This document shows, in pieces, positions 1 through 64,000 of a stretch of DNA of 64,000 nt. The translations under genes were made by a program, and so were the position numbers. The number at the start of each line of letters is the position of its first letter. Position 1 is the stretch's first letter. This DNA comes from Batkoa obscura. Its lineage: Eukaryota. The DNA is taken from positions 1,488,001 to 1,552,000 of the forward strand of contig JASVEC010000001.1 of assembly GCA_030770535.1 (NCBI GenBank), read 5' to 3'. The notes beneath the pieces were generated by a model. The model worked only from the letters and a program-made list of their open reading frames with translations, ran no database searches and was not told the origin of the DNA.

Positions 1-910
1 AATTAAAAGGAAGGCTTATAGCATTATAGTATATAGTATTAAAGTAAGATGTGTAAAAAGTTCAAGAATTTTTTGATAAAAAATGATTTTATACTATAAA
101 GTAGAAACTCAATTATATATTAAACTAGAATTTCAAATATCACTTTACGTTTTATTGAAATGTATTGATTAAATTAAGGCTACGGTTAGGTTATAATTAA
201 TTATATTTTATAAATATTAAAAAAATAATTACTATGTCTATACTGTATGTCATCTTCCAATAACTAGCAAAAATTCCATTTTGGAAACTCTAAATCTGAA
301 ATCTAAGTTGTAGTAATTTAATTTGAGATATTAAAATTTCAATTTTGATCTATTAAATTAATAATTAAGTATTATCTATGACTCTTTTTAACAGTATAAA
401 CTAATAGTTAACAGAATTCAAGTTGAAGAATTCATAGAAAATTATCCATTTTAAAAAACTGAGAGGTCCATTTAGCGGTAAAACGAAAGGGTCAAAAAAC
501 AAATGCTAATAAAAAAAATAACTAGAAATTCGAAGCAAACATTAATAGATAAAAATAAAATAACAAACTAAAACATGTTAAAAATTAATAGAATAAGTAG
601 ATGACATTATGGCTAACTAAACTAAAATCAATGAGTTTATTTTTTTATATATTAAATCAAAACATTTCCACAGCCCAAGGAACTATGAATATACTTAATT
701 AATACTATGGTTAAATGGGAGGAGTTAAGCTTAAAGAATCAAAAATAAATATAAATAGTGCCCTTCACTCATCATAAATTTTAATTAAAAAAAAACTCAA
801 TTTTTAATTTTTAATTGAACTTTATACTTATCTAATCCAATAATAATATAATATAATACAATATAATATAATATAATATAATATAATATCAATCCTCCAA
901 TAATAATATA

Positions 911-1621
911 ATGAACTCAAAATTACTCTTAGCTTTATTCATTCAATTAACCCTTAGTCGTTCCATTGCTTTGAATCGACGTCACGAGAATGAGGATCAT
1001 GGTAGTATGAGTATCATGCCAGTTAAAGAAGACATTAGTCCAAGTGGAAATAGTAATGAAAATGCTGCTGTTCCACATGAAACTAAATTTAGTAGTAATC
1101 CAATTGTTAATTTACATGAAGATAAATATGAGATGTATACGAATCCTAATGGTATTTATAAGTGTAAAGCGGAATATCCAGAAGATGGAAAAAATCCAAA
1201 CAATCAACAACAGAATCAAAGTCAACAACAAAGTCAACAGAATAGTGGAGAAACTCAAAACAATCAACAACAAAACCAAGATCATCAGCAAAGTCAACAA
1301 AATCAACAACAAAGTCAACAAAACAAAAGCCAAACCCAGAATAACCAACAACAAAACCAAAATATTCAACAGACTCAACAGGTCCAACAACAAAATAGTG
1401 GACAAACTCAAAATAATCAAAATAATCAAAATACTCCACATCCAGAGCATTACGATGGACATCAAATGAATAATGAATCACGAAATAAAGATAGTTACAC
1501 ATCAACTAAAACTCCTACACCTTTACCTGAAAAGAAAACTAGTTTATTAAATGGAATACCCGTAATCGGTAATATAGCATCCTCTTTGGGAATCGATTCA
1601 TTGTTAGATGGGATCTATTAA
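911..1621 (+). CDS. Secreted Kex2-site precursor, PIVG-tail family member 1 (His/Met N-terminus, Q/N-rich, amphipathic C-tail)
   Basis: Single-exon ORF, 236 aa. Signal peptide MNSKLLLALFIQLTLS, LNRR|HENEDH, YTNPNGIYKCKAEY, Q/N-rich tract, ends LLNGIPVIGNIASSLGIDSLLDGIY. TATAAATA ~160 nt upstream. Clear paralogue of 2133. Confidence 0.9.
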   Translation: MNSKLLLALFIQLTLSRSIALNRRHENEDHGSMSIMPVKEDISPSGNSNENAAVPHETKFSSNPIVNLHEDKYEMYTNPNGIYKCKAEYPEDGKNPNNQQQNQSQQQSQQNSGETQNNQQQNQDHQQSQQNQQQSQQNKSQTQNNQQQNQNIQQTQQVQQQNSGQTQNNQNNQNTPHPEHYDGHQMNNESRNKDSYTSTKTPTPLPEKKTSLLNGIPVIGNIASSLGIDSLLDGIY

Positions 1622-2132
1622 GTATGAGAGGAAGTGGGATATTTATAGTTTGAAACTAAGGAAATAAATATAATGTTAGTTATTATTATAAATTAAAAAA
1701 TAATATTTTCTTTGAAGTTTTTATGAAGTTGAATGTTTTTATGAATTTCTTTTTAAATTTTTGTTTTATTTTCATTAATATTATTTCCATTTCAGATTAA
1801 ATTAAGAATTTGACATTATCTAAAAATAAATCCAAGTTATTAATTTTTTAATTGTGTTATATTAATTAAATATCCTAGATTAATAGTCCACTACCTTTAG
1901 AATTCTAATTAAGTTTTAAAGGCTAAATAGGAGGTTTTAATAATACAATTCGTAAAAAATTTTTAAAATTCAAGGACCTTAAGGCTTTGTGTTTTTTATT
2001 CTCTAAAGTTAAATAATATAAATACTCCTACTTGATCCACATTAAATCTCTAAAAATAATAACAAACTTTCAATTTGAAATTGAAGTTAACAACTAATCT
2101 GATAATAATACATCAATTAATATTTTAATATA

Positions 2133-2774
2133 ATGAACACCAAATTGATTTTAGCATTATTCATTAATTTAACTTTAAGTCGTTCAATTGATTTGATTCG
2201 ACGTCATGGAGATGAAGATCATGGTAGTATGAGTAATATGCCAATGAAACAAGATATGGCTACAAATAACAACGGTAATAACGGTGTTATTCTAAACAAC
2301 CCAAATACGGCTACTCCACATACCACAATGTTGAATACTGATGCTAATATCCAAGTTCAAGAAGAGAATTACCAAGTTTATACTAATCCAAATGGGATTT
2401 ATAAATGTAAAGCTACTTATCCAGAAAGTGGAAGTAATCAACCGATTGAACAAAGCCAAAATAATCAGCAGACTCAACAACAGAATCAGAATAACCAACA
2501 GAACCAACAACAAAACCAGAATAATCAACAACAAAGTCAACAAAATAATGGACAAACTCAAAATAATCAACAGACCCAACAGCAAACCCAACAAGCTGGA
2601 CACTCGGATAATCATCAAATAGATACTCAACAGCAGCCCAAAGGTAATTATAGCCCTAATAAGAGTGGTAAAGCCATACCTGAAAAGAAAGGAGGGATGC
2701 TAGGGGGCTTACCTATTGTTGGTGATTTAGTTTCATCTTTAGGATTAGATTCTTTATTAGGTGGTATACTTTAA
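2133..2774 (+). CDS. Secreted Kex2-site precursor, PIVG-tail family member 2 (tandem paralogue of 911)
   Basis: 213 aa. Signal peptide, LIRR|HGDEDHGSM, YTNPNGIYKCKATY, Q/N tract, ends MLGGLPIVGDLVSSLGLDSLLGGIL. TATAAATA near 2018. Confidence 0.9.
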   Translation: MNTKLILALFINLTLSRSIDLIRRHGDEDHGSMSNMPMKQDMATNNNGNNGVILNNPNTATPHTTMLNTDANIQVQEENYQVYTNPNGIYKCKATYPESGSNQPIEQSQNNQQTQQQNQNNQQNQQQNQNNQQQSQQNNGQTQNNQQTQQQTQQAGHSDNHQIDTQQQPKGNYSPNKSGKAIPEKKGGMLGGLPIVGDLVSSLGLDSLLGGIL

Positions 2775-3307
2775 TTTGTTAAGTGAGTATTTATGTTATG
2801 AAAATCAATAAAAAAACAAACCTAATTATTATTGTTAAAGTTACTTTTTTTCCTTATTGCATATTAATATTTTTATAATTTATTACTTTTGTTTTTATAT
2901 TATTACTGAATTATACTTTAAAAATAAGATTATCTACCTCTTATCATCAAAAAAACATCTTGATATTTAACTTTTCCCTAATAATATTAATTTTATATAA
3001 ATTTAAAATATTTATAGTTAAAGCTTTTTTTGTTTTTTTAATGTTAATTTTAACAATTTATAGTAAACTTCATTTACTTATTTTTTTTATTTTTTTATTT
3101 AAAAAATATAAGGTTTTAAAATCATTCTTAGCCTAAATAAAATCTATTTGAGCTTTTTTTATTAAATTTAGAATAAAACAAGGCAGTTTTTTATTTTTAC
3201 TCCTTTTTACCTTTATAGTTAACTTTCTAATTATTTAAACTAATTATTATCATTATTTTTCAAACTTTTATTTAAAATTTTTGCTTTTACAAATAATATT
3301 TATATAT

Positions 3308-3406
3308 GGAGATGTTTTTTTTGATTTCATTATTTTTTCCATTTTTTAAGCGCTATTTGAGTGGAAAGACTGTTAGTAAAATTCTTAAACAGAAAAATAC
3401 ATCCCC
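3308..3406 (+). mobile_element. ~98-bp MITE (GGGGATG...CATCCCC family), copy 1
   Basis: Terminal inverted repeats, ATAT on both sides, core TTAAGCGCTATTTGAG(T/C)GGAAAG shared with many other copies in the window. Confidence 0.85.
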
Positions 3407-3564
3407 ATATGATTTAGAAATTCTACAAATGCTACTTTTAATAATTTTATATAAAAAATTTACTGCTTTATTAATGATATAAAAATTAATATTAATAAAT
3501 CATAAGTATTGAATTTAAATCCTAACTTGTTCATCTATTAAATTATTTTTATTTAACTTACCTG

Positions 3565-4046
3565 TATGAAAGTTGATACTCAGTGGTCGAAGTTAAAAGC
3601 TACTCTTGCTTAATTAACTTGCCTTGAGTCGAACGGTCTTGGTTTATGTAACTAAGATAGACTTAACTTAATAGAAATAGTACGTAATAAGCTACGAATT
3701 ATGTAAAACAAATATAATGGAAGATACTACCGTAAAATCTATGTAAGATGTTGTCAGAAAGACTTAGTGACTTTATTAATGATACGTTATCAGGGAGCAA
3801 TTCAATTAAAAAAGCGTCGAGTTATCATGTTGAAGAATCTCTTTTATACTCCAACTGGGTGGCTATATATAAGGAACGTTATAACAGTTATTCCTTATTA
3901 TAGTTGGCAAGTATGGACATTAAAACGTGGACAATAAGTTCTTCACGATCAGGTAGTAGCAATTCTCACAGCAAATCTATATAAGGAACTCTGAATTGAT
4001 TATCATATTATAATCAATCCTAGAGCTAATGAACCGATATTTTACA
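3565..4046 (-). mobile_element. Solo LTR (retrotransposon remnant), copy A
   Basis: Homologous to 11435, 62058 and 63244. Termini TATGAAA...TTTTACA (degenerate TG...CA). Exact 4-bp TSD CCTG at 3561-3564 and 4047-4050. Confidence 0.85.
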
Positions 4047-4219
4047 CCTGTTCGTTATTTAAAATACTTGTTAAAGCTTTTACCATTAATAATATTACTA
4101 TGTTTAATAATAGTTTTATTAAATTATTTGATAAATTGAGTTAACATTATTATAAAATAATAGCCTTGGAATTATTTAAAACTAAAACTAAATTCAAAAC
4201 TTTAATAATCTTAATATAT

Positions 4220-4315
4220 GAAGAATGTTTTTTTTGGTTTCATCACTTTTTCCATTTTTTAAGCGCTATTTGAGCGGAAAAATTGTTAGTAAAATTCTTT
4301 AAAAAAATACATCCC
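4220..4315 (+). mobile_element. MITE copy 2
   Basis: Same core and TIRs as copy 1; termini slightly decayed. Confidence 0.8.
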
Positions 4316-5311
4316 ATGTTATAAAAAGCTAAGTTGATTAAATATTAAAATAATAAATAGTATTTTTTTTAAATATTTTATTTTTTTATATAAAAGCTAA
4401 TACAAACATTTAACAACTTATTGTTAAATTTATATAGTTTTTTATTTATAATTTTAATGTTGTTAATAAATTTTTAGCTTATTTTAGTCTTTTTAATTTT
4501 TTTAATTTTTTTAATTTATAAAAATACACTTATTTTGCTTTTATATTAATACAAATATTAATATTAGCAAAGTTTTTATTTATAAAACTAAAATATTTTT
4601 ATTATTTAAACACTTATAACTTTTTACTTTATCAATTTAAATTTCCTGATTTTTTTAAAAATAATAATATTTTATAGCAATATTACTTTTTAAATTCATT
4701 CTTAAACATATTTTATTTTAATTTTTAAAAGCGAAAAAAAATGCAGATTTTTATAAAATTTATTCAGTCTTTAATTAGCTAGATCCAGTTATTTTAAAAA
4801 ACAATTAAAATACTCAATAAAGTTTTAAAGTAAATATTTAACCTATTCAAATATTAATATAAGTTATTTACTGTTTAAATAAAATAAAGTTTAAAATGAA
4901 ACATTATCTTAATTTTTAATATATAATTTTTATTTTATATATTCAAAACTAATATATATATGGTTTTTTTTTAAATAATAAATTAAAACTCAAAAAAAAA
5001 ATTAAAATTTATTAATATATAATATCTATAGGTAAGGGCCATATTAAAAAGAGCTATACAGCGGTGTTATAGATAAGCAATAAAAGGGCAAGGGGAAAAA
5101 CGCTAATTGATGCTACCTTGAGGGATAGACTGCAAATTTTAAATAAAATATTTCAATTCACATTCGATAATAGCAACTTTAATTTATTTTGCTTACAATT
5201 TTAATCTCGATTTCAGCCAATAAGTCCGCTTGAAATTGCAACCAATAAAATAGCTCCTAAACTATAGTGGGATTTCAAACTAACACTATCCATTTTAACT
5301 TCATTTTCAAA

Positions 5312-6420
5312 ATGTATAGAACAAGCCTACTACAAGCTGGTAGGCGTCAACTTAACCCTATAAAGTTAGATATCAGAAGCTTTGTCAGCCCATCAACACC
5401 ATTATTAAAAAACAATTTTACTAATAGCTATGAAAAAAAGTTAACATCTCAACTTGATATGTCGGCCATCAAGAGTGCACCCAAAATTGAACAAAGTTTA
5501 GAAGAAGATAAACCAAGTTCCAAGTCTTACTTCACTGGTAATACTACTTATTATGATTTAATTGTTGGCTTAGATCAATGCTTGGAATATTATACTCCAA
5601 ATGATCCATTTTATTCGGATAAATTACAACCTACCGATATTGTGCCTTATAAAGAAAGACAATTTTATTGGTTATCTCATAACGCTATGGCAAGTTATTT
5701 AAAGACTGATTTAACCAAAAATCAATATCGTTCTATTATTGCTAGATTAGATAGGATAGCTGAAAATGATGTTAATCGTTTACAAAGTTTACCACAAGGT
5801 TTAAGAGAGTATTTAGCTAAACTCTCTGCCAGCGGTAGTTTACAAGAACAACAAAAAAAGGTAGTCCAATTAGATTCTATGGGTAGAGCTTATTCCGTTG
5901 GTTATCGTAAAGAAGCTTCTGTTAGATGTTGGTTGGTTAAAGGTGAAGGGAAATTGATGATCAACGGTGCCCCATTGGCTGAGTATTTTGGTAGATATTT
6001 AGATAGAGAAAATGCTGTTTTACCATTGGCTTTAACTAACAGTTTGAATAAATATAATGCTTGGTTAATTGCTTTAGGTGGTGGTACAACAGGTAAATTT
6101 TTTGTATGGTTTTTAAATGAAATATTTATTTTTTGATTAGGTCAATCTCAAGCTACTTCATTAGCTCTTGCTAAAGCTTTGATTGTTCATGAACCTGAGT
6201 TGGAAACAGTTTTAGAGGAAGGTAAGAATTTTGTTTCATTCTTTTAAGGAGTTTTGTTAAAGTTTTTTAGCCAAATTATTATATAGAGATCCAAGAGTGG
6301 TTGAACGTAAAAAGACTGGTCAACCTAAAGCACGTAAGAAGTTTACTTGGTAAGAAATTTGAACTAGTTATTATATTGAGTTGATATTAACCTTATTTTT
6401 ACTATAGGGTTAAAAGATAA
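5312..6420 (+). CDS. MRPS9: Mitochondrial ribosomal protein uS9m
   Basis: 4 exons (introns 6093-6140, 6222-6270, 6350-6407). Motifs GYRKEASVR, GGGTTGQSQA, RDPRVVERKKTGQPKARKKFTWVKR*. Presequence-like N-terminus. ATG at 5312 rather than the track's GTG. Confidence 0.95.
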
Positions 6421-6949
6421 ATTGTTTTTTTTAATAAAGACTATTTTTATGAAAGTTTTGGTATTTTTGAATATTTTTAAATTTTCAATAGTTACTAGAT
6501 ATTAGTAAGCAATATATTAAACATGTCATCCTTTATATTGTAGTCAATATCTAATCTATTTTTAGTCTACAATTTATCAAATACTTTGCTTTAAATTCCA
6601 AGCCAAATATACTTTTTATACCTTTTCCAAAAAAGTTGAGTAAATAAAAAATTAAAGTGAATTAAAAACCAAGTATGATTAAGTTCAAATGTGCACTAGC
6701 TAAATATTCATCTAAAAACAAGGTTTAGATTTTGAGCTATAAATAGTGCAACAATACATCATTAATTTTCAAAATAATCGCAACATAACGTTCATTTGAA
6801 ATTAAACTGTGTCTATTTTCTGACTCAATCATTTTGGAAAAAGGTGTAATTCTTACTTTGATAGAAATAATGCTTAACAAGCGAAAAAGCAAAATCAAAA
6901 TTCAATTAAAAAAAACCAAAATTCTTTTTAAAATATAATTTCTATAAAA

Positions 6950-8022
6950 ATGAGCAAAACGGATAACAAAAAAACAAGCAATATCAATAAAGTCACAACG
7001 AGTAGTAAAAAAATCCAACGATCGGATTATATAGATTATGATTTAAGTAAAATGGTTGATAGTAAAGGAGGCTTTTTAATTGAAGAAGAAAATTCACAAG
7101 TTAAATTAAATCAAGTTGAACCTATTCTATTAAAAGATATACGTAATGATTTATTTATCAATTGAATTTATATTAGTCCGATTTTTTCTATATTAAGGAT
7201 ATTAATAATAATTCAATAATTAGCTGAAGATAACGATCGCTGTAAAGAGTGTCAAAAATTAGGGGTTGATCCCTTATTTTTTCAATTATTTAAAGTATCA
7301 GTTTGTAATGATTGTAAAAAATCGGTAACAGAAAAATATTCCTTATTAACGAAAACAGAAGTGAAAGAAGTAAGTCTTGAAATGTTTGTAATATCTCATC
7401 TAGTTTTGAATTTTTTTAATCGCTATTTTTTTTATTTAGGATTATCTATTAACTGAAGGTGATTTATAAAAATATTACTATTTGTTTTAAGAAAATTTTA
7501 TTAATACAATCAATAAAAATTATTAGATGAATTAAGAGATAAAGATTTATTTAATTGTTGGAGCAAACCAAATCCAAGAAAATCGAGTTGGAATAATATG
7601 TTATTATATTTAAGAGAACAAGTAGGTAGCATAGATAGATAAAATTGTTATATTAATATAAAAAAAACATTGGCATATTAATACTTTAATAAAAGGTAGA
7701 AATGTATGCCTATAAAAAATGGGGCGGTAGTGAAGGCTTAGATGCTGAGTTAGAACGTCGAGAAATGATAAAAAAAAAGAAAAAAGCAGATAAATTTAAA
7801 AATAAATTAAAAGGTAATTAATCAATTTTTCAATAATCTTCAAGGTGAAGCTAATATCGATTTTTTGAATTTTTTTATTTAGATTTAAGAAAAAGAACTC
7901 GTACTGAAACTTGGGAACAACAACGTCCAAAAATACAAGTTCATGAACATCAATTTATTCAAGGGAAAGCGGAAGGTAAATGTACGATTTGTGGATTGAA
8001 AGTGGAGATGGAAACATTTTAA
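6950..8022 (+). CDS. RAD14: DNA damage recognition protein XPA/Rad14
   Basis: Multi-exon. YIDYDLSKMVDSKGGFL, CKEC..VCNDC zinc finger, KYSLLTKTE, KPNPRKSSWNNMLLYLREQV, KKWGGSEGLDAE, HEHQF..CTICG. The 5' end is uncertain. Confidence 0.92.
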
Positions 8023-9242
8023 TGGAAGTGGGTTGGGGTGTACGATAGATTAAAGCGGCATTAAAGCGGCATTAAAGCAATGGAATAGGGTTAGGAAATA
8101 GGAGCATTATAGACTTCGAATAAACATGAAGATATTATTTAAGATGCTTATTAATTTTGTTTATTTGTTTATTTGATAAAAGAAGTTAGATGTATTTTGC
8201 TAAGATTCTAAAAGTAGTTTAACAGAAATCTTCAATAAAATCCATCCAGTGTTTTCAATTTATTTTTAAAATATTTGATTTGTTTCAAAGCTTTTAAAAA
8301 TCAATAACATCTATGTTTAATACTTTATTATTTTATTTGTTTTGATTACAATCTGAAGTTTAATACCTTTTTATTAACTTAATAATATCAATTTATCATT
8401 ATTTATTCTAATTAATTATGAATTTGCTTAGTTGAAATTTAAATAGTTTATTGCGTAAATATTTCTATTTATAGTAAATCATCCAATCTCAGCTTTTAAA
8501 ATTAACTAATCTTTGATATTATTATTTTTTAAAATTCAAAGGCCAAAGGCTTTGTGTTTATTAGCTTATAATATTATGGAGGTGGAATGATTAGGGAGGA
8601 ACAAAATCAAACAAAGATTAATCTTTTGATATTGTTAATAATATTTAGTATTTTTTTAAAACTAAAAATCCGAATTGATGATTTCAATATAATAAAATTC
8701 AACTCAAAGCCAAAATTTTGGGCAAAATATATGATATTGATCTTACTTTTAAAATTCCAACTTCTAATTTGATTTAATAAAAGACAAAATGATTCCCAAT
8801 ATTTTTGCTAAAGTCAAATTCAAATACGGAGTAAAATTGAATTTAATAATAGATTAGATTAAATAACTCATCTCTATTTAAGTCAATTAATAATTTCTTT
8901 AACGGTTTAATTAAATTTAATGAAATAAAAGAAACAAATATTAGAGCTATTTAAGATAGCTGATTAGATATCGTGTGGATGATATATTGGTATTTGGAAG
9001 AAATGAAGGTTAGTGTAAATTATTAGTGTTTATAGTTTTTGACTATAATAAGTAGGTTAAATTTGATTTTTTAAATAGTATTAAAGTAAAAGAATTTTAT
9101 AAAAATTTATTTATAGCTACTTAATTTATCTATCTAAAAATTAATATATGATATCAACAAAAAAGATAATTATATACAATTATCTTCAAAAACAATATAT
9201 AAACTCAATATTTATTCAATAAATTAGATTTATAAAATAATA

Positions 9243-10808
9243 ATGAATTATATAATCATAATCCTATTCTGTTTCCTTAATACTCTTGATAGTAAAGTCC
9301 ATTATTATTCATGGGAAGTTAAAGATCAAGATATTGCTGTGGATAATTTTAATTTTGAAGGTATAACTATTAACGGAGTTTATCCAGGTCCTACTATTGA
9401 AATTGAACAACATGATCAAGTTAACATATTAATTAATAATCGAAGTCATCGAAATATAACTGTTCATTGGCATGGAATTGAACAGAGAAATAGCAATAAT
9501 ATGGATGGTGTACCTGAATTAACCCAAGCAAGGATATTAACAAATAGCTCATTTAAATATCAATTTAACGTATATAAACAAAGTGGAACTTATTGGTATC
9601 ATGCTCATACTGATCTAGATATTCAAGTAATTTACGGGGCATTGATTATCAAAGAAAAGTTTTTAAAAGAATTAATTGAATACAATGAAAACTATTATTA
9701 TGATGAGGAATTTACTTTAATTTTAAGTGAACGTTGGCATAAAAATACCAGCTTAATTTATCATGATTTATTAAATCCACCCTTTCAGTTTCCATTTCCA
9801 TCCCAATCTATCTTAACTAATGGTAGAACTTTTGATATTTGGGAAAATAATACTAACACTAAAGAAAAGGATTTGTTTAATGAGGGTTATTATGTACAAA
9901 ATGTAGATTTTAATAAAATTTATCGGATTCGAATTATTGCAGCTAATGGACTATCTAATTTAATTTTTGAAATTCAAAATCATATAGAATTCAAAGTAAT
10001 TGAAGTAGATGGCACTTTAATTGAACCTATATTAACTAATCGAATTGAATTACATCCAGCACAAAGATATTCTATATTAATTAAAATGAATCAACCTATT
10101 AGTAACTATTATATGATGACTAGAATTACAGGTAGTAGTAATAATCCTCTATTACCTAATAATGGAGTAGCAATATTACATTATAATGGAGCAGAACCAA
10201 CAAATGAATTGAAGAAAAAGTTGTATGTGCCTGAGAGATTAAATTTGACTGAAAATTTATGGATTTTACCTAAATTAAAAAATTCACGATTTTATCAAAG
10301 TAATTGTATCGATGTTCAAGATACTCATATTTATCAAGTACCTAAACAAATTGACCAAGAAATTGTTATTAATATCACTAATGGAATAGCTAATAATGTA
10401 CCTAAATTTCTAATTAATAATCAATTGGAAGATAAAACTTATTTTATAAGAAATAACACTAATATACAAATTATATTACAACATTTTCAACCCATAGGAA
10501 GTAATTGCGTTACCCATCCTTGGCATTTACATGGTCATTCTTTTTATGTAGTTTCCAATGGTACTTTACCTTATAATCCTTCTATTGACTCAATCAAAAT
10601 TCAAGATACTATTTTATCTCATAAAAAGAATCTTGTGTTACAAGATACATTTACTCATTTTGCTAATCCAAGAACTGTGGGAGATATTATTTTCTGTGGT
10701 TGGTATGCCATCCGACTTAAAGCTGATAATCCAGGAAAATGGTTATCTCATTGTCATATTAATCCTCATTTAGTAATGGGTAAGAGTTTTGTACTAAATT
10801 ATAATTGA
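9243..10808 (+). CDS. Secreted multicopper oxidase (laccase/ascorbate oxidase-like)
   Basis: Signal peptide and four Cu motifs: HWHG, WYHAH, HPWHLHG, HCHINPHLVMGK. Confidence 0.95.
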   Translation: MNYIIIILFCFLNTLDSKVHYYSWEVKDQDIAVDNFNFEGITINGVYPGPTIEIEQHDQVNILINNRSHRNITVHWHGIEQRNSNNMDGVPELTQARILTNSSFKYQFNVYKQSGTYWYHAHTDLDIQVIYGALIIKEKFLKELIEYNENYYYDEEFTLILSERWHKNTSLIYHDLLNPPFQFPFPSQSILTNGRTFDIWENNTNTKEKDLFNEGYYVQNVDFNKIYRIRIIAANGLSNLIFEIQNHIEFKVIEVDGTLIEPILTNRIELHPAQRYSILIKMNQPISNYYMMTRITGSSNNPLLPNNGVAILHYNGAEPTNELKKKLYVPERLNLTENLWILPKLKNSRFYQSNCIDVQDTHIYQVPKQIDQEIVINITNGIANNVPKFLINNQLEDKTYFIRNNTNIQIILQHFQPIGSNCVTHPWHLHGHSFYVVSNGTLPYNPSIDSIKIQDTILSHKKNLVLQDTFTHFANPRTVGDIIFCGWYAIRLKADNPGKWLSHCHINPHLVMGKSFVLNYN

Positions 10809-10911
10809 TTAAAAAATAAAGTATAATTAGATTATAAAGTTTGATCATTTTTTATATATAACTTTTTCCTTTTAAAAAGCTTTTGTATTCAATGTTTTAT
10901 TAATTCCATTT

Positions 10912-11008
10912 GGGGATGTTTTTTTGATTTCATCACTTTCTCTATTTTTAAGCGCTATTTGAGTAGAAAAATTGTTAGTAAAATCCTCAAACAAAAAAAC
11001 ACATCTAC
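10912..11008 (+). mobile_element. MITE copy 3
   Basis: Family core and TIRs; lies ~100 nt after the oxidase stop codon. Confidence 0.8.
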
Positions 11009-11434
11009 ATTTAAAAGATCAATACTAATTAGTGAGCGTTAAGAATCTTAGCATTTATAATCAACTTTATAAAAGTGTAACAAAAGAATGTGAACTTTAT
11101 ATATTTTTGATAAATTAAAGAAAAACAATATAATTATTTGCATTTAAAATTTATAAAGTTATAAAGTTATAAAGTTATAAATTTTTTACCACCACTATAA
11201 AAGGTGATTTCATAGGATTTTTTTTAAATAATTTTATTTTGATAAAATTATTAGCTTTTTCTGTAATCTTTTATTAAATAAATAAGTAAAAATAAGAGAA
11301 TTAAAATATTAACCTACTAAAACCAAGATAAACAAAAAGAAAAGATAAAATAACAATTATTATTTATTACTTTTAATAAGTTTTATATATTGTTTTTGAT
11401 AAGTTTAAATAGGGTTTTCTGTTTTTGTCTTATT

Positions 11435-11898
11435 TGTGAAATATTGGTTTATTAGCTCTCGAATTGATTATAACACAACAATCACTTAAGTTGCTATGTT
11501 CTCAAGTTCAAACACAATCAAGTCAGAGTCCCTTATTTTGATTTGCTGCGAGAATTTATAACTTCATATTGCAAACAATATTATCTTCTCGTTTTGATAT
11601 CCATACTTGTTGGAGTATAAAAGAGATTCTTCAACATGATAACTCGACGCTTTTTAACTGAATTACTCCCTGATATCGTACTATTAATAAAGCCGCTAAG
11701 TCTTTCTGACAACGTCTTACGTAAATTTTACAGTAGTATTGTCTATTCTATTTGTTTTACATAGTTCGTAACTTATTACGTATTATTCTTATTAATTTAA
11801 ATCTATCTTAGTTACATAAACTAAGGCCGTTCGACTCAAGGCAAGTTAATCAACCAAGAACTGCTTTTAACTCCTACCACTGAGTACTAACTTTCACA
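11435..11898 (+). mobile_element. Solo LTR, copy B
   Basis: 464 bp. TGTGAAA...TTTCACA terminal inverted repeat, 4-bp TSD TATT, TATAAAA at 11616 and AATAAA at 11686 (these define orientation). Confidence 0.88.
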
Positions 11899-12341
11899 TA
11901 TTTATTAAAAAATTATTTAAAAAAAGCAAAACAGTGTTAATTTATATTATCAAAATTAAAAATATTTTTAAATTTTTAACAAAAATTATTATAAAGGTTT
12001 AATTATTTAAATTAAAATTATATTTTTTTAAACAATGCTTTAAATAATATAACTTTATTAAGAAAAATTTTAATTTAATAAATATTATATTAAAAACGTA
12101 AATAAATGTTTTTTTAATAATATAAAATTTAATATTTAAAAATACATATTTGATATTAATTATAAAAAGCTGAAAAGTAAAGGAAAAGTTTGTAACAGCT
12201 TATAAAAAAATGTGTAAAATATAAAAAATAAAAATAACTTAAATTATTAATAAATTATCTAAAATAATAAAAACAAATACAAAAATAATTAAAAAAATAA
12301 ACTAAATAAATTATATAAGTTTTGATATTTAAAAAGAATAT

Positions 12342-12409
12342 GGGGATGCATTTTTTTAAGGATTTTATTAATAACCTTTCCGCTCAAATAACGCTTAAAA
12401 AATATCCTT
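12342..12409 (-). mobile_element. MITE copy 4 (internally deleted)
   Basis: Reverse-orientation core TTTCCGCTCAAATAACGCTTAAAA; one arm shortened. Confidence 0.7.
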
Positions 12410-13136
12410 ATATAATAATATTTAAATAACTAGAATATAAGCTATAAAATTAGTTTTTATAATTTATATTACTTCATTAAACTATTTAAAACTATTAAAA
12501 GTTTGAGTTAATTTTAAAACTTTTTTAGTTAATTTATATAAATGGTAATATTTTATTAAAAATACTTTTAATTAAATGTGGTAATTTTTAAAATAATAAC
12601 TTTTATACATATTAAGTTTAAATCATAATTTTATAATAATTATACTTATTCAAATAAGCTAGTAATAAATAACCTAATTTAAAAATAAATATAAGCATTT
12701 TAAATCTTTTAAGCTAAAAATTGTTATAAGATATAAATATTATAAATAATTATCAGTAATAAAAAGTATTTTAAAATTTAGTGTTTTTTCAAATACTTTT
12801 TTTCAATAACTATCTTTTTTTAAATTTTAATTTGAGGTATTATAATCAATTCAATACAAAACCTATAAAGCTAATACTTTACATATATATTTATATAATA
12901 TTTTTATATATAATTGTAAAAAATGATCATTTAAAATTTAGTCTTTTACTTTTTGGACAAAATTTTTAAACACTGTATTTGTATCTTATAACACAAATTT
13001 GAAGCTATTTTCCGACGCACACTAGCGTCCTAGTTACTTAACAGGTTAAACAAATACAAATAGAATTTAATCTGTTTCTAATAATTCCTTAGTATATTTA
13101 TACTTTTAAAAATACTTACCATAATAATCACTATAT

Positions 13137-13234
13137 GGGGATGTATTTTTTTTGTTTAACAATTTTATTAACAATTTTTCTGCTCAAATGGCGCTTAAAA
13201 GATGGAAAAAGTGATGAAGCCAAAAGACATCCCC
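13137..13234 (-). mobile_element. MITE copy 5
   Basis: Reverse orientation; intact GGGGATG...CATCCCC ends. Confidence 0.85.
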
Positions 13235-13330
13235 ACATTACAAAATGTTTGATTTAGCCCTAGAATTTTCTCACAATCAAACTAAAAAAAAGATTATCAA
13301 AGTAGAAAATCATAGCTCTAAAATTTTATT

Positions 13331-14956
13331 TTACAGTTGTAAATATTGAGGGATAATAAGATCCTCAGTAATATTCAACATGTTTAAGTTAAAGGTTGCA
13401 GAAGAAGAATTATAAGGTGGTAAAGCCAAGACAAGAAGTTTGGATTTTGCTAACACTACTGCAGAATCAATAAGTTTAGTGTATTCTGGGTTTCTATTTC
13501 TTAGAAGAAATAACAAACAATGATATAAGACAGCAATCATAATATGGGAGATGTAATCTAAAGGCATTTTCAAAATATACTTGACCACATTTAAAGCGTT
13601 GGTAATCAATAAATTGGTATAAGCTTGAGTTGACGTTTGATTAATGATATGGAATGATTTTAAGGAAAGAGAAAAGAATTTGAAATAATTATATAAATAA
13701 TAACCTTGGCAAATGTAAATATCTAAAAGATTTGCGTACAGGATGCTTATACTTGTTAACTTGAAACTTTTGATTAATCTTTGGTATTTATTGAAACTAA
13801 TAGTAAAATCATTAATTATTAACTGAATATTAATATAGCAATCTTCAAACGTGACTAGTTTTTCGACTATTTGTGCTTTTATAAATATTATTTTATCAAA
13901 ATAATACGAAAACTCTTCCAGAAAGCTATTAAACGATAATGAACAGGTGTGAATAACACTTTGAGTTGATTTCAAATTTAGTTTCTTAAGATCAAAATCC
14001 ACTGAACTACTTAACTTATTGGGATAATCTTGAATAGTCGGATGCACAAAATAAGATGCAGTTGAAAACATAGTTACTATATAATTTATTGAATTAAATA
14101 CCATTTTTCTTTCAATCTTTACTTCTGAACTCAATTTTGGACATGTAAATTGCAATCCTAAAATGTCTTTAGCCTGGACCAAATAATTGATAAGTTCTGT
14201 AGCAAACTTAGCTATCCATTTAAACTGTCGTAATCCCAAAAGTAAAATAATAATACTTTGAAGAGTATTTAGAGTTGGTTTACAATTATATGGTGTTTTA
14301 AAATACGAATGCAGGTGAATTTCGCAATAGTTAACTAGCTCAACTGCCTTTTTATGCCTATTTGATTTCAATCCACATGCAATTATTGCTAGTTTAGTTG
14401 TGCTGTGACACATATTGAAATTGAAAGTTTGTAAGTTAAATATTGGCATCGTAACATGCTCAGTTTTCAGGTAATTTCTTATCCCTAAAAGTATAAGTGA
14501 AGGAGTATAATGAGGTTTCTCAACTTTCGGAAGTAATTCTAGTTCAGCCAAATACCTTGATACACTTAGTTTGTTCATTTGTACAGCTAAAGATACCATT
14601 AGTTCAATCCCCTTATTAAAATTATTTGATGGGGGATATTGTAAAAGTGATAATAGATTATCTTTCAATAGTTTTGAGGGTAGCATTGATACTAATGACG
14701 ACGCTGCTTTTACGGAAGTGCATAAACCCATACTAGTTTCAAAAGTATAATTGAAATTATTATCTATGTATCCATTTTTAGTTGATATTGAATCAGACGA
14801 TTCAAAGCCTCCTTTATGTTTCGTACTATTTTTATCATTTCCTATAGCGGTGCATTCTAGATTTTTCTGTTGGCAATGAATACATCTAGATAAAATACGG
14901 CCATTTCTTTTGTGATATTTACACTTACTACAGCGGTGTAATACCCTTCCAAGCAT
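13331..14956 (-). CDS. Zn(II)2Cys6-type fungal transcription factor-like protein (third Cys replaced by Gly)
   Basis: N-terminal CSKC-x6-G-x5-CIHC-x6-C, followed by a middle-homology-like region (YLKTEHVTMPIFN...TLNTLQSIIILL). First ATG at 14956. Confidence 0.7.
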   Translation of the reverse strand: MLGRVLHRCSKCKYHKRNGRILSRCIHCQQKNLECTAIGNDKNSTKHKGGFESSDSISTKNGYIDNNFNYTFETSMGLCTSVKAASSLVSMLPSKLLKDNLLSLLQYPPSNNFNKGIELMVSLAVQMNKLSVSRYLAELELLPKVEKPHYTPSLILLGIRNYLKTEHVTMPIFNLQTFNFNMCHSTTKLAIIACGLKSNRHKKAVELVNYCEIHLHSYFKTPYNCKPTLNTLQSIIILLLGLRQFKWIAKFATELINYLVQAKDILGLQFTCPKLSSEVKIERKMVFNSINYIVTMFSTASYFVHPTIQDYPNKLSSSVDFDLKKLNLKSTQSVIHTCSLSFNSFLEEFSYYFDKIIFIKAQIVEKLVTFEDCYINIQLIINDFTISFNKYQRLIKSFKLTSISILYANLLDIYICQGYYLYNYFKFFSLSLKSFHIINQTSTQAYTNLLITNALNVVKYILKMPLDYISHIMIAVLYHCLLFLLRNRNPEYTKLIDSAVVLAKSKLLVLALPPYNSSSATFNLNMLNITEDLIIPQYLQL

Positions 14957-15375
14957 ACTTTTGATTAGTTTTGAAAACCAAGTTATCAAGAAATCGGTAT
15001 ACCTTTTTTGTCGTTATATATTATAAATATTTTTCTAAATGTTAAAAATAAACTCTAATTTGATGTAGAAATATTTTATAAACCAGTTTGTTAAAGCAAG
15101 TTTTCATCGAATTACCTTATCGAGTATTGTGATATTCTCCTCACAATACTATAATTGGAATGTCCAAATATTTGTTCTAAGATTTAAAATTGCTACATTT
15201 TAAATACAAACTTACAAATCATAGTATTATTAGTTATCTTAAGTTTTATCAAATTTAACAAGAACATGTTTTTTGTGTAACGTTTAGCTAATATTTTTCT
15301 TTGAAATTTAAGCTATTTAGAACGTGGACAAAAAAACTCAAATGAAAAATGGCGTTCATTTAAGCTATATTATAT

Positions 15376-15467
15376 GAGGATGTTTTTTGGTTCCATTACT
15401 TTTTCCATTTTTTAAGCGCTATTTGAGCGGAAAGATTATTAGTAATTCTTTAAAAAAATACATCCTC
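15376..15467 (+). mobile_element. MITE copy 6
   Basis: Family core, ATAT flanks. Confidence 0.85.
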
Positions 15468-16182
15468 ATATATTCAATTTCCTGCTGCTTGAATGATAAA
15501 TTATTAAAGATAATTAATTTAATCACACTTAAAGTTTTAGGATGTAATAAATCTATTGTATAAGCAAAATTGTAATTTAATTTTATACTTAATAAGGTGT
15601 TCTAATTTTCCTAATAAATCAATATAAAATTGCAAGTGACATAAACCTGAAACCTTTTGTGAAAATTGTCATTTATTTTATAGTATAGGCTTCATATTAT
15701 ATCAAGATCAAATTCTAGATGCTACCACTTAATAATTAAAGTAGCAATTGTTATAAAGCTTATTTAAAGTGATTTTAGTAGCACTAGTTGACAAACATAA
15801 GTTATATTACTAATTCATTATCTAAGATTAATTAATTAAACTAAAGAAAAATAGTTTCATCAAAAAAACATAAAATCCAATTTACCATAAATACTAGCAA
15901 ATCAATCTAATAAGTTAGCATTGATATATCAGTTCACTTCTCGCTATAATGCTTGGAAAACACATAAATACTCTATTTTCAGTATTTCTATTTTACTACT
16001 TAATATCCTTGTCGATTATATTAGTATATGTTCTTATATTATATCTTACCCTTTATTTTATCCGAACTTCATACTATTTTGTTACTTTCGTTTACAAATA
16101 GTAATTTTGTAATGAACTCAGAATTAAATTTAATAACTTAATAATTGGGAAATAAAAACTTGAGCTGATAAAAAAACTTTAT

Positions 16183-16650
16183 TTACATAATAGAGATACG
16201 ATGAACTTTTTCAACATTTTGCTTAGGTACAATTAATTTAAGGACACCAAGCTCGAGGGTAGCAGAAATATTTTCTGGATTTACAGGAGAGGATAACTTA
16301 ACTTCACGATGAAGTTTCGAAGGCTCGAATTCTTTTACCAAGAATTTTGGTTTGTTTTCTTCTTTTTCTGAGTCGGCAGCTTCCTTAACCTTAGTTTCAA
16401 TGATTATGCTGTTGTTAGTAGAGCTATAATCAATTGAAAGATCGCTTTTCTCGTACCCTGGAATCAAAGCTTGGATCTGAAATTCATTTTCGTTTTCAAC
16501 TAAGTTTACTTGGATACTTTTGCTGCGGTTTTGTACCTTATGTGCCCCCTTATTGCCCTTCTTGTGTTCTGGGTTCAAATGGCTGAGCATAAGGAGCTCA
16601 ACTGGAGAGTATTGATCAAATAAATCAGTAATAGTGTATTGAGTAGACAT
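16183..16650 (-). CDS. Small heat shock protein (HSP20/alpha-crystallin family)
   Basis: VNLVENENEFQIQALIPGYEKSDLSI...ISATLELGVLKLIVPK, C-terminal I-x-I motif, TATA box at 16708-16714 (minus) and an HSE upstream. Confidence 0.93.
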   Translation of the reverse strand: MSTQYTITDLFDQYSPVELLMLSHLNPEHKKGNKGAHKVQNRSKSIQVNLVENENEFQIQALIPGYEKSDLSIDYSSTNNSIIIETKVKEAADSEKEENKPKFLVKEFEPSKLHREVKLSSPVNPENISATLELGVLKLIVPKQNVEKVHRISIM

Positions 16651-16788
16651 GTTTTGTGTTATAGATTTAATGCTCTTTCTTACTATTTCATCGTTTTATT
16701 GTTCATCTTTTATACTTTTTTTTCTATCTTGATATTTTTTCTTTGTTGTTCGTAGTAGTGACTACTTTTTCCTGTTCATCTCGTTAAC

Positions 16789-16803
16789 TTTCTGGAAGTT
16801 TCT
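16789..16803. promoter_or_regulatory. Heat shock element (HSF site)
   Basis: Perfect nTTCnnGAAnnTTCn (TTC-TG-GAA-GT-TTC) ~140 nt upstream of the sHSP ATG. Confidence 0.8.
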
Positions 16804-17001
16804 TCAATTTAGGCTACTAAAATTCTGTGTGATGAATTCACTGAAATATCAAATAGCCAATGAAAATTATTATACATACAATTATGGATTTTATTGGACA
16901 GTAAATTGATAGTCGAAGTTTGGCTAATATTTTTAATTGAGTAAACAATAAGCATTTCAGTATAACAAACAACATTTAAATTATAAAATGATTTTTTTAA
17001 G

Positions 17002-17727
17002 ATGAATAGCAACGACGAATTTTTTCGCTTTTTTAACAATATTGTAGAGACCATTTTTAACTCACATGATAGAACTTTTACTCAAGAACCAAACAACATA
17101 AACCCAAGGGAGATTCTGTTAAGCGGAGATGAGAATACAATTAAGGTGATTATATTGAAGTGAGATATTTACTTCTAAACATCTTATTTTAGAATTCCCC
17201 AAGAGATAATCTGATAAAGCGAGAAAGTACAACACCTCAAAGTAATTTTGTTTCATTTATAGTTATTTATATTTAACTTGATAGATGTGAATCCTGATCC
17301 AGTTAGTTTATTAGATATATTTTTTAATAAAGAATCCCCTTTTAATGTGTTGAATGAACCAGAGCAGCGATATTCGAACGAAAGAGAGCAAATTATTGCC
17401 CCAAGCAATACTGATTCATTGCTATTTAATCCGTTTCAAAATTTAAACACAGCCTTAGATAGATTAAATTCGATAGGCAATATAAATTTTAGTTACTCTT
17501 ATACTATGACAAGCTATAAAGATAGTGATGGTAACGTCCATACAAAGAAGGTTACCAAAGATTCAGATGGTAATGAAAAAGTTGAGGAAAGTTTTAAATC
17601 CAAAGACGATCCTGCCTCCTACACTCCCTCAAGTAACTTTGGTGAACTTATTGAGAATAATAGTGGTATCAATAGAATCTTTGAGGGATTTAGCTCATTA
17701 TTTAATAATTTTGGATTCAGGAACTAA
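17002..17727 (+). CDS. Hypothetical protein, HAX1/MLF-like C-terminal beta-hairpin
   Basis: 3 exons (17002-17145, 17193-17241, 17285-17727), 211 aa. NPREILL and SPRDNLIK motifs plus SYSYTMTSYKDSDGNVHTKKVTKDSDGNEKVEE. The gene model is solid; the family assignment is by eye only. Confidence 0.6.
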
Positions 17728-17823
17728 ATCTAAATAAAGAATTGTATAAAATTTTGTCATTTAATTTTGCAAATTTCGCAGAACTTCTTTTTCATATTAC
17801 TTTATTTAACTAAGTACCTTACG

Positions 17824-18132
17824 ATGGTGACTATTCAATTCTTTGCTGAAGCTGCAGAAAAATACGATTCTCATGAAGAAATCTTAAATGAAGATAAGTT
17901 AGACTTGGTTCTTTTACATTTATTTATCAAAAATCCACCATTTAAAGACTACTTTATGGTTAGATTTCCTTCAGTTAAATTAGCTCTCAATCAGAATTAC
18001 ATTGAGGAAGTCGATATTAATCAAGAAATAAAGATAGATGAACTAGAGCGTTTTTTAAGCTATTATTATGGGCATATAAAACTCAATGGGGAGGACGTTC
18101 TGGCATTTATCCCACCAGTATCCGGAGGTTAA
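17824..18132 (+). CDS. MOCS2A: Molybdopterin synthase sulfur carrier subunit (MoaD/MOCS2A-like)
   Basis: MVTIQFFAEAAE...LALNQNYI...DVLAFIPPVSGG* with C-terminal di-glycine. Confidence 0.85.
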   Translation: MVTIQFFAEAAEKYDSHEEILNEDKLDLVLLHLFIKNPPFKDYFMVRFPSVKLALNQNYIEEVDINQEIKIDELERFLSYYYGHIKLNGEDVLAFIPPVSGG

Positions 18133-18215
18133 TAAAACAGCAAAAATGAAATAAAGAATTAAAACAAAAGAAATACATTTTTAATTAAACAATAAAATAG
18201 AATCTTACAAAATAG

Positions 18216-18764
18216 TTACAGTTGCAATTCAAGAATATATGCATCAGTAGGCTCAATATTTCTATAATAATTGCCCACTCTTTCCAAAATCTTAAATCCA
18301 TACTTTAAATAAAATTGAATAGCTTCATCATTGTTAATTTGTACATGCAAATATATCCTTTTAAATTGACTATCCTTAGTTTTTTCTAGTATATATTCTA
18401 ACAGAGCACCACCTAATCCTAACCTACGATAAGGCGATAAAACCCCTAACGTCATTAAATAGATTGAACATTCTCCTTCTTCTAAAGTATCATCCAACTC
18501 ACTTGTGTCTACTCGACAGCAAATTGCCCCTACGCAGTTGTCTTTATAAAAGCCTAGCAATTGTCAAATCATATTTAAATTAAAATAAATTTACTTACAT
18601 AAACGGGAATAATCCCCTATAAGTAACACCATTTTATAAAATATAGGAGAATATGAGATTGGAAACAGAATACTATTTAAAAGCTTTAACTTCGATAAAT
18701 TAATTTCATTTATAGCTTCTAAGCGATAAGAATCTTTGGTGAGGGCTAAGCTATCTTCCAACAT
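18216..18764 (-). CDS. NAA50: N-terminal acetyltransferase Naa50 (NatE catalytic subunit)
   Basis: 2 exons (intron 18554-18598). LNSILFPISY, YLMTLGVLSPYRRLGLG, LHVQINNDEAIQFY, YYRNIEPTDA. Confidence 0.9.
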
Positions 18765-18974
18765 TTAGTAAAAAAAAAGGTTTGTGAGTTCTTGTTTATT
18801 GTTTATAGATTTTATTGGTGCTCATTTAAGCATAATATTAAATTGTCAATTGAGCCTTTTTATTAAATTATTATACCCCCTAAATTATTTTCAAAGCTAA
18901 CTAAAAGAATAACTAAAAGAATAGACTTTATATTATATTCGGCTTTTATTATAAAGAACTTTATAAATATAATG

Positions 18975-19844
18975 TTAATTTTGATTCTCCATCTCAATGC
19001 CAATTTGTTTGGATCTCCCACTACAAGCATTTAAAGCATTTTTAATAATAGTCTCAAAATCGTCCTTAATAAGTTGTTGAATTGCAGCATGGGTAGTACC
19101 ATTAGGGCTAGTAACTCTTCTTCTTAATTCCTTAGGATCTACTTCACCATCGAAACATTGATTTAAAACCATTTTAGAAGCACCTAGTGCAGTAACCGTA
19201 GCTAATCTTCTGGCTTGTAAAGGCTCTAATCCAAGACGTACACCTTCTTTCTCCATACATTCCAACATGTAAAAAAAGTAAGCAGGGCCGGAACCAGAAA
19301 TAGCAGTTATACTATCCATCAAATCTTCTTTGGTTACCCAAACCATACCTCCCTCACCAGCTATTGATCCCATGATCGATTCCACTTTGTTTCTTAAACT
19401 TTGATCTTCATTTTCATAATAAAAACCTAAGGCCCCTTGCCCTACTAAAGCTGGGGTATTGGGCATGCATCTAACAATCTTCAATTTTTCATAATTTATT
19501 AACCAATTTTTCATAGAATCAACTTTAACTCCCGCTACTAAAGAAACTAGTATACTGCTTTGTTCGTTCAATAAATCTGAGAGCCCATTTTCAGTCAATA
19601 CTTTTTTTGTTATATTAGGCTTTACTCCTAATACTATTGTTTCACTATTATCTGCCGCTTTCAAATTATTATCGGTTATAGTTACTCCATTAAATAAAGT
19701 CCCCAATTCCTTCCTTCTGTCCTCATTTGGCTCACTTATACTTATTTTGTTGGCTGGATACTTTGCCTTTAATAAACCGCCCACGATCGCTCCGCTCATA
19801 TTACCTCCTCCTATAAACGCTATTTTACTGTATTTTTGTAACAT
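18975..19844 (-). CDS. PRO3: Pyrroline-5-carboxylate reductase
   Basis: IAFIGGGNM, VRCMPNTPALVG, TAISGSGPAYFF, VTSPNGTT. Confidence 0.97.
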   Translation of the reverse strand: MLQKYSKIAFIGGGNMSGAIVGGLLKAKYPANKISISEPNEDRRKELGTLFNGVTITDNNLKAADNSETIVLGVKPNITKKVLTENGLSDLLNEQSSILVSLVAGVKVDSMKNWLINYEKLKIVRCMPNTPALVGQGALGFYYENEDQSLRNKVESIMGSIAGEGGMVWVTKEDLMDSITAISGSGPAYFFYMLECMEKEGVRLGLEPLQARRLATVTALGASKMVLNQCFDGEVDPKELRRRVTSPNGTTHAAIQQLIKDDFETIIKNALNACSGRSKQIGIEMENQN

Positions 19845-20632
19845 CTTTTATGAACAAACACCTTTGTTTAACTACTCAATCATTTTATATATCATCATTT
19901 ATTTATGCTTGAGAATATTGGCTCTGGTTTATTGGCTAATGTAATTTTACTATTTTTGTTTTATTGTTATGATTTCACTTAATCCTTAAATGAATTGACA
20001 AAGAATTAAATAGTCCCACCGTTCTAAATAAACGTCCAACTGCTTTTTATGCTGTCCTAAAAAAACGTATAAAAAGTGCAACTTTTTAGAAGGTAGCTAG
20101 GTCTGTTTGTTTAGTGGCTTCAACCAAATGGTTGCTCCTTACCAAGGGCCAAAAATTCAGCTCCTTATTAAGACTTTACTTTAGAATATAGCAAATACAG
20201 CTTACGGTTTCCTCATACTACATTAGAAAACTGTATTCAACTTCCAATCTAATTTTTACATATGCTTTGTCTTGATAATCTCTGGAACTACACGAAACTA
20301 TAGAACAAACATATTACGATTTGAAAAATGAGGGGTTACAAAAAAGCTACGGCCAATATTAAAAGCCAGGTTGAACTTACAATATTTTTTCCCAGTTTTG
20401 ATTAATGTTTGAATTTACAAATTTACAAGACTAAGTAAAAAAGTAAGAAAAAACAATAAATACCCATGAATTTTTATTTTATATAACATCCTACTGATAA
20501 TTTTTTTTATAGAAAAATATACTCTTTACTTATTATTTGTACTTAATTTACCTTTGGAATAAATAAAATCGGAAAAAAGTTGAACCTTTGACCTTGGTTT
20601 AAATTCACTTATTTGAATAATATTCTTTATAT

Positions 20633-20729
20633 GGAGATGTTTTTTTGGCTTCATTATTTTCTCCATTTTTTAAGCACTATTTGAGTGGAAAGATTGTTAG
20701 TAAAATTCTTGAACAAAAAATACACCCAC
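20633..20729 (+). mobile_element. MITE copy 7
   Basis: Family core, ATAT flanks. Confidence 0.85.
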
Positions 20730-21137
20730 ATATTTAGACAATATTAACAGAAATTTTGATAAAGTATAAATAAATCACACAGTAAATAAGTTATAAATCT
20801 ATTGTTTTATTTTTAAAAAGTTGAAATTTGTATTGTTAATTTATTATTGGTACCCCGGCATCTTTTTTTAAATCTTTTTCTCTTTATCATTTTACTCCTT
20901 TTTAAAAGTCCCAGATTTATATTAAATTTCATTAATATTGCTTTATAAACTTTAAAATTCTTCTAGATAATCATTATTGGGGCTGGGGCTGGGGCTGCTG
21001 ACGAAAAATCATACTGCTTCTTAATAAACATAAAATAATAACATATAATACCATGGTAAAACGGGGCCTCAAATACTATAAAAGAGAAGCCTAAGCAAAT
21101 GCAAACATTAAACAATTAAGTTTGATACTAAATTGAA

Positions 21138-22217
21138 ATGGTACAGAAGGAAATTTTGATGAAAACATTTGAGGTCATTTTTATTGCTACTTTGGCTGCA
21201 TTTTCACAAGCAGCACCAGCTGATAAAAATTCAACAAAATCGAATGATACCCCATCTAGCAAAGTTATCAATGGCTCTGACGGTTCATGGGTAAACTATC
21301 CATCCTTGGTTTCATTACGTGTTAATGGAGGACACTCCTGTGGTGGTGCTCTCCTGAATGCTAATACTGTTTTAACTGCTGCTCATTGTTCCGAACGTTC
21401 TCCTGGCTCTGTCTCTGTGTGGGCATATGCTGGCGGAAACCTACAAAGACGCCAATGGCTGCCACAAGAGCAGCAACCACAAATTCCACAAGGACAACAA
21501 CCACAAATGCCATGGTTACCACAAGAGCAACAACCACAAATGCCATGGTTGCCACAAGAGCAGCAACCACAAATTCCACAAGGACAACAACCACAAATGC
21601 CACGGTTACCACAAGAACAACAGCCACAAATTCCACAGGGACAACAGCCACAAACGCCACAAGAACCGCAGCGACCACAACAAGGCCAAGGTCAAGGACA
21701 GGCTAAAAGTGGACCAGATGGCTCATACACCGAGCATCGAGTGAGCCAAATCATTAAGCACCCTAGTTATAGCTCAGCTGGCTTTATTGAATATGATGTT
21801 GCGATATGGAAATTAGCAACCCCAGTTAGTACACGTAATTTTTACCAAATTGATACCCAAAATACAGGTGATCGCGAAGGTACTTCAACAAAATTTGCAG
21901 GTTGGGGAAGAGTTGATTCAAACGATCAACAAAAATTAGCTTCAAAACTTCAGGAAGCTAATCTCCCTGTATATTCTTTTGAGTCTTGTAATGCTGCTTA
22001 TCGAGGTTTGACCAAGTCTCATCATTTGTGTGCTGGTTATCGTGAAGGCCGCTCATCTGTTTGTCAAGGTGATTCTGGAGGTCCACTTGTTATTGATAAC
22101 ACTATTATTGGTGTTACTTCTTTTGTTAAGGACTTAAAATGCCTTAATCCAGACTATCCTTCTGTATTTGCACGTGTAAATACTTATGCTCAATGGATTC
22201 AACAAAATAGTAGCTAA
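21138..22217 (+). CDS. Secreted S1 (chymotrypsin-family) serine protease with internal Q/P-rich insertion
   Basis: Signal peptide (start may be 21159), activation site K|VING, HSCGG, LTAAHC, YDVAIWKL, CQGDSGGP. The residue-189 equivalent is Ser, so specificity is probably non-tryptic. Confidence 0.95.
   Translation: MVQKEILMKTFEVIFIATLAAFSQAAPADKNSTKSNDTPSSKVINGSDGSWVNYPSLVSLRVNGGHSCGGALLNANTVLTAAHCSERSPGSVSVWAYAGGNLQRRQWLPQEQQPQIPQGQQPQMPWLPQEQQPQMPWLPQEQQPQIPQGQQPQMPRLPQEQQPQIPQGQQPQTPQEPQRPQQGQGQGQAKSGPDGSYTEHRVSQIIKHPSYSSAGFIEYDVAIWKLATPVSTRNFYQIDTQNTGDREGTSTKFAGWGRVDSNDQQKLASKLQEANLPVYSFESCNAAYRGLTKSHHLCAGYREGRSSVCQGDSGGPLVIDNTIIGVTSFVKDLKCLNPDYPSVFARVNTYAQWIQQNSS
21453..21701 (+). repeat. 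Coding minisatellite (33-nt WLPQEQQPQ(I/M)P and 24-nt QGQQPQ(M/T)P units)
   Basis: Tandem units visible in DNA and protein between the catalytic His and Asp motifs. Confidence 0.9.
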
Positions 22218-22608
22218 ATAAACTGATTAGATTTTTTAATGATTCAAAGTTTTATGGTATTTTATAAAGTTTAATCATGTAGCAAATAGCTTCCTATTAG
22301 TAAAGGAATCTAGGATTTTTATACAACAAAGCCCAAGATTGGCCCCTCATTGTTTTAATGTTATTAAATGGATTATTTTGTTATTTCATTATTTGTTGCT
22401 TTAGATTATACTTTGATTGAAGAATATTACAAAACATTTGATATCAGTATAAGATAATTTCTCTAAAGTTTTATGAATCTGGATAATCTAAATACGTTAA
22501 TATTTTATTTATATAAATACATTTGTAAAATTAATTGTTAAATTTTATAATACAAACTGGGTATTTGAACGTAGCTAATTCGCTAATAAAGACTGTATCT
22601 TTATATAT

Positions 22609-22705
22609 GAGGATGTTTTTTTGGTTTCATTATTTTTTCCATTTTTAAGCGCTATTTGAGTGGAAAGGTTGTTAGTGAAGTTCTTAAACACAAAAAGACA
22701 CCCCC
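22609..22705 (+). mobile_element. MITE copy 8
   Basis: Family core and TIRs. Confidence 0.85.
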
Positions 22706-22813
22706 ATGTAATCTTTTTAGAACTTGAATATAAGTAACTGCATTTACAATTTACTTTTGTATATTTAAAAGGCTTTGAAAACTATTATTGACAAAACTTA
22801 GATGAAATTATGG

Positions 22814-23046
22814 CAGGGAGTGCTGACTGAATAGGCAGTAGTTTTTTTACTGTAAAAAAATTCTATTTTAGATAAAATCTTATTTCAAATAAAAGAATTA
22901 CTTAGAATTGGAATATAGCTATTATATACTTTTGATAATGTTAGGGTTAGGGCTAGTGTTTATATTTAATTAAATTTAATCAGCGATTTGTTCGATTAAA
23001 ATCAATACTTCAAGAAAACTACCATCTACCCAGTCAGTACCCCCTA
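22814..23046. mobile_element. Degenerate non-autonomous TIR element (second family)
   Basis: ~30-bp imperfect inverted repeats: CAGGGAGTGCTGACTGAATAGGCAGTAGTTTT / AAAACTACCATCTACCCAGTCAGTACCCCCTA. No clean TSD. Confidence 0.55.
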
Positions 23047-23077
23047 CTAATTTTGATTATTTGACTAGTTTATATAT

Positions 23078-23172
23078 GGGGATGTTTTTTTTGGCTTCAC
23101 TTTTCGATCTTTTAAGCACTATTTGAACGGAAAAATTGTTAGTAAAATTCTTAAACACAAAAATACATCTTC
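23078..23172 (+). mobile_element. MITE copy 9
   Basis: Family core; just downstream of the tRNA terminator. Confidence 0.82.
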
Positions 23173-23209
23173 GTATGCTTAGCATTTTTTAAACGATGAT
23201 CTTGTAAAA

Positions 23210-23281
23210 AGGTCACGCCGAGGCTCGAACTCGGATTACAAGAATCAGAATCTTGGGTGCTAGCCATTACACTACGCGACC
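23210..23281 (-). tRNA. tRNA-Gln (anticodon CTG)
   Basis: Minus strand GGTCGCG-TAGTGTAATGG...CAAGA-TT-CTG-AT-TCTTG...GTTCGAGCC...CGTGACC-T. 72-nt cloverleaf followed by an oligo-T terminator. Confidence 0.97.
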
Positions 23282-23408
23282 GCTTAAATCCGCCATTAAA
23301 GTGTAAAATTATAAATTAAACCAAAGAAGTGAAGAAAAAGTTAATCGTAATTTTGTTTGGTAAAAAAACAATATTTTAGATTTTCTATTATTTAAACAAC
23401 CTTAATAT

Positions 23409-23506
23409 AGGGGTGTTTTTTTTTGGTTTCATTATTTTTTCCATTTTTTAAGCGCTATTCAAGTGGAAAGATTGTTAGTAAAATCCTTAAACACAAATAC
23501 ATCTCC
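23409..23506 (+). mobile_element. MITE copy 10
   Basis: Family core, ATAT flanks. Confidence 0.85.
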
Positions 23507-24493
23507 ATATAAAATTGGCCATAACTATTTTTATATACGATAACTATGCATAAATTTTAGCTTTATTAATTTTATAATTTTTTTCAATCAGCTTTTTATT
23601 TAACAGTTCAATCATAACTACAGTTTAACAGAAATTACTTTTAAAAAAATACAAATGAATTAAAATTCACAACAGTCTCAGCTTTTAATACAAGAACTAT
23701 CAAGGGATTTTTCAAAAATATGTCTGAATTTTAACTGTACTTATTGGTTTACAGTTATAAGCTTGATATAAATATTGACATAATGTAAAATGATCTAACT
23801 ATCAAGCTATCAAGCTATCAAGAGTAGCTGTTAGTATGTACAATAGTTTTAAAGATAAATGAACCATATGCTATAGTTCTATGATTTTAACAATTTAGAA
23901 TAGATAGAGATTATCAAGTATTAAAAATTTCAAAAAATAGAAATGCCATTTTCTAATGATTAATTAAAATTGGCTTGTGATATAAAAAAGAAGATAAATG
24001 GCATTTAGTCAAGGAAGTAAAAAACCTTATTTTTAATAATGTATTATCGGTTTAAGGGCATAACAATAAACAGTAGAAATAAAATAAAAGTAAACTGTTA
24101 ATAACCTTTTGGCCATTTTCGGTTAGTCGGGAGTAGTAAACAAAAAGTTTTCCCCACTATATCTTGGCCAATTAATTTTACAGCTATATTTAACTATCAC
24201 TTGTAGTCAAAGCTTAAACATTGACCAATCAATTAATAGCGCATTTTCAAATAACTTTATGAAATTTTAATAATATTATATTAAGAGATATCAAATAGAT
24301 CAAAATTTTATATTTCGTGGGGAAAATGAATATGTTTCAAAGGATCCATAGAAAATAAATAAAGCCATTGTATATAAATAAGAAGGACAAACAGTTTTAA
24401 TGACTACCTTGATTTAGTTTACTTAATTCTTTTTATTCTACTTAATTTTATTTAATTCACTATTTACTCTCCCATTAACTAAACTAATTAAAA

Positions 24494-26221
24494 ATGGGTT
24501 TGAAATCTATTCTCTGCGCATTCCTTTATCTTTCAGCTTCAATTAATGGTCAATGTAATACCGTTTATCAAAGAAAAGAAATAAGACAGCTAAGTAGTGC
24601 TGAAATCCAAGCATTTTTTCAAGCTGTGAGAACATTAAATTCTGGTAATCAACCCAGCAAATATGCCAGTTTTGTTAAAACTCATTTAACTTATGCTCCA
24701 AATAACCACGGTACTGCTAACTTTTTAATATGGCATCGCTTGTTTTTACGTGAGTTTGAGAAAGCATTGCAAGCTATAAATCCAAATGTAGCGTTACCTT
24801 ATTGGAATTGGTCATATGATTCTCAAGCTCCAGAGTTAAGTGGTGTCCTTTCAGATAACTACTTTGGTGGCGAAGGTACTGGTCAAAACAACTGTGTTAC
24901 TAAAGGCCAATTTGCCAACTGGGAATGCTATTATGATTATAATATTAATGCCAGTCCGCATTGCTTAGCTCGTAAGTTTAACGGAGGTGATGGAACAATA
25001 TCTGCCTTTTATTCCCCAGAAGCTATCCAATCGCTTATTACAAACTCGAAAACTTATGATCAATTGAGACAACAAATTGAATACGCACCGCACGGTTCAG
25101 TTCATAATGGAGTTGGTGGCGATATGCAAACAATGGCTAGCACTAACGACCCCTTATTTTGGCTCCATCATGCTTTTATTGATAAAATATACCATGACTG
25201 GCAGCAAGCAAACCCAAGTTTAGCTAATGTTATTAACGGCAAAAATCAAAACAACCGTGATGTAAGTCTTAATGACGTACAAGTACCTTTTAATGTTCCT
25301 TCTTCTGCGGGCTTAGACATTAACTCCCTCTGTTATGTTTATATCCAAGATGGTGTTGATATTACCAAACCACCTCAAGTTAATAATACAATGCCTAATC
25401 CTACTTCTTCCTCTTCAAGTTCAAGCGCCACTCCTACTTCTACCTTACCCTCCTCAAATTCAAGTGTCGGATCGTCTTCAAGCTCAGGCAGTAGCTCCTC
25501 TACTACTTCTGGATCAAACACTTCTACTTCTACTTCTTCATCCTCTGGTCCAGCTTCATCTACTCCATCATCGAGCACTAGTAGTCATGGATCTTATCCC
25601 ACTTATAGTCCTTATATTCCTATTCCAAGCTATTTACCAATCAAATACAATCAGCTCAATATTAACATTACAATCGGAGTTGGTGTTCCAATTTATAACA
25701 ACATTCCTATCACAGGACCGAGCTACAATGATCGTCAAGATCCATACAAACTAAGGTTGCCTAAACCATTGCCCGAAAGTTGGGCTAGAATGAACAATTA
25801 CCCATTGACTTTGGTACGTGAACAAGAATCTAAGTTAGCTCAAATTATTTCCGCTTATAATCAAATTGGATTTAAATCCCCAGTTTGTTTAGCCAAACGC
25901 CCAGATCTTTCTTCTCATTTAAGTATCAAATTACCAATCATTAATTTTCCCATTCTCAAGCCCCTCCCCTTTGCTCATCCTAATTATAATCCTAATATCA
26001 GTCTCCCAGATAATGATAATAGCTATCCTACTTCTACTTCAGATTATAATACTTCTCCAACTTCTGCTTCAGATTATGACTCTAATTCCCCAACAAGCAC
26101 CCAAGATTGTGATCAAACTGTGTCCACATCATCCAAGCGTAAGCATAAGAAGCATCATACTAAGCATCAGGCTAAGTCTAATAATCAACCAACATATGTT
26201 TTGCCAATTTATGGATATTAA
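24494..26221 (+). CDS. Secreted tyrosinase (type-3 di-copper) with Ser/Thr-rich linker and C-terminal extension
   Basis: Signal peptide, RKEIRQLS, CuA H...HGTANFLIWHR, CuB HGSVH...DPLFWLHHAFIDK. Confidence 0.95.
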   Translation: MGLKSILCAFLYLSASINGQCNTVYQRKEIRQLSSAEIQAFFQAVRTLNSGNQPSKYASFVKTHLTYAPNNHGTANFLIWHRLFLREFEKALQAINPNVALPYWNWSYDSQAPELSGVLSDNYFGGEGTGQNNCVTKGQFANWECYYDYNINASPHCLARKFNGGDGTISAFYSPEAIQSLITNSKTYDQLRQQIEYAPHGSVHNGVGGDMQTMASTNDPLFWLHHAFIDKIYHDWQQANPSLANVINGKNQNNRDVSLNDVQVPFNVPSSAGLDINSLCYVYIQDGVDITKPPQVNNTMPNPTSSSSSSSATPTSTLPSSNSSVGSSSSSGSSSSTTSGSNTSTSTSSSSGPASSTPSSSTSSHGSYPTYSPYIPIPSYLPIKYNQLNINITIGVGVPIYNNIPITGPSYNDRQDPYKLRLPKPLPESWARMNNYPLTLVREQESKLAQIISAYNQIGFKSPVCLAKRPDLSSHLSIKLPIINFPILKPLPFAHPNYNPNISLPDNDNSYPTSTSDYNTSPTSASDYDSNSPTSTQDCDQTVSTSSKRKHKKHHTKHQAKSNNQPTYVLPIYGY

Positions 26222-26339
26222 ACTCTTTAATAATTTTTCAAGTTTAATAAAAAATCAATGCTGTATTAAAGAATTTTATACTTTTTTAACATTCATGTTA
26301 AGATTATCAAGATAAGGTGGATTTTATCATTTATTTACA

Positions 26340-27123
26340 GGGTTTTCCAGCAGGAATTAACAGCGTTTTGCCTGTTTCAATTGAGTTGCTCCACATTTTA
26401 TATAAAAAATTGCAGCTTAAAACTTAGCTAATTAATTTATCGTTACCTAAAAAAATATTAATAATTCAAATGAACAATAATATATCTCAATAATAAGTGT
26501 TTTATAAAAGGCTTTATTGTTAAAGATTTTATATTAGAGTAGCTTGCAGTTAAATGTTTTTCGATGTTTTTAATTTGTAGCTAAATTTTTTTAATATAAA
26601 CTAAGAATAATATCAAGATCGTAGTACTTAAACTCATTTTAAAAAAATCTAGCTATAAAAAACAATGGATGTCATCTAATTGGAAACTGCTGTAGTTTTT
26701 TATTTTTATTTCAAATTATCCTTTAATTTTAATTAACTTTGGAGTATAATTTCATTTATTTTTAAAAAGTTCTGCCACATTTTATTAAAAAAAAGTTGAC
26801 GCTTCTAGAAAATTATACAAAAGCAAAAGTCTCAAAAATACAATTTGCGCTGTTTTTTTGTGTTGAATAATGACAGCCAAAATTGAAATTATTGAACATT
26901 ATTCAGAATGTGACAAATAGCTGTTAAATTTGCCTATATTTTTTTACATCGACCTAAAACAACTGTAGATATTTATGAAATGATTAAATAGCTTAAAATT
27001 AAATTTTAAGCGGTAAAAATTGGTTTAAAACTTCACATAAAAATTTAGAAGCATTTTTTCTTTTAATAAATTTTAATGCATTGAGAACAGGTGAAACACT
27101 ATTGAAATCGAAAGGAAACCCCC
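26340..27123. mobile_element. Possible decayed TIR element (~780 bp)
   Basis: Imperfect ~45-bp inverted repeats: GGGTTTTCC...AACAGCGTTTTGCCTGTTTCAAT / ATTGAGAACAGGTGAAACACTATT...GGAAACCCCC. No ORF inside. Confidence 0.4.
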
Positions 27124-27617
27124 ATGCCGTTTGACGAGCCGACTCTTTTCACAAGGTAGTTAACAAAATTGGATAAAAAAATGAAATCAATTCGGACATC
27201 CCCATATATTTATTTTGATCAAATGTTACTATAATTTAATATCGAATTTATTGCCGAATTTAATATATTGAACTGGGTATTTAACAAGTCCGATTTAATT
27301 AACTTACTTTTATAAAGCTTACTTTTATTTCTTTGATTTTATCGCTTTTAATTCTACCTTTTAATTCCTTGTCCTTTTTTATGATCCTAGTACTATAAAA
27401 ACTAATACAAATACTTTGAATTTTTATTTTTAATTAAATTCAATTATCTACATTTTATAATCAAATATATTCTTTAAGTAATCATATTAATATATTGACT
27501 TACTCCATTCCTTCCACTTTCTTCAAAATATACATTATCAATTCACTTTGAAATTAATACTTAATATTAGCATATTGGTTGATTACCATGATTTCTTATA
27601 TAATTTCATTTGTGTAT

Positions 27618-27714
27618 AGGGGTGTATTTTTTATTTAAGAATTTTACTAGCAGTTTTTCCACTCAAATAGCACTTTGAAAATGGAAAAAGTGATGAAACC
27701 AAAAAAACACCTTC
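27618..27714 (-). mobile_element. MITE copy 11
   Basis: Reverse-orientation family core. Confidence 0.82.
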
Positions 27715-28054
27715 ATATAAATTTATAGGTCTTAACTTAAATGGTTGAATACCTAGACTGTTGCATTAAATACTGTAAATGGGATAATATTTAATAATAT
27801 CATTACTTAGTTATTCAATGAACTCAGTTTTAATTAAATTCAAGATTTGCCCAAAAAACTCTAGATTTCATTGTTAGATCTTCATCCAAATCATTCTTCC
27901 TTAATTCGTTGAATTTCCAAAAAAAAATCCAATCAAAAAGAAATCATCCAAAGTTTAATTATCCCATAAAATTCAATCCAATCGCTTGTAAATTGATAAT
28001 TCAGATCAAGTTCCAAGTTTCCATTTATTCCAATATTCAAAAAATAAAATTTCA

Positions 28055-28471
28055 ATGAGTTTATTCACTAAATTACCATTATTGAAATCCAGCCTTCAAA
28101 CACCATTATACACCAGCTTCCGTAGCTTACAACAAAAAGCGTTATATCTTGGTAACATACCCTTTAATTTACAACGTGAAGAGTTAGAAGATTTAGTCAG
28201 TAAATATGGTACCATTTATCGTTTAAGTTATCCAACGGATCCATTAGGTCGATTCAAAGGTATTGCTTTTGTTAACTATGAAAGTAGTGTAGCCGATAAA
28301 GTATTAGAAGAATTAAATGGGGCTTATATTAAGGGTCGAAGTATTAAAGTCGCTTTGGCTAAAATGCAACCTGGGGATGAGATTGTTCAAGATAGAGAAG
28401 AGGAAGGTGTTGCAGGTAGAATTGTGGAGAAAATTGAACAGGATTCTGAAAAGAAGGGTGACTTAGAGTAA
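28055..28471 (+). CDS. Single-RRM RNA-binding protein, probably mitochondrial
   Basis: RNP2 LYLGNI, RNP1 KGIAFVNY, acid-free presequence-like N-terminus. Confidence 0.88.
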   Translation: MSLFTKLPLLKSSLQTPLYTSFRSLQQKALYLGNIPFNLQREELEDLVSKYGTIYRLSYPTDPLGRFKGIAFVNYESSVADKVLEELNGAYIKGRSIKVALAKMQPGDEIVQDREEEGVAGRIVEKIEQDSEKKGDLE

Positions 28472-29273
28472 ATTGGGATCAGATATAGAAATTTCTTATG
28501 ATAGGCGAGAATAATAATAAATTAGAGTGCATATAATTTTATGAGAAGATGGAATAAAATTTTAGTTTTTAATAAAAAAACAAAATATAATTAATGTGTT
28601 AATTCTAATGCTATAATTTTGGTTAAACTATGTCTAAAGTGTACTACCTAGATGTTTATTAAGGTTCAAGCTATTCTTTTTCAGAGATAGAATTGAATAT
28701 AGTTTAATAGATCCAAATACCAAACTTTATTTAATACTTACAGTAAAAATTTTAAAATTCTTTAGCATTTAGTTTCAAATTTCAACAATTTTTATAAATT
28801 CTTTAAATAGGAGACACTTAAGTAAATAAACTTAAGAGGATTCAGTATGCTTACAAGTTAAAGAAAGGTGCACTTATTAAAAGCGCGTCCCTTTATTCAC
28901 TTTTGAATACTTATTTTTTTCAACTTTATTATCTAATTTAATTTTTAATAATAAACTAAAATCCTCCTTTAATTTTAACTCGATTTGAACATTCTTATAT
29001 AACCAAGTGCTAAATAATGGGCACATTTAACTTTTTCAATTGTTACAATTCATAGTTTGTAAAAGTAGTAGTATCCAATTAAATATTTAAATTCACACTA
29101 TTTATAAACTCAATTGGTGGTCCCTATTTTTTAAATAAAATTGTACTGATTAGGAGGTCAAATGTAGATGTACTGTTATTTCACACTTGGTTATAAGTTA
29201 ATTTTCTACACTTTATTTTTTTATACTTTATTTTTTTATTGTTCTTTACCACTCAAATTCCAATTTTAAAAAA

Positions 29274-31356
29274 AGTAAGTTACAACACAAGATCCATTAC
29301 AACCAGTACATTTATCTAACCTTAATCCATAGTGTCCGAACAAGAATACGACCAAAACGTTTATCCAGAATTCGATGACAATTATAATGATAATGATAAT
29401 GATATTCATTCATTAACAACAAGTATAAATCAATTAAATCATATGGATAGATTACGGCTCAAAAGAGTTATAAAGATGAAAAAAGCTGATTACACTTCAG
29501 CATTAGCCACGGCAACTCATATAATAACTTTAGAAAATTGTAATTTTAACGACCAATTATGCGTATGTGATATCTATTATAGGTTAGGGAATTATGAAAA
29601 GTGTTTAGAAAGTATGAAAGAGTATGAAATTGAGGATTTAGTTCTAGAATGGAAATGCTATCTTGGATTGAAACAATATGATAAAGTGATTGGGAGTGGA
29701 AAGTTTTTGGAAAGTATAAATTATGATTATGATTATGATTATGAAATAGAGGAGAGACAGAATATAAGTCAATTATATGTATTACGTGGACTGGCATTTA
29801 TTTCTAAAAGGGCGCTCTTCAGAGGTAAAAATAATTTAACTAAAGGATTTCAAATGAATTATTTTAATCAAGAGCCATTGACTTATTTAATGAAATATAA
29901 GTTATTGGATAGAACTTCAATAAGAGAATTGATCACTTTGAATAATTGGCACCAAAGTACGGAAGATGAGGAAAAAAAGTTTTTAGAGAGGAAGAAAGAG
30001 TATTTGATTTATTTTTTAAATGAAATGGAGGAGAAAGAGTATTTGGAGTTTGATATCAACAATAGGGAATATGGTGATAATCTACTATTAACTGTGGGTA
30101 AAATAGCGTTTAAAAAAGGGGACTTTAAAAAATGTCAAGATATATATGAAGTATATATTAATAGATATACACCTAACGTGGAAAGTTTAGATGAATTTAT
30201 TTATTGTTTATATTATTTAAAGGATATAGAAGGACTGATCAGGATTCGACAATTAATACATGATACGGATGAAAATTCAGCTCAATCTTTATTAGTTAAT
30301 GGAATTATTTTTAAATTTAATGAAAGATGTGATAAATGTTATGACTGTTTTGAAATGATAATAGAAAAACATCCAAATTATATAATAGGATCGTTGATTA
30401 TTAGTGACATTATGATCAACCTACAAAGCTATGAAAAAGTATTAAGGTTATTAATAAATACAGTAACATTAGAAAAAGAAACTATCATGGCATATGTATT
30501 ATTAATTAAATATTATAGAATAATTAAAAATAAAGAGGAGGGTATATTTTATTATAATTTACTTAACAAAAGAGTTAAAAAACATCCTGAATATGACAAT
30601 CCAATAGTCCATTTTGAAATGGGTTTATTTGTATTTGGGGAATCGATAAAGAGCTCAACAATTGCAAGGAGTAGGTTTATGAAGGCTTTAATGGAAATTG
30701 AAAAAGTAGGGTGTAAAAAAGAATATTTGGATATATTAGAATTACTTTATTTAAAGTTAGGAAAATGTCAAATGATTTTGAAAGAGTTTGAATATGCAAT
30801 GGGGAACTTTAGTAAATGCTTAGAAATTAACCCATTGAATTTTGAGGGATTATTAGGAAGATCGAGAGCACTATTGGAAATTTCAAAAATTTGTTTAGAA
30901 ATGAACAGTGGATTTGGAGATTCTAAAAAGACGGAGGAATATATTAATAAGATTGCAAATAGATCAACGATAAATAAGAAAAGAAAGAGAATTGAAGTAG
31001 ATGTTAAAGAACTAGACCCTAATACCTTACATGAACAAAGCAAAAAGGATTATCGACAATTAGCCAGCATTGATCCCACCAACAGAGAGTTGCAAAAAGA
31101 ATATGAAAAATTAAATAATTTTAATTTACATTATGGCGTTAAAGCAATGGGCAACGACAAATCGAATTCTTTTCCATTATTTCCAAGCTTTCAGTTGCCT
31201 GCTCCTTCAAGTTTTATGGAGGAAAGACAGAAGGAATATTTAAAAAATAAGAGGTCCAGAGTGAAAGAGGATTCCTTAATTATTATTCAAAAATTATTGA
31301 GAAGTGAATATCATGAACCTATTATGATGAATCAGTTAAAGCCTGATTTCATGTAA
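29274..31356 (+). CDS. TPR-repeat protein, divergent APC/C subunit Cdc16/APC6-like
   Basis: 674-aa helical TPR-like ORF. LYVLRGLAF...NQEPLTYLMKYKLL resembles the Cdc16 N-terminal region. The ATG is formed by splicing intron 29275-29332 (A|TG). Confidence 0.6.
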
Positions 31357-32094
31357 ACTGGTAGAGTATGTGTTTTAAGGTGATAGATGAGCTTTAAATT
31401 ACAAATCTTATTAATATGTTTATATTATGTTTAAATAATATTATTTTTATTGAAGGGAAGATCATATGATAATGATTCGGCTGGACCGCTATTAAAACAT
31501 CCATGGATAAGTAAGAAAGTGAAGGGTTGAGGCCTTAGATTATTTCCGCTTTCCATTAATTATTGAGAATTCTTATCAACTAATTAACCACTTAGGAATT
31601 TTTCTCTTTCAAGAATTTAAATGGTACTTGTTTTTTAAACAAGTCATCAATGTAACTATAAATAAAAACAAAAACTGAGGATAATTAATAATTTTATTAT
31701 TTTGAAATTCATTCTATTTATAATATTAACAATACGAACTTTCAGTCCGATATTGATTTTTAAAAGATTTCTAGATTAATTTATTAGCATGATTTTGACA
31801 CTTGTAATTGCTAGAATATCTCTCCTCAATTTTAATAAATTTGATCCAAAAATAGTTTTATTATAAAATATAAATTTGTAATATTTTATATCAAATTACC
31901 AAAGGTATTGAAATTGGACTATTAATTGTCAACCCGCTATAAAATAATCCAGTAATAAATGAAGGAAAGGATAATGATATTAATAATAATGATTAAAAAT
32001 ATACATAATAAATAACTCAAACTAATTCAAAAGGGTATATAACAACCCATGATGACTCTATAATATTAATAAAAAATTATAAAAAATAAAACTA

Positions 32095-33411
32095 ATGAAT
32101 TTAACTGGTTTAAAATTACTATCATTATATTTACTTATAACTGAAGCCAGTTCTTCACCATTGAGTTTATATCGTCGCCATGGAAATGAAAATCATTCTA
32201 CTATGTCCAATATGAATAATAATAGTCCAATGGAATCAAATAATGATGCTGGACATCCAATGATGTCTAATATGGCTACTAATCAACCATGTGATCATTC
32301 TAAGTTACAGCGTCGTCATGGGGAGGAAGACCATTTATCAATGCCTGGTATGGAAATTATGGCTAATATGGAAGACATGCCAAATATGAATAACAATACT
32401 CCAATGGAATCTCAGTCTAACCAAGGCCGCTCTAATATGCCCAACATGGGTACCAAACAACCATGCGATCACTCTAAATTACAACGTCGTCATGGTGATG
32501 AAAATCATGCCAATATGCCAAATGAAGCGTTTATGCAAAATATGGATACTATGGAAGATATGTCAGATATGCCAGATATGCCAGGAATGGAAAATATGGC
32601 TACTGATAGTGCCCCAATGGAAAGTACCATGATGTCAGGTGATGCTTCAATGGAAAATATGTCCAATATGCCAAACATGGATCAAAATACTCAAATGGAT
32701 AGTAACATGATGTCCGGTGATGCCTCAACGAAAAACATGGCTGATAGCAATGGCCCAATGTCTAATATGGCTGCTTTCAGTGCTCCAATCGAATCTCAAG
32801 CTACTGAAGACCATTCAGCTATGCCAAATATGGGTATTAAAACTCCATGTAAACATTCTAAATTGCAACGTCGTCATGGAGATGAAGACCACTCTGTTAT
32901 GCCAATGCCCAATAAGGCTGCTCCACAAGATCATTCTAATATGCCAATGCCAAATAATGCCCCGATGCCAGCTGTTACTATGTCAGATAAAGTTGAAAAT
33001 TATCCAATTTATACTAATTCTAATGGGATTTATAAATGTAAAGCAGATTATGGGACTGATAATATGAATAATAATCAAAATAATAACAATAACAATAACC
33101 AAAACAATAACAATAACCAAAACAATAACAACAACCAAAACAAATATCCTACCAATCCTAATTATGATGGCGGTAATCAAAATAACAATAAATATCCAAC
33201 AAACCCAACTTATAACAATATTGATGAATCTAAACAATCCCAAGATCAAAAAGCAGATACTCAAATTGGCCATGGTACTGTTGAGGAAGGAAAAAAGGGA
33301 ATTGATATGTCTAAAATGAAAATGCCAGCTGTTAAAATTCCAATAGTTGGAGATCCGTTATCCATGGCTGATCCCAGGTATTTATTAAAATGGATTGTAC
33401 CTAAGATTTAA
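32095..33411 (+). CDS. Secreted Kex2-processed repeat polyprotein (4x RR|HGxExH, Met-rich), PIVG-tail family member 3
   Basis: Signal peptide, LYRR|HGNENH, then three PCxHSKLQRR|HGxExH junctions, YTNSNGIYKCKADY, poly-N, VKIPIVGDPL. Confidence 0.92.
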   Translation: MNLTGLKLLSLYLLITEASSSPLSLYRRHGNENHSTMSNMNNNSPMESNNDAGHPMMSNMATNQPCDHSKLQRRHGEEDHLSMPGMEIMANMEDMPNMNNNTPMESQSNQGRSNMPNMGTKQPCDHSKLQRRHGDENHANMPNEAFMQNMDTMEDMSDMPDMPGMENMATDSAPMESTMMSGDASMENMSNMPNMDQNTQMDSNMMSGDASTKNMADSNGPMSNMAAFSAPIESQATEDHSAMPNMGIKTPCKHSKLQRRHGDEDHSVMPMPNKAAPQDHSNMPMPNNAPMPAVTMSDKVENYPIYTNSNGIYKCKADYGTDNMNNNQNNNNNNNQNNNNNQNNNNNQNKYPTNPNYDGGNQNNNKYPTNPTYNNIDESKQSQDQKADTQIGHGTVEEGKKGIDMSKMKMPAVKIPIVGDPLSMADPRYLLKWIVPKI

Positions 33412-34019
33412 AAAAAGGATTGATTATATTAAATTAATAAATAAAGACTAATTTTTAAAATTTTTAAATATTTAAGTTTGTTTTTTTATGATATTTGAAG
33501 AAATCGAAGTTTAATAATACAAGGAGTTAATTATATAATCATAATTTTGTTAGATTGGTATTATTAATTAAAGTTGTAATTAGAATATACTATTTTCTGA
33601 TATTAAGTATCTGAACCCTTTGTTATTACATTGAATTGATAATTTTGAAAATGCTTAACTTTATATCCTGTGTTGTTAGGATTACCGATCAGATTTTTCT
33701 TAGTCTTTACTATAAAACCAATCTATCCTTGGGTATAGATAATAAGTAAGAAATGGTGAAAACTCTTACCCAAAAAGCTTCAATACAACCAATTACATAT
33801 CAAACCCTACTAAAATAGTATGATAACATTAAGCATTAAACTCAGAAAGCTAACTCTTTCATTGAGTCTTGATCTAACTTGAATTCAAGTCTTCCTTCTT
33901 TTATTTTATATCTTATTTCTTTTATCAACTTTGATTGTCTTAAGAAGATCAAATCTCCAATATGAACAAGTGATGCCAAAAAATACTTAAATGTGATATA
34001 ATAACAATAAGTACATACA

Positions 34020-34111
34020 GATATCGTCTTTGGTTTATTACTGTTTCATTTAATAAGTGCTATTAAGTGGAAAAAAGATTAATAAATCCCTTAAATAAAA
34101 GATCATTCTTG
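34020..34111 (+). mobile_element. MITE copy 12 (highly decayed)
   Basis: TTTGGTTTATTACTG...TAAGTGCTATTAAGTGGAAAAA...CCTTAAATAAAAAGATCATTC aligns loosely with the family; boundaries approximate. Confidence 0.45.
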
Positions 34112-34722
34112 TATATCAAATAAAAACTAAGTATAAAAATACTAGCACTAAAAAAATATATTAATCAATTGGATTGGGATTAATTTAAAACATTTATTTA
34201 GCCAAGGTGTTTATAACTATTTTAAGTAGCTTTGTTTAATATAACATATCAATATATTTACAACAATTGAATAACAAAATTAATACTTTTGTTCTTTATT
34301 TAAATACAATTAATTTTTAAAAGTATTGTTTTAATTTTATTAAAATCGTTAAAGGTTATTGCTTAACAATTTAAATATCAATTTAGAAAAATAGTTTTAC
34401 AAAAATATTATAATATTTCAATAAGATGACAATTTCATTTAGTTTGACTTTGAGTACTAATATAATTTGTATTTGAGATTAAGTCATCTAAAAATGCTAA
34501 ATCTTTACAGAACTTGTGAATGTATCATTTTAGTATTTTGATCTGTTCAAATTTACTAATTTTAAACTTTATTATTGGCTTAACATTTATTTAGCTAATC
34601 ACATTAAAAAAGTATATCTTTAAATGAGTTGACATCATAAATACCTCATATTTAACTGAATCTTTAGTCCTTAATAAATTAACTAATTGAAAATTCAGAA
34701 ATTATCTCATAGTTATTTTGCT

Positions 34723-35060
34723 GCACATTTCAGACATCAAAGTAAAAAAAGTCAATTTTCCTCTCTATTTGTTTCTTTATTCATCAGTTAGTTTTACTTT
34801 ATTCATTAGTAGTAAACTCAGTCCTGGGCTACTTGGTCGTGATGAAGGTTCCGCTGAGCTATCGGATTAGTTTAGCCTAGTGCTCTGCTGTTATCGACAG
34901 GCTAGAGCAGTTTGTAGTTAAAACTGGGCACTTTGTGCATACTATTAATCCTTGATGGTGATTGGGACCTGGTGGGTTTATCCTTGTTTAGGGCCAACAA
35001 CTAGAACTCAAAGCCTTCATCTATTGAGTAGAAGCGGATGTCTGCTTGTGCTTTTTTTTT
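34723..35060 (+). ncRNA. Candidate structured ncRNA of unknown class (~330 nt, ends in T9)
   Basis: Its 3' ~240 nt form a GC-enriched island with no ORF. Nested long-range stems: 34723-34738/35037-35051, 34816-22/35023-29, 34841-50/35012-21. Local hairpins. G-U wobbles favour the + strand. T9 follows immediately. Confidence 0.5.
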
Positions 35061-35455
35061 ATATAAACAAATAATAATCCTAAAATCCTGAAGTATGATA
35101 ATTAATTATACTTAAAAACTGTTGTTACTATTATATAAGATAGTAAATTAACTTTTTATTTAAACTATTAAATTACTTGATACACATTAGTATTATTAAA
35201 TGTTTACACTGTGTACTAATCAAGTAGTATATAACTCAATCATAATAGTTGTTTTAAAAGGCTTTTAACTTATTTCAGTAGATTAAATTATAAATATATT
35301 ATTATAAAACTTTATTATAGTTTTAACTATGTTAATTACTAAAAGTAGGTAGTGTTGTATAAGGTTCCTTAAAAATGGTAACATACTATTTTAATCAAAA
35401 ATTAAGACAAGTCAATTAAACATATAAAATTATTTATTAAACTATAAAACTACCC

Positions 35456-36862
35456 TTATTTTAAAAGTTGGTTAATTCCTTCTTTCTCGGTATTAATATA
35501 AACTTTGTGCGATTGTTCAAAACCATTAAATTCCATATTAAAACAAGTAGAATATGATCCCATGTTTTCAAAATATAACCAATCTTCCAATTTGAGTTCT
35601 GGTAATTTCAATCCTTTTTCAATATTAATTTTATCTTTAGCACCTAAAGCAGGACCCCATAAAGAGCATTCAACATCATCTTCTGTAGATTCAATCTTTG
35701 GATAGATTTCATCACCTCTTTTTAAGATTCTAGGCTTATATAAAATTTGAGGTATAAATGCACCCTCAGCAAAGGATTTAAATACACCATCGTTTAAATA
35801 ATACATGATACTTTTAGATTTACAATCATCGTTGGATTCACAAACACGTTTACCAATGACAGTGGTAGCTAAAGTGAAATAAGAAGCAGCAAAGAATCTA
35901 CCAGGTTCAGCAATAAAAGATACATCTTCCTTTTGATAATAAAAATCTAACGCTTCAGTTACTGCTTTGGTAATTTCAATAAATTCCTTCTTATTTTGAT
36001 GTCCTGGGAAACCGCCACCGATATCTAATACTTTGATATTAATATTTAATTTCTTGGCTTGATCAAATACTAATTTTGATCTTCTGATAGTTTCTACATA
36101 AGATTGTGGGTTTAAACAATCGCTACCTACATGAAAACTAATACCAGTAACATTTAAATTTAATTCTTTGGCTGCTTTTAATAAATCAACGCAGGATCCA
36201 TTCACCTCAGCACCAAATTTTTCACCAAAGGGTACTTTAGAATTACAATCCATTGGTAGTATACGTAAATATAATTCAGCATCGGGATAATATTTATGGG
36301 TCTTATGTAATTCTTCCAAGTTATCAAAGGTCATCTTTTTTACTGAATTTTGCCTAGCAAATCTGAGATGAGATACTTGTTTACATGGGTTAGCATAGAT
36401 GATATCTTCTGGTTTAACCCCATGTTGTAACATAGTATGTATTTCTTTTTTACTAGCACAATCAAATCCAATTCCAATAGCTGCCATTAACTTCAACATA
36501 CTACTATCTGGATTCGATTTCACTGCATAAAAAGGCTTGACCATAGGTAAATTTTCTGCCCATAATTTATACATACGGTATGTTTCGCCTAAATCCCCGA
36601 CTAAGAAGGAGTCTTCCATACCATTTTCGAGTTCTTTCTTAATCATGGTTAAAGCATCGCATGTTGGTAGATTGTTGAAGTAAGATTTAAGACTTGGTTT
36701 TTCACTTAATAAAGCGGAAAAGGTACGTTTAACAGATTCTTTTAAACCAGGATCGGAAAATAAACTTGGATCTAATAATTTTAAATTGCTTGTCTTTTTC
36801 TGCTTTGAAGAAGGAAAGAAAGTAGCTTGAGTTGGGCTAATTACTTGTAATGAATAATCCAT
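35456..36862 (-). CDS. Ornithine decarboxylase homologue lacking catalytic Cys/Asp (antizyme-inhibitor-like or altered-substrate enzyme)
   Basis: PFYAVKSN (PLP Lys), FDCASKKEI, SFHVGS, DIGGGF and AEPGRF are present, but WGPTCD is replaced by WGPALG. First ATG at 36862. Confidence 0.9.
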   Translation of the reverse strand: MDYSLQVISPTQATFFPSSKQKKTSNLKLLDPSLFSDPGLKESVKRTFSALLSEKPSLKSYFNNLPTCDALTMIKKELENGMEDSFLVGDLGETYRMYKLWAENLPMVKPFYAVKSNPDSSMLKLMAAIGIGFDCASKKEIHTMLQHGVKPEDIIYANPCKQVSHLRFARQNSVKKMTFDNLEELHKTHKYYPDAELYLRILPMDCNSKVPFGEKFGAEVNGSCVDLLKAAKELNLNVTGISFHVGSDCLNPQSYVETIRRSKLVFDQAKKLNINIKVLDIGGGFPGHQNKKEFIEITKAVTEALDFYYQKEDVSFIAEPGRFFAASYFTLATTVIGKRVCESNDDCKSKSIMYYLNDGVFKSFAEGAFIPQILYKPRILKRGDEIYPKIESTEDDVECSLWGPALGAKDKINIEKGLKLPELKLEDWLYFENMGSYSTCFNMEFNGFEQSHKVYINTEKEGINQLLK

Positions 36863-37781
36863 ATTGATTGGTTGTATAAAGATCTTTGTCAAAAAGATGA
36901 TTGTTTATTAAGTAGTATCTAATCAATAGATAGATATTATTTTTATATTGAATTCAATGCTATTTGAAGATGTTTTTATACTATAATTTTAGTTCTTTAT
37001 TAATCAACTAAAAATAGTTGACTTGCGGTTTAATAGTCAACTTTGAGATTCAGAGGTTTAATCTAAAGACAAATTTATACATAATAAATTGTAGTAACGA
37101 ATTGAATTGTATTACTATTGATATTAATTAATCTCATCAATTGCTTCTAGAATTGAAAGCCACTATCATTTATATTAATTATTGCTTATTAAAGTCGAAC
37201 TTTTATTAATAACTTTATTAACGTTATAATGTGAATGCATTAAGTTTTAGTCGAAAACATTGTGCTGAAGTTATCAAATTGAGTAAATCGTATTAACTTT
37301 AGAAAGGTTTAATCATATCCCCGATTATTTAATGGTTGGAATCCTCTTTAAAAACAATTAGATATTTTTAGCTTATCACAGCATTAATAAAAATGTTATA
37401 AAAATATATTATTTTTCTTGTTGTCATATAGTTATTTATGTAAATTTATTTTTTATTCTAGACTGTATTAATTCATTTGTTTCCTTAAATAACTATTTAA
37501 TTACTCGATGGTCAAACCCTCTCTTTAAATTTTTATTATATTGTGTTTTCTAATTATAGCTCTGTTGTATGAAATACACTACAACAATCTCCATTCTTTG
37601 TACCCCGAATTCGGGCCAACTATTCGCCTATTTGATTACCCATTGTCTTCAATCCTTTTTATAAATTACTTTATTATTATTCCTATAATTTATAACTATT
37701 GATTCATCACATGAAGTACAATTCCATACCCTTCCTTTATAATCTAGATTTAATTAATTATTGATTTACTTGGCTGAATAT

Positions 37782-37880
37782 GGGGATGTATTTTTATGTT
37801 TAAGAATTTTACTAACAATTTTTCCGCTCAAATAGTACTTAAAAGATCGAAAAAGTGATGAAACCAAAAAAAACACCCCC
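37782..37880 (-). mobile_element. MITE copy 13
   Basis: Reverse orientation, ATAT flanks. Sits between two copies of a short local duplication (TCACATGAA.TACAATT.CATACCC). Confidence 0.85.
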
Positions 37881-39321
37881 ATATCGTTTTTGATCCTCTT
37901 TTCGATTATATTATTATTATCATTGTTGTTTTAGTTTTATAACAATCAATCCCTCACATGAAATACAATTTCATACCCATTTTTTTGATACACTAGATTT
38001 GAAAATATAGTTCATTATCTGGATTATCTGCTGACATTAATCTAGTATCCAAACTTTCACCTTCTTTAATATCACATCATTTAAAATGCGATCCCAATTT
38101 TTTTTCTAAGATATTAATAAAACCCAAATAAACGTCTAACGAATTCAAAGCCTTTCATATTGATGACAATAAAACAATTAACTAAATAAAATAAATAAAA
38201 GGCGGCTAATACTAAATTAGTACAAATTGTTTTTATTCATTAGTCTTTCATTAAATACTATATTCCCCTCTGCTTCAATTCTATACTCGCCTCTCCTCCA
38301 ATCCTATATAATATAAAATACACTATTTAGTAGAGACTACATTAACTTATTTTTGTTTTTATTCTTTCGATGATCTTATCGAATCCCCTATCTGAAGACG
38401 CTAAAGTCTCGAAATAAACAGCATGAAAGCACTAATAGTTTAATCAAGGAACCGATTTAAGTGCTATTTTAGAAATTCCTTAGCTTCAATGTATGTAAGA
38501 TGCCTCTAAATAAAATGGCAGTTGATACACATGTTCGACATTGTACCCTAAAGAATAGATTAAAAGCATTGTAAAAGCAAAAGGATTTCATGAACACTAG
38601 TGTAGATCACAGAAGAGATATGAGAACAGCTTATTACATACAATACAATCAGTATTTACCAAACTGCATTACCACCTCTACTTTACTTTACAGTTTTATA
38701 CGCAAAAATAATTCATACATAAATTATAGATTTCAACGTTTTTTGATTTTAATATTTAAGCTTAAATGAAGGTAACGCCAGCAGTTTAGTTGAAAAATGA
38801 CAAATTTGCATAGAATCTCAAGTCATTTTTTATTTATTTCCCAAAAAAGTGGACAAAAACATGAAACAAAAGGTACCCCGAAATAAACTTCTTAACTGAT
38901 TAGATTGGTTAAGCTTTTCTATATACTACTATAGTTAAATTTTATAGATATGTGCCTAAGATAATGTTTATCAGTCGAATTTTTCAATCATACTTTTATG
39001 AATATGAGTTGTTTTGGTAAAATGCTAAAAATTTTATTAGTTATTGTAGCTTATAGTGAAATAGTTTCACAAAGAATAATAATAGTATTAGCTTTATTAA
39101 GTAAATTAAATTGAAATTGAGAATTGCAATTTAACTATAATAGCCTATAAACGATTCTAGTTTGATCCGATCTATTTTAAATAATAAATATTTAAAGCCA
39201 TTAATAATATTGAGAATAAAATAAAATTGTCCCCTGTCTAATTTAGAATTGAAATGAAATCATAAAAAAGGTTCTTATTATTATATAAATAAAAATTTAT
39301 TAAAGTATAGTAATAAACCCG

Positions 39322-39660
39322 TTACATTAACCCACCGACGATAGGGATATCTTCAAGACCTAAAGAAGACATAAGTCCACCCTTAGAACCCCCATCTGAG
39401 CCTGAACCTCCATATTCTTTACCATTCTTTTCATCAGCTTTTTGATTGTATTCATTGAGTACTTGAGCTGGATTTTTACCACCCATCATGGCCATCAGTT
39501 GTGGAATTAAGGCCGTAATACCTGGATTGTTACTACCACCTGGTAAATGTCCATGTTCTTGATGAGTTTCAACAAACGATTTACGACGTTCTAACTGGAT
39601 GGCGGCTCCATTTGTTAAAGAAATGATAGTAGTGATAAAGATAAAGGAGGAAAATTTCAT
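39322..39660 (-). CDS. Small secreted precursor, PIVG-tail family member 4
   Basis: 112 aa from ATG 39660. Signal peptide, LERR|K, His cluster THQEHGH, ends GGLMSSLGLEDIPIVGGLM. Confidence 0.85.
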   Translation of the reverse strand: MKFSSFIFITTIISLTNGAAIQLERRKSFVETHQEHGHLPGGSNNPGITALIPQLMAMMGGKNPAQVLNEYNQKADEKNGKEYGGSGSDGGSKGGLMSSLGLEDIPIVGGLM

Positions 39661-40767
39661 TATTGATATAGATATTAATACAGATGTAAATGTAGTTTTT
39701 TTTACCAGAAAAAAAATTGATTGTTTAAAGATATTGGATCCTTTCAACGGTTTTTATACCTTTTTTTAAGTACTGGGGTTACTTAAGAAATCTTTGTTAT
39801 TTGTAATAAGCAATACATCAGATTTCAATATGACTGTATAGAAAGTGCTATTTTTAGTTTTTAGCCTTTATTTAATAAATGTTTTTTGATTATTGTTTAT
39901 AATTAATTGTTTTGAGACTTAAGCATAGTACTGATTATTTTAAAACCCCTATAATAATTGTTTTAAAACCTTATAATAATCATTGGTATTATTATTTAGT
40001 ATTTTAATAGATTAAAAACTAAATAAGCCATAGTTTTACACTATAGCTGTTGTATATTAGATTTACTGAGTTTATTTAAACTATAGTTATTAATTGCTAG
40101 TAAAGCTTTTCTGTGTAAATTATTCACTACGAATTTTAAAAAATTAAAAAATTAAAAGATATAATAGATAAACTCAAATTTATAATACTAATACTACCAT
40201 ATTAAGTTTCCATAAGAATAAACTTGATTTTTTTCGAAAATCTTGGATCCCTATGAGAAACTAAAATTTAGAAAAAAAAATATTGTTTAATTTTTTTGAC
40301 CCGCTATTTTCTTACAGTTGATAATTTATCCACTTGAAATTTTATTATTTATGCATCCATGTTGAGTAATAAATTAATTTAAAAATAAATGTGGCACAGT
40401 TGTTTTAATATCTTTTTCAAACTATATAACCTTTCATTCAACGGCAATTTATATACTGGAACTCTATAAGATATGAGGGTCAAGCTTTAAAGAAATCAGT
40501 TGGGCAAATTATTTAACTGTAAAAATTATCACTAGATAGTTCACAAGTGAGATGAAACAGTTATATTGAGCATTAAAAAAACAATCAATTTTTTAAACTA
40601 TAATAGATTATACTAGCTGTAATATAGTTGAATCCAATATATATAAAAGATAAAAAGATAAAATTCTATTTATAATTATACTTTAATTTTTAAATCCTGG
40701 TGATTTATACTTCCATATTTCATTCTACTATTCTATTTTACTACTTAATTACAAACATAATTTTACT

Positions 40768-42285
40768 ATGATCCAACTAATTGGTTATTTCCTTGTATTG
40801 AGTACAGTAATACTAATTACTAAGGTAAATAAAAATATATGAATAAATGAATAAAACTAATAAAAGTTCAAACAGATAATATACACTCTTTATTTCTCCC
40901 CATTAAGGCACATCCCAGGTCCATTTTTAGGTAAACTAAGTGGACTGTATATCAAATATTATATAACAATTGGTAAATATCATGAACACTTAAAGCATTT
41001 ACATGATATTTATGGCCCCGTTGTTCATTTCGCACCAAACCGTATCATTTTTAATGAAAAAAATGCAGCTGACACCATCTACTCTTCGTATAAATTTAAA
41101 AAATCCGTTTTTTATCAAGCATTTGATTATGGTGCAGCTAATATTTTTAGTACTGATGAACGTACTGTACATACTGAACGTAAAAAGATTATTGGTAAAA
41201 TCATCAGTAATAAAAATATTCAACAATTGGAACCAGTCATGAAACACACTGGGTTTTTGCCTTTTAAAAATTTCATAAAGCAAAAGGTTGATAATAAGGA
41301 GAATTCTGTTGATTTTTATGAATTAATTCATAAGGTTTTATTTAATATCAATGGCCAACTTTTACTGAGTGAAGATTTAGGTTTATTAAATGAAAGTAAT
41401 GAATTACCAATATTAAAATGGTTAAAAGAAGCTCAAGTTTATGGCATAATGCAATATGAATATCCAATAATAAGATATTTCAATCATAATAAACAAAGTA
41501 CTGGATACAATAGTTATACTCAATTCATTAACTTTTGTAAAGATAAAGTAAAGTTGAGAATGAAACAACTGACCTTAAATAAGAAGCCAAGTGACTATAA
41601 TGATATTTTACAAGCTTTTTTGAACTCAGAGGTCATTAGCACTGATCCAAATCTCATCAATACTTTAACTGCTGAAATAATTACTGGTTTTATTGCTGGT
41701 ACGGATACCACCGCAAATACTTTAACTTGGGCATTAAAATGCATTTTAGAAGAAGATCAAGTTTATGAGAAAATACAAAAAGAAATTGAGTCCAATTTTA
41801 GTCACATGAATGATGAAGATATCAGTTATTCACAAATCAAACAAGCATGCCCTTATTTAGAAGCTGTGTTGTATGAAGCTATGCGCCTCTACCCTGTTGG
41901 AGCAGGCTTTTTACCAAGAGTGGTACCTAAAGAAGGAGCAGTCTTAGGCTCCTATTTTATACCGAAAGATATGGAGGTAGGAATTGGTAGCTATGCTTAT
42001 AATCGAAATGAAAAATTATGGCATGATGCTGATAAGTTTATACCTGAACGATTTCTAGGTCAAGATGCTAAAGATAAAAAATTGAATTATTTACCCTTTT
42101 TAAATGGCCCACGTTCTTGTATCGGTAGAGAATTCGCTTGGATGGCTATGTACCTTACTTTGGTTTACATGTTTAAAAATTTTAATTTTAAGTTGAAGCC
42201 AGAGTATGAAGAATTAGAACCTTATTTCTTTTTAGTTTTAAAACCAAAGCAGGGTAAATTTGATATTGAAATTGAAAATAAATAG
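40768..42285 (+). CDS. Cytochrome P450 (ER-anchored)
   Basis: 2 exons (intron 40825-40875). TM anchor, SPLRHIPGP hinge, AGTDTT, EAMR, PERF, PFLNGPRSCIG. Confidence 0.95.
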
Positions 42286-43353
42286 TTACTACATGGTTAA
42301 ACTTTATCATTTATTTCATTGATATTGTTAGAAAATATTTTAATGTTTATTATTAAATTTGTTTAGTAAACCTATCCCCTAAAGCATACAATCTTACTGG
42401 AAACTTGATTTAATAAAAAAGTTTATATCATTAATGATAATTTTCATGTATGAGGTTTTAAGCTATTGGGATATGTAATGAAAACCTTAATTTTTTGGAA
42501 AGACAACTATAATTGTAATAAAACATATGTAAAGTTATTACAATAATTTAGTCTTAATTATATATCACATCTATAGTGTTTAAAAGGTTTGTCCTAAAAA
42601 GTGAAGGGCTAAACTTTGAGTCCTCATATACTTTAGTAAAAGCAAAGTAACGATAATGATAAAGGCTGATATAACTGAGATAAATGAAGGTTATAAAGAA
42701 TTTTAAAAAACATTAACTTTTTATATTAATCATTATCATTTGTCTACTAATTTTTAAGCGTTTATTACTAGTAGATTTCATAGCTATGTTCATTGTTATT
42801 ATTTTTAGCTGATTTTTTTTCTTAAATAAACATTAGCATTTTTTTTTTTGGAATTTTAGTTATATAACAAATAAATGCTTTAATTATGATAAGTATATTT
42901 TTATAGAAAAATACACTATCAACTTTAAAGTCGCTTGCAATGTTTTTGTTTATGTATTAAGTGATTACATGTAAATATAGTACCTTTAGCTAGAAGTAGA
43001 CATTTTGGAAATTTTATTTTTCATTAATGTTTTTTGGACTTTATTTTATTTAATTTATAAAAGAAATGCTCCATAATCAGGCATGAGTTAGTTTACTAGC
43101 TTATCAGTTTTGTTTATTTTTTTGCTGTTTTTATGACAATTACATAGCTCCTCAAAAACTCTATTTTTTATACACATTTCAATATTATAAAATGTTAGTA
43201 AGTAACTAATAAAATACAGAAGGTTACAAAATCGTAAAGAAAGTAGATTTAAAGGCTATTTATTGTGGAAATATTAAACTCCAAATTAAAATTCCAACTT
43301 ATGAAGGTTATAAATACTAAACACTATAAATAAAGTTATTTAAGCCTACTTAA

Positions 43354-43671
43354 TTATAGTATTAATCCTTGAGTTCCAAACCAAGAGCCAATATTTAACA
43401 GTGATAGCACATCACCAACAATGGGGATATTAAAGCCACCACCATCTCTTTTGACTAGAACCCTTTTTTTAATATTCTCCTTTTCTAACCCTTTTTCATT
43501 ATTTATGAATAAAGCGACAGCAGCATCATTATGAAAAGTGATTCTATCAATAGCTTCTTTGGGTACGTTATTGAAACCGTCTTGTTTTAAATTACCTAAT
43601 TCCGCTGGAAAACAATTAATTATACTCAAAGGAATAGCCGTTAAAAGTAGCTGATTTACACCAAACCTCAT
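43354..43671 (-). CDS. Small secreted precursor releasing a 30-aa hydrophobic peptide, PIVG-tail family member 5
   Basis: Signal peptide, pro-region, LVKR|DGGGFNIPIVGDVLSLLNIGSWFGTQGLIL*. TATAAATA upstream. Confidence 0.85.
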   Translation of the reverse strand: MRFGVNQLLLTAIPLSIINCFPAELGNLKQDGFNNVPKEAIDRITFHNDAAVALFINNEKGLEKENIKKRVLVKRDGGGFNIPIVGDVLSLLNIGSWFGTQGLIL

Positions 43672-45050
43672 TTTTGAAGTTTAAATTATTATTTGTTTTG
43701 TTTATTGATATTGATTTTCATGTTGGATTATTTATACTGTTTACCAAAGTATCACGCTAATAAACCATTGCAAATACTAGTCTAATAATTATTATATCCT
43801 TTGTTAAACTATATTGCTATTTTTATTTTTCAAGTTTATTGATAAACCCAAGACTTTCATTATCATTTTGAGGTTTCAATTAATTATATCCTTAAATTAA
43901 TATCTAAGTATATTAATAAATTCTACTCGATATTACTTTTATCCAATAATTGTTTATTTAATGATATGATTTCACTCAGAATTTGTTTTGTTTATATGCA
44001 TTTATAATTATCCACGGATTTAAATTCAATGTTAATAATAATGAAATCCCTTAATACAAGTATGTAAAACAACCATATTTTATTAAAAGTTTAGATACTC
44101 AAATCTCGAACTTATTTCTACCTTCGGTTTATTAAAAGGGTAGATATCAAAATTAATGACTACAACATTCAAATTGTTACCTTAATTAATGCCTAAATGA
44201 ATATGTACAATTAATTATTTTTAGCTCACTCATATCTAGTACTTATTATTTCTTTAACCCCCAACTATAAATTATGTTAGGCTCTCCTCTCCTCTCCCGG
44301 ATAAACCTATTTTCATCACTATTTATCCTCTACATGGACTATAATACCTTCCAATACTACAACAATAAGCCAAAATTTCTAAATAAAGCTTAATAGAATT
44401 CGGTTTTAATTTAAGTTTTAATTTAAGTTTTAATTTTCAATCTACCTTTCAAAAATATGCTAATTAATCAAAGTCCGAATCTAGGCTTAGTACTGCTAAA
44501 TAAAGTAAAAATAGAAACCAAAATTCAGTGGCTTCATTTATGTTGGTTATTAATATGTCTTCGATATTTATAGCTTTAAGTTTGTCATTGAATTTTAAAT
44601 TCAACTGTTACAATTCAGAGCTTTAGAGTTAAGCAATATTAACACCTCTTCATTCATTACCTGTATGTTTTACATTGATATAATCCAAGGTTTTAAATAT
44701 ATAATCGATACTATTTTCTGCTCAGTTTAATAATAACCTGGTATCATACGCCGTGATATAGAATGAATAAAATTGTGGTAATTAGCCAGGATACTTCAAT
44801 GACTGTATCTTAGAACACTGAATTAAGTACAACTAGTTTTATTATATTATAAATAATAATACTTGAATTCAGTCACTGTTCATCGTAATATATTTGTCAA
44901 AAATAAAACTTCTTATAAAAATAATAGCTGATTGTATTTTAATATGTTTTACTAAAGCATCCCAGTGCATCTCAACTTGAGAATGATATTAATAAAATTT
45001 GTGTCAAAAAATGTGTTTATAATAAACGGATAAATGGCTCTTAAAGCTAT

Positions 45051-45149
45051 GAGAATATATTTTTTTGTTTAAAAATTTTACTAACAATCTTTCCACTCAA
45101 ATAGCGCTTAAAAAATGGAAAAAATAATGAAACCAAAAAAAACACCCCC
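45051..45149 (-). mobile_element. MITE copy 14
   Basis: Reverse-orientation family core. Confidence 0.85.
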
Positions 45150-45555
45150 ATATAATAGAATTAATAACCTAGCCGTTAATAATAATAAAACAAATATAAT
45201 TTTTAAAAAGTATGAAAAAAACAAAAATATAATAACTATAATAAAAATATAAGATATTAAAAAATATTTACATTTTATTAAATATAATAATAAACTATAT
45301 TATTATCTAGTATCTGATAAATAAATAAAAAATGATATAGTTTTAATTAAAGTTATTATATTTATAGGAAATAAAAAAATCAACCCCAACTTATTTTGTA
45401 AAAATAACTAATTTAAAAGTTTCAATAGTTACTAAGCAAATAAATAGTTTATTAAATGATAGAATATTTTCATGGAAAAGTACATGGATCAAATTACTTT
45501 TATAGTCTAATTAGACATTATTCATTGTTTTATCATACATATAGTCTGATTATGT

Positions 45556-45654
45556 GGGGGTGTCTTTTTTGGCTTCATTATTTTTTCTATCTTTTAAGCG
45601 CTATTTGAGTGGAAAGATTGTTAGTAAAATTCTTAAACACAAAAATACATCCTC
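45556..45654 (+). mobile_element. MITE copy 15
   Basis: Family core, flanked by a 16-17-nt direct duplication. Confidence 0.85.
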
Positions 45655-46625
45655 ATATAGTTGATTATGTAAGTTATTGCCGTTTGTAGCAAAAACCATG
45701 CACTTTAAGTTCATTTCTGTTGTAGTAATTTTTCGAACTGCAATGGGGTATTCAAAAAGGTAATTTTGCAGCCAATTTGTAATAGTAATGTCATCCTTAT
45801 AAAGTTCAGGATGCGATATTACTTAATTTTTTCTTTTAAAAAAATTGAATATTTTTATAAGCTTTATCCTTTAAAAATAAAATCACTCAAATTAGTAGCA
45901 ATATTCTTCAAAATCATAAAACATAGAAAAATAATTATTAAAATTAATAAGTATTTAAAATAAAAAGCCAAAAGTAAAAAATAGGAAAATGATAAAATAA
46001 TGAATTTTTTTTAAAACTGCAAGAAGAATTTTATTGGTTTGAGCTGTAATTTGAATAATATCTGCATAATAAACCAAATAAATCTCATAATGATAGCAAA
46101 AAACAAGGCAATTTATTTCACTTTTTTGGCAACAATTAGCACAATCAACTGTGATGAATTTTAATTTTGCTATTTTAACTATTTACAAATACTGTTCAAA
46201 AATCAAAATCAGTATAGCTATTAAATTTTAATTGTGTAAAAATTAGTAATAATTTGTAAAACTAATAGCTTGTAATATCTTGCTGATTTACAGCTTAACA
46301 CTTAGAATTTTACTTTTAAAATAAACGATTTAGCTTTACACAATTGAACTAACATCTATAGTTAAACTTCTTTAGAATTAAGCCACTTTTAACTAGACTG
46401 GGTACCTTATTAAAGATAAATAAAAATGAGATATTAATATCATTAAATACCACACAAATAAGGCAATCTTTTTATTTTTTATTTTTTGTTCTTAATAAGC
46501 GGTTTTATGGCTATTAAAGTTTAATTAAATAGATATAAACATAACTTAAAGTATAAAAGAAAAAGAATTATGATTTTTTTTAAAATCATAAAAAATCTTA
46601 ATTATTAACTCACTTAATATCCCAT

Positions 46626-46899
46626 ATGAAATTATATCATTTAATTAATTTACTTGTTATCAATGCTTTTACTTTACAACCTAGAGCTAACGTAAGTCAA
46701 CTGTTTTAATATACTATCCCTTCAAATGTACTAATGGCTTTTTCTCTAGTCCAATGCTTTAATCAATCCTAATTTTTTACCTGAATCTACTCAACAAGTC
46801 AAAATTCCCATGTCTAAATCCAATGGTAATGGACAACTATTAGCTAGCTTACCCATTGCTGGTGGACTATTGAAGAGTATGGGATTAACTTTTTTATAA
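46626..46899 (+). CDS. Small secreted precursor, PIVG-tail family member 6 (spliced; absent from ORF track)
   Basis: Exons 46626-46691 and 46750-46899; intron GTAAGT...TACTAAT...CTAG. 71 aa: MKLYHLINLLVINAFTLQPRANSNALINPNFLPESTQQVKIPMSKSNGNGQLLASLPIAGGLLKSMGLTFL. TATAAAAG upstream, AATAAA downstream. Confidence 0.8.
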
Positions 46900-47053
46900 G
46901 TTTAACGTTAGTTAAATGAATTACTTGTTTTTTCAATATATATATTAAATAAAGGATATTGTTTTTATATTTATTTATATTTATTTATATTTATTTATAT
47001 TTATTTATATATTTATACTTATTTAAGTAGAATTCTAGACAAAATAATTCAAA

Positions 47054-48922
47054 TCAAGCATAAATATTATTAATTGTAGTAGAAGATACAATTGATATCA
47101 ATTTTGAAGGTACTAAATCTCTAGAATAATTGACATCAGGACAAGTAAAAGATAAAGAACAATAATTAAATGGACGAGCATAAAAAGAACATAATAATAA
47201 ATTAAATTTTAAGGGACAAGTTTCTACTTTTAAATTTAAATCAAAAATGGATTTTTTCTCAGCAACTTCCAATCGGTTCTCTTTTTGACAAAAGAAATAA
47301 TTGGATTTATCTGGATTATTAATACTTTTTAATGTATAACTCTTGGGACATTTTAAAGTAATACTATTATCTAATAGTTTTACTTCACTATTTTTATAAA
47401 TTAAAAATAATAAATCTTTATCTAAACAATAATATCTTGATACATTAAATGCGTCATTAAATTGAATTAATAATTGATAATCATAACATTTCAGTCCATT
47501 TTTACTAACAATATTATATTTATAAATTGGACATTTATCCTCTTTTAAACAAAGATAATAACTTTTAAAATCATTAAAAAAATTACCTTCACATTTACTA
47601 GGTTTATGATCCATAGGACATTTATCTAATCCTATATTGAAATCATAAAATCCATTTGCTTTATTGTTATATTCATTCAATTGACAATAAAAATAATTAA
47701 TTCCTTTTAAATTACTAAATACTCTTAATCGATACCCAACATCACATCCTTTTTCTAATATCAGTTTTAATTCTTGATTTCCCGTTTGCATTAAATTGTT
47801 AACATCTTCTTCTTTTAACAACTTAATATCTTTTCCTGAATCTATTGAATTGGGCGTTTTATCTTTTGTAATTACAAATAACGTATTATTTACTGTCTTA
47901 ATTTCATTACCTATTCCACTACCTTCACTAAATGTACCAGTAATTAAAGATAATTTTGATTCATCCTCTTTAGTTTTATTAAGTTTCGTATTATTAGCAT
48001 TGGTTGGTGTTACTATTGTTGTATTGTTAATGGCTATTGCAGCTGTTGAATTAATCACTGTTCCTTTTTTAGAATCCGTTTTAGATGTATCATCGTTCAC
48101 TCCACCTTTCTCTCCTTTATCTAAAGAATTACTAGAACCGTTATCTTTCCCACTTTTATCTGAAGTAATATTATTTACAACCTTAGCTACTGCAACTTCA
48201 GCTAATGTAATATCACTAGAATTAGTTGAACTATTACCACTAGTCTTATTAATTGAATGATTATTATAAATTAAGGAATCTTTATCCTCTTTTCCTTTGA
48301 TGTTATTATTATTATTATTGTTATTATTATTGTTATTATTATTGTTATTATTATTGTTATCAAATTTCTCTTTTTTATTATCTTTTCCTAAACTACCTTC
48401 AATATAACCTTCCCCGCCAAAACAATCTTTATCTTTATTATTACAAATAGCATTTAATTCACATAAATAAATTTGTTTATCTTTTAGTGAAAATTGATTT
48501 AATCTATAACCTATTGGACATTGTTCTATTTTGGGATCAAATATAGATAAATTAACATCTGAATGAATATTAGCACTCTTTCTACATCGATAAAATTTTT
48601 GATTCAATTCATTTAAAGATAATATTAATGAATAACCTAACTCACATTTAGGCTCTCCTAATATTATTGGAACTGAATTACTTTTATCATTGTTATCTAA
48701 ACATTTAGCTGTTTGTAATTGTTTATTAACAATTAAACTTAAAACGGTATTTTGTGGACATTGTAAGGGAAAAGATAATGGGCATATGAGTTGAGTGGTA
48801 CAGATGGAAGCTTGTTTTCCACTATCAAAATCCAAACAGTTTTGTAAACGTTGATCAGAAGGGCAATGAAAAGCGGCTTTGTAAAGTAAAATATTAGTTA
48901 ATAATAACAAGAGTAATTTCAT
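47054..48922 (-). CDS. Secreted Cys-rich repeat protein (C-x18/19-C modules, poly-Asn and S/T/N linker)
   Basis: 622-aa ORF with signal peptide, repeated CxxGY.L...Y.C modules and an (AAT/AAC)n poly-N tract. Confidence 0.85.
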   Translation of the reverse strand: MKLLLLLLTNILLYKAAFHCPSDQRLQNCLDFDSGKQASICTTQLICPLSFPLQCPQNTVLSLIVNKQLQTAKCLDNNDKSNSVPIILGEPKCELGYSLILSLNELNQKFYRCRKSANIHSDVNLSIFDPKIEQCPIGYRLNQFSLKDKQIYLCELNAICNNKDKDCFGGEGYIEGSLGKDNKKEKFDNNNNNNNNNNNNNNNNNNNIKGKEDKDSLIYNNHSINKTSGNSSTNSSDITLAEVAVAKVVNNITSDKSGKDNGSSNSLDKGEKGGVNDDTSKTDSKKGTVINSTAAIAINNTTIVTPTNANNTKLNKTKEDESKLSLITGTFSEGSGIGNEIKTVNNTLFVITKDKTPNSIDSGKDIKLLKEEDVNNLMQTGNQELKLILEKGCDVGYRLRVFSNLKGINYFYCQLNEYNNKANGFYDFNIGLDKCPMDHKPSKCEGNFFNDFKSYYLCLKEDKCPIYKYNIVSKNGLKCYDYQLLIQFNDAFNVSRYYCLDKDLLFLIYKNSEVKLLDNSITLKCPKSYTLKSINNPDKSNYFFCQKENRLEVAEKKSIFDLNLKVETCPLKFNLLLCSFYARPFNYCSLSFTCPDVNYSRDLVPSKLISIVSSTTINNIYA

Positions 48923-50104
48923 ATTATTATTATTTTGAAATATGAACGGATATTTCTTGAATATTTTTATTTTTATTTTTTATTTTTGGTAAGTTTTTAG
49001 CTTTTTATAAAGTCCAAAGTTGATCCTTATTTTGATCGACTGATAGTGATAAACTTTTGGTTGTAAAATTGAAATTATTTTGTTTTTTGTTTTTTTAAAG
49101 TGATTTCATTTTATTTTATTTTATCAAATATTATATATCATGATTTAATGCTCTATTTCAATGTAATATCTTTAGCCAATAGCAACTTTATTTGTAAGTT
49201 TATCAGAAAGTTGTTACATTAATTACTTGCCTTTGATGAAAATTCATTTTATTAATAAGTCTAGTTTTAGACACTTTATTGATAATATATTAAGTTTCAA
49301 ATAAAAAGAAAGTATCCAAAATAAACCAAACTTACGCCTTTTTTACTAAGTTTTTATAGACCGACCCCTCATGAACAATTAAAGTAAGTGGCTCAAATGA
49401 AGCATAAGCTACTAAAAAAAGTTCACAAATTTAATCAAATTCTAATATAAATTTTAACAAAAAATGTTGAATTATTAAATGTTAACACATAAAATCTTTT
49501 TGCTTAAAACAAAATGTTCTTTTGTTGAAAATAGTGGCACTTTTTTTTAGCAATACACCTCCTACATTTTGTTGTGTCATTAGCTTACAATTCTTCATAC
49601 CTTGGTCTATAAAAACTTTACAAAAAGGATAAAACTGAACAAAATAATCAAATTCAATGTAATTAATAAACGGTAATTCAAAGGCTTGAATTTAATATAC
49701 AACTATTAATTGAATTGAGCTTTAAAAAACTTTAATTTTTAAAGTTGATTTTACTTAATTAAAAAATAATTGAGATTGTTTAAAAAATTTATAAATATCA
49801 AAATTAAACGCACTTGAAAATTTCATTTATGAAATATAATTAACCCTTTTTTTTAAATTAAATTCAATATTTGTTTTCTATAATAAAAAAATAATAAAAA
49901 TAGGACCACTAAAAAACTTCAAAAATTAATTATTGAAATTGACTTAAAATACAATATATAATAATTTCCATTTTAATTATATTTATCAAGAAACTCAATG
50001 CAAGTTACCTCACTAAAGAATAAAATATCAAATAAAAAAAGCCAACTCAATACATCGCAATAAATTGCTTCAATTTTACATTAATTTGAAAAAAAATTCA
50101 ATCA

Positions 50105-52595
50105 TTACGTATGAAATCCATCCAATTCTACCTCCCTATCTAACATATTACCATTGGCATTAAACGATCCATTAGCATGTTGTTTATTCTTAATACTTTC
50201 CTTCGTGACAGGACCTGAAATAGCTCTACCACCTAAGGCACCTGGATTTCCATATGGGAAAGTAGAAGACATAAATTCTTTCTTTTGTTTAATAATAGTA
50301 CGGGTAGTACGTATAGGTTCTCTTTCAGGTAAGATAGCTCCTCGACGACCAGCTCTTTGTTGTCTTCTTGTGCGTCGATTTTCTCTTTCCTGGATTTTAG
50401 TTTGGCGTTGTAATTCAACTTCACTTATTTCCACTAAAAAGGGAGTAAAGCTTTCAGTCGCATTTTTATCTCGAATGGTATGCGTTATAGGTGGTAAAAA
50501 CGATTTGCTTAAATTCACATCATTTACCGAATCCCCAGTGAAATTGTAGCCTAAGATACTTAATGATTTATGAAAGGTGTAAACTTGCTCCCGTATTGAG
50601 TGTGCAATCGCTGTTCTATTATAAATTTAGTATTTTCTTTTTTTAAATAAAATAGTGACTTACTTAAATTCACCACCAAGCCCAAGATCATTTGCTAAAT
50701 TCGAAGCAAATAATTCGGGTGAATTTAAAGGATTTAAAATATCCCACTCAAACTGATCTTCAAGTGAGACTCTACCTAGGGTAATATCCAACTGAAACAA
50801 TCATTAAGATAAAAAAATTTAATGATTATATTATACTTACCTTAATTAAAATTCTCAGTTCTTCTTCAGCTTCATAACTTTCTTTTTCTTTTTCTTTTTC
50901 TTTTTTAATTTTAAATTGTTTAATTTTTTTATGACAATATAAACCATGTGTCCTATAATCTTTAATTTGATCTTTTATAGAAGTTGAAACGGGATGAAAA
51001 AAAGCTTGATGTGGTAATTGTAAATCTTTTAACATAGTTTCAACAAATAAATCCACTGATATAAATTCATCATTTAAATTCCATACAAATGTATCGCATA
51101 ATCGTTGTCCACCTACTTCTAAATCTAATCGAATGGGTACTAATATCTCTTCTTGTTCCGCTATATCTTCTAATTGTTTTGTTAAACTGAAGATTTTGTT
51201 AATGATTATAAATAAACAATAGTATAAAATCTTACTGGGGTGTATTTCTAAAGAATATAGGTCCTTCTTCAATATCATAGCATAATACACGACTATTTTT
51301 GGATTCACCCGCTTTAAAATATTTAAATTTGTTTGGATTTAAACCAAGATTTGGATTTAAATTTCCTGCCATTTTAAGTTTATTACCAGCTCCCTTTTCT
51401 AAATAGATTTTTTTATTGATTTCATTTTGTGCTACCCCCATTGCTTGATATTGGGTATCTTTATAACGATATAAAGCTACCCTTTTTTGTAAATGTTTGG
51501 AACTTTCATATCGAATCGCATCTTCTGAAAGTTCTACTTTGACTTTACTTTGTATTCCAATTGTAGATGGATTTTGCTATAATTGTTTATTTAATGATAT
51601 ATAAATAGATTAAATTGATATTTACCATAGCGTTATTGAGCTCGGTAGGTACATTATTTATATTTTGAACTTGAAACTCTTCTTTTGTAGGAGTTTGAAG
51701 ATTTAGTGGTCGAACATTTCCAAAATTCATCACTTTTTTCCCTTCTATTAATAATGAGTCAACATATTATTAGTGCTTTATAGAGTTAAATCTTACCATT
51801 TTTGGCCCTTTGGTTGTAAAGTTTAGCTTGATTTTGCATATCTCTTACTGCAAGCTGAGATTTAATGGCCTTAAAAATATAAGTTTAATGTTTTATAATA
51901 ATGGTTGAATTACTTGATTTATTAAATTGGAGTCTTTATTTTGATTTTGGGGGGGATTATTTGGTATGTTAGGATTGATAGCATAATTCATATAATTGAT
52001 AGGTTGTTGATACATATAGTTATTTGCTTGTGAAATATTAAAATTGGGAGGAAAGTTTTGGGTTTGGGGGTTCATGTTAATTGGGATTTGATTTAAAATT
52101 GGTTTATCATTATTCATGGAAATATTATTATTACCCATATTACTAACATTGGGATCAGCTGGATTCCAGTTTTTAATGGGATTGTTTTGTGCTATATTAC
52201 CACCGTTGACATTCATAGTATTCCCTCCCATATTATTCATCATATTCATTGCATTCATTTGATTATACACTCCCATTCCCATTGCGTTTAAGTTGTTTGG
52301 GTTCATTCCACCCATATTTTGAAGTCGGTTTCTCAATGCTAACTGATTCAAGCTAATTTTATTATTATTTAATTATTTGTCATTTAAAACATTATAAAAT
52401 AGTAGCTACTTACTTAAAGTTATTCATTTGAGCTTGGTTCATATTCTGAAAGTTAATATTTGGCATATTATTAAATGGACTCATATTTGATTGCCCTTGC
52501 ATCAAGTTATTTTGGAAACCTTGGTTACCTTGATTCATGGGACTAAACTGTACATTTTGTTCATTTCCAATGGGTAGATTGTTATTCTGTTGCAT
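50105..52595 (-). CDS. SNF5: SWI/SNF chromatin remodelling subunit Snf5
   Basis: Multi-exon. N/Q/M-rich N-terminus, EEILVPIRLDLE..DTFVWN (repeat 1), LEDQFEWDI..SPELFASNLANDLGLGGEF..AIAHSIREQV (repeat 2), RENRRTRRQ. Both ends uncertain. Confidence 0.9.
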
Positions 52596-53362
52596 TTTAA
52601 GCACTATTTTAACTTAACCTGATATTAGCGTCAAACTTTTTTTTGAAAGTTCAATATTTGAAATTTGTGTTTTTGAAGTGAACCTAAATTGAGAGAGGAA
52701 GATTTAGTCAAAGGAATTAAATATTAGAACATGATCAAATATGGACAAAGAAATTAAAAAGGGATGGTTTTGATTTAATTTCAATTTTTGATTAAATTAT
52801 CAAATAATTTAATAATTTAAATAAGTCATTTTTCATGATAACTTAAATTTTACCTTGATTTCAATTGTTTGAATTGAACTATAAGCACAAAGTAATCTTT
52901 AGTTGTTATTCATTTTATTTTTGGTGGAGTAAAATGGACTCAATTGATTGGTTGAGATGGAATTTTAATAAGGAAATTAAATGCAAAGTGAGCTGGAGTC
53001 TAAAACATTGGTATTTGAGTATAGAATGTCAGCCTAGATCTTTAATTGTTATCAGTATTGTATTAAAATAAAATAAAGTTTAATTCTTTTCTACTGCTAT
53101 TCTTTAATTTTGTTTTGTTTTGTAGTTTATTGTTTGTATAATAGCAGTTTTAAACAAGTTAAAGAAATATAACAATTTGAGTAAATTTAAAGGGGATAGT
53201 TAATATCAACAATATATAATCATGAGTTTATTATATAAATTAAAAATCGATTAAAAAAGGCTATAAATAATTTAAAAATACAAATCTAAACATAATAAAA
53301 TAAAAATACCAAACTTATTCTAAAAAAATAAACGTCTACTTTTAATTTTGAAAAAAATCCCT

Positions 53363-54222
53363 TTAATGACGCGATGGCCTTGGTTTGTTGGCCTTGATAA
53401 AACTGAAATACTTTTTATTAAGCGTTTTACCTTTCTTATTAAAGTCATTATCTGATTTATTTATTTCTCCATCAAACTCTTCGAAGGCTAAGTTAGGTGG
53501 TAGTGAGTTTGTTGCTTCTATTTCTCTAATAAATTTCCCTATTCCATGGCCTTGCATAACGTCGAATTGATCCTTTTCATTAACATAAAATTCAAGGATA
53601 TCTTCAACTGTCTCTATATTATTTAAGTTTCTATTTGGTAAATCATAGTTTCCTCCTTCACTCTTTGTTACTAAGTCTTGGATGATATTTGTAAGAAGCT
53701 AATTATTAATATCAATATTAATAAACTTTTAATAAACTTTAATAACCAATTTACCTCAAACTTAACTTTACCATCTTCAAGACTGAGTTTACTAACTTCT
53801 TGATCACTTTTTCCAATAGCTTCTGGGTGTACTTTTTTAACCCATGTTAATATAACTTCTTTTTTTTGTTCTGGTGTTAATTCAATCACTGTCTCTTGCC
53901 TTTATAAAAAATATTAATAATTTTACTTTAAAAATCAAATACCAACAACATACTCAACTTCTTTAACTTCAGCCCAACTAGCTTCTTGAACCACAGTTTC
54001 TTCCTTATCTGCTTTTAAAACTTCTGATTTATCTTCGGACTTTTCTTCTTCTTTCTTACCAAATAAATCCCATCCAAATAAAGAACCTTTATTACGTGCA
54101 TTTAATAAACTGCCACTTTGAAATCCACGTACTGTCTTCAATTCATTTAAGTTACTTGGTTTATATTGTACAATTAAAGTGTAGCGTTGTACTAGCTTGC
54201 AAGCCCTTTTGATTCCGCTCAT
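53363..54222 (-). CDS. Mitochondrial ribosomal protein mL50-like
   Basis: 3 exons joining three track ORFs. Presequence, LSLEDGKVKFE..DLPNRNLNNIETVEDILEFY..LPPNL pattern typical of mL50. Confidence 0.72.
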
Positions 54223-54724
54223 TTTTTATTTTGTAAAAATGGGGGATAAGTTGGAATTCAAATTTTTTTTAGTACCAAAGGCTTGAATTATGGGAAATTT
54301 TAAAACAGAGTTTGTTAAATTTTTAATATTGATGTTTTGAATTCAACAAAAAAGCATTTTTTTTGGTGGAAGTTCAGATTCTAAAATAAACTTATCTTTA
54401 TTATAAAATCGTATAAATAGAAGGGTTTCTGATGCTAAAATACAAATCCATTCATTTACATTGGAACTTAAATAATAAACTTCAAAAATAGCTTTTCATA
54501 TCAAATTTATTAGAAAACTATATAAAACATCCTTCCACTTTAAGCAACTTTTTGAAAAATTTCGCTTGTTTCCAAAAAAGATAAACTCTCTCAAAGATCA
54601 TCAAGCTCCAAAAAAAAGCAACTTTAAATTTTCGATAGTCATGTCTATCCCGCTTATAAAACCTTTAATTAAATATACTATCCATATAAAAAACCTTATC
54701 CGCCTCCTAAACTTCGCAAAAAAA

Positions 54725-55657
54725 ATGCTAAACCCTAGTTTATTTTTAACCCTAGTTACCGCTACCCTAGCCCTTCCTTTCTCTGCTGAAGACATAGACA
54801 CAGCCCCATGTCCAAAAGGTACAGTAATGACGGGATATAAAGGCCCAGATGATGTTGTTTATTATGCTTGTACTGCTTTTGAGGATAAAGTTAATAACAA
54901 AATGATGGATGAGTGTCCAATTGGTACAGTTAAAACCGCCAAAGTAGAAAACAATGAAAAGGTGTTTGGTTGTGTATCTTTAAATTCTATAGAAGCTGAA
55001 AATGAATGTCCAAGAGGGACAGTATTAACAGCTACAACACTTAAAAACGGTGAAAACGCGTATTTATGTCAGAAATTTACAAGCGAAGAAGAAAAAGAAA
55101 GCAAAGTTGAAGATAAAACCAAGAAATGTCCAGATGGGTTGATGTTAAAAGAAAGTAAGGGTGAAGATGGAAAGATCAGTTTAAGTTGTATTAGTAAACC
55201 AGCGAAAGAAAGTGAAGCAAAGATTGATTTTTCTATCAATCCTTGTCCTAAGGGAGAGCGATTGTTTAGCAGTAAAAATAGTGAAGAAAAGGAAAGCCTT
55301 GCTTGTGTTTCAGAAGATATAGATTTAAATTTGGAAGAAAGTAAAAAGCTTTGTGGTAAAGGTGAAAAGTTGGTTAATGATAAAGACACTAAGGGTAGGG
55401 ATATGTTTACTTGTAAAGCATATTCTGCTAGCGCTCAGCTTGGTTTGAGTGGGAAATCATTAGAAGTTAAAAAAAAAAGCAATAATGTTCAAGCTAAAGC
55501 TAATGAAACTTTACAAGAAGTCAAGAAAGCAGTAGGTTCTGATGATGATGCAATAGTGGTACAAATTGTTAAGCCGCCTATCCAAGTAATAAACTCTGAC
55601 CTTAAGGAAGGGGAAGTGGTACGCAAAGTTGTAGTCACTAGAAAAGTGATTAATTAA
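54725..55657 (+). CDS. Secreted Cys-rich repeat protein (six CPxG-x15/16-C modules)
   Basis: ATG 54725, signal peptide MLNPSLFLTLVTATLA, six tandem C-x18/19-C units. Confidence 0.87.
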   Translation: MLNPSLFLTLVTATLALPFSAEDIDTAPCPKGTVMTGYKGPDDVVYYACTAFEDKVNNKMMDECPIGTVKTAKVENNEKVFGCVSLNSIEAENECPRGTVLTATTLKNGENAYLCQKFTSEEEKESKVEDKTKKCPDGLMLKESKGEDGKISLSCISKPAKESEAKIDFSINPCPKGERLFSSKNSEEKESLACVSEDIDLNLEESKKLCGKGEKLVNDKDTKGRDMFTCKAYSASAQLGLSGKSLEVKKKSNNVQAKANETLQEVKKAVGSDDDAIVVQIVKPPIQVINSDLKEGEVVRKVVVTRKVIN

Positions 55658-55869
55658 ACTAATTAATAAATTTATGCTTTTTATTTTGACAATGTTTAAT
55701 TTCAAATCTAATTTCTAAATTTAGTAAATTTAAACTTCTTGTTTCTATTTAATAGTAAGCGCCAATAAGCTGATATTAAAATAAGCTTAACGGAAATGCA
55801 ACTTATTTAACTATCAAATTTAAATTACATGGTTTTAACTATCTATTATCTATTTATTTGTATGGTATT

Positions 55870-56711
55870 ATGACTAATATAAGGACAACTCAATTGACTA
55901 TCAAGCACAATGAATTTAAAGTGGTACTATTTGGTTTAGGAGGTATGCTATAGTTCAACGTAACCGTACGAATACTTATTGTAAATTAGGTGTTGGAAAA
56001 TCGGCGATAACGATCCAATTTATACGCAATCAATTTGTAGAAGAATATGATCCAACGATAGAAGACAGCTATCGAAAGCAATTAAGATTACCTGATGGAG
56101 ACGTAGAGTTAGATATTTTAGATACTGCAGGTCAAGAAGAATACAGGTGAGCTCAACTCATAAACTATAGCATTAAATTAAACCCTTACTCTAGTGCTAT
56201 GCGAGGCCAATACATATGTAGCGGGGATGGTTTTTTATTAGTTTATTCAATTGACAGCCATGATGCCTTTGAAGAAGTGAAAGCCATTTACTCCCAAATT
56301 TTATTAGCAAAACAAGATCAGTCTATTATACCTGTGATCCTTATCGGGAATAAATGTGATTTAATCAACTCTAGAGCAGTACCTATCTATGGTAAATTAA
56401 GTTTCATACAAGCAGCTCATCTTCCTAACATTTTATTAGAAGCCCAAAGTTTAGCACAGAGTTGGAAGGTACCATTTATTGAGACATCAGCCAAATTAGA
56501 TCTAAATATTAAAGAAAGTTTTGTACAGTTGGTGTATATGATGAGAAAATATAGAAATTCTGTTGGGATACTACCGCCGCCTTCAGCGGCTAGGTCGAAT
56601 TTTTCAAATCCAATGAGTGCGAAGTCATTCGATAAGACTAAAGATATTGTACCAGAGCCAGTAATGGAAGAGGATGGTATACAGTTGACAAAATGTTGTG
56701 TTTTATTGTAG
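55870..56711 (+). CDS. Ras-family small GTPase
   Basis: 4 exons. [35 protein letters not shown]-terminal CCVLL prenylation motif. Confidence 0.95.
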
Positions 56712-58176
56712 GCTATGGACCGATATTAGTATAGGAATGGGTCTTATTAAATTAATATGGGTGAGAATAAAAATAGATTAGATAAACTAAACTTATTCGA
56801 AAATTATAACATTAAATAAAGTATACCTTTAATTCGCAAACTTTATCTATTTCGATCATATTCGTTTAACTATATAATCTATTTAATGTATTATTCACAT
56901 TCAAACCGAAGTGATTATCTTGGGGTTTTGGGATCTTAATTACACAAGCTGAGATCCCTTCAAAATAACAACTCTTTAATATCTTATTTTCTAAACCTTT
57001 TATTATGTTTGTCTCCATCTCTCATAAATGTCAGTTAAGCCTTCTAGCTATTTTTAACTTTATAAGAGCTTTTTAAAGGTCTAATACTAATAAGTTAAAG
57101 ATTTCTACTTTATCTTAATTCAATATAAAAAATAACTTTAACCTATGACCCTTTAATAGTTAATATCCAAAAGATGATAACCCAAGTTTCATACTTTAAT
57201 ATTATTAAAGTTATTTTTAAAGCAAACGCTTAAAAGCGATTTTAGTACAGAAACTAGAAGCTGTTAAGTTTCTAATTTAGAACTTTAGAACTTTACATCA
57301 ATAAATGGGATAGTGTGAAATAATGGATGGTAATTAAATAGACGATATCACAACCTAACAATAATGATTTAATATTTAGTTTTTGGAATTTTATACATTG
57401 TCAATTCTTATATTACAACTTTTTTAATAAAAAAATATTGTGATACAAAGTTCTTCTAGTCAAGAAGATATAGAGTCTTGAAGTACTTACTTTTTTTTGA
57501 ATTTTGTGGCAAAGTGCCAAGTACTGCAAAAAATAAAGTGAAGTATAGTAAAAGTCAAAATATACTCGCATTATTTCTTACTTTGATAGTTACTCCTATA
57601 CAATATATTTTTATATATTACACTACTATCAATAATTAGAAGTATTCTTAAATTACTTGGTTACTGTATCTCATTAATAACAATAATTTCAAAAATTAAA
57701 GAACTGGCTACCCTAAATATTGTTTATTTAATGAAACTCTTCTGAGCCTATAGAACTATAACTAAATAACATTTAGCGTGTTCTGTAGGTACATATGTCC
57801 TTTAAATATAGTGTAGTAAAGTATTTACTATAAGATATTTTAAAAATAAAATTAAAACTGGAATTAATTTTGATTTGTATTTTATTTTTTGAATAAATTC
57901 TCCAACTATACTTGACTTTAATTTGTTGATATCCTGAGCCAACGTTACAAACTCAATAATTCATATTTATTAGCATCAAAATGATATCATAGATGATATT
58001 TAGTCCGTAAAAACTACTAGCAAATATTAATAAATTTACAAGTGAGCAAACCTCAGATTGATCAATTAGAAAAAGTGATAAAACTAAAAAGTATCATTAT
58101 TAAACATGACTAGAATTAATTAAACTTTTATTAGCAGTGAAATTATTGATATATTATTATATATATGTATAGAGAG

Positions 58177-58560
58177 TTAGAATAAACAGGCCGATATTAT
58201 TATAGTTAAGAATAATAAGATGGTGGAATAGGAAAGGTTTAAGATTAAGTTTGCTTGCAAGTGATCACTTCTAAAATTATTTAATGAAATCAGTTTGCTA
58301 CTACCATATACAAAAAAGTTGTGTTTAAAATTTACATCCATATACTTTAACATCATTAATTCATCTCCTTTAAACAATTCTTGCTTTTGTTGAATACATT
58401 GCCCAAATAGTGAGTCTCTATGACTACAATAAGTTGATCGGAGATTTTGATATGCTACGATTTCGTTTGAACTCCTTGAAAGATAATGGCTGAGCTTAAA
58501 ATCTAATTCCGAAGATATCAAGCAAATAAATACTAACAATAGATAATACTGTGGCCTCAT
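58177..58560 (-). CDS. Small secreted/GPI- or tail-anchored hypothetical protein
   Basis: Signal peptide from ATG 58560, two central Cys, hydrophobic C-terminus, TATA-like upstream. Confidence 0.6.
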   Translation of the reverse strand: MRPQYYLLLVFICLISSELDFKLSHYLSRSSNEIVAYQNLRSTYCSHRDSLFGQCIQQKQELFKGDELMMLKYMDVNFKHNFFVYGSSKLISLNNFRSDHLQANLILNLSYSTILLFLTIIISACLF

Positions 58561-59912
58561 TGTATCTTTTAAAGAAAAAAGCAAGAAATTAGTTGAAATT
58601 AGTTGAAATTAGTTGAAAATGAAATTAAAAAAGATAATTATTCAAGTTCAGTTTTGACCGTTATTAACAACCATAAAATTCATTTTTTATCTTTTATATA
58701 CTTTCCACTCAAAATGGGTTTCATCTTCGCTTAACCCAATCATAATCAATAATTTAGTATTTAAATCTTATCTTGTCTTAATTCAGTTAATTATGAATTC
58801 GTGAAACGAATAAATTTATAGTTCTTAGTTATTGATTGGCCAAGATCACGAAGCAACTTTACAATTGTTTATAGTTGTACTAACTTTGAGGTAATTTTTG
58901 GTAAGAGTTTTTTGTTATGACTATACAATACCCCAATCCGCCTCTCAACTCAAAGAATAGGAACTTTATAAACCTGATAAATTAAAAATCAAATAAAAGA
59001 AAAAGAAATATATAAACAAAATATATAGTAATATATCAACTTAATAACGTATAACTGAAATTTTATAATGTAAACTTTCTAAAATGTAAATGTTATTAAA
59101 TGGGAAAATTATTATTTTCTAAAAATATAATAATAATAACGTAATGCCAAGAAACAATAGGACATAACTAAATCACTTTATATACCCTTTTTCAATGCAA
59201 ATTTAAGCAAGTATTCACTCTGAAGCTTTTAGTTTCATAATAAAGTATTTTATAACACTATTTAATCTGTAATAAACCGTCATAGCAAGTTCTTTCTAAA
59301 GTCGCGTTTTCTATATAGTTTTTTGTATCGTTTTCGATATTCTCTATAGAAATACGGACATATGAGTATAGAGAATAGAAATGAGATATCAATTTATCCC
59401 GCTTATCTATATACAAAAATATTATTTATTTTTATATTAATGTTACTACTATCTCTTAATTTTATTAGCATTTTATTGAGCAATTATTTCTATAATCGTT
59501 TAATCATGTATTAATTTTATAATGTTGCTTTTTGGTTGATGGCTTATAAATTTTCTATAATCCTGTAGTTTTATAGATATTACCATATATGTCAAATTTA
59601 TGAATTTATGCTTTCAGTTCATTATTTATACCGAAATCCTTGGTCTTTTGTTATTTGAATATTTAGGCTATATGGGTTATAGATTTATGAAAGTGATAGA
59701 GTGTAAAATCATATCACCCTATATTAAGTATATCATCAATACTTTTCATATTAATATATAGATAAACTGAAATATTAAAAAAGTTTGACAAGGTATAATT
59801 ATATATGCGCCAATTTTTCTAAAGTTACCCGATTTATTTTATTCGCATAAAAGATGATCATAAACAATAATTAATACTATCTTAAATTTTTATTTGAATA
59901 TAGGAATTGAAT

Positions 59913-60510
59913 AAAAAACATGGGATGTTGCCAAGACCATTTGTCTTGTCGAAGTAGTTTAAATGAAGTATATCTCCATATTTAGTTTCAAAATATAAAG
60001 GTTAATCTTTCCTGGACAAACTGACTAAATATGAAGTAAATATGGATCATTAGTATCATTATACCAATGGTTCCCGGCTATAAGACATAATCAAGGACAT
60101 TTCTGCTATCAAATCATTTAATATATATTAAGCTTCATTCACAACTTTAAAATAGAGTGTAATGTTCTTTATTTGTAAATTAATTAATTTAATATATGTA
60201 ATGATTATTATATGTTGAAATCTTATTTGATTATACAAATTCAACAAAAATCATATGGGCATCACCAAGGCTATTTACGTTATCAGAACCATCAAAGCAT
60301 ATTATAGTTACATAAACAACTTTAACAGTAAATGAAGTTTGCTTCATATTTAGCCAAGTTATAAAATAAAAGGTAACTTTAATTCTATTTAGAATTTCAT
60401 TTGGATATTGACCTTTCATGAATATTATAGGTCTATTACCAAGCCCATTTGCCCCTTGGAATCTATTTAAGTATATTTGAGGTTTACTTGTAGTTTTAAA
60501 CCAGAACTGG
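59913..60510 (-). pseudogene. Possible decayed repeat-protein gene fragment
   Basis: Related peptides IYLNRFQGANGLGNRPIIF and LHLNYFDKTNGLGNIPCFLF in broken frames. Confidence 0.3.
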
Positions 60511-60870
60511 GAATTGGGAGTTAAGCTGGCCCTTTATATTAGGTTAAGAAAAGAGCTTTTGCAGCTCTTGATTTATAGTCTAATAGCATAATAAAATGAA
60601 AGTAATAAGACAAATATGTACTAAAATATAACTGATAGGACAAAAAATTAAAAGCCCAAATGAAATAACAAACCCGTGATATTTCAAAACAGCTAAATAA
60701 GGCAAATAAATGCCACGGTTATTTTTCATATTATTATTATTTCCCTCCCTTCCATTTTAATACAATTCCCATCTCTTAAATTAAGAAACTTGATTTTAAG
60801 TGTAAACCTTAATTTTTCTGTACAAAATAGTGTTTGGAAGTTTCCAAACCAAATTGAGCTGGATCAATAT

Positions 60871-60980
60871 GGGGATATATTTTTTTATTTAAGAATTTTA
60901 CTAGCAGTTTTTCCACTTTTTGAGCGCTATTTGAACGGAAAGATTGTTAGTAAAATTCTTGAACAAAAAAATATATCCCC
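60871..60980. mobile_element. MITE copy 16, palindromic chimera with two right arms
   Basis: The left ~43 bp is the reverse complement of the family right arm; ATAT flanks. Confidence 0.8.
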
Positions 60981-62057
60981 ATATGTCCTTAATTACATGG
61001 TTTTCTAAATGTTAATTATTACAATATTTAAATAAAGTACAAGTACTATTAGTAAAAATACGATTGTGTTCATTATCTGAATAGAATAAATGCCTTGTCT
61101 ATCTTAGGCTAGTTATTTTAATAAAATAACCTAATGTTTTATAATATGATTTTCACATTATTAGGATTCACAGATGTTTGAATTTAATTATAGGCCAAAA
61201 CTACCATATTGGAAACATTAATTTATGTAATATGACAGTATTTTTATTTAGAATATTCGGTGAAATATTAACACCTATTTATGACATCATCTATTACAAT
61301 AATATCATTCCCTGTCGCCATCTTCATCACCTTAATTAAGGCTATTTTGAGTCAATTTGATATATAACAATTATTGATAACCTGATACCCTAAATAAAGA
61401 ACAAGGGTTTATACAATATAAACAAATCTTTGTGAAAGTAAAACTAATTATACATTTCTTTTTAAAGTTTTATTCTTTTATAAGACTTTTATCTCTCATT
61501 TTTTAAACTTTTAGCTATACTTGGTATACTTTAACTAAAGACAAACTTTTTTTATTTCATTTATTTTTTTAAACTTTTTAATACAATGCCTATAAAAATT
61601 GTTCTAAAAATTAAAAAACAAAACTTTTAAAATTCATTTCTTAATAATCAATAATTAAAAAATATTTGTTTTTTTATTATTATGTTTAGTAGCATTATTT
61701 TAATGTCTATATTAAATACCACTTTTATAAGTATTTACTAAATTAGTTTATAAATCATTGCTAATAATAAAAAGTATTATATATAAAAAAACTAATTATA
61801 ATTAAAAAGCTAAATATAGAACTTAATTATTAAATAAAATATTAATATTTTTATAGCTTTGATAATAGTTTTAATAATATAATTTACTTAACTTTTATAA
61901 TCTTTTAATATAATTTTATTTTTTACTTTTTTTGTTAAACTAATTACAACATCTTTATTTTTTTAAAGTTTTTTTTTCTAATTTTTTAATTTTTTAAATA
62001 TTGATTTAATTATATTAAATATAAAAGTATAAAAAAGTACAAACTTAATTTTGTAGA

Positions 62058-62521
62058 TGTAGAATATTGCTTTATTAGCTCTTGGATTGATTATAACACA
62101 ACAATCACTTAAGTTGCTGTGTTCTCAAGTTCAAGCACAATCAAGTCAGAGTCCCTTACTTTGATTTGCTGCGGGAATTACTAACTTCATATTGCAAAGA
62201 ATATTATCTTCTCGTTTTAATATCCATACTTATTGAAGTATAAAAGAGATTCTTCAACATGATAACTCGATGCTTTTTAACTGAATTATTCCCTGATATC
62301 GTACTTTTAATAAAGCCACTAAGTTTTTCTGATAATATCTTACATAGATTTTACAGTAGTATTTTCTATTCTATTTGTTTTACATAGTTCGTAACTTATT
62401 ACGTATTATTCTTATTCATTTAAGTCTATCTTAGTTATATAAACTAAGACCTTTCGACTCAAGGCAAGTTAATCAACCAAGAACTGCTTTTAACTCCTAC
62501 CACTGAGTACCAACTTTCACA
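62058..62521 (+). mobile_element. Solo LTR, copy C
   Basis: 464 bp, colinear with copy B, TG...CA termini. Flanks TAGA/AATA do not form a clean TSD. Confidence 0.85.
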
Positions 62522-62791
62522 AATATTATAAAGCATAAATACTCACATTTATCAGCATTAATAATATTAATAACTGAAAAGTTAATAGATTTTTTTAAAG
62601 ATTTAGCTTGCCCAGGAATTTATTATAATTATATCCACTTTTATTTATAAAGATATCTTTTTTTTTATTTCTTTTTTTTAATTGCAAATTTATAGCAAAA
62701 GTAATTTTTTTGTTTTTAACCTTTAATAAATTAAGTATTTTTTACCAGAATTAATTTTTTTAAAGTAATTATTAATTTGTTATTAATATAT

Positions 62792-62886
62792 AAGGATATA
62801 TTTTTTTGTTTAAAAATTTTATCAATTTTTTATATTTAAATAGTGTTTAAAAAATTAAAAAAATGACAAAACTCAAAAAAACACTT
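62792..62886 (-). mobile_element. MITE copy 17 (decayed)
   Basis: AT-eroded reverse copy (TTTAAATAGTGTTTAAAAAA core). Confidence 0.55.
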
Positions 62887-63113
62887 ATATTTTTAAATTA
62901 TAAATAAACTTATGTTTATTAAAGCAATGACTAGTAAATGTTTTTATAATTTTTTTTATATTTGATCTAGTATCAAAATATTATTATTGTTTTATTATTT
63001 AATATCTTTTTTAAAAACTATAATGTTTATTATTAATTTTAGTGCTTTTTTTACTATTATAAAGTTTATACTTATATCTGCCTTTATTTTTATAACATTT
63101 AATAATATTATAT

Positions 63114-63212
63114 AGGGATGTTTTTTTTGGTTTCATCACTTTTTCCATTTTTTAAGTGCTATTTGAGCGGAAAGATTGTTAGTAAAATTCTTAAACAAAA
63201 AGATACATCCTC
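63114..63212 (+). mobile_element. MITE copy 18
   Basis: Family core and TIRs. Confidence 0.85.
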
Positions 63213-63243
63213 ATATACAGTTTGTATAATAAAATCATATCTT

Positions 63244-63742
63244 TGTGAAAGTTGGTACTTAGTGGTAGGAGTTAAAAGCAGTTCTTGGTTGATTAACTTG
63301 CCTTGAGTCGAAAGGTCTTAGTTTATATAACTAAGATAGACTTAAATGAATAAGAATAATACGTAATAAGTTACGAACTATGTAAAACAAATAGAATAGA
63401 AAATACTACTGTAAAATCTATGTAAGATGTTGTCAGAAGATTTAGTGAGTTTATTAATGATACATTATCAGGAGAGTAATTCAATTAAAAAAAGCCTCGA
63501 GTTATCATGTTGAAGAATCTCTTTTATACTCCAACAAGCACGGATATCAAAATGAGAGGATATCATTCTTGGCAATATGAAGTTAGAAATCCTCACAACA
63601 AATCAAAACAAGGAACTCTGTATTGATTATACCACATGGTTCACGGTTAAATTGATTACAAGACTACAACTAGTTTTGTAAACAAGTTCAATGATTATTA
63701 TTTTATAATTAATACGAGAGTTAAATAAAGCAATATTTCACA
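63244..63742 (-). mobile_element. Solo LTR, copy D
   Basis: 499 bp, TGTGAAA...TTTCACA, exact 4-bp TSD TCTT. Confidence 0.88.
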
Positions 63743-64000
63743 TCTTACTAATAAAGATTTAAGACTTTTAAATCCATTTAAATAATCTATAACTAAATTA
63801 TAATGTATTGTGGAATTTGTTTTATGCTTAAATCCTTTAATAGCTTGAGATTGATTTAACATTATAAAATAAAAAAATAAAAAATGGAAATAAATAAAAA
63901 TTAATATATTTATTATTAACTTTGATTAGATATTTTGATTATATTATAAGTTTATATCATTTTATTATAATTTTTAGATAATAAGTTTTATGTAATAATT

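What the first reader, a model, noticed from the sequence alone, without database searches (positions are those of the whole stretch)
911..46899. Six dispersed secreted precursors share a Kex2-type site and a C-terminal amphipathic 'PIVG' tail: candidate undescribed peptide system
Seen: six genes (911, 2133, 32095, 39322, 43354, 46626) all have a signal peptide and an L-x-[RKP]-R site (LNRR, LIRR, LYRR, LERR, LVKR, LQPR). All end in a related motif: GIPVIGNIASSLGIDSLL / GLPIVGDLVSSLGLDSLL / KIPIVGDPLSM / SSLGLEDIPIVGGLM / NIPIVGDVLSLL / SLPIAGGLLKSMGL. The middles vary from ~30 to ~380 aa and are largely unrelated outside the 911/2133/32095 trio, so the tail behaves as a modular tag. In 39322 the SSLGL and IPIVG parts are swapped. 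Known: Kex2 cleaves after KR/RR (and PR). Kex2-released amphipathic peptides include Candida candidalysin (Ece1) and Ustilago Rep1 repellents, and LPIVG.LL resembles frog temporin N-termini. Inference: the tail is a surface-, lipid- or membrane-binding or self-assembling helix (spore coat/adhesive, surfactant or insect-membrane-active) carrying different cargoes. Most tails are neutral or acidic, which favours a surfactant or anchor role over a cationic antimicrobial one.
Basis: partly seen in the sequence, partly recalled or inferred. Interest (0 to 1): 0.88.

Follow-up and report, generated by a model that had tools for sequence, protein, structure and literature searches.

The report
Fungal secreted precursors sharing hydrophobic tail
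Six neighbouring genes of an insect-infecting fungus encode predicted exported proteins that end in the same short greasy tail, which likely lets them stick to fatty or water-repelling surfaces such as the spore coat or insect cuticle; a similar motif recurs in other fungi, plants, microbes and frog skin peptides.

Summary
Six of 12 signal-peptide ORFs in the window, and 0 of 16 others, carry [ILV]P[ILV][ILVA]G in their last 25 residues. All six have an LxxR site; the other six secreted ORFs do not. Five have 81-97% identical counterparts on one Neoconidiobolus thromboides contig.

Corrections: two tails were quoted short; the Arg site precedes the tail only in 43354; LQPR is LQSR in the orthologue; amphipathicity is modest.

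The motif is not unique to this locus. A whole-library search found it in fungal Kex2-type repeat precursors (Marasmius, unnamed records), a Phycomyces repeat protein, a plant rubber-elongation-factor protein and virus-like proteins. Temporins begin with it.

Best reading: a generic Pro-Gly-capped short helix that binds lipid or hydrophobic surfaces, used on kexin-matured coat or adhesive proteins that work like Ustilago repellents (inferred, 0.42). Gene 32095 is a Kex2-repeat-type precursor of His-first, Met-rich peptides, possibly metal-binding. No other Entomophthorales members and no paper on these genes were found.

The parts
911..1621 (+). Secreted precursor, 236 aa: signal, LNRR then His-first HENEDH, YTNPNGIYKCKA box, Q/N-rich linker (33% Q+N), KK, 27-aa K/R-free tail with IPVIG (1556-1570)
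   Evidence: counterpart P0001 = KAI9296366.1, 191/209 aligned residues identical
2133..2774 (+). Tandem paralogue, 213 aa (55% identical to 911): LIRR then HGDEDH, same box, Q/N linker, KK, 27-aa tail with LPIVG (2709-2723)
   Evidence: an RNA-guessed contig spans 2063-2817; no database counterpart came up
32095..33411 (+). Kex2-repeat-type precursor, 438 aa: four RR sites each followed by HG[NED]E[ND]H and Met-rich sequence (fragments 46, 58, 128, 178 aa; 11.6% Met), same box, N-rich linker, degenerate cationic tail with IPIVG (33337-33351)
   Evidence: counterpart P0003 = KAI9296351.1 has five repeats
39322..39660 (-). Secreted precursor, 112 aa: LERR at 23-26, His-containing middle, 19-aa K/R-free tail with SSLGL before IPIVG (39334-39348) and only three residues after it
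   Evidence: counterpart P0006 = KAI9296349.1, 109/112 identical; an RNA-guessed contig spans 39318-39657
43354..43671 (-). Prepropeptide, 105 aa: signal, pro-region, LVKR (72-75), then a 30-aa K/R-free terminal peptide (43357-43446) with IPIVG (43414-43428); the only member in which an Arg site frees the tail
   Evidence: counterpart P0002 = KAI9296347.1, tail 27/30 and rest 58/75 identical
46626..46899 (+). Two-exon gene (46626-46691, 46750-46899), 71 aa: signal, LQPR, tail with LPIAG (46849-46863), net +1
   Evidence: counterpart P0007, 71 aa, 67/71 identical, LQSR at the site
46692..46749 (+). 58-nt intron, GT..AG with a CTAAT branch-like site
   Evidence: sequence; length of P0007; no spliced read seen among the joints shown

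Best explanation
Six clustered genes of an entomophthoralean fungus encode predicted secreted, likely kexin-matured proteins ending in a shared Pro-x-x-Gly hydrophobic tail that likely folds into a short helix on lipid or other hydrophobic surfaces, so the products would act as surface-coating or adhesive amphiphiles, working like the Ustilago repellents. Shown: the gene models, the tail, the LxxR sites, counterparts in N. thromboides, and the same motif in unrelated proteins. Inferred steps: (1) the signal peptide is removed and kexin cuts at LxxR in the Golgi. (2) In 43354 this frees a 30-mer. In 911 and 2133 a KK at the same 6-residue spacing could free 27-mers, perhaps through another protease; uncut, the tail anchors a disordered Q/N or His/Met-rich head, like a block-copolymer surfactant. 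(3) After the PIVG cap, about two helical turns with one greasy face adsorb to spore or hyphal surface, air-water interface or cuticle wax. (4) In the trio, cleavage exposes an N-terminal His in HGDEDH-like, Met-rich peptides that may bind copper or zinc.
For: Tail and LxxR enrichment. A dibasic site lies exactly 6 residues before the motif in 911, 2133 and the otherwise unrelated 43354, and 4 of 6 terminal peptides (19-30 aa) lack K/R and are 67-89% G/S/L/I/V/M. Of 17 hits in 1.84 billion representatives, 2 are orthologues and 14 of the other 15 carry the 5-mer. In P0009, P0012, P0015 (Marasmius) and P0021 it sits 5-9 residues after an Arg site inside repeated precursor units. P0013 has a REF domain (PF05755, E 3.6e-19; that REF proteins coat lipid monolayers is recalled) followed by 14 motif copies. 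Many temporins start with the motif (table in PMC10049141). A profile from 26 foreign segments ranks the six genes 1-6 of 2538 (partly circular). Post-motif helical phase is shared, and AlphaFold puts a helix right after the motif (pLDDT 58, low). Hydrophobins were described almost only in Dikarya (PMC6784888 passage), and the adhesive of E. muscae is unidentified (PMC8588673 passage).
Against: No direct evidence of surface activity, location or processing. Hydrophobic moments do not exceed shuffles, and the phase signal vanishes at 11 residues. 39322 has only 3 residues after the motif and 32095 a Pro after it, so neither can form the same helix. Kex2 wants Arg at P1 (PMC8528282 passage), so KK is doubtful. 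Tails are not better conserved than the rest (p 0.35). No shared upstream k-mer exceeds random gene sets. No member was found in other Entomophthorales. Rep1 is a 12-repeat precursor, while these carry one tail each. 8 of the 15 foreign proteins scored hold the motif inside long repeats with no regular cut site.
Confidence: 0.42

Rival explanations
1. The tails are released membrane-damaging peptides (temporin- or candidalysin-like) aimed at insect cells or at bacteria competing for the cadaver, and the middles are mostly pro-regions.
For: 43354 has the signal / pro-region / KR / terminal peptide layout of temporin precursors. The 46626 tail is +1 and close to temporins of the LPIAG type in the same table. 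Virus-like hits P0011, P0014 and P0018 carry a near-identical 13-mer after a GG-S junction (that this resembles an adenovirus-type protease site is recalled). A secreted trypsin lies at 21138.
Against: Four of six tails are net negative. Temporin D, a neutral LPIVG peptide, showed no antibacterial activity (PMC10049141 passage). There is no amidation signal, and lipid-binding discrimination factors are low (-0.5 to 0.8). The trio's middles hold conserved His boxes that a mere spacer would not need.
Confidence: 0.2
2. The tail is a sorting or retention signal inside the secretory route (membrane-associating helix or receptor-bound C-terminal signal) that sends different cargoes to one vesicle type or to the spore halo.
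For: It is strictly C-terminal and single-copy on different middles, and goes with LxxR.
Against: It is absent from the six other secreted ORFs, including the enzymes. In other fungal-type precursors the motif is the repeated product between cut sites, not a terminal tag. Distance to the stop varies from 8 to 24 residues.
Confidence: 0.14
3. The genes are precursors of signalling peptides (pheromone- or quorum-like) in which the PIVG core is read by a receptor.
For: Signal, variable middle and conserved C-terminal motif is the usual layout of peptide-hormone precursors (recalled). The core is 24/25 identical between orthologues.
Against: Flanks differ widely, the order is swapped in 39322, there is no STE13-type dipeptide run, and the motif is generic across kingdoms.
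Confidence: 0.1
4. For the trio the business end is the His-first, Met-rich N-terminal peptide, a secreted copper or zinc scavenger. The tail only tethers it and is incidental.
For: Four (five in P0003) RR-HG[NED]E[ND]H repeats with 6-24 Met and one Cys per fragment. A multicopper oxidase (9243) and a tyrosinase (24494) lie between the trio genes.
Against: It does not explain 43354 or 46626, which lack His clusters. No metal data exist, and the copper-enzyme neighbours could be chance (not tested). This reading is compatible with the best explanation.
Confidence: 0.09
5. The tails are GPI-anchor signals, or the resemblance is chance among hydrophobic C-termini.
For: Signal peptide, polar linker and hydrophobic end is the GPI-protein layout.
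Against: Terminal uncharged runs are 1-18 residues and KD means of the last 15 are 0.2-1.6, against 28 and 2.7 for ORF 58177 in the same window. Composition-preserving shuffles give a joint chance of about 1e-8 for four independent tails (motif chosen post hoc).
Confidence: 0.05

Closest known systems
Ustilago maydis Rep1 repellents (PMC3133707, PMC4617103; passages read)
   Same: Secreted precursor cut at Kex2 sites into hydrophobic or amphipathic peptides of similar length (34-55 aa there, 19-30 here); proposed role at hyphal or spore surfaces in place of hydrophobins.
   Different: Rep1 has 12 repeats in one gene; here one tail per gene on six genes. Amyloid film formation is shown for Rep1 and untested here. 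No sequence comparison with Rep1 was made.
Kex2-processed repeat proteins, KEPs (PMC6339444, PMC7329392; passages and supplement searches)
   Same: 32095 has a signal and four RR-bounded similar units. C. coronatus has 19 listed KEPs. The tail motif is the repeated unit of fungal-type repeat precursors P0009, P0012 and P0015.
   Different: The other five genes are not repeat proteins, and the PIVG tail is never the repeated part here.
Kex2 pro-domain (K2PP) secreted proteins (PMC8528282; passages read)
   Same: LxxR soon after the signal peptide in five genes.
   Different: That feature is common (about 30% of 120 effectors examined there) and says nothing about the tail.
Frog temporins (PMC10049141; passages and sequence table)
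   Same: The same L-P-I-V-G start with hydrophobic residues at +6, +7 and +10; tripartite precursor layout as in 43354.
   Different: Temporins start directly after KR, are 10-17 aa, amidated and mostly cationic. Here there is a 6-11 residue lead-in, no amidation signal, and mostly acidic tails. Convergence, not descent (inferred).
Candidalysin / Ece1 of Candida albicans (PMC5784256; passages read)
   Same: About 30-aa hydrophobic peptide with an internal Pro, released by Kex2.
   Different: Candidalysin is an internal KR-flanked cationic cytolysin from a multi-peptide precursor and has no PIVG motif; these tails are terminal and mostly acidic.

Membership tests
KEP | ER signal peptide | tested here: inconclusive
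   Hydrophobic N-termini in 6 of 6; SignalP not available
KEP | Three or more similar repeats between KR/RR/KK/RK sites (each at most 100 aa in Umemura's rule) | tested here: inconclusive
   32095: four RR-His units of 46, 58, 128 and 178 aa, two over 100 aa; definitions
KEP | Repeats in 911, 2133, 39322, 43354, 46626 | tested here: not met
   One or two Arg-type sites each and no repeated units
K2PP precursors | KR/RR/LxxR in the N-terminal half after the signal | tested here: met
   5 of 6 at residues 17-28; in 43354 at 72-75 of 105, outside the first half
K2PP precursors | Cleavage shown in vivo or in vitro | not testable with these tools
   needs proteomics
Rep1-type repellents | Many amphipathic repeats in one precursor | tested here: not met
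   One motif per gene
Rep1-type repellents | Surface-active amyloid film on hyphae | not testable with these tools
   no amyloid predictor or assay available
Rep1-type repellents | Sequence homology to Rep1 | not tested
   Rep1 sequence not fetched; no Pfam family above cut-off for the six proteins
Temporins | Mature peptide directly after KR, with a C-terminal Gly-Lys amidation signal | tested here: not met
   Spacer of 6-11 residues in 5 of 6 and no such ending
Candidalysin / Ece1 | Cationic peptide flanked by KR on both sides in a multi-peptide precursor | tested here: not met
Hydrophobins | Eight conserved cysteines | tested here: not met
   0-4 Cys per protein and none in the tails
GPI-anchored proteins | Uncharged, strongly hydrophobic C-terminal run after a small-residue omega site | tested here: not met
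   Rule-of-thumb check only: KD of last 15 is 0.2-1.6 with internal charges, control ORF 2.7

The most novel reading that the evidence does not exclude
The PIVG-capped helix is an unrecognised, cross-phylum fungal surfactant or adhesive peptide module. It is repeated between Kex2 sites in some fungi and appended singly to different hydrophilic or metal-binding heads in Entomophthorales, where it does the work of hydrophobins: spore halo, cuticle adhesion, gluing the dying host.
Probability: 0.17. Interest if true: 0.8.

Novelty: new variant of a known kind. Interest (0 to 1): 0.5.

Why it matters
Entomophthoralean fungi shoot sticky conidia and fix hosts to surfaces. The adhesive is not identified (PMC8588673), and hydrophobins were reported almost only from Dikarya (PMC6784888). 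Six named genes with 19-30 residue synthesizable tails make a concrete, cheap candidate. If the same module is the repeat unit of orphan Kex2 precursors in other fungi, it would give a function to a group of unassigned peptides. If not, this is one more lineage-restricted cluster of secreted orphans using a common helix cap.

Tried and rejected
Genome-wide scan: no genome held.

Exact look-up: 0 of 10 window proteins are in the collection.

Pfam: nothing above cut-off for the six proteins, or for the tails. PDB with the tail profile: 1 hit at E 8.1. ESM Atlas: no usable hit for 43354 or the 2133 tail.

Word-indexed homologue searches: 6 hits among 7988 scored candidates (crowded by long proteins), 1 of 3570 (profile dominated by 43354, missed even P0006) and 1 of 23. 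These are too insensitive to show absence in other Entomophthorales.

Metagenome scans: 0 of 595 for the trio; 4 of 415 weak, unrelated matches for P0009.

AlphaFold: 43354 alone pLDDT 37, unusable; tail model pLDDT 58. No fold search or complex job was run.

Upstream k-mers: 0, 1, 1 shared against random means 0.4, 0.6, 0.3. No tail-to-tail DNA similarity outside 911/2133.

Expression: no listed holder is on record as RNA. No listed contig piece covers 46626; this is no evidence either way.

Literature: motif search returned 221 papers, 40 listed, none on fungal tails. Locus tags, accessions and HGDEDH: 0 papers. KEP supplements held as text showed no PIVG/PVVG/PVIG, but those of PMC7329392 list accessions rather than sequences and figures are not held, so a listing there cannot be excluded. 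The original Rep1 papers were not held.

Dropped before the foreign-profile count: P0010 (exact tandem repeat) and P0017 (no motif).

Rejected: GPI signal, hydrophobin, chance, and membership of temporins or Ece1.
Full report
Setting. The window is 26% GC and holds ordinary fungal genes: multicopper oxidase, trypsin, tyrosinase, ornithine decarboxylase and P450. No genome is held. The closest database proteins are from Neoconidiobolus thromboides FSU 785, 81-97% identical, on one 128,731-base contig with accessions in the same order (KAI9296366, 351, 349, 347). The window therefore comes from a close relative. None of ten window proteins tested is identical to a database entry.

Observation. 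All six genes exist. The 46626 model needs a 58-nt intron, and the 71-aa counterpart P0007 matches it. The 5-mer [ILV]P[ILV][ILVA]G appears 7 times in six frames (1.5 expected), 6 of them in these tails. It is in the last 25 residues of 6 of 12 secreted-like ORFs and 0 of 16 others. LxxR is in those six and in none of the other six secreted ORFs. Leave-one-out profiles recover 2133, 43354 and 46626 as best non-training segments of 2538; 911 and 32095 come weakly and 39322 not at all. A 13-residue extension of the motif is met by 911, 2133, 43354 and 46626 and by nothing else in the window (written after seeing them). So there is a core of four tails (three independent), one truncated and permuted tail (39322), and one degenerate tail (32095).

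Corrections. The Arg site frees the tail only in 43354. LQPR in 46626 is LQSR in the counterpart, still LxxR but not PR. Hydrophobic moments are moderate (0.24-0.49, Fauchere-Pliska, 11-mers) and never beat shuffles. The 8 residues after the motif share a helical phase across tails (p 0.02-0.04); 11 residues do not. Tails are not significantly more conserved than the rest. Between 911 and 2133 the last 30 codons show 13 residue changes, mostly conservative, with 9 synonymous differences.

A dibasic pair lies exactly six residues before the motif in 911 and 2133 (KK) and in 43354 (KR), and four terminal peptides of 19-30 residues contain no K or R. KEP surveys count KK as a site, but Kex2 strongly prefers Arg at P1, so release from 911 and 2133 is open. 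In the trio, cleavage at RR exposes His-Gly/Glu-x-Glu-x-His. 32095 repeats this four times (five in P0003) with Met-rich bodies and one Cys per unit. That is a Kex2-repeat layout, and its composition suggests metal binding (inference from recalled Cu-ligand preferences).

Expression. Runs guessed to be RNA, from two studies, give contigs that lie on the genes and stop in the gaps where the DNA run continues. They span 2063-2817, 1002-1660, 2069-2690, 32094-33051, 32573-33427, 39318-39657 and 43285-43421. This is a weak hint for five of six genes, since RNA status is a guess. Nothing listed covers 46626.

Distribution of the motif. The tail profile against 1.84 billion representatives gave 17 hits at E <= 0.001, 2 of them orthologues. 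Of the other 15, 14 hold the 5-mer, all in two or more copies. They include a Marasmius crinis-equi precursor with six units after PR sites and two unnamed fungal-looking Kex2-type repeat precursors (P0009 with eight copies, P0012 with seven). There is also a Phycomyces protein with 31 copies, an animal-looking multi-peptide precursor (P0021), and a REF-domain protein with 14 copies. The rest include a Thiomicrorhabdus protein, three virus-like proteins with the motif five residues after a GG-S or AG-S junction, and tape-measure-like proteins. Repeated motifs are what such a search can see; single-copy distant tails would score below threshold (P0006 scored 26 bits). Absence in other Entomophthorales is therefore not shown. 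Many temporins begin with the same five residues. The motif is best seen as a widely reinvented Pro-Gly cap for a short helix that sits on lipid or hydrophobic surfaces; this functional gloss is inference from the company it keeps.

Mechanism. Most likely (0.42) these are kexin-matured surface amphiphiles. The free peptide from 43354, perhaps from 911 and 2133, and tail-anchored hydrophilic heads in the rest would coat spores or hyphae or aid adhesion, in the manner of Rep1. This fits a lineage with an unidentified adhesive and from which hydrophobins were not reported in the one survey read. Rivals are lytic peptides (0.2; mostly acidic tails and the inactive neutral temporin D argue against), a sorting signal (0.14), signalling peptides (0.1), metal scavenging as the main role of the trio (0.09, compatible with the best reading), and GPI signal or chance (0.05).

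Novelty. Searches for the motif, locus tags and accessions found no paper on these genes. For the papers cited I saw passages (PMC11105155, PMC6339444, PMC7329392, PMC4617103, PMC8588673, PMC10049141, PMC8502044, PMC2515848, PMC8528282, PMC5784256, PMC3133707, PMC6784888, PMC13514795, PMC12387763) and supplement search hits (PMC7329392, PMC6339444, PMC9769878), never whole texts. KEP sequence files and figures that were not held could list related peptides. The parts are of known kinds: Kex2-matured secreted precursors and hydrophobic surface peptides. The single-copy tail on six different precursors is an undescribed variant as far as these searches reach. Interest 0.5.

Noticed in passing
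window 45048-45657, and solo arm 37778-37884: 610-bp non-coding element with 109-nt terminal inverted repeats (92% complementary), laid by contigs at summed depth about 1000-fold above the flanks: a high-copy MITE-like transposon, possibly TA-flanked.
   Followed up: partly
window 32095-33411: Four RR-bounded His-first, Met-rich repeats with a PC[DK]HSKLQRR end; the database counterpart has five. Candidate secreted metal-binding peptides.
   Followed up: partly
window 911-2774 and 32980-33060: A YTN[PS]NGIYKCKA box is invariant in the trio, with a single Cys that could form inter-chain disulfides; no Pfam match.
   Followed up: partly
window 21138-22217: Secreted trypsin whose catalytic domain is interrupted by an LQRR site followed by a Q/P-rich repeat insert of about 85 residues; not checked whether part of it is an intron.
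   Followed up: no
window 47054-48922 and 54641-55657: Two secreted proteins built of short Cys-paired CPxG repeats, with no Pfam family above cut-off.
   Followed up: no
window 9243-10808 and 24494-26221: Two secreted copper enzymes (multicopper oxidase, tyrosinase) lie between the His/Met-rich trio genes.
   Followed up: no
window 58177-58560 (-): 127-aa ORF with a signal peptide and a 28-residue uncharged C-terminus: GPI- or membrane-anchored candidate.
   Followed up: no
run X1 on window 500-3300 and 31500-47200: The DNA run shows two contig versions of many stretches differing by several per cent from each other, suggesting a diploid, hybrid or mixed sample.
   Followed up: no
proteins P0009, P0012, P0015, P0021: Unassigned repeat precursors whose unit is a PIVG-type peptide between Arg sites; possibly an unnamed class of Kex2-released hydrophobic peptides.
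   Followed up: partly
proteins P0011, P0014, P0018: Virus-like basic proteins with 2-3 copies of a GG-SFL-led PIVG-type helix, resembling protease-released membrane-active segments (resemblance recalled, not tested).
   Followed up: no

Follow-up and report, generated by a model that had tools for sequence, protein, structure and literature searches.

A predicted Kex2-processed repeat protein of Batkoa obscura with His-headed, Met-rich units and a candidate role in copper binding

A one-exon gene of Batkoa obscura encodes a 438-residue precursor (P0001) whose architecture, judged from its sequence, is of a known kind, the KEX2-processed repeat protein (KEP). Its His and Met content is unusual, and a copper role is well motivated and predicted. 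We propose that the precursor would release moderate-affinity, high-capacity sponge peptides for Cu(I) and Cu(II) at the cell or spore surface, and we place the probability of this reading at about one half. Some physiological copper binding by the system is probable; the three readings that involve copper overlap on this point. The window is the 64,000-nucleotide stretch of DNA that was analyzed, and all positions refer to it (Table 1).

Thousands of KEPs are predicted and most are functionless so far. Metal binding is absent from two KEP surveys in the main-text portions used here: the word "metal" occurs in neither PMC6339444 nor PMC7329392, and "copper" does not occur in PMC7329392. In the supplements of the surveys "Conidiobolus" appears in C. 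coronatus rows only and the string RRHG does not appear; these rows hold accessions and counts instead of peptides, which leaves room for a similar KEP in C. coronatus. A title-level search, reaching a minority of subscription journals, found no title on this gene or on any metal-binding KEP rich in Met. Fungal copper defense, as outlined in the cited part of PMC6981102, consists of metallothioneins and export ATPases. If the proposal is true, fungal metal biology would gain a new tool in the form of a secreted, disordered copper sponge produced through Kex2. The setting is a little-studied group of insect-associated fungi, and the family comes from one species group only.

Table 1. Positions of the precursor, its parts, its relatives, and neighboring genes in the window.
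Feature	Position	Strand	Description
Precursor P0001	32095..33411	+	One-exon ORF, 438 aa, four RR|H junctions; colinear with KAI9296351.1
Candidate signal peptide (about aa 1–20, by eye) and short pro-segment	32095..32178	+	Ends L-Y-R-R; N-terminal hydropathy 1.08; model helix 3–19
Unit 1	32179..32316	+	46 aa (44 after predicted Kex1 trimming), 6 Met, 4 His, 1 Cys, pI 5.6
Unit 2	32317..32490	+	58 aa, 9 Met, 3 His, 1 Cys, pI 4.8; doubled in the FSU 785 orthologue
Unit 3	32491..32874	+	128 aa, 24 Met, 4 His, 1 Cys, pI 4.05; longest period-3 Met ladder
Unit 4	32875..33411	+	178 aa, ancestral-type, colinear with mature paralogues
PCxHSKLQ module ahead of RR	32287..32310, 32461–32484, 32845–32868	+	Invariant in orthologues
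Family core Y-x-x-YTN-x-NGIYKCKA-x-Y	33001..33051	+	Bears the sole shared Cys; modeled as a weak beta-hairpin in the paralogue
Asn/Gln low-complexity tract	33067..33138	+	6/18/24-bp tandem repeat
IPIVG tail	33337..33408	+	Predicted amphipathic helix; by hydropathy no membrane anchor
Single-unit paralogue	911..1621	+	236 aa; orthologue is KAI9296366.1
Single-unit paralogue	2133..2774	+	213 aa; head HGDEDHGSMSNM
Tail-module genes	911, 2133, 32095, 39322–39660, 43354–43671, 46626–46899	+, +, +, -, -, +	
Multicopper oxidase, secreted	9243–10808	+	Between paralogues and precursor gene
Tyrosinase	24494–26221	+	Between paralogues and precursor gene

Predicted processing of the precursor

The reading frame is open throughout and matches an annotated protein over its full length, so an intron is not required. 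Translation confirmed what the earlier note had read from the DNA: RR followed by His at 32179, 32317, 32491, and 32875, unit lengths of 46, 58, 128, and 178 residues, an H-G-x-E-x-H head on all four units, and PC(D/K)HSKLQRR as the ending of units 1–3. The precursor has four KR/RR sites altogether, and His is the next residue at each. The units are copies of one another, so these four occurrences are not four independent events. The N terminus passes, by eye, from basic to hydrophobic to small residues. The predicted products are 44, 56, 126, and 178 residues long with pI values of 5.6, 4.8, 4.05, and 6.1, and each has one Cys. Units 1–3 have a common layout in which H1-G-x-E-x-H6-x-x-M leads into a Met ladder, followed by (H)xxMxxM and P-C-x-H-S-K-L-Q. 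They are acidic, and a stretch of 268 residues of the precursor contains 2 aromatic and 9 Ile, Leu, or Val residues. An N-H-S sequon at 32191–32199 overlaps His6 of unit 1 and is retained in the orthologue; a glycan at this position could mask the unit 1 head.

Leu occupies the P4 position (L-x-R-R) at all four sites and also at the one such site in gene 911, in gene 2133, and in each of the two Neoconidiobolus paralogues described below. In the passages cited, Kex2 requires Arg at P1, prefers Lys and then Arg at P2, and takes Leu at P4 (PMC8528282), and Kex1 strips basic residues while Ste13 removes XA/XP dipeptides (PMC9769878, PMC6339444). H-G is not a Ste13 dipeptide, so His1 would survive. 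The KEP definition given in PMC6339444, in the part used here, calls for at least four fragments via KR/RR, at least three similar repeats over at least 15% of the protein, and no membrane segment. The four RR sites of the precursor yield five fragments, three repeats of 46 residues cover 31% of the 438 residues (calculated by hand), and no membrane segment is indicated by a tail hydropathy of 0.55 and a remainder that is hydrophilic by composition. The L-x-R-R sites, the repeats, and the lack of a Ste13 dipeptide support, at the level of sequence, the earlier proposal of a Kex2 polyprotein.

The precursor shares with described KEPs (PMC6339444, PMC7329392, PMC9769878) RR-separated repeats and the lack of a membrane segment, and its candidate signal peptide would be a further likeness. 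It differs from them in that its units are long, unequal, predicted to be disordered, and conserved only at the ends and at Met. Two narrower assignments were rejected. A dikaritin RiPP precursor does not fit units 1–3, which have no Tyr, and DUF3328 was absent from the 10 proteins and 50 frames scanned (exons of at least 58 aa). An alpha-pheromone precursor does not fit sites that are always followed by H-G, not XA/XP, or units of 46–178 aa as opposed to near-identical peptides of 9–24 aa. Ustilago Rep1 and Candida Ece1/candidalysin are likewise precursors with KEX2 sites and an amphipathic segment, but in P0001 the amphipathic tail is single and does not follow KR/RR, and the repeats are hydrophilic and acidic. 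Kexin domains feature in a proteome comparison of Entomophthorales, in the portion of PMC11105155 cited.

Relatives, amplification, and the tail module

The whole-protein search scored 7989 candidates, a list cut short by low-complexity words, and among these gave one match, KAI9296351.1 (P0002) from Neoconidiobolus thromboides FSU 785, a protein of 499 residues with 87% identity in aligned columns. None of nine window proteins compared with the collection has an identical entry there, which points to a source closely related to FSU 785. KAI9296351.1 carries five units. The additional unit is identical to the adjacent unit at 57 of 58 residues, which indicates recent amplification and a variable copy number. 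In the Batkoa DNA, a 128-nt block across the junction is present three times at 68–100% identity. Two single-unit paralogues, KAI9296366.1 (P0003) and KAI9296372.1 (P0004), lie on the same FSU 785 contig. KAI9296372.1 has no counterpart in the window and the searches turned up nothing close to gene 2133 in FSU 785, which points to family turnover between strains; the search with region 15–100 of gene 2133 gave one match from 3 candidates.

Unit 4 is colinear with the whole mature proteins of genes 911 and 2133, as first noticed, and shares with them the head, the YTNxNGIYKCKA core, the Q/N tract, and the IP[IV][VI]G tail. The suggestion that the His/Met head was tandemly amplified is supported by the extra orthologue unit, but the amplified element is more than the head. 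The PCxHSKLQ end is missing from the single-unit paralogues, so the repeated block combines the head with a C-terminal module that is new. H1, E4, and H6 are invariant across the six heads in the window. Gly2 is not invariant among paralogue heads, gene 911 beginning HENEDH, and the paralogues hold just 5–7 Met.

No further members came from the broader searches. The word-index searches covered proteins of up to 767 aa, and the junction region 55–145 of the precursor had no match among proteins of 30–239 aa. A profile built on the head and core that the family has in common, run against 1.84 billion representatives, gave four matches, of which two are genuine (KAI9296351.1 and KAI9296372.1); P0005 and P0006 (fish MIF4G protein) were discarded as repeat artefacts. 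Neither Pfam nor NCBIfam has a family that matches, and there is no PDB relative. A Pfam/TIGR ribosomal L36 match on the junction (E 0.003–0.3, under the cut-off) was dismissed as chance. Beyond the window the family is thus lineage-restricted and found solely in N. thromboides at this search sensitivity, at which a 12-residue head alone would escape.

AlphaFold2 gave the precursor a pLDDT of 41.2 from a 6-sequence alignment, with 398 of 438 residues below 50 and helices at residues 3–19 and 427–437 only. The paralogue model is similar (pLDDT 42.6) and has a weak hairpin at the core. The precursor is predicted to be disordered and its composition agrees, with alignments this shallow making the models weak evidence. 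The earlier note expected one tail-anchored copy. This expectation fails on a best 19-residue tail hydropathy of 0.55 and five charges among the last 20 residues, and a tail-anchored or GPI identity was rejected for the charged, weakly hydrophobic C-terminal segment of the precursor. The helical moment of its tail is 0.46. The tail of gene 2133 (hydropathy 1.54, 2 Asp) may be a weak anchor. An [IL]P[IV][VIA]G tail is common to six small secreted-type genes in the window, three of them without a His/Met head. By this distribution the tail is a mobile amphipathic module of the small secreted-type proteins of the fungus, independent of the His/Met head. It has no Pfam match, and a tail profile compared with the PDB returned nothing meaningful. 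In gene 43354–43671 (-) the tail is preceded by a KR site, so the tail could come off as a peptide of ~30 aa. Segments 46626–46691 and 46750–46899 (+) form a probable two-exon gene (GT...AG, phase 0) with a secreted-type product of ~70 aa that contains an L-Q-P-R site and the tail module.

The His/Met pattern and its likeness to metal binders

The Met and His spacing of residues 29–296 of the precursor (45 Met, 14 His) was compared with 5000 shuffles. MxxM occurs 20 times against 7.35 expected, a count that no shuffle reached (0/5000), and MxxMxxM occurs 12 times against 1.2. MxM is depleted (2 against 7.3), and MM, MxxxM, and MxxxxM, at 2–3 each, are also rarer than expected. HxxM is found 7 times against 2.3 expected and HxxMxxM 4 times against 0.39, and the count of MxxH is zero. 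The whole precursor has 21 MxxM and 12 overlapping MxxMxxM. Across units 1–4 the MxxM counts are 2, 6, 12, and 1, and the MxM counts are 0, 0, 0, and 3. The units had been described as packed with MxxM/MxM; the description suits units 2 and 3, but unit 4 is merely 6% Met and MxM is depleted. Ahead of the core, His is confined to the slots RR|H, CxH, and HxxM in 14 of 14 cases in the precursor and 20 of 20 in the orthologue. A Met/Asn-rich intracellular control ORF (51893–52315) has no His and a weak periodicity (4 MxxM against 1.5, p = 0.05).

Conservation was tested on the spacers of the one orthologue pair, which aligns with few gaps; the invariant junctions were excluded and the His columns (3/4) set aside. 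Met columns are unchanged in 43 of 44 cases, compared to 131 of 172 for other residues (Fisher p = 0.0005). Since Met has a single codon, neutral drift would be expected to strike it no less than other residues. Compared pairwise, the three internal junctions show 5 synonymous and 2 non-synonymous codon differences per 16, and the non-synonymous ones spare C, H, L, R, and E4. These sequence data indicate that the His/Met pattern is a real, selected feature of the precursor. A 9-bp array with 72% matches was detected in its DNA, and 9-bp slippage could be the source of the period-3 Met ladder. An antioxidant or sticker role would also fit the conservation of Met.

Met-rich MxxM and MxM motifs in Ctr ectodomains bind Cu(I) (cited parts of PMC9117721 and PMC6981102). 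Like the Mets motifs of the Ctr1 ectodomain, the precursor combines predicted extracellular MxxM ladders with His and with acidic side chains, but it has no transmembrane helices, no pore MxxxM, and no ATCUN motif. Identity as a Ctr copper transporter was rejected: there is no hydrophobic tail segment and no Ctr Pfam match, and of the Ctr features compared only the Mets motifs are present. The bacterial protein SilE is a disordered HxxM/MxxH sponge that binds as many as eight Ag+ but smaller numbers of Cu2+, Zn2+, or Ni2+ ions, as described in the portions cited (PMC5008109, PMC11904771). SilE and PcoE resemble the precursor in being exported and intrinsically disordered (both predicted for P0001) and His/Met-rich, with HxxM and many possible sites (PMC5008109, in the same portion). 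The precursor differs from them in being eukaryotic, in lacking MxxH and homology, in being Pro-rich and not helix-forming, and in a predicted cutting that leaves free His1 ends. The exact octapeptide pattern of the CopA/CopB type occurs twice in the precursor, with one further Asn variant, and once per head of genes 911 and 2133 and of KAI9296366.1. In CopA/CopB this octapeptide is an appendage of an oxidase or outer-membrane protein without homology to the precursor, and direct binding by CopB is reported as not shown. A tblastn search of plasmids with the head region found no CopA, CopB, SilE, or PcoE match and two chance matches (E 2 and 7). With no tblastn or NCBIfam homology, the likeness to bacterial sponges is convergent and at motif level only.

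The comparison with His-brace proteins fails on fold. These proteins (LPMO, CopC, Cryptococcus Cbi1/Bim1) have an N-terminal His freed by proteolysis, as the units of P0001 would have if cut by Kex2, and a second His downstream, as in those units. His-brace proteins are folded domains in which His1 follows the signal peptide; the precursor has a disordered model without a Pfam or PDB match, a second His 5 residues on, and four His1 ends predicted via Kex2. An ATCUN identity was rejected as well, because the His residues of the units are at positions 1 and 6 and not 3 (PMC9117721, passage cited). At micromolar levels, peptides with His at position 1 are weaker Cu(II) binders than those with His at position 2 or 3 (PMC11220758), so a sponge or relay fits better than a high-affinity scavenger. 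Both Cu(I)/Cu(II) and Zn/Ni had been considered as the metals bound; the Met ladder and HxxM favor Cu(I)/Ag(I) over Zn/Ni. Other precedents, in the portions cited, are a disordered fungal LPMO tail that binds copper via His and dimerizes via one Cys (10.1101/2025.11.04.686606), and reflectin Met motifs that bind Cu(I) and gel (10.1101/2025.08.12.669908). By motif the precursor resembles a metal sponge, and it belongs to none of the metal-binder families compared.

Proposed function and alternatives

The proposed mechanism draws on known pathway rules and on model-peptide chemistry. The signal peptide would be removed, Kex2 would cut L-x-R-R in the late Golgi, and Kex1 would trim the RR and leave His1 in place. 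The free amine and His1 would coordinate Cu(II) with help from Glu4 and His6, and several Cu(I) or Ag(I) ions would be taken up by HxxMxxM together with the MxxM ladder. The one Cys per unit would be an extra ligand or a disulfide tether between peptides or to unit 4. Unit 4 would be kept at surfaces by the Q/N tract and amphipathic tail, not by a membrane anchor. Copper reaches the secretory compartment through Ccc2-type pumps (PMC6981102, part cited); with Kex2 in the late Golgi (PMC9769878, part cited), the peptides might be loaded ahead of release. They would most likely buffer copper at the cell wall or on the surface of spores; passing the metal on to Ctr transporters or to secreted copper enzymes would be a secondary possibility, and more units would give greater capacity. 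The restriction to N. thromboides is odd for a core metal-homeostasis function. We regard as rather unlikely, though conceivable, the complete scheme of a ribosomal, protease-activated copper system without a described fungal parallel, in which Met-ladder peptides capped by His1 would bind both Cu(II) and Cu(I), be Cys-tethered to a surface-seeking unit, and export or buffer copper. If true, the SilE/PcoE sponges would have a convergent counterpart in eukaryotes whose capacity is set by the number of units.

The alternative that survives best, although we consider it unlikely, is a structural surface or adhesive protein in which the peptides and unit 4 form a coat or mucilage like that of Rep1, with Met residues as stickers and possible Cu(I) or disulfide cross-links. 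The Q/N tract, the one Cys per unit, and the amphipathic tail suit such a coat, as does the presence of the tail module in three small secreted-type genes that have no His/Met head among the six that bear it. The family is lineage-restricted, which is typical for surface proteins. Units 1–3 argue against a coat in being acidic and almost without aromatic or aliphatic residues. Amyloid-like fibrils formed by Rep1 KEP peptides (PMC9769878) and the Cu(I) gels of reflectin Met motifs (10.1101/2025.08.12.669908) are precedents in the parts of these sources used here. A coat has no need of a free N-terminal His and fixed HxxM slots unless metal is involved, and it then merges with the copper sponge.

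We hold it improbable that the peptides are sacrificial antioxidants, secreted to soak up oxidants or quinones of host defense through Met, with His and Cys secondary. Met oxidation is an established oxidant sink, the Met content is high and conserved, and the predicted disorder would leave all thioethers exposed. This role needs the Met content but not the period-3 spacing, the MxM depletion, the His fixed in HxxM, or the His at P1'.

A metallophore or delivery factor, which corresponds to the uptake role raised in the earlier note, is comparably doubtful. Such a factor would be made under shortage of copper (or Zn/Ni) and would feed Ctr or load the multicopper oxidase and tyrosinase in the manner of Cbi1/Bim1, a His-brace-type helper that assists copper uptake by Ctr1 (PMC9258870, portion cited). 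The head resembles a soluble Ctr ectodomain, and the stretch from the paralogues to the precursor contains the genes for both enzymes (9243 and 24494). These genes are ~21 and ~6 kb from the precursor, amid unrelated housekeeping genes, and the weaker Cu(II) binding of His-1 peptides at micromolar levels (PMC11220758), the lack of an ATCUN motif, and the lack of an upstream Mac1-type site (a yeast pattern) also speak against it. A copper cluster comprising the oxidase and the tyrosinase was rejected on account of the intervening ribosomal, Hsp20, P5C reductase, RRM, and TPR genes, and the neighborhood is not counted as support for any copper reading. Pheromone-like signals or a sulfur/nitrogen store, with the metal-type motifs incidental, are very improbable: the protein is Met- and Asn-rich and most KEPs have no known function while some are pheromones (PMC9769878, part cited), but there is no Ste13 signature, the units are long (46–178 aa) and unequal, and fixed Met positions are not expected of a store.

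No Ctr, kexin, or DUF3328 domain was found in 10 proteins or in 50 frames from a list of 107 stop-to-stop frames; the remainder of the list comprised those scanned before and most of the alternative frames that overlie identified genes. Upstream of 911, 2133, and 32095 there is no Mac1 or Zap1 consensus as defined in yeast, a weak test in this fungus, and the 500-bp upstream regions of these genes share no 8–10-mer with at least two G/C. Across the window, Ace1-like and GATA matches are frequent (52 and 330). The window also encodes, at 47054–48922 (-) and 54641–55657 (+), two Cys-repeat proteins of secreted type that match no Pfam family. The tyrosinase at 24494–26221 ends in a short Lys/His-rich stretch that follows KR. 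A trypsin-like protease at 21138–22217 (+) has a Q/P-repeat insert of ~80 aa within its catalytic domain, and the insert begins directly after an L-Q-R-R Kex2-type site at residues 102–105.
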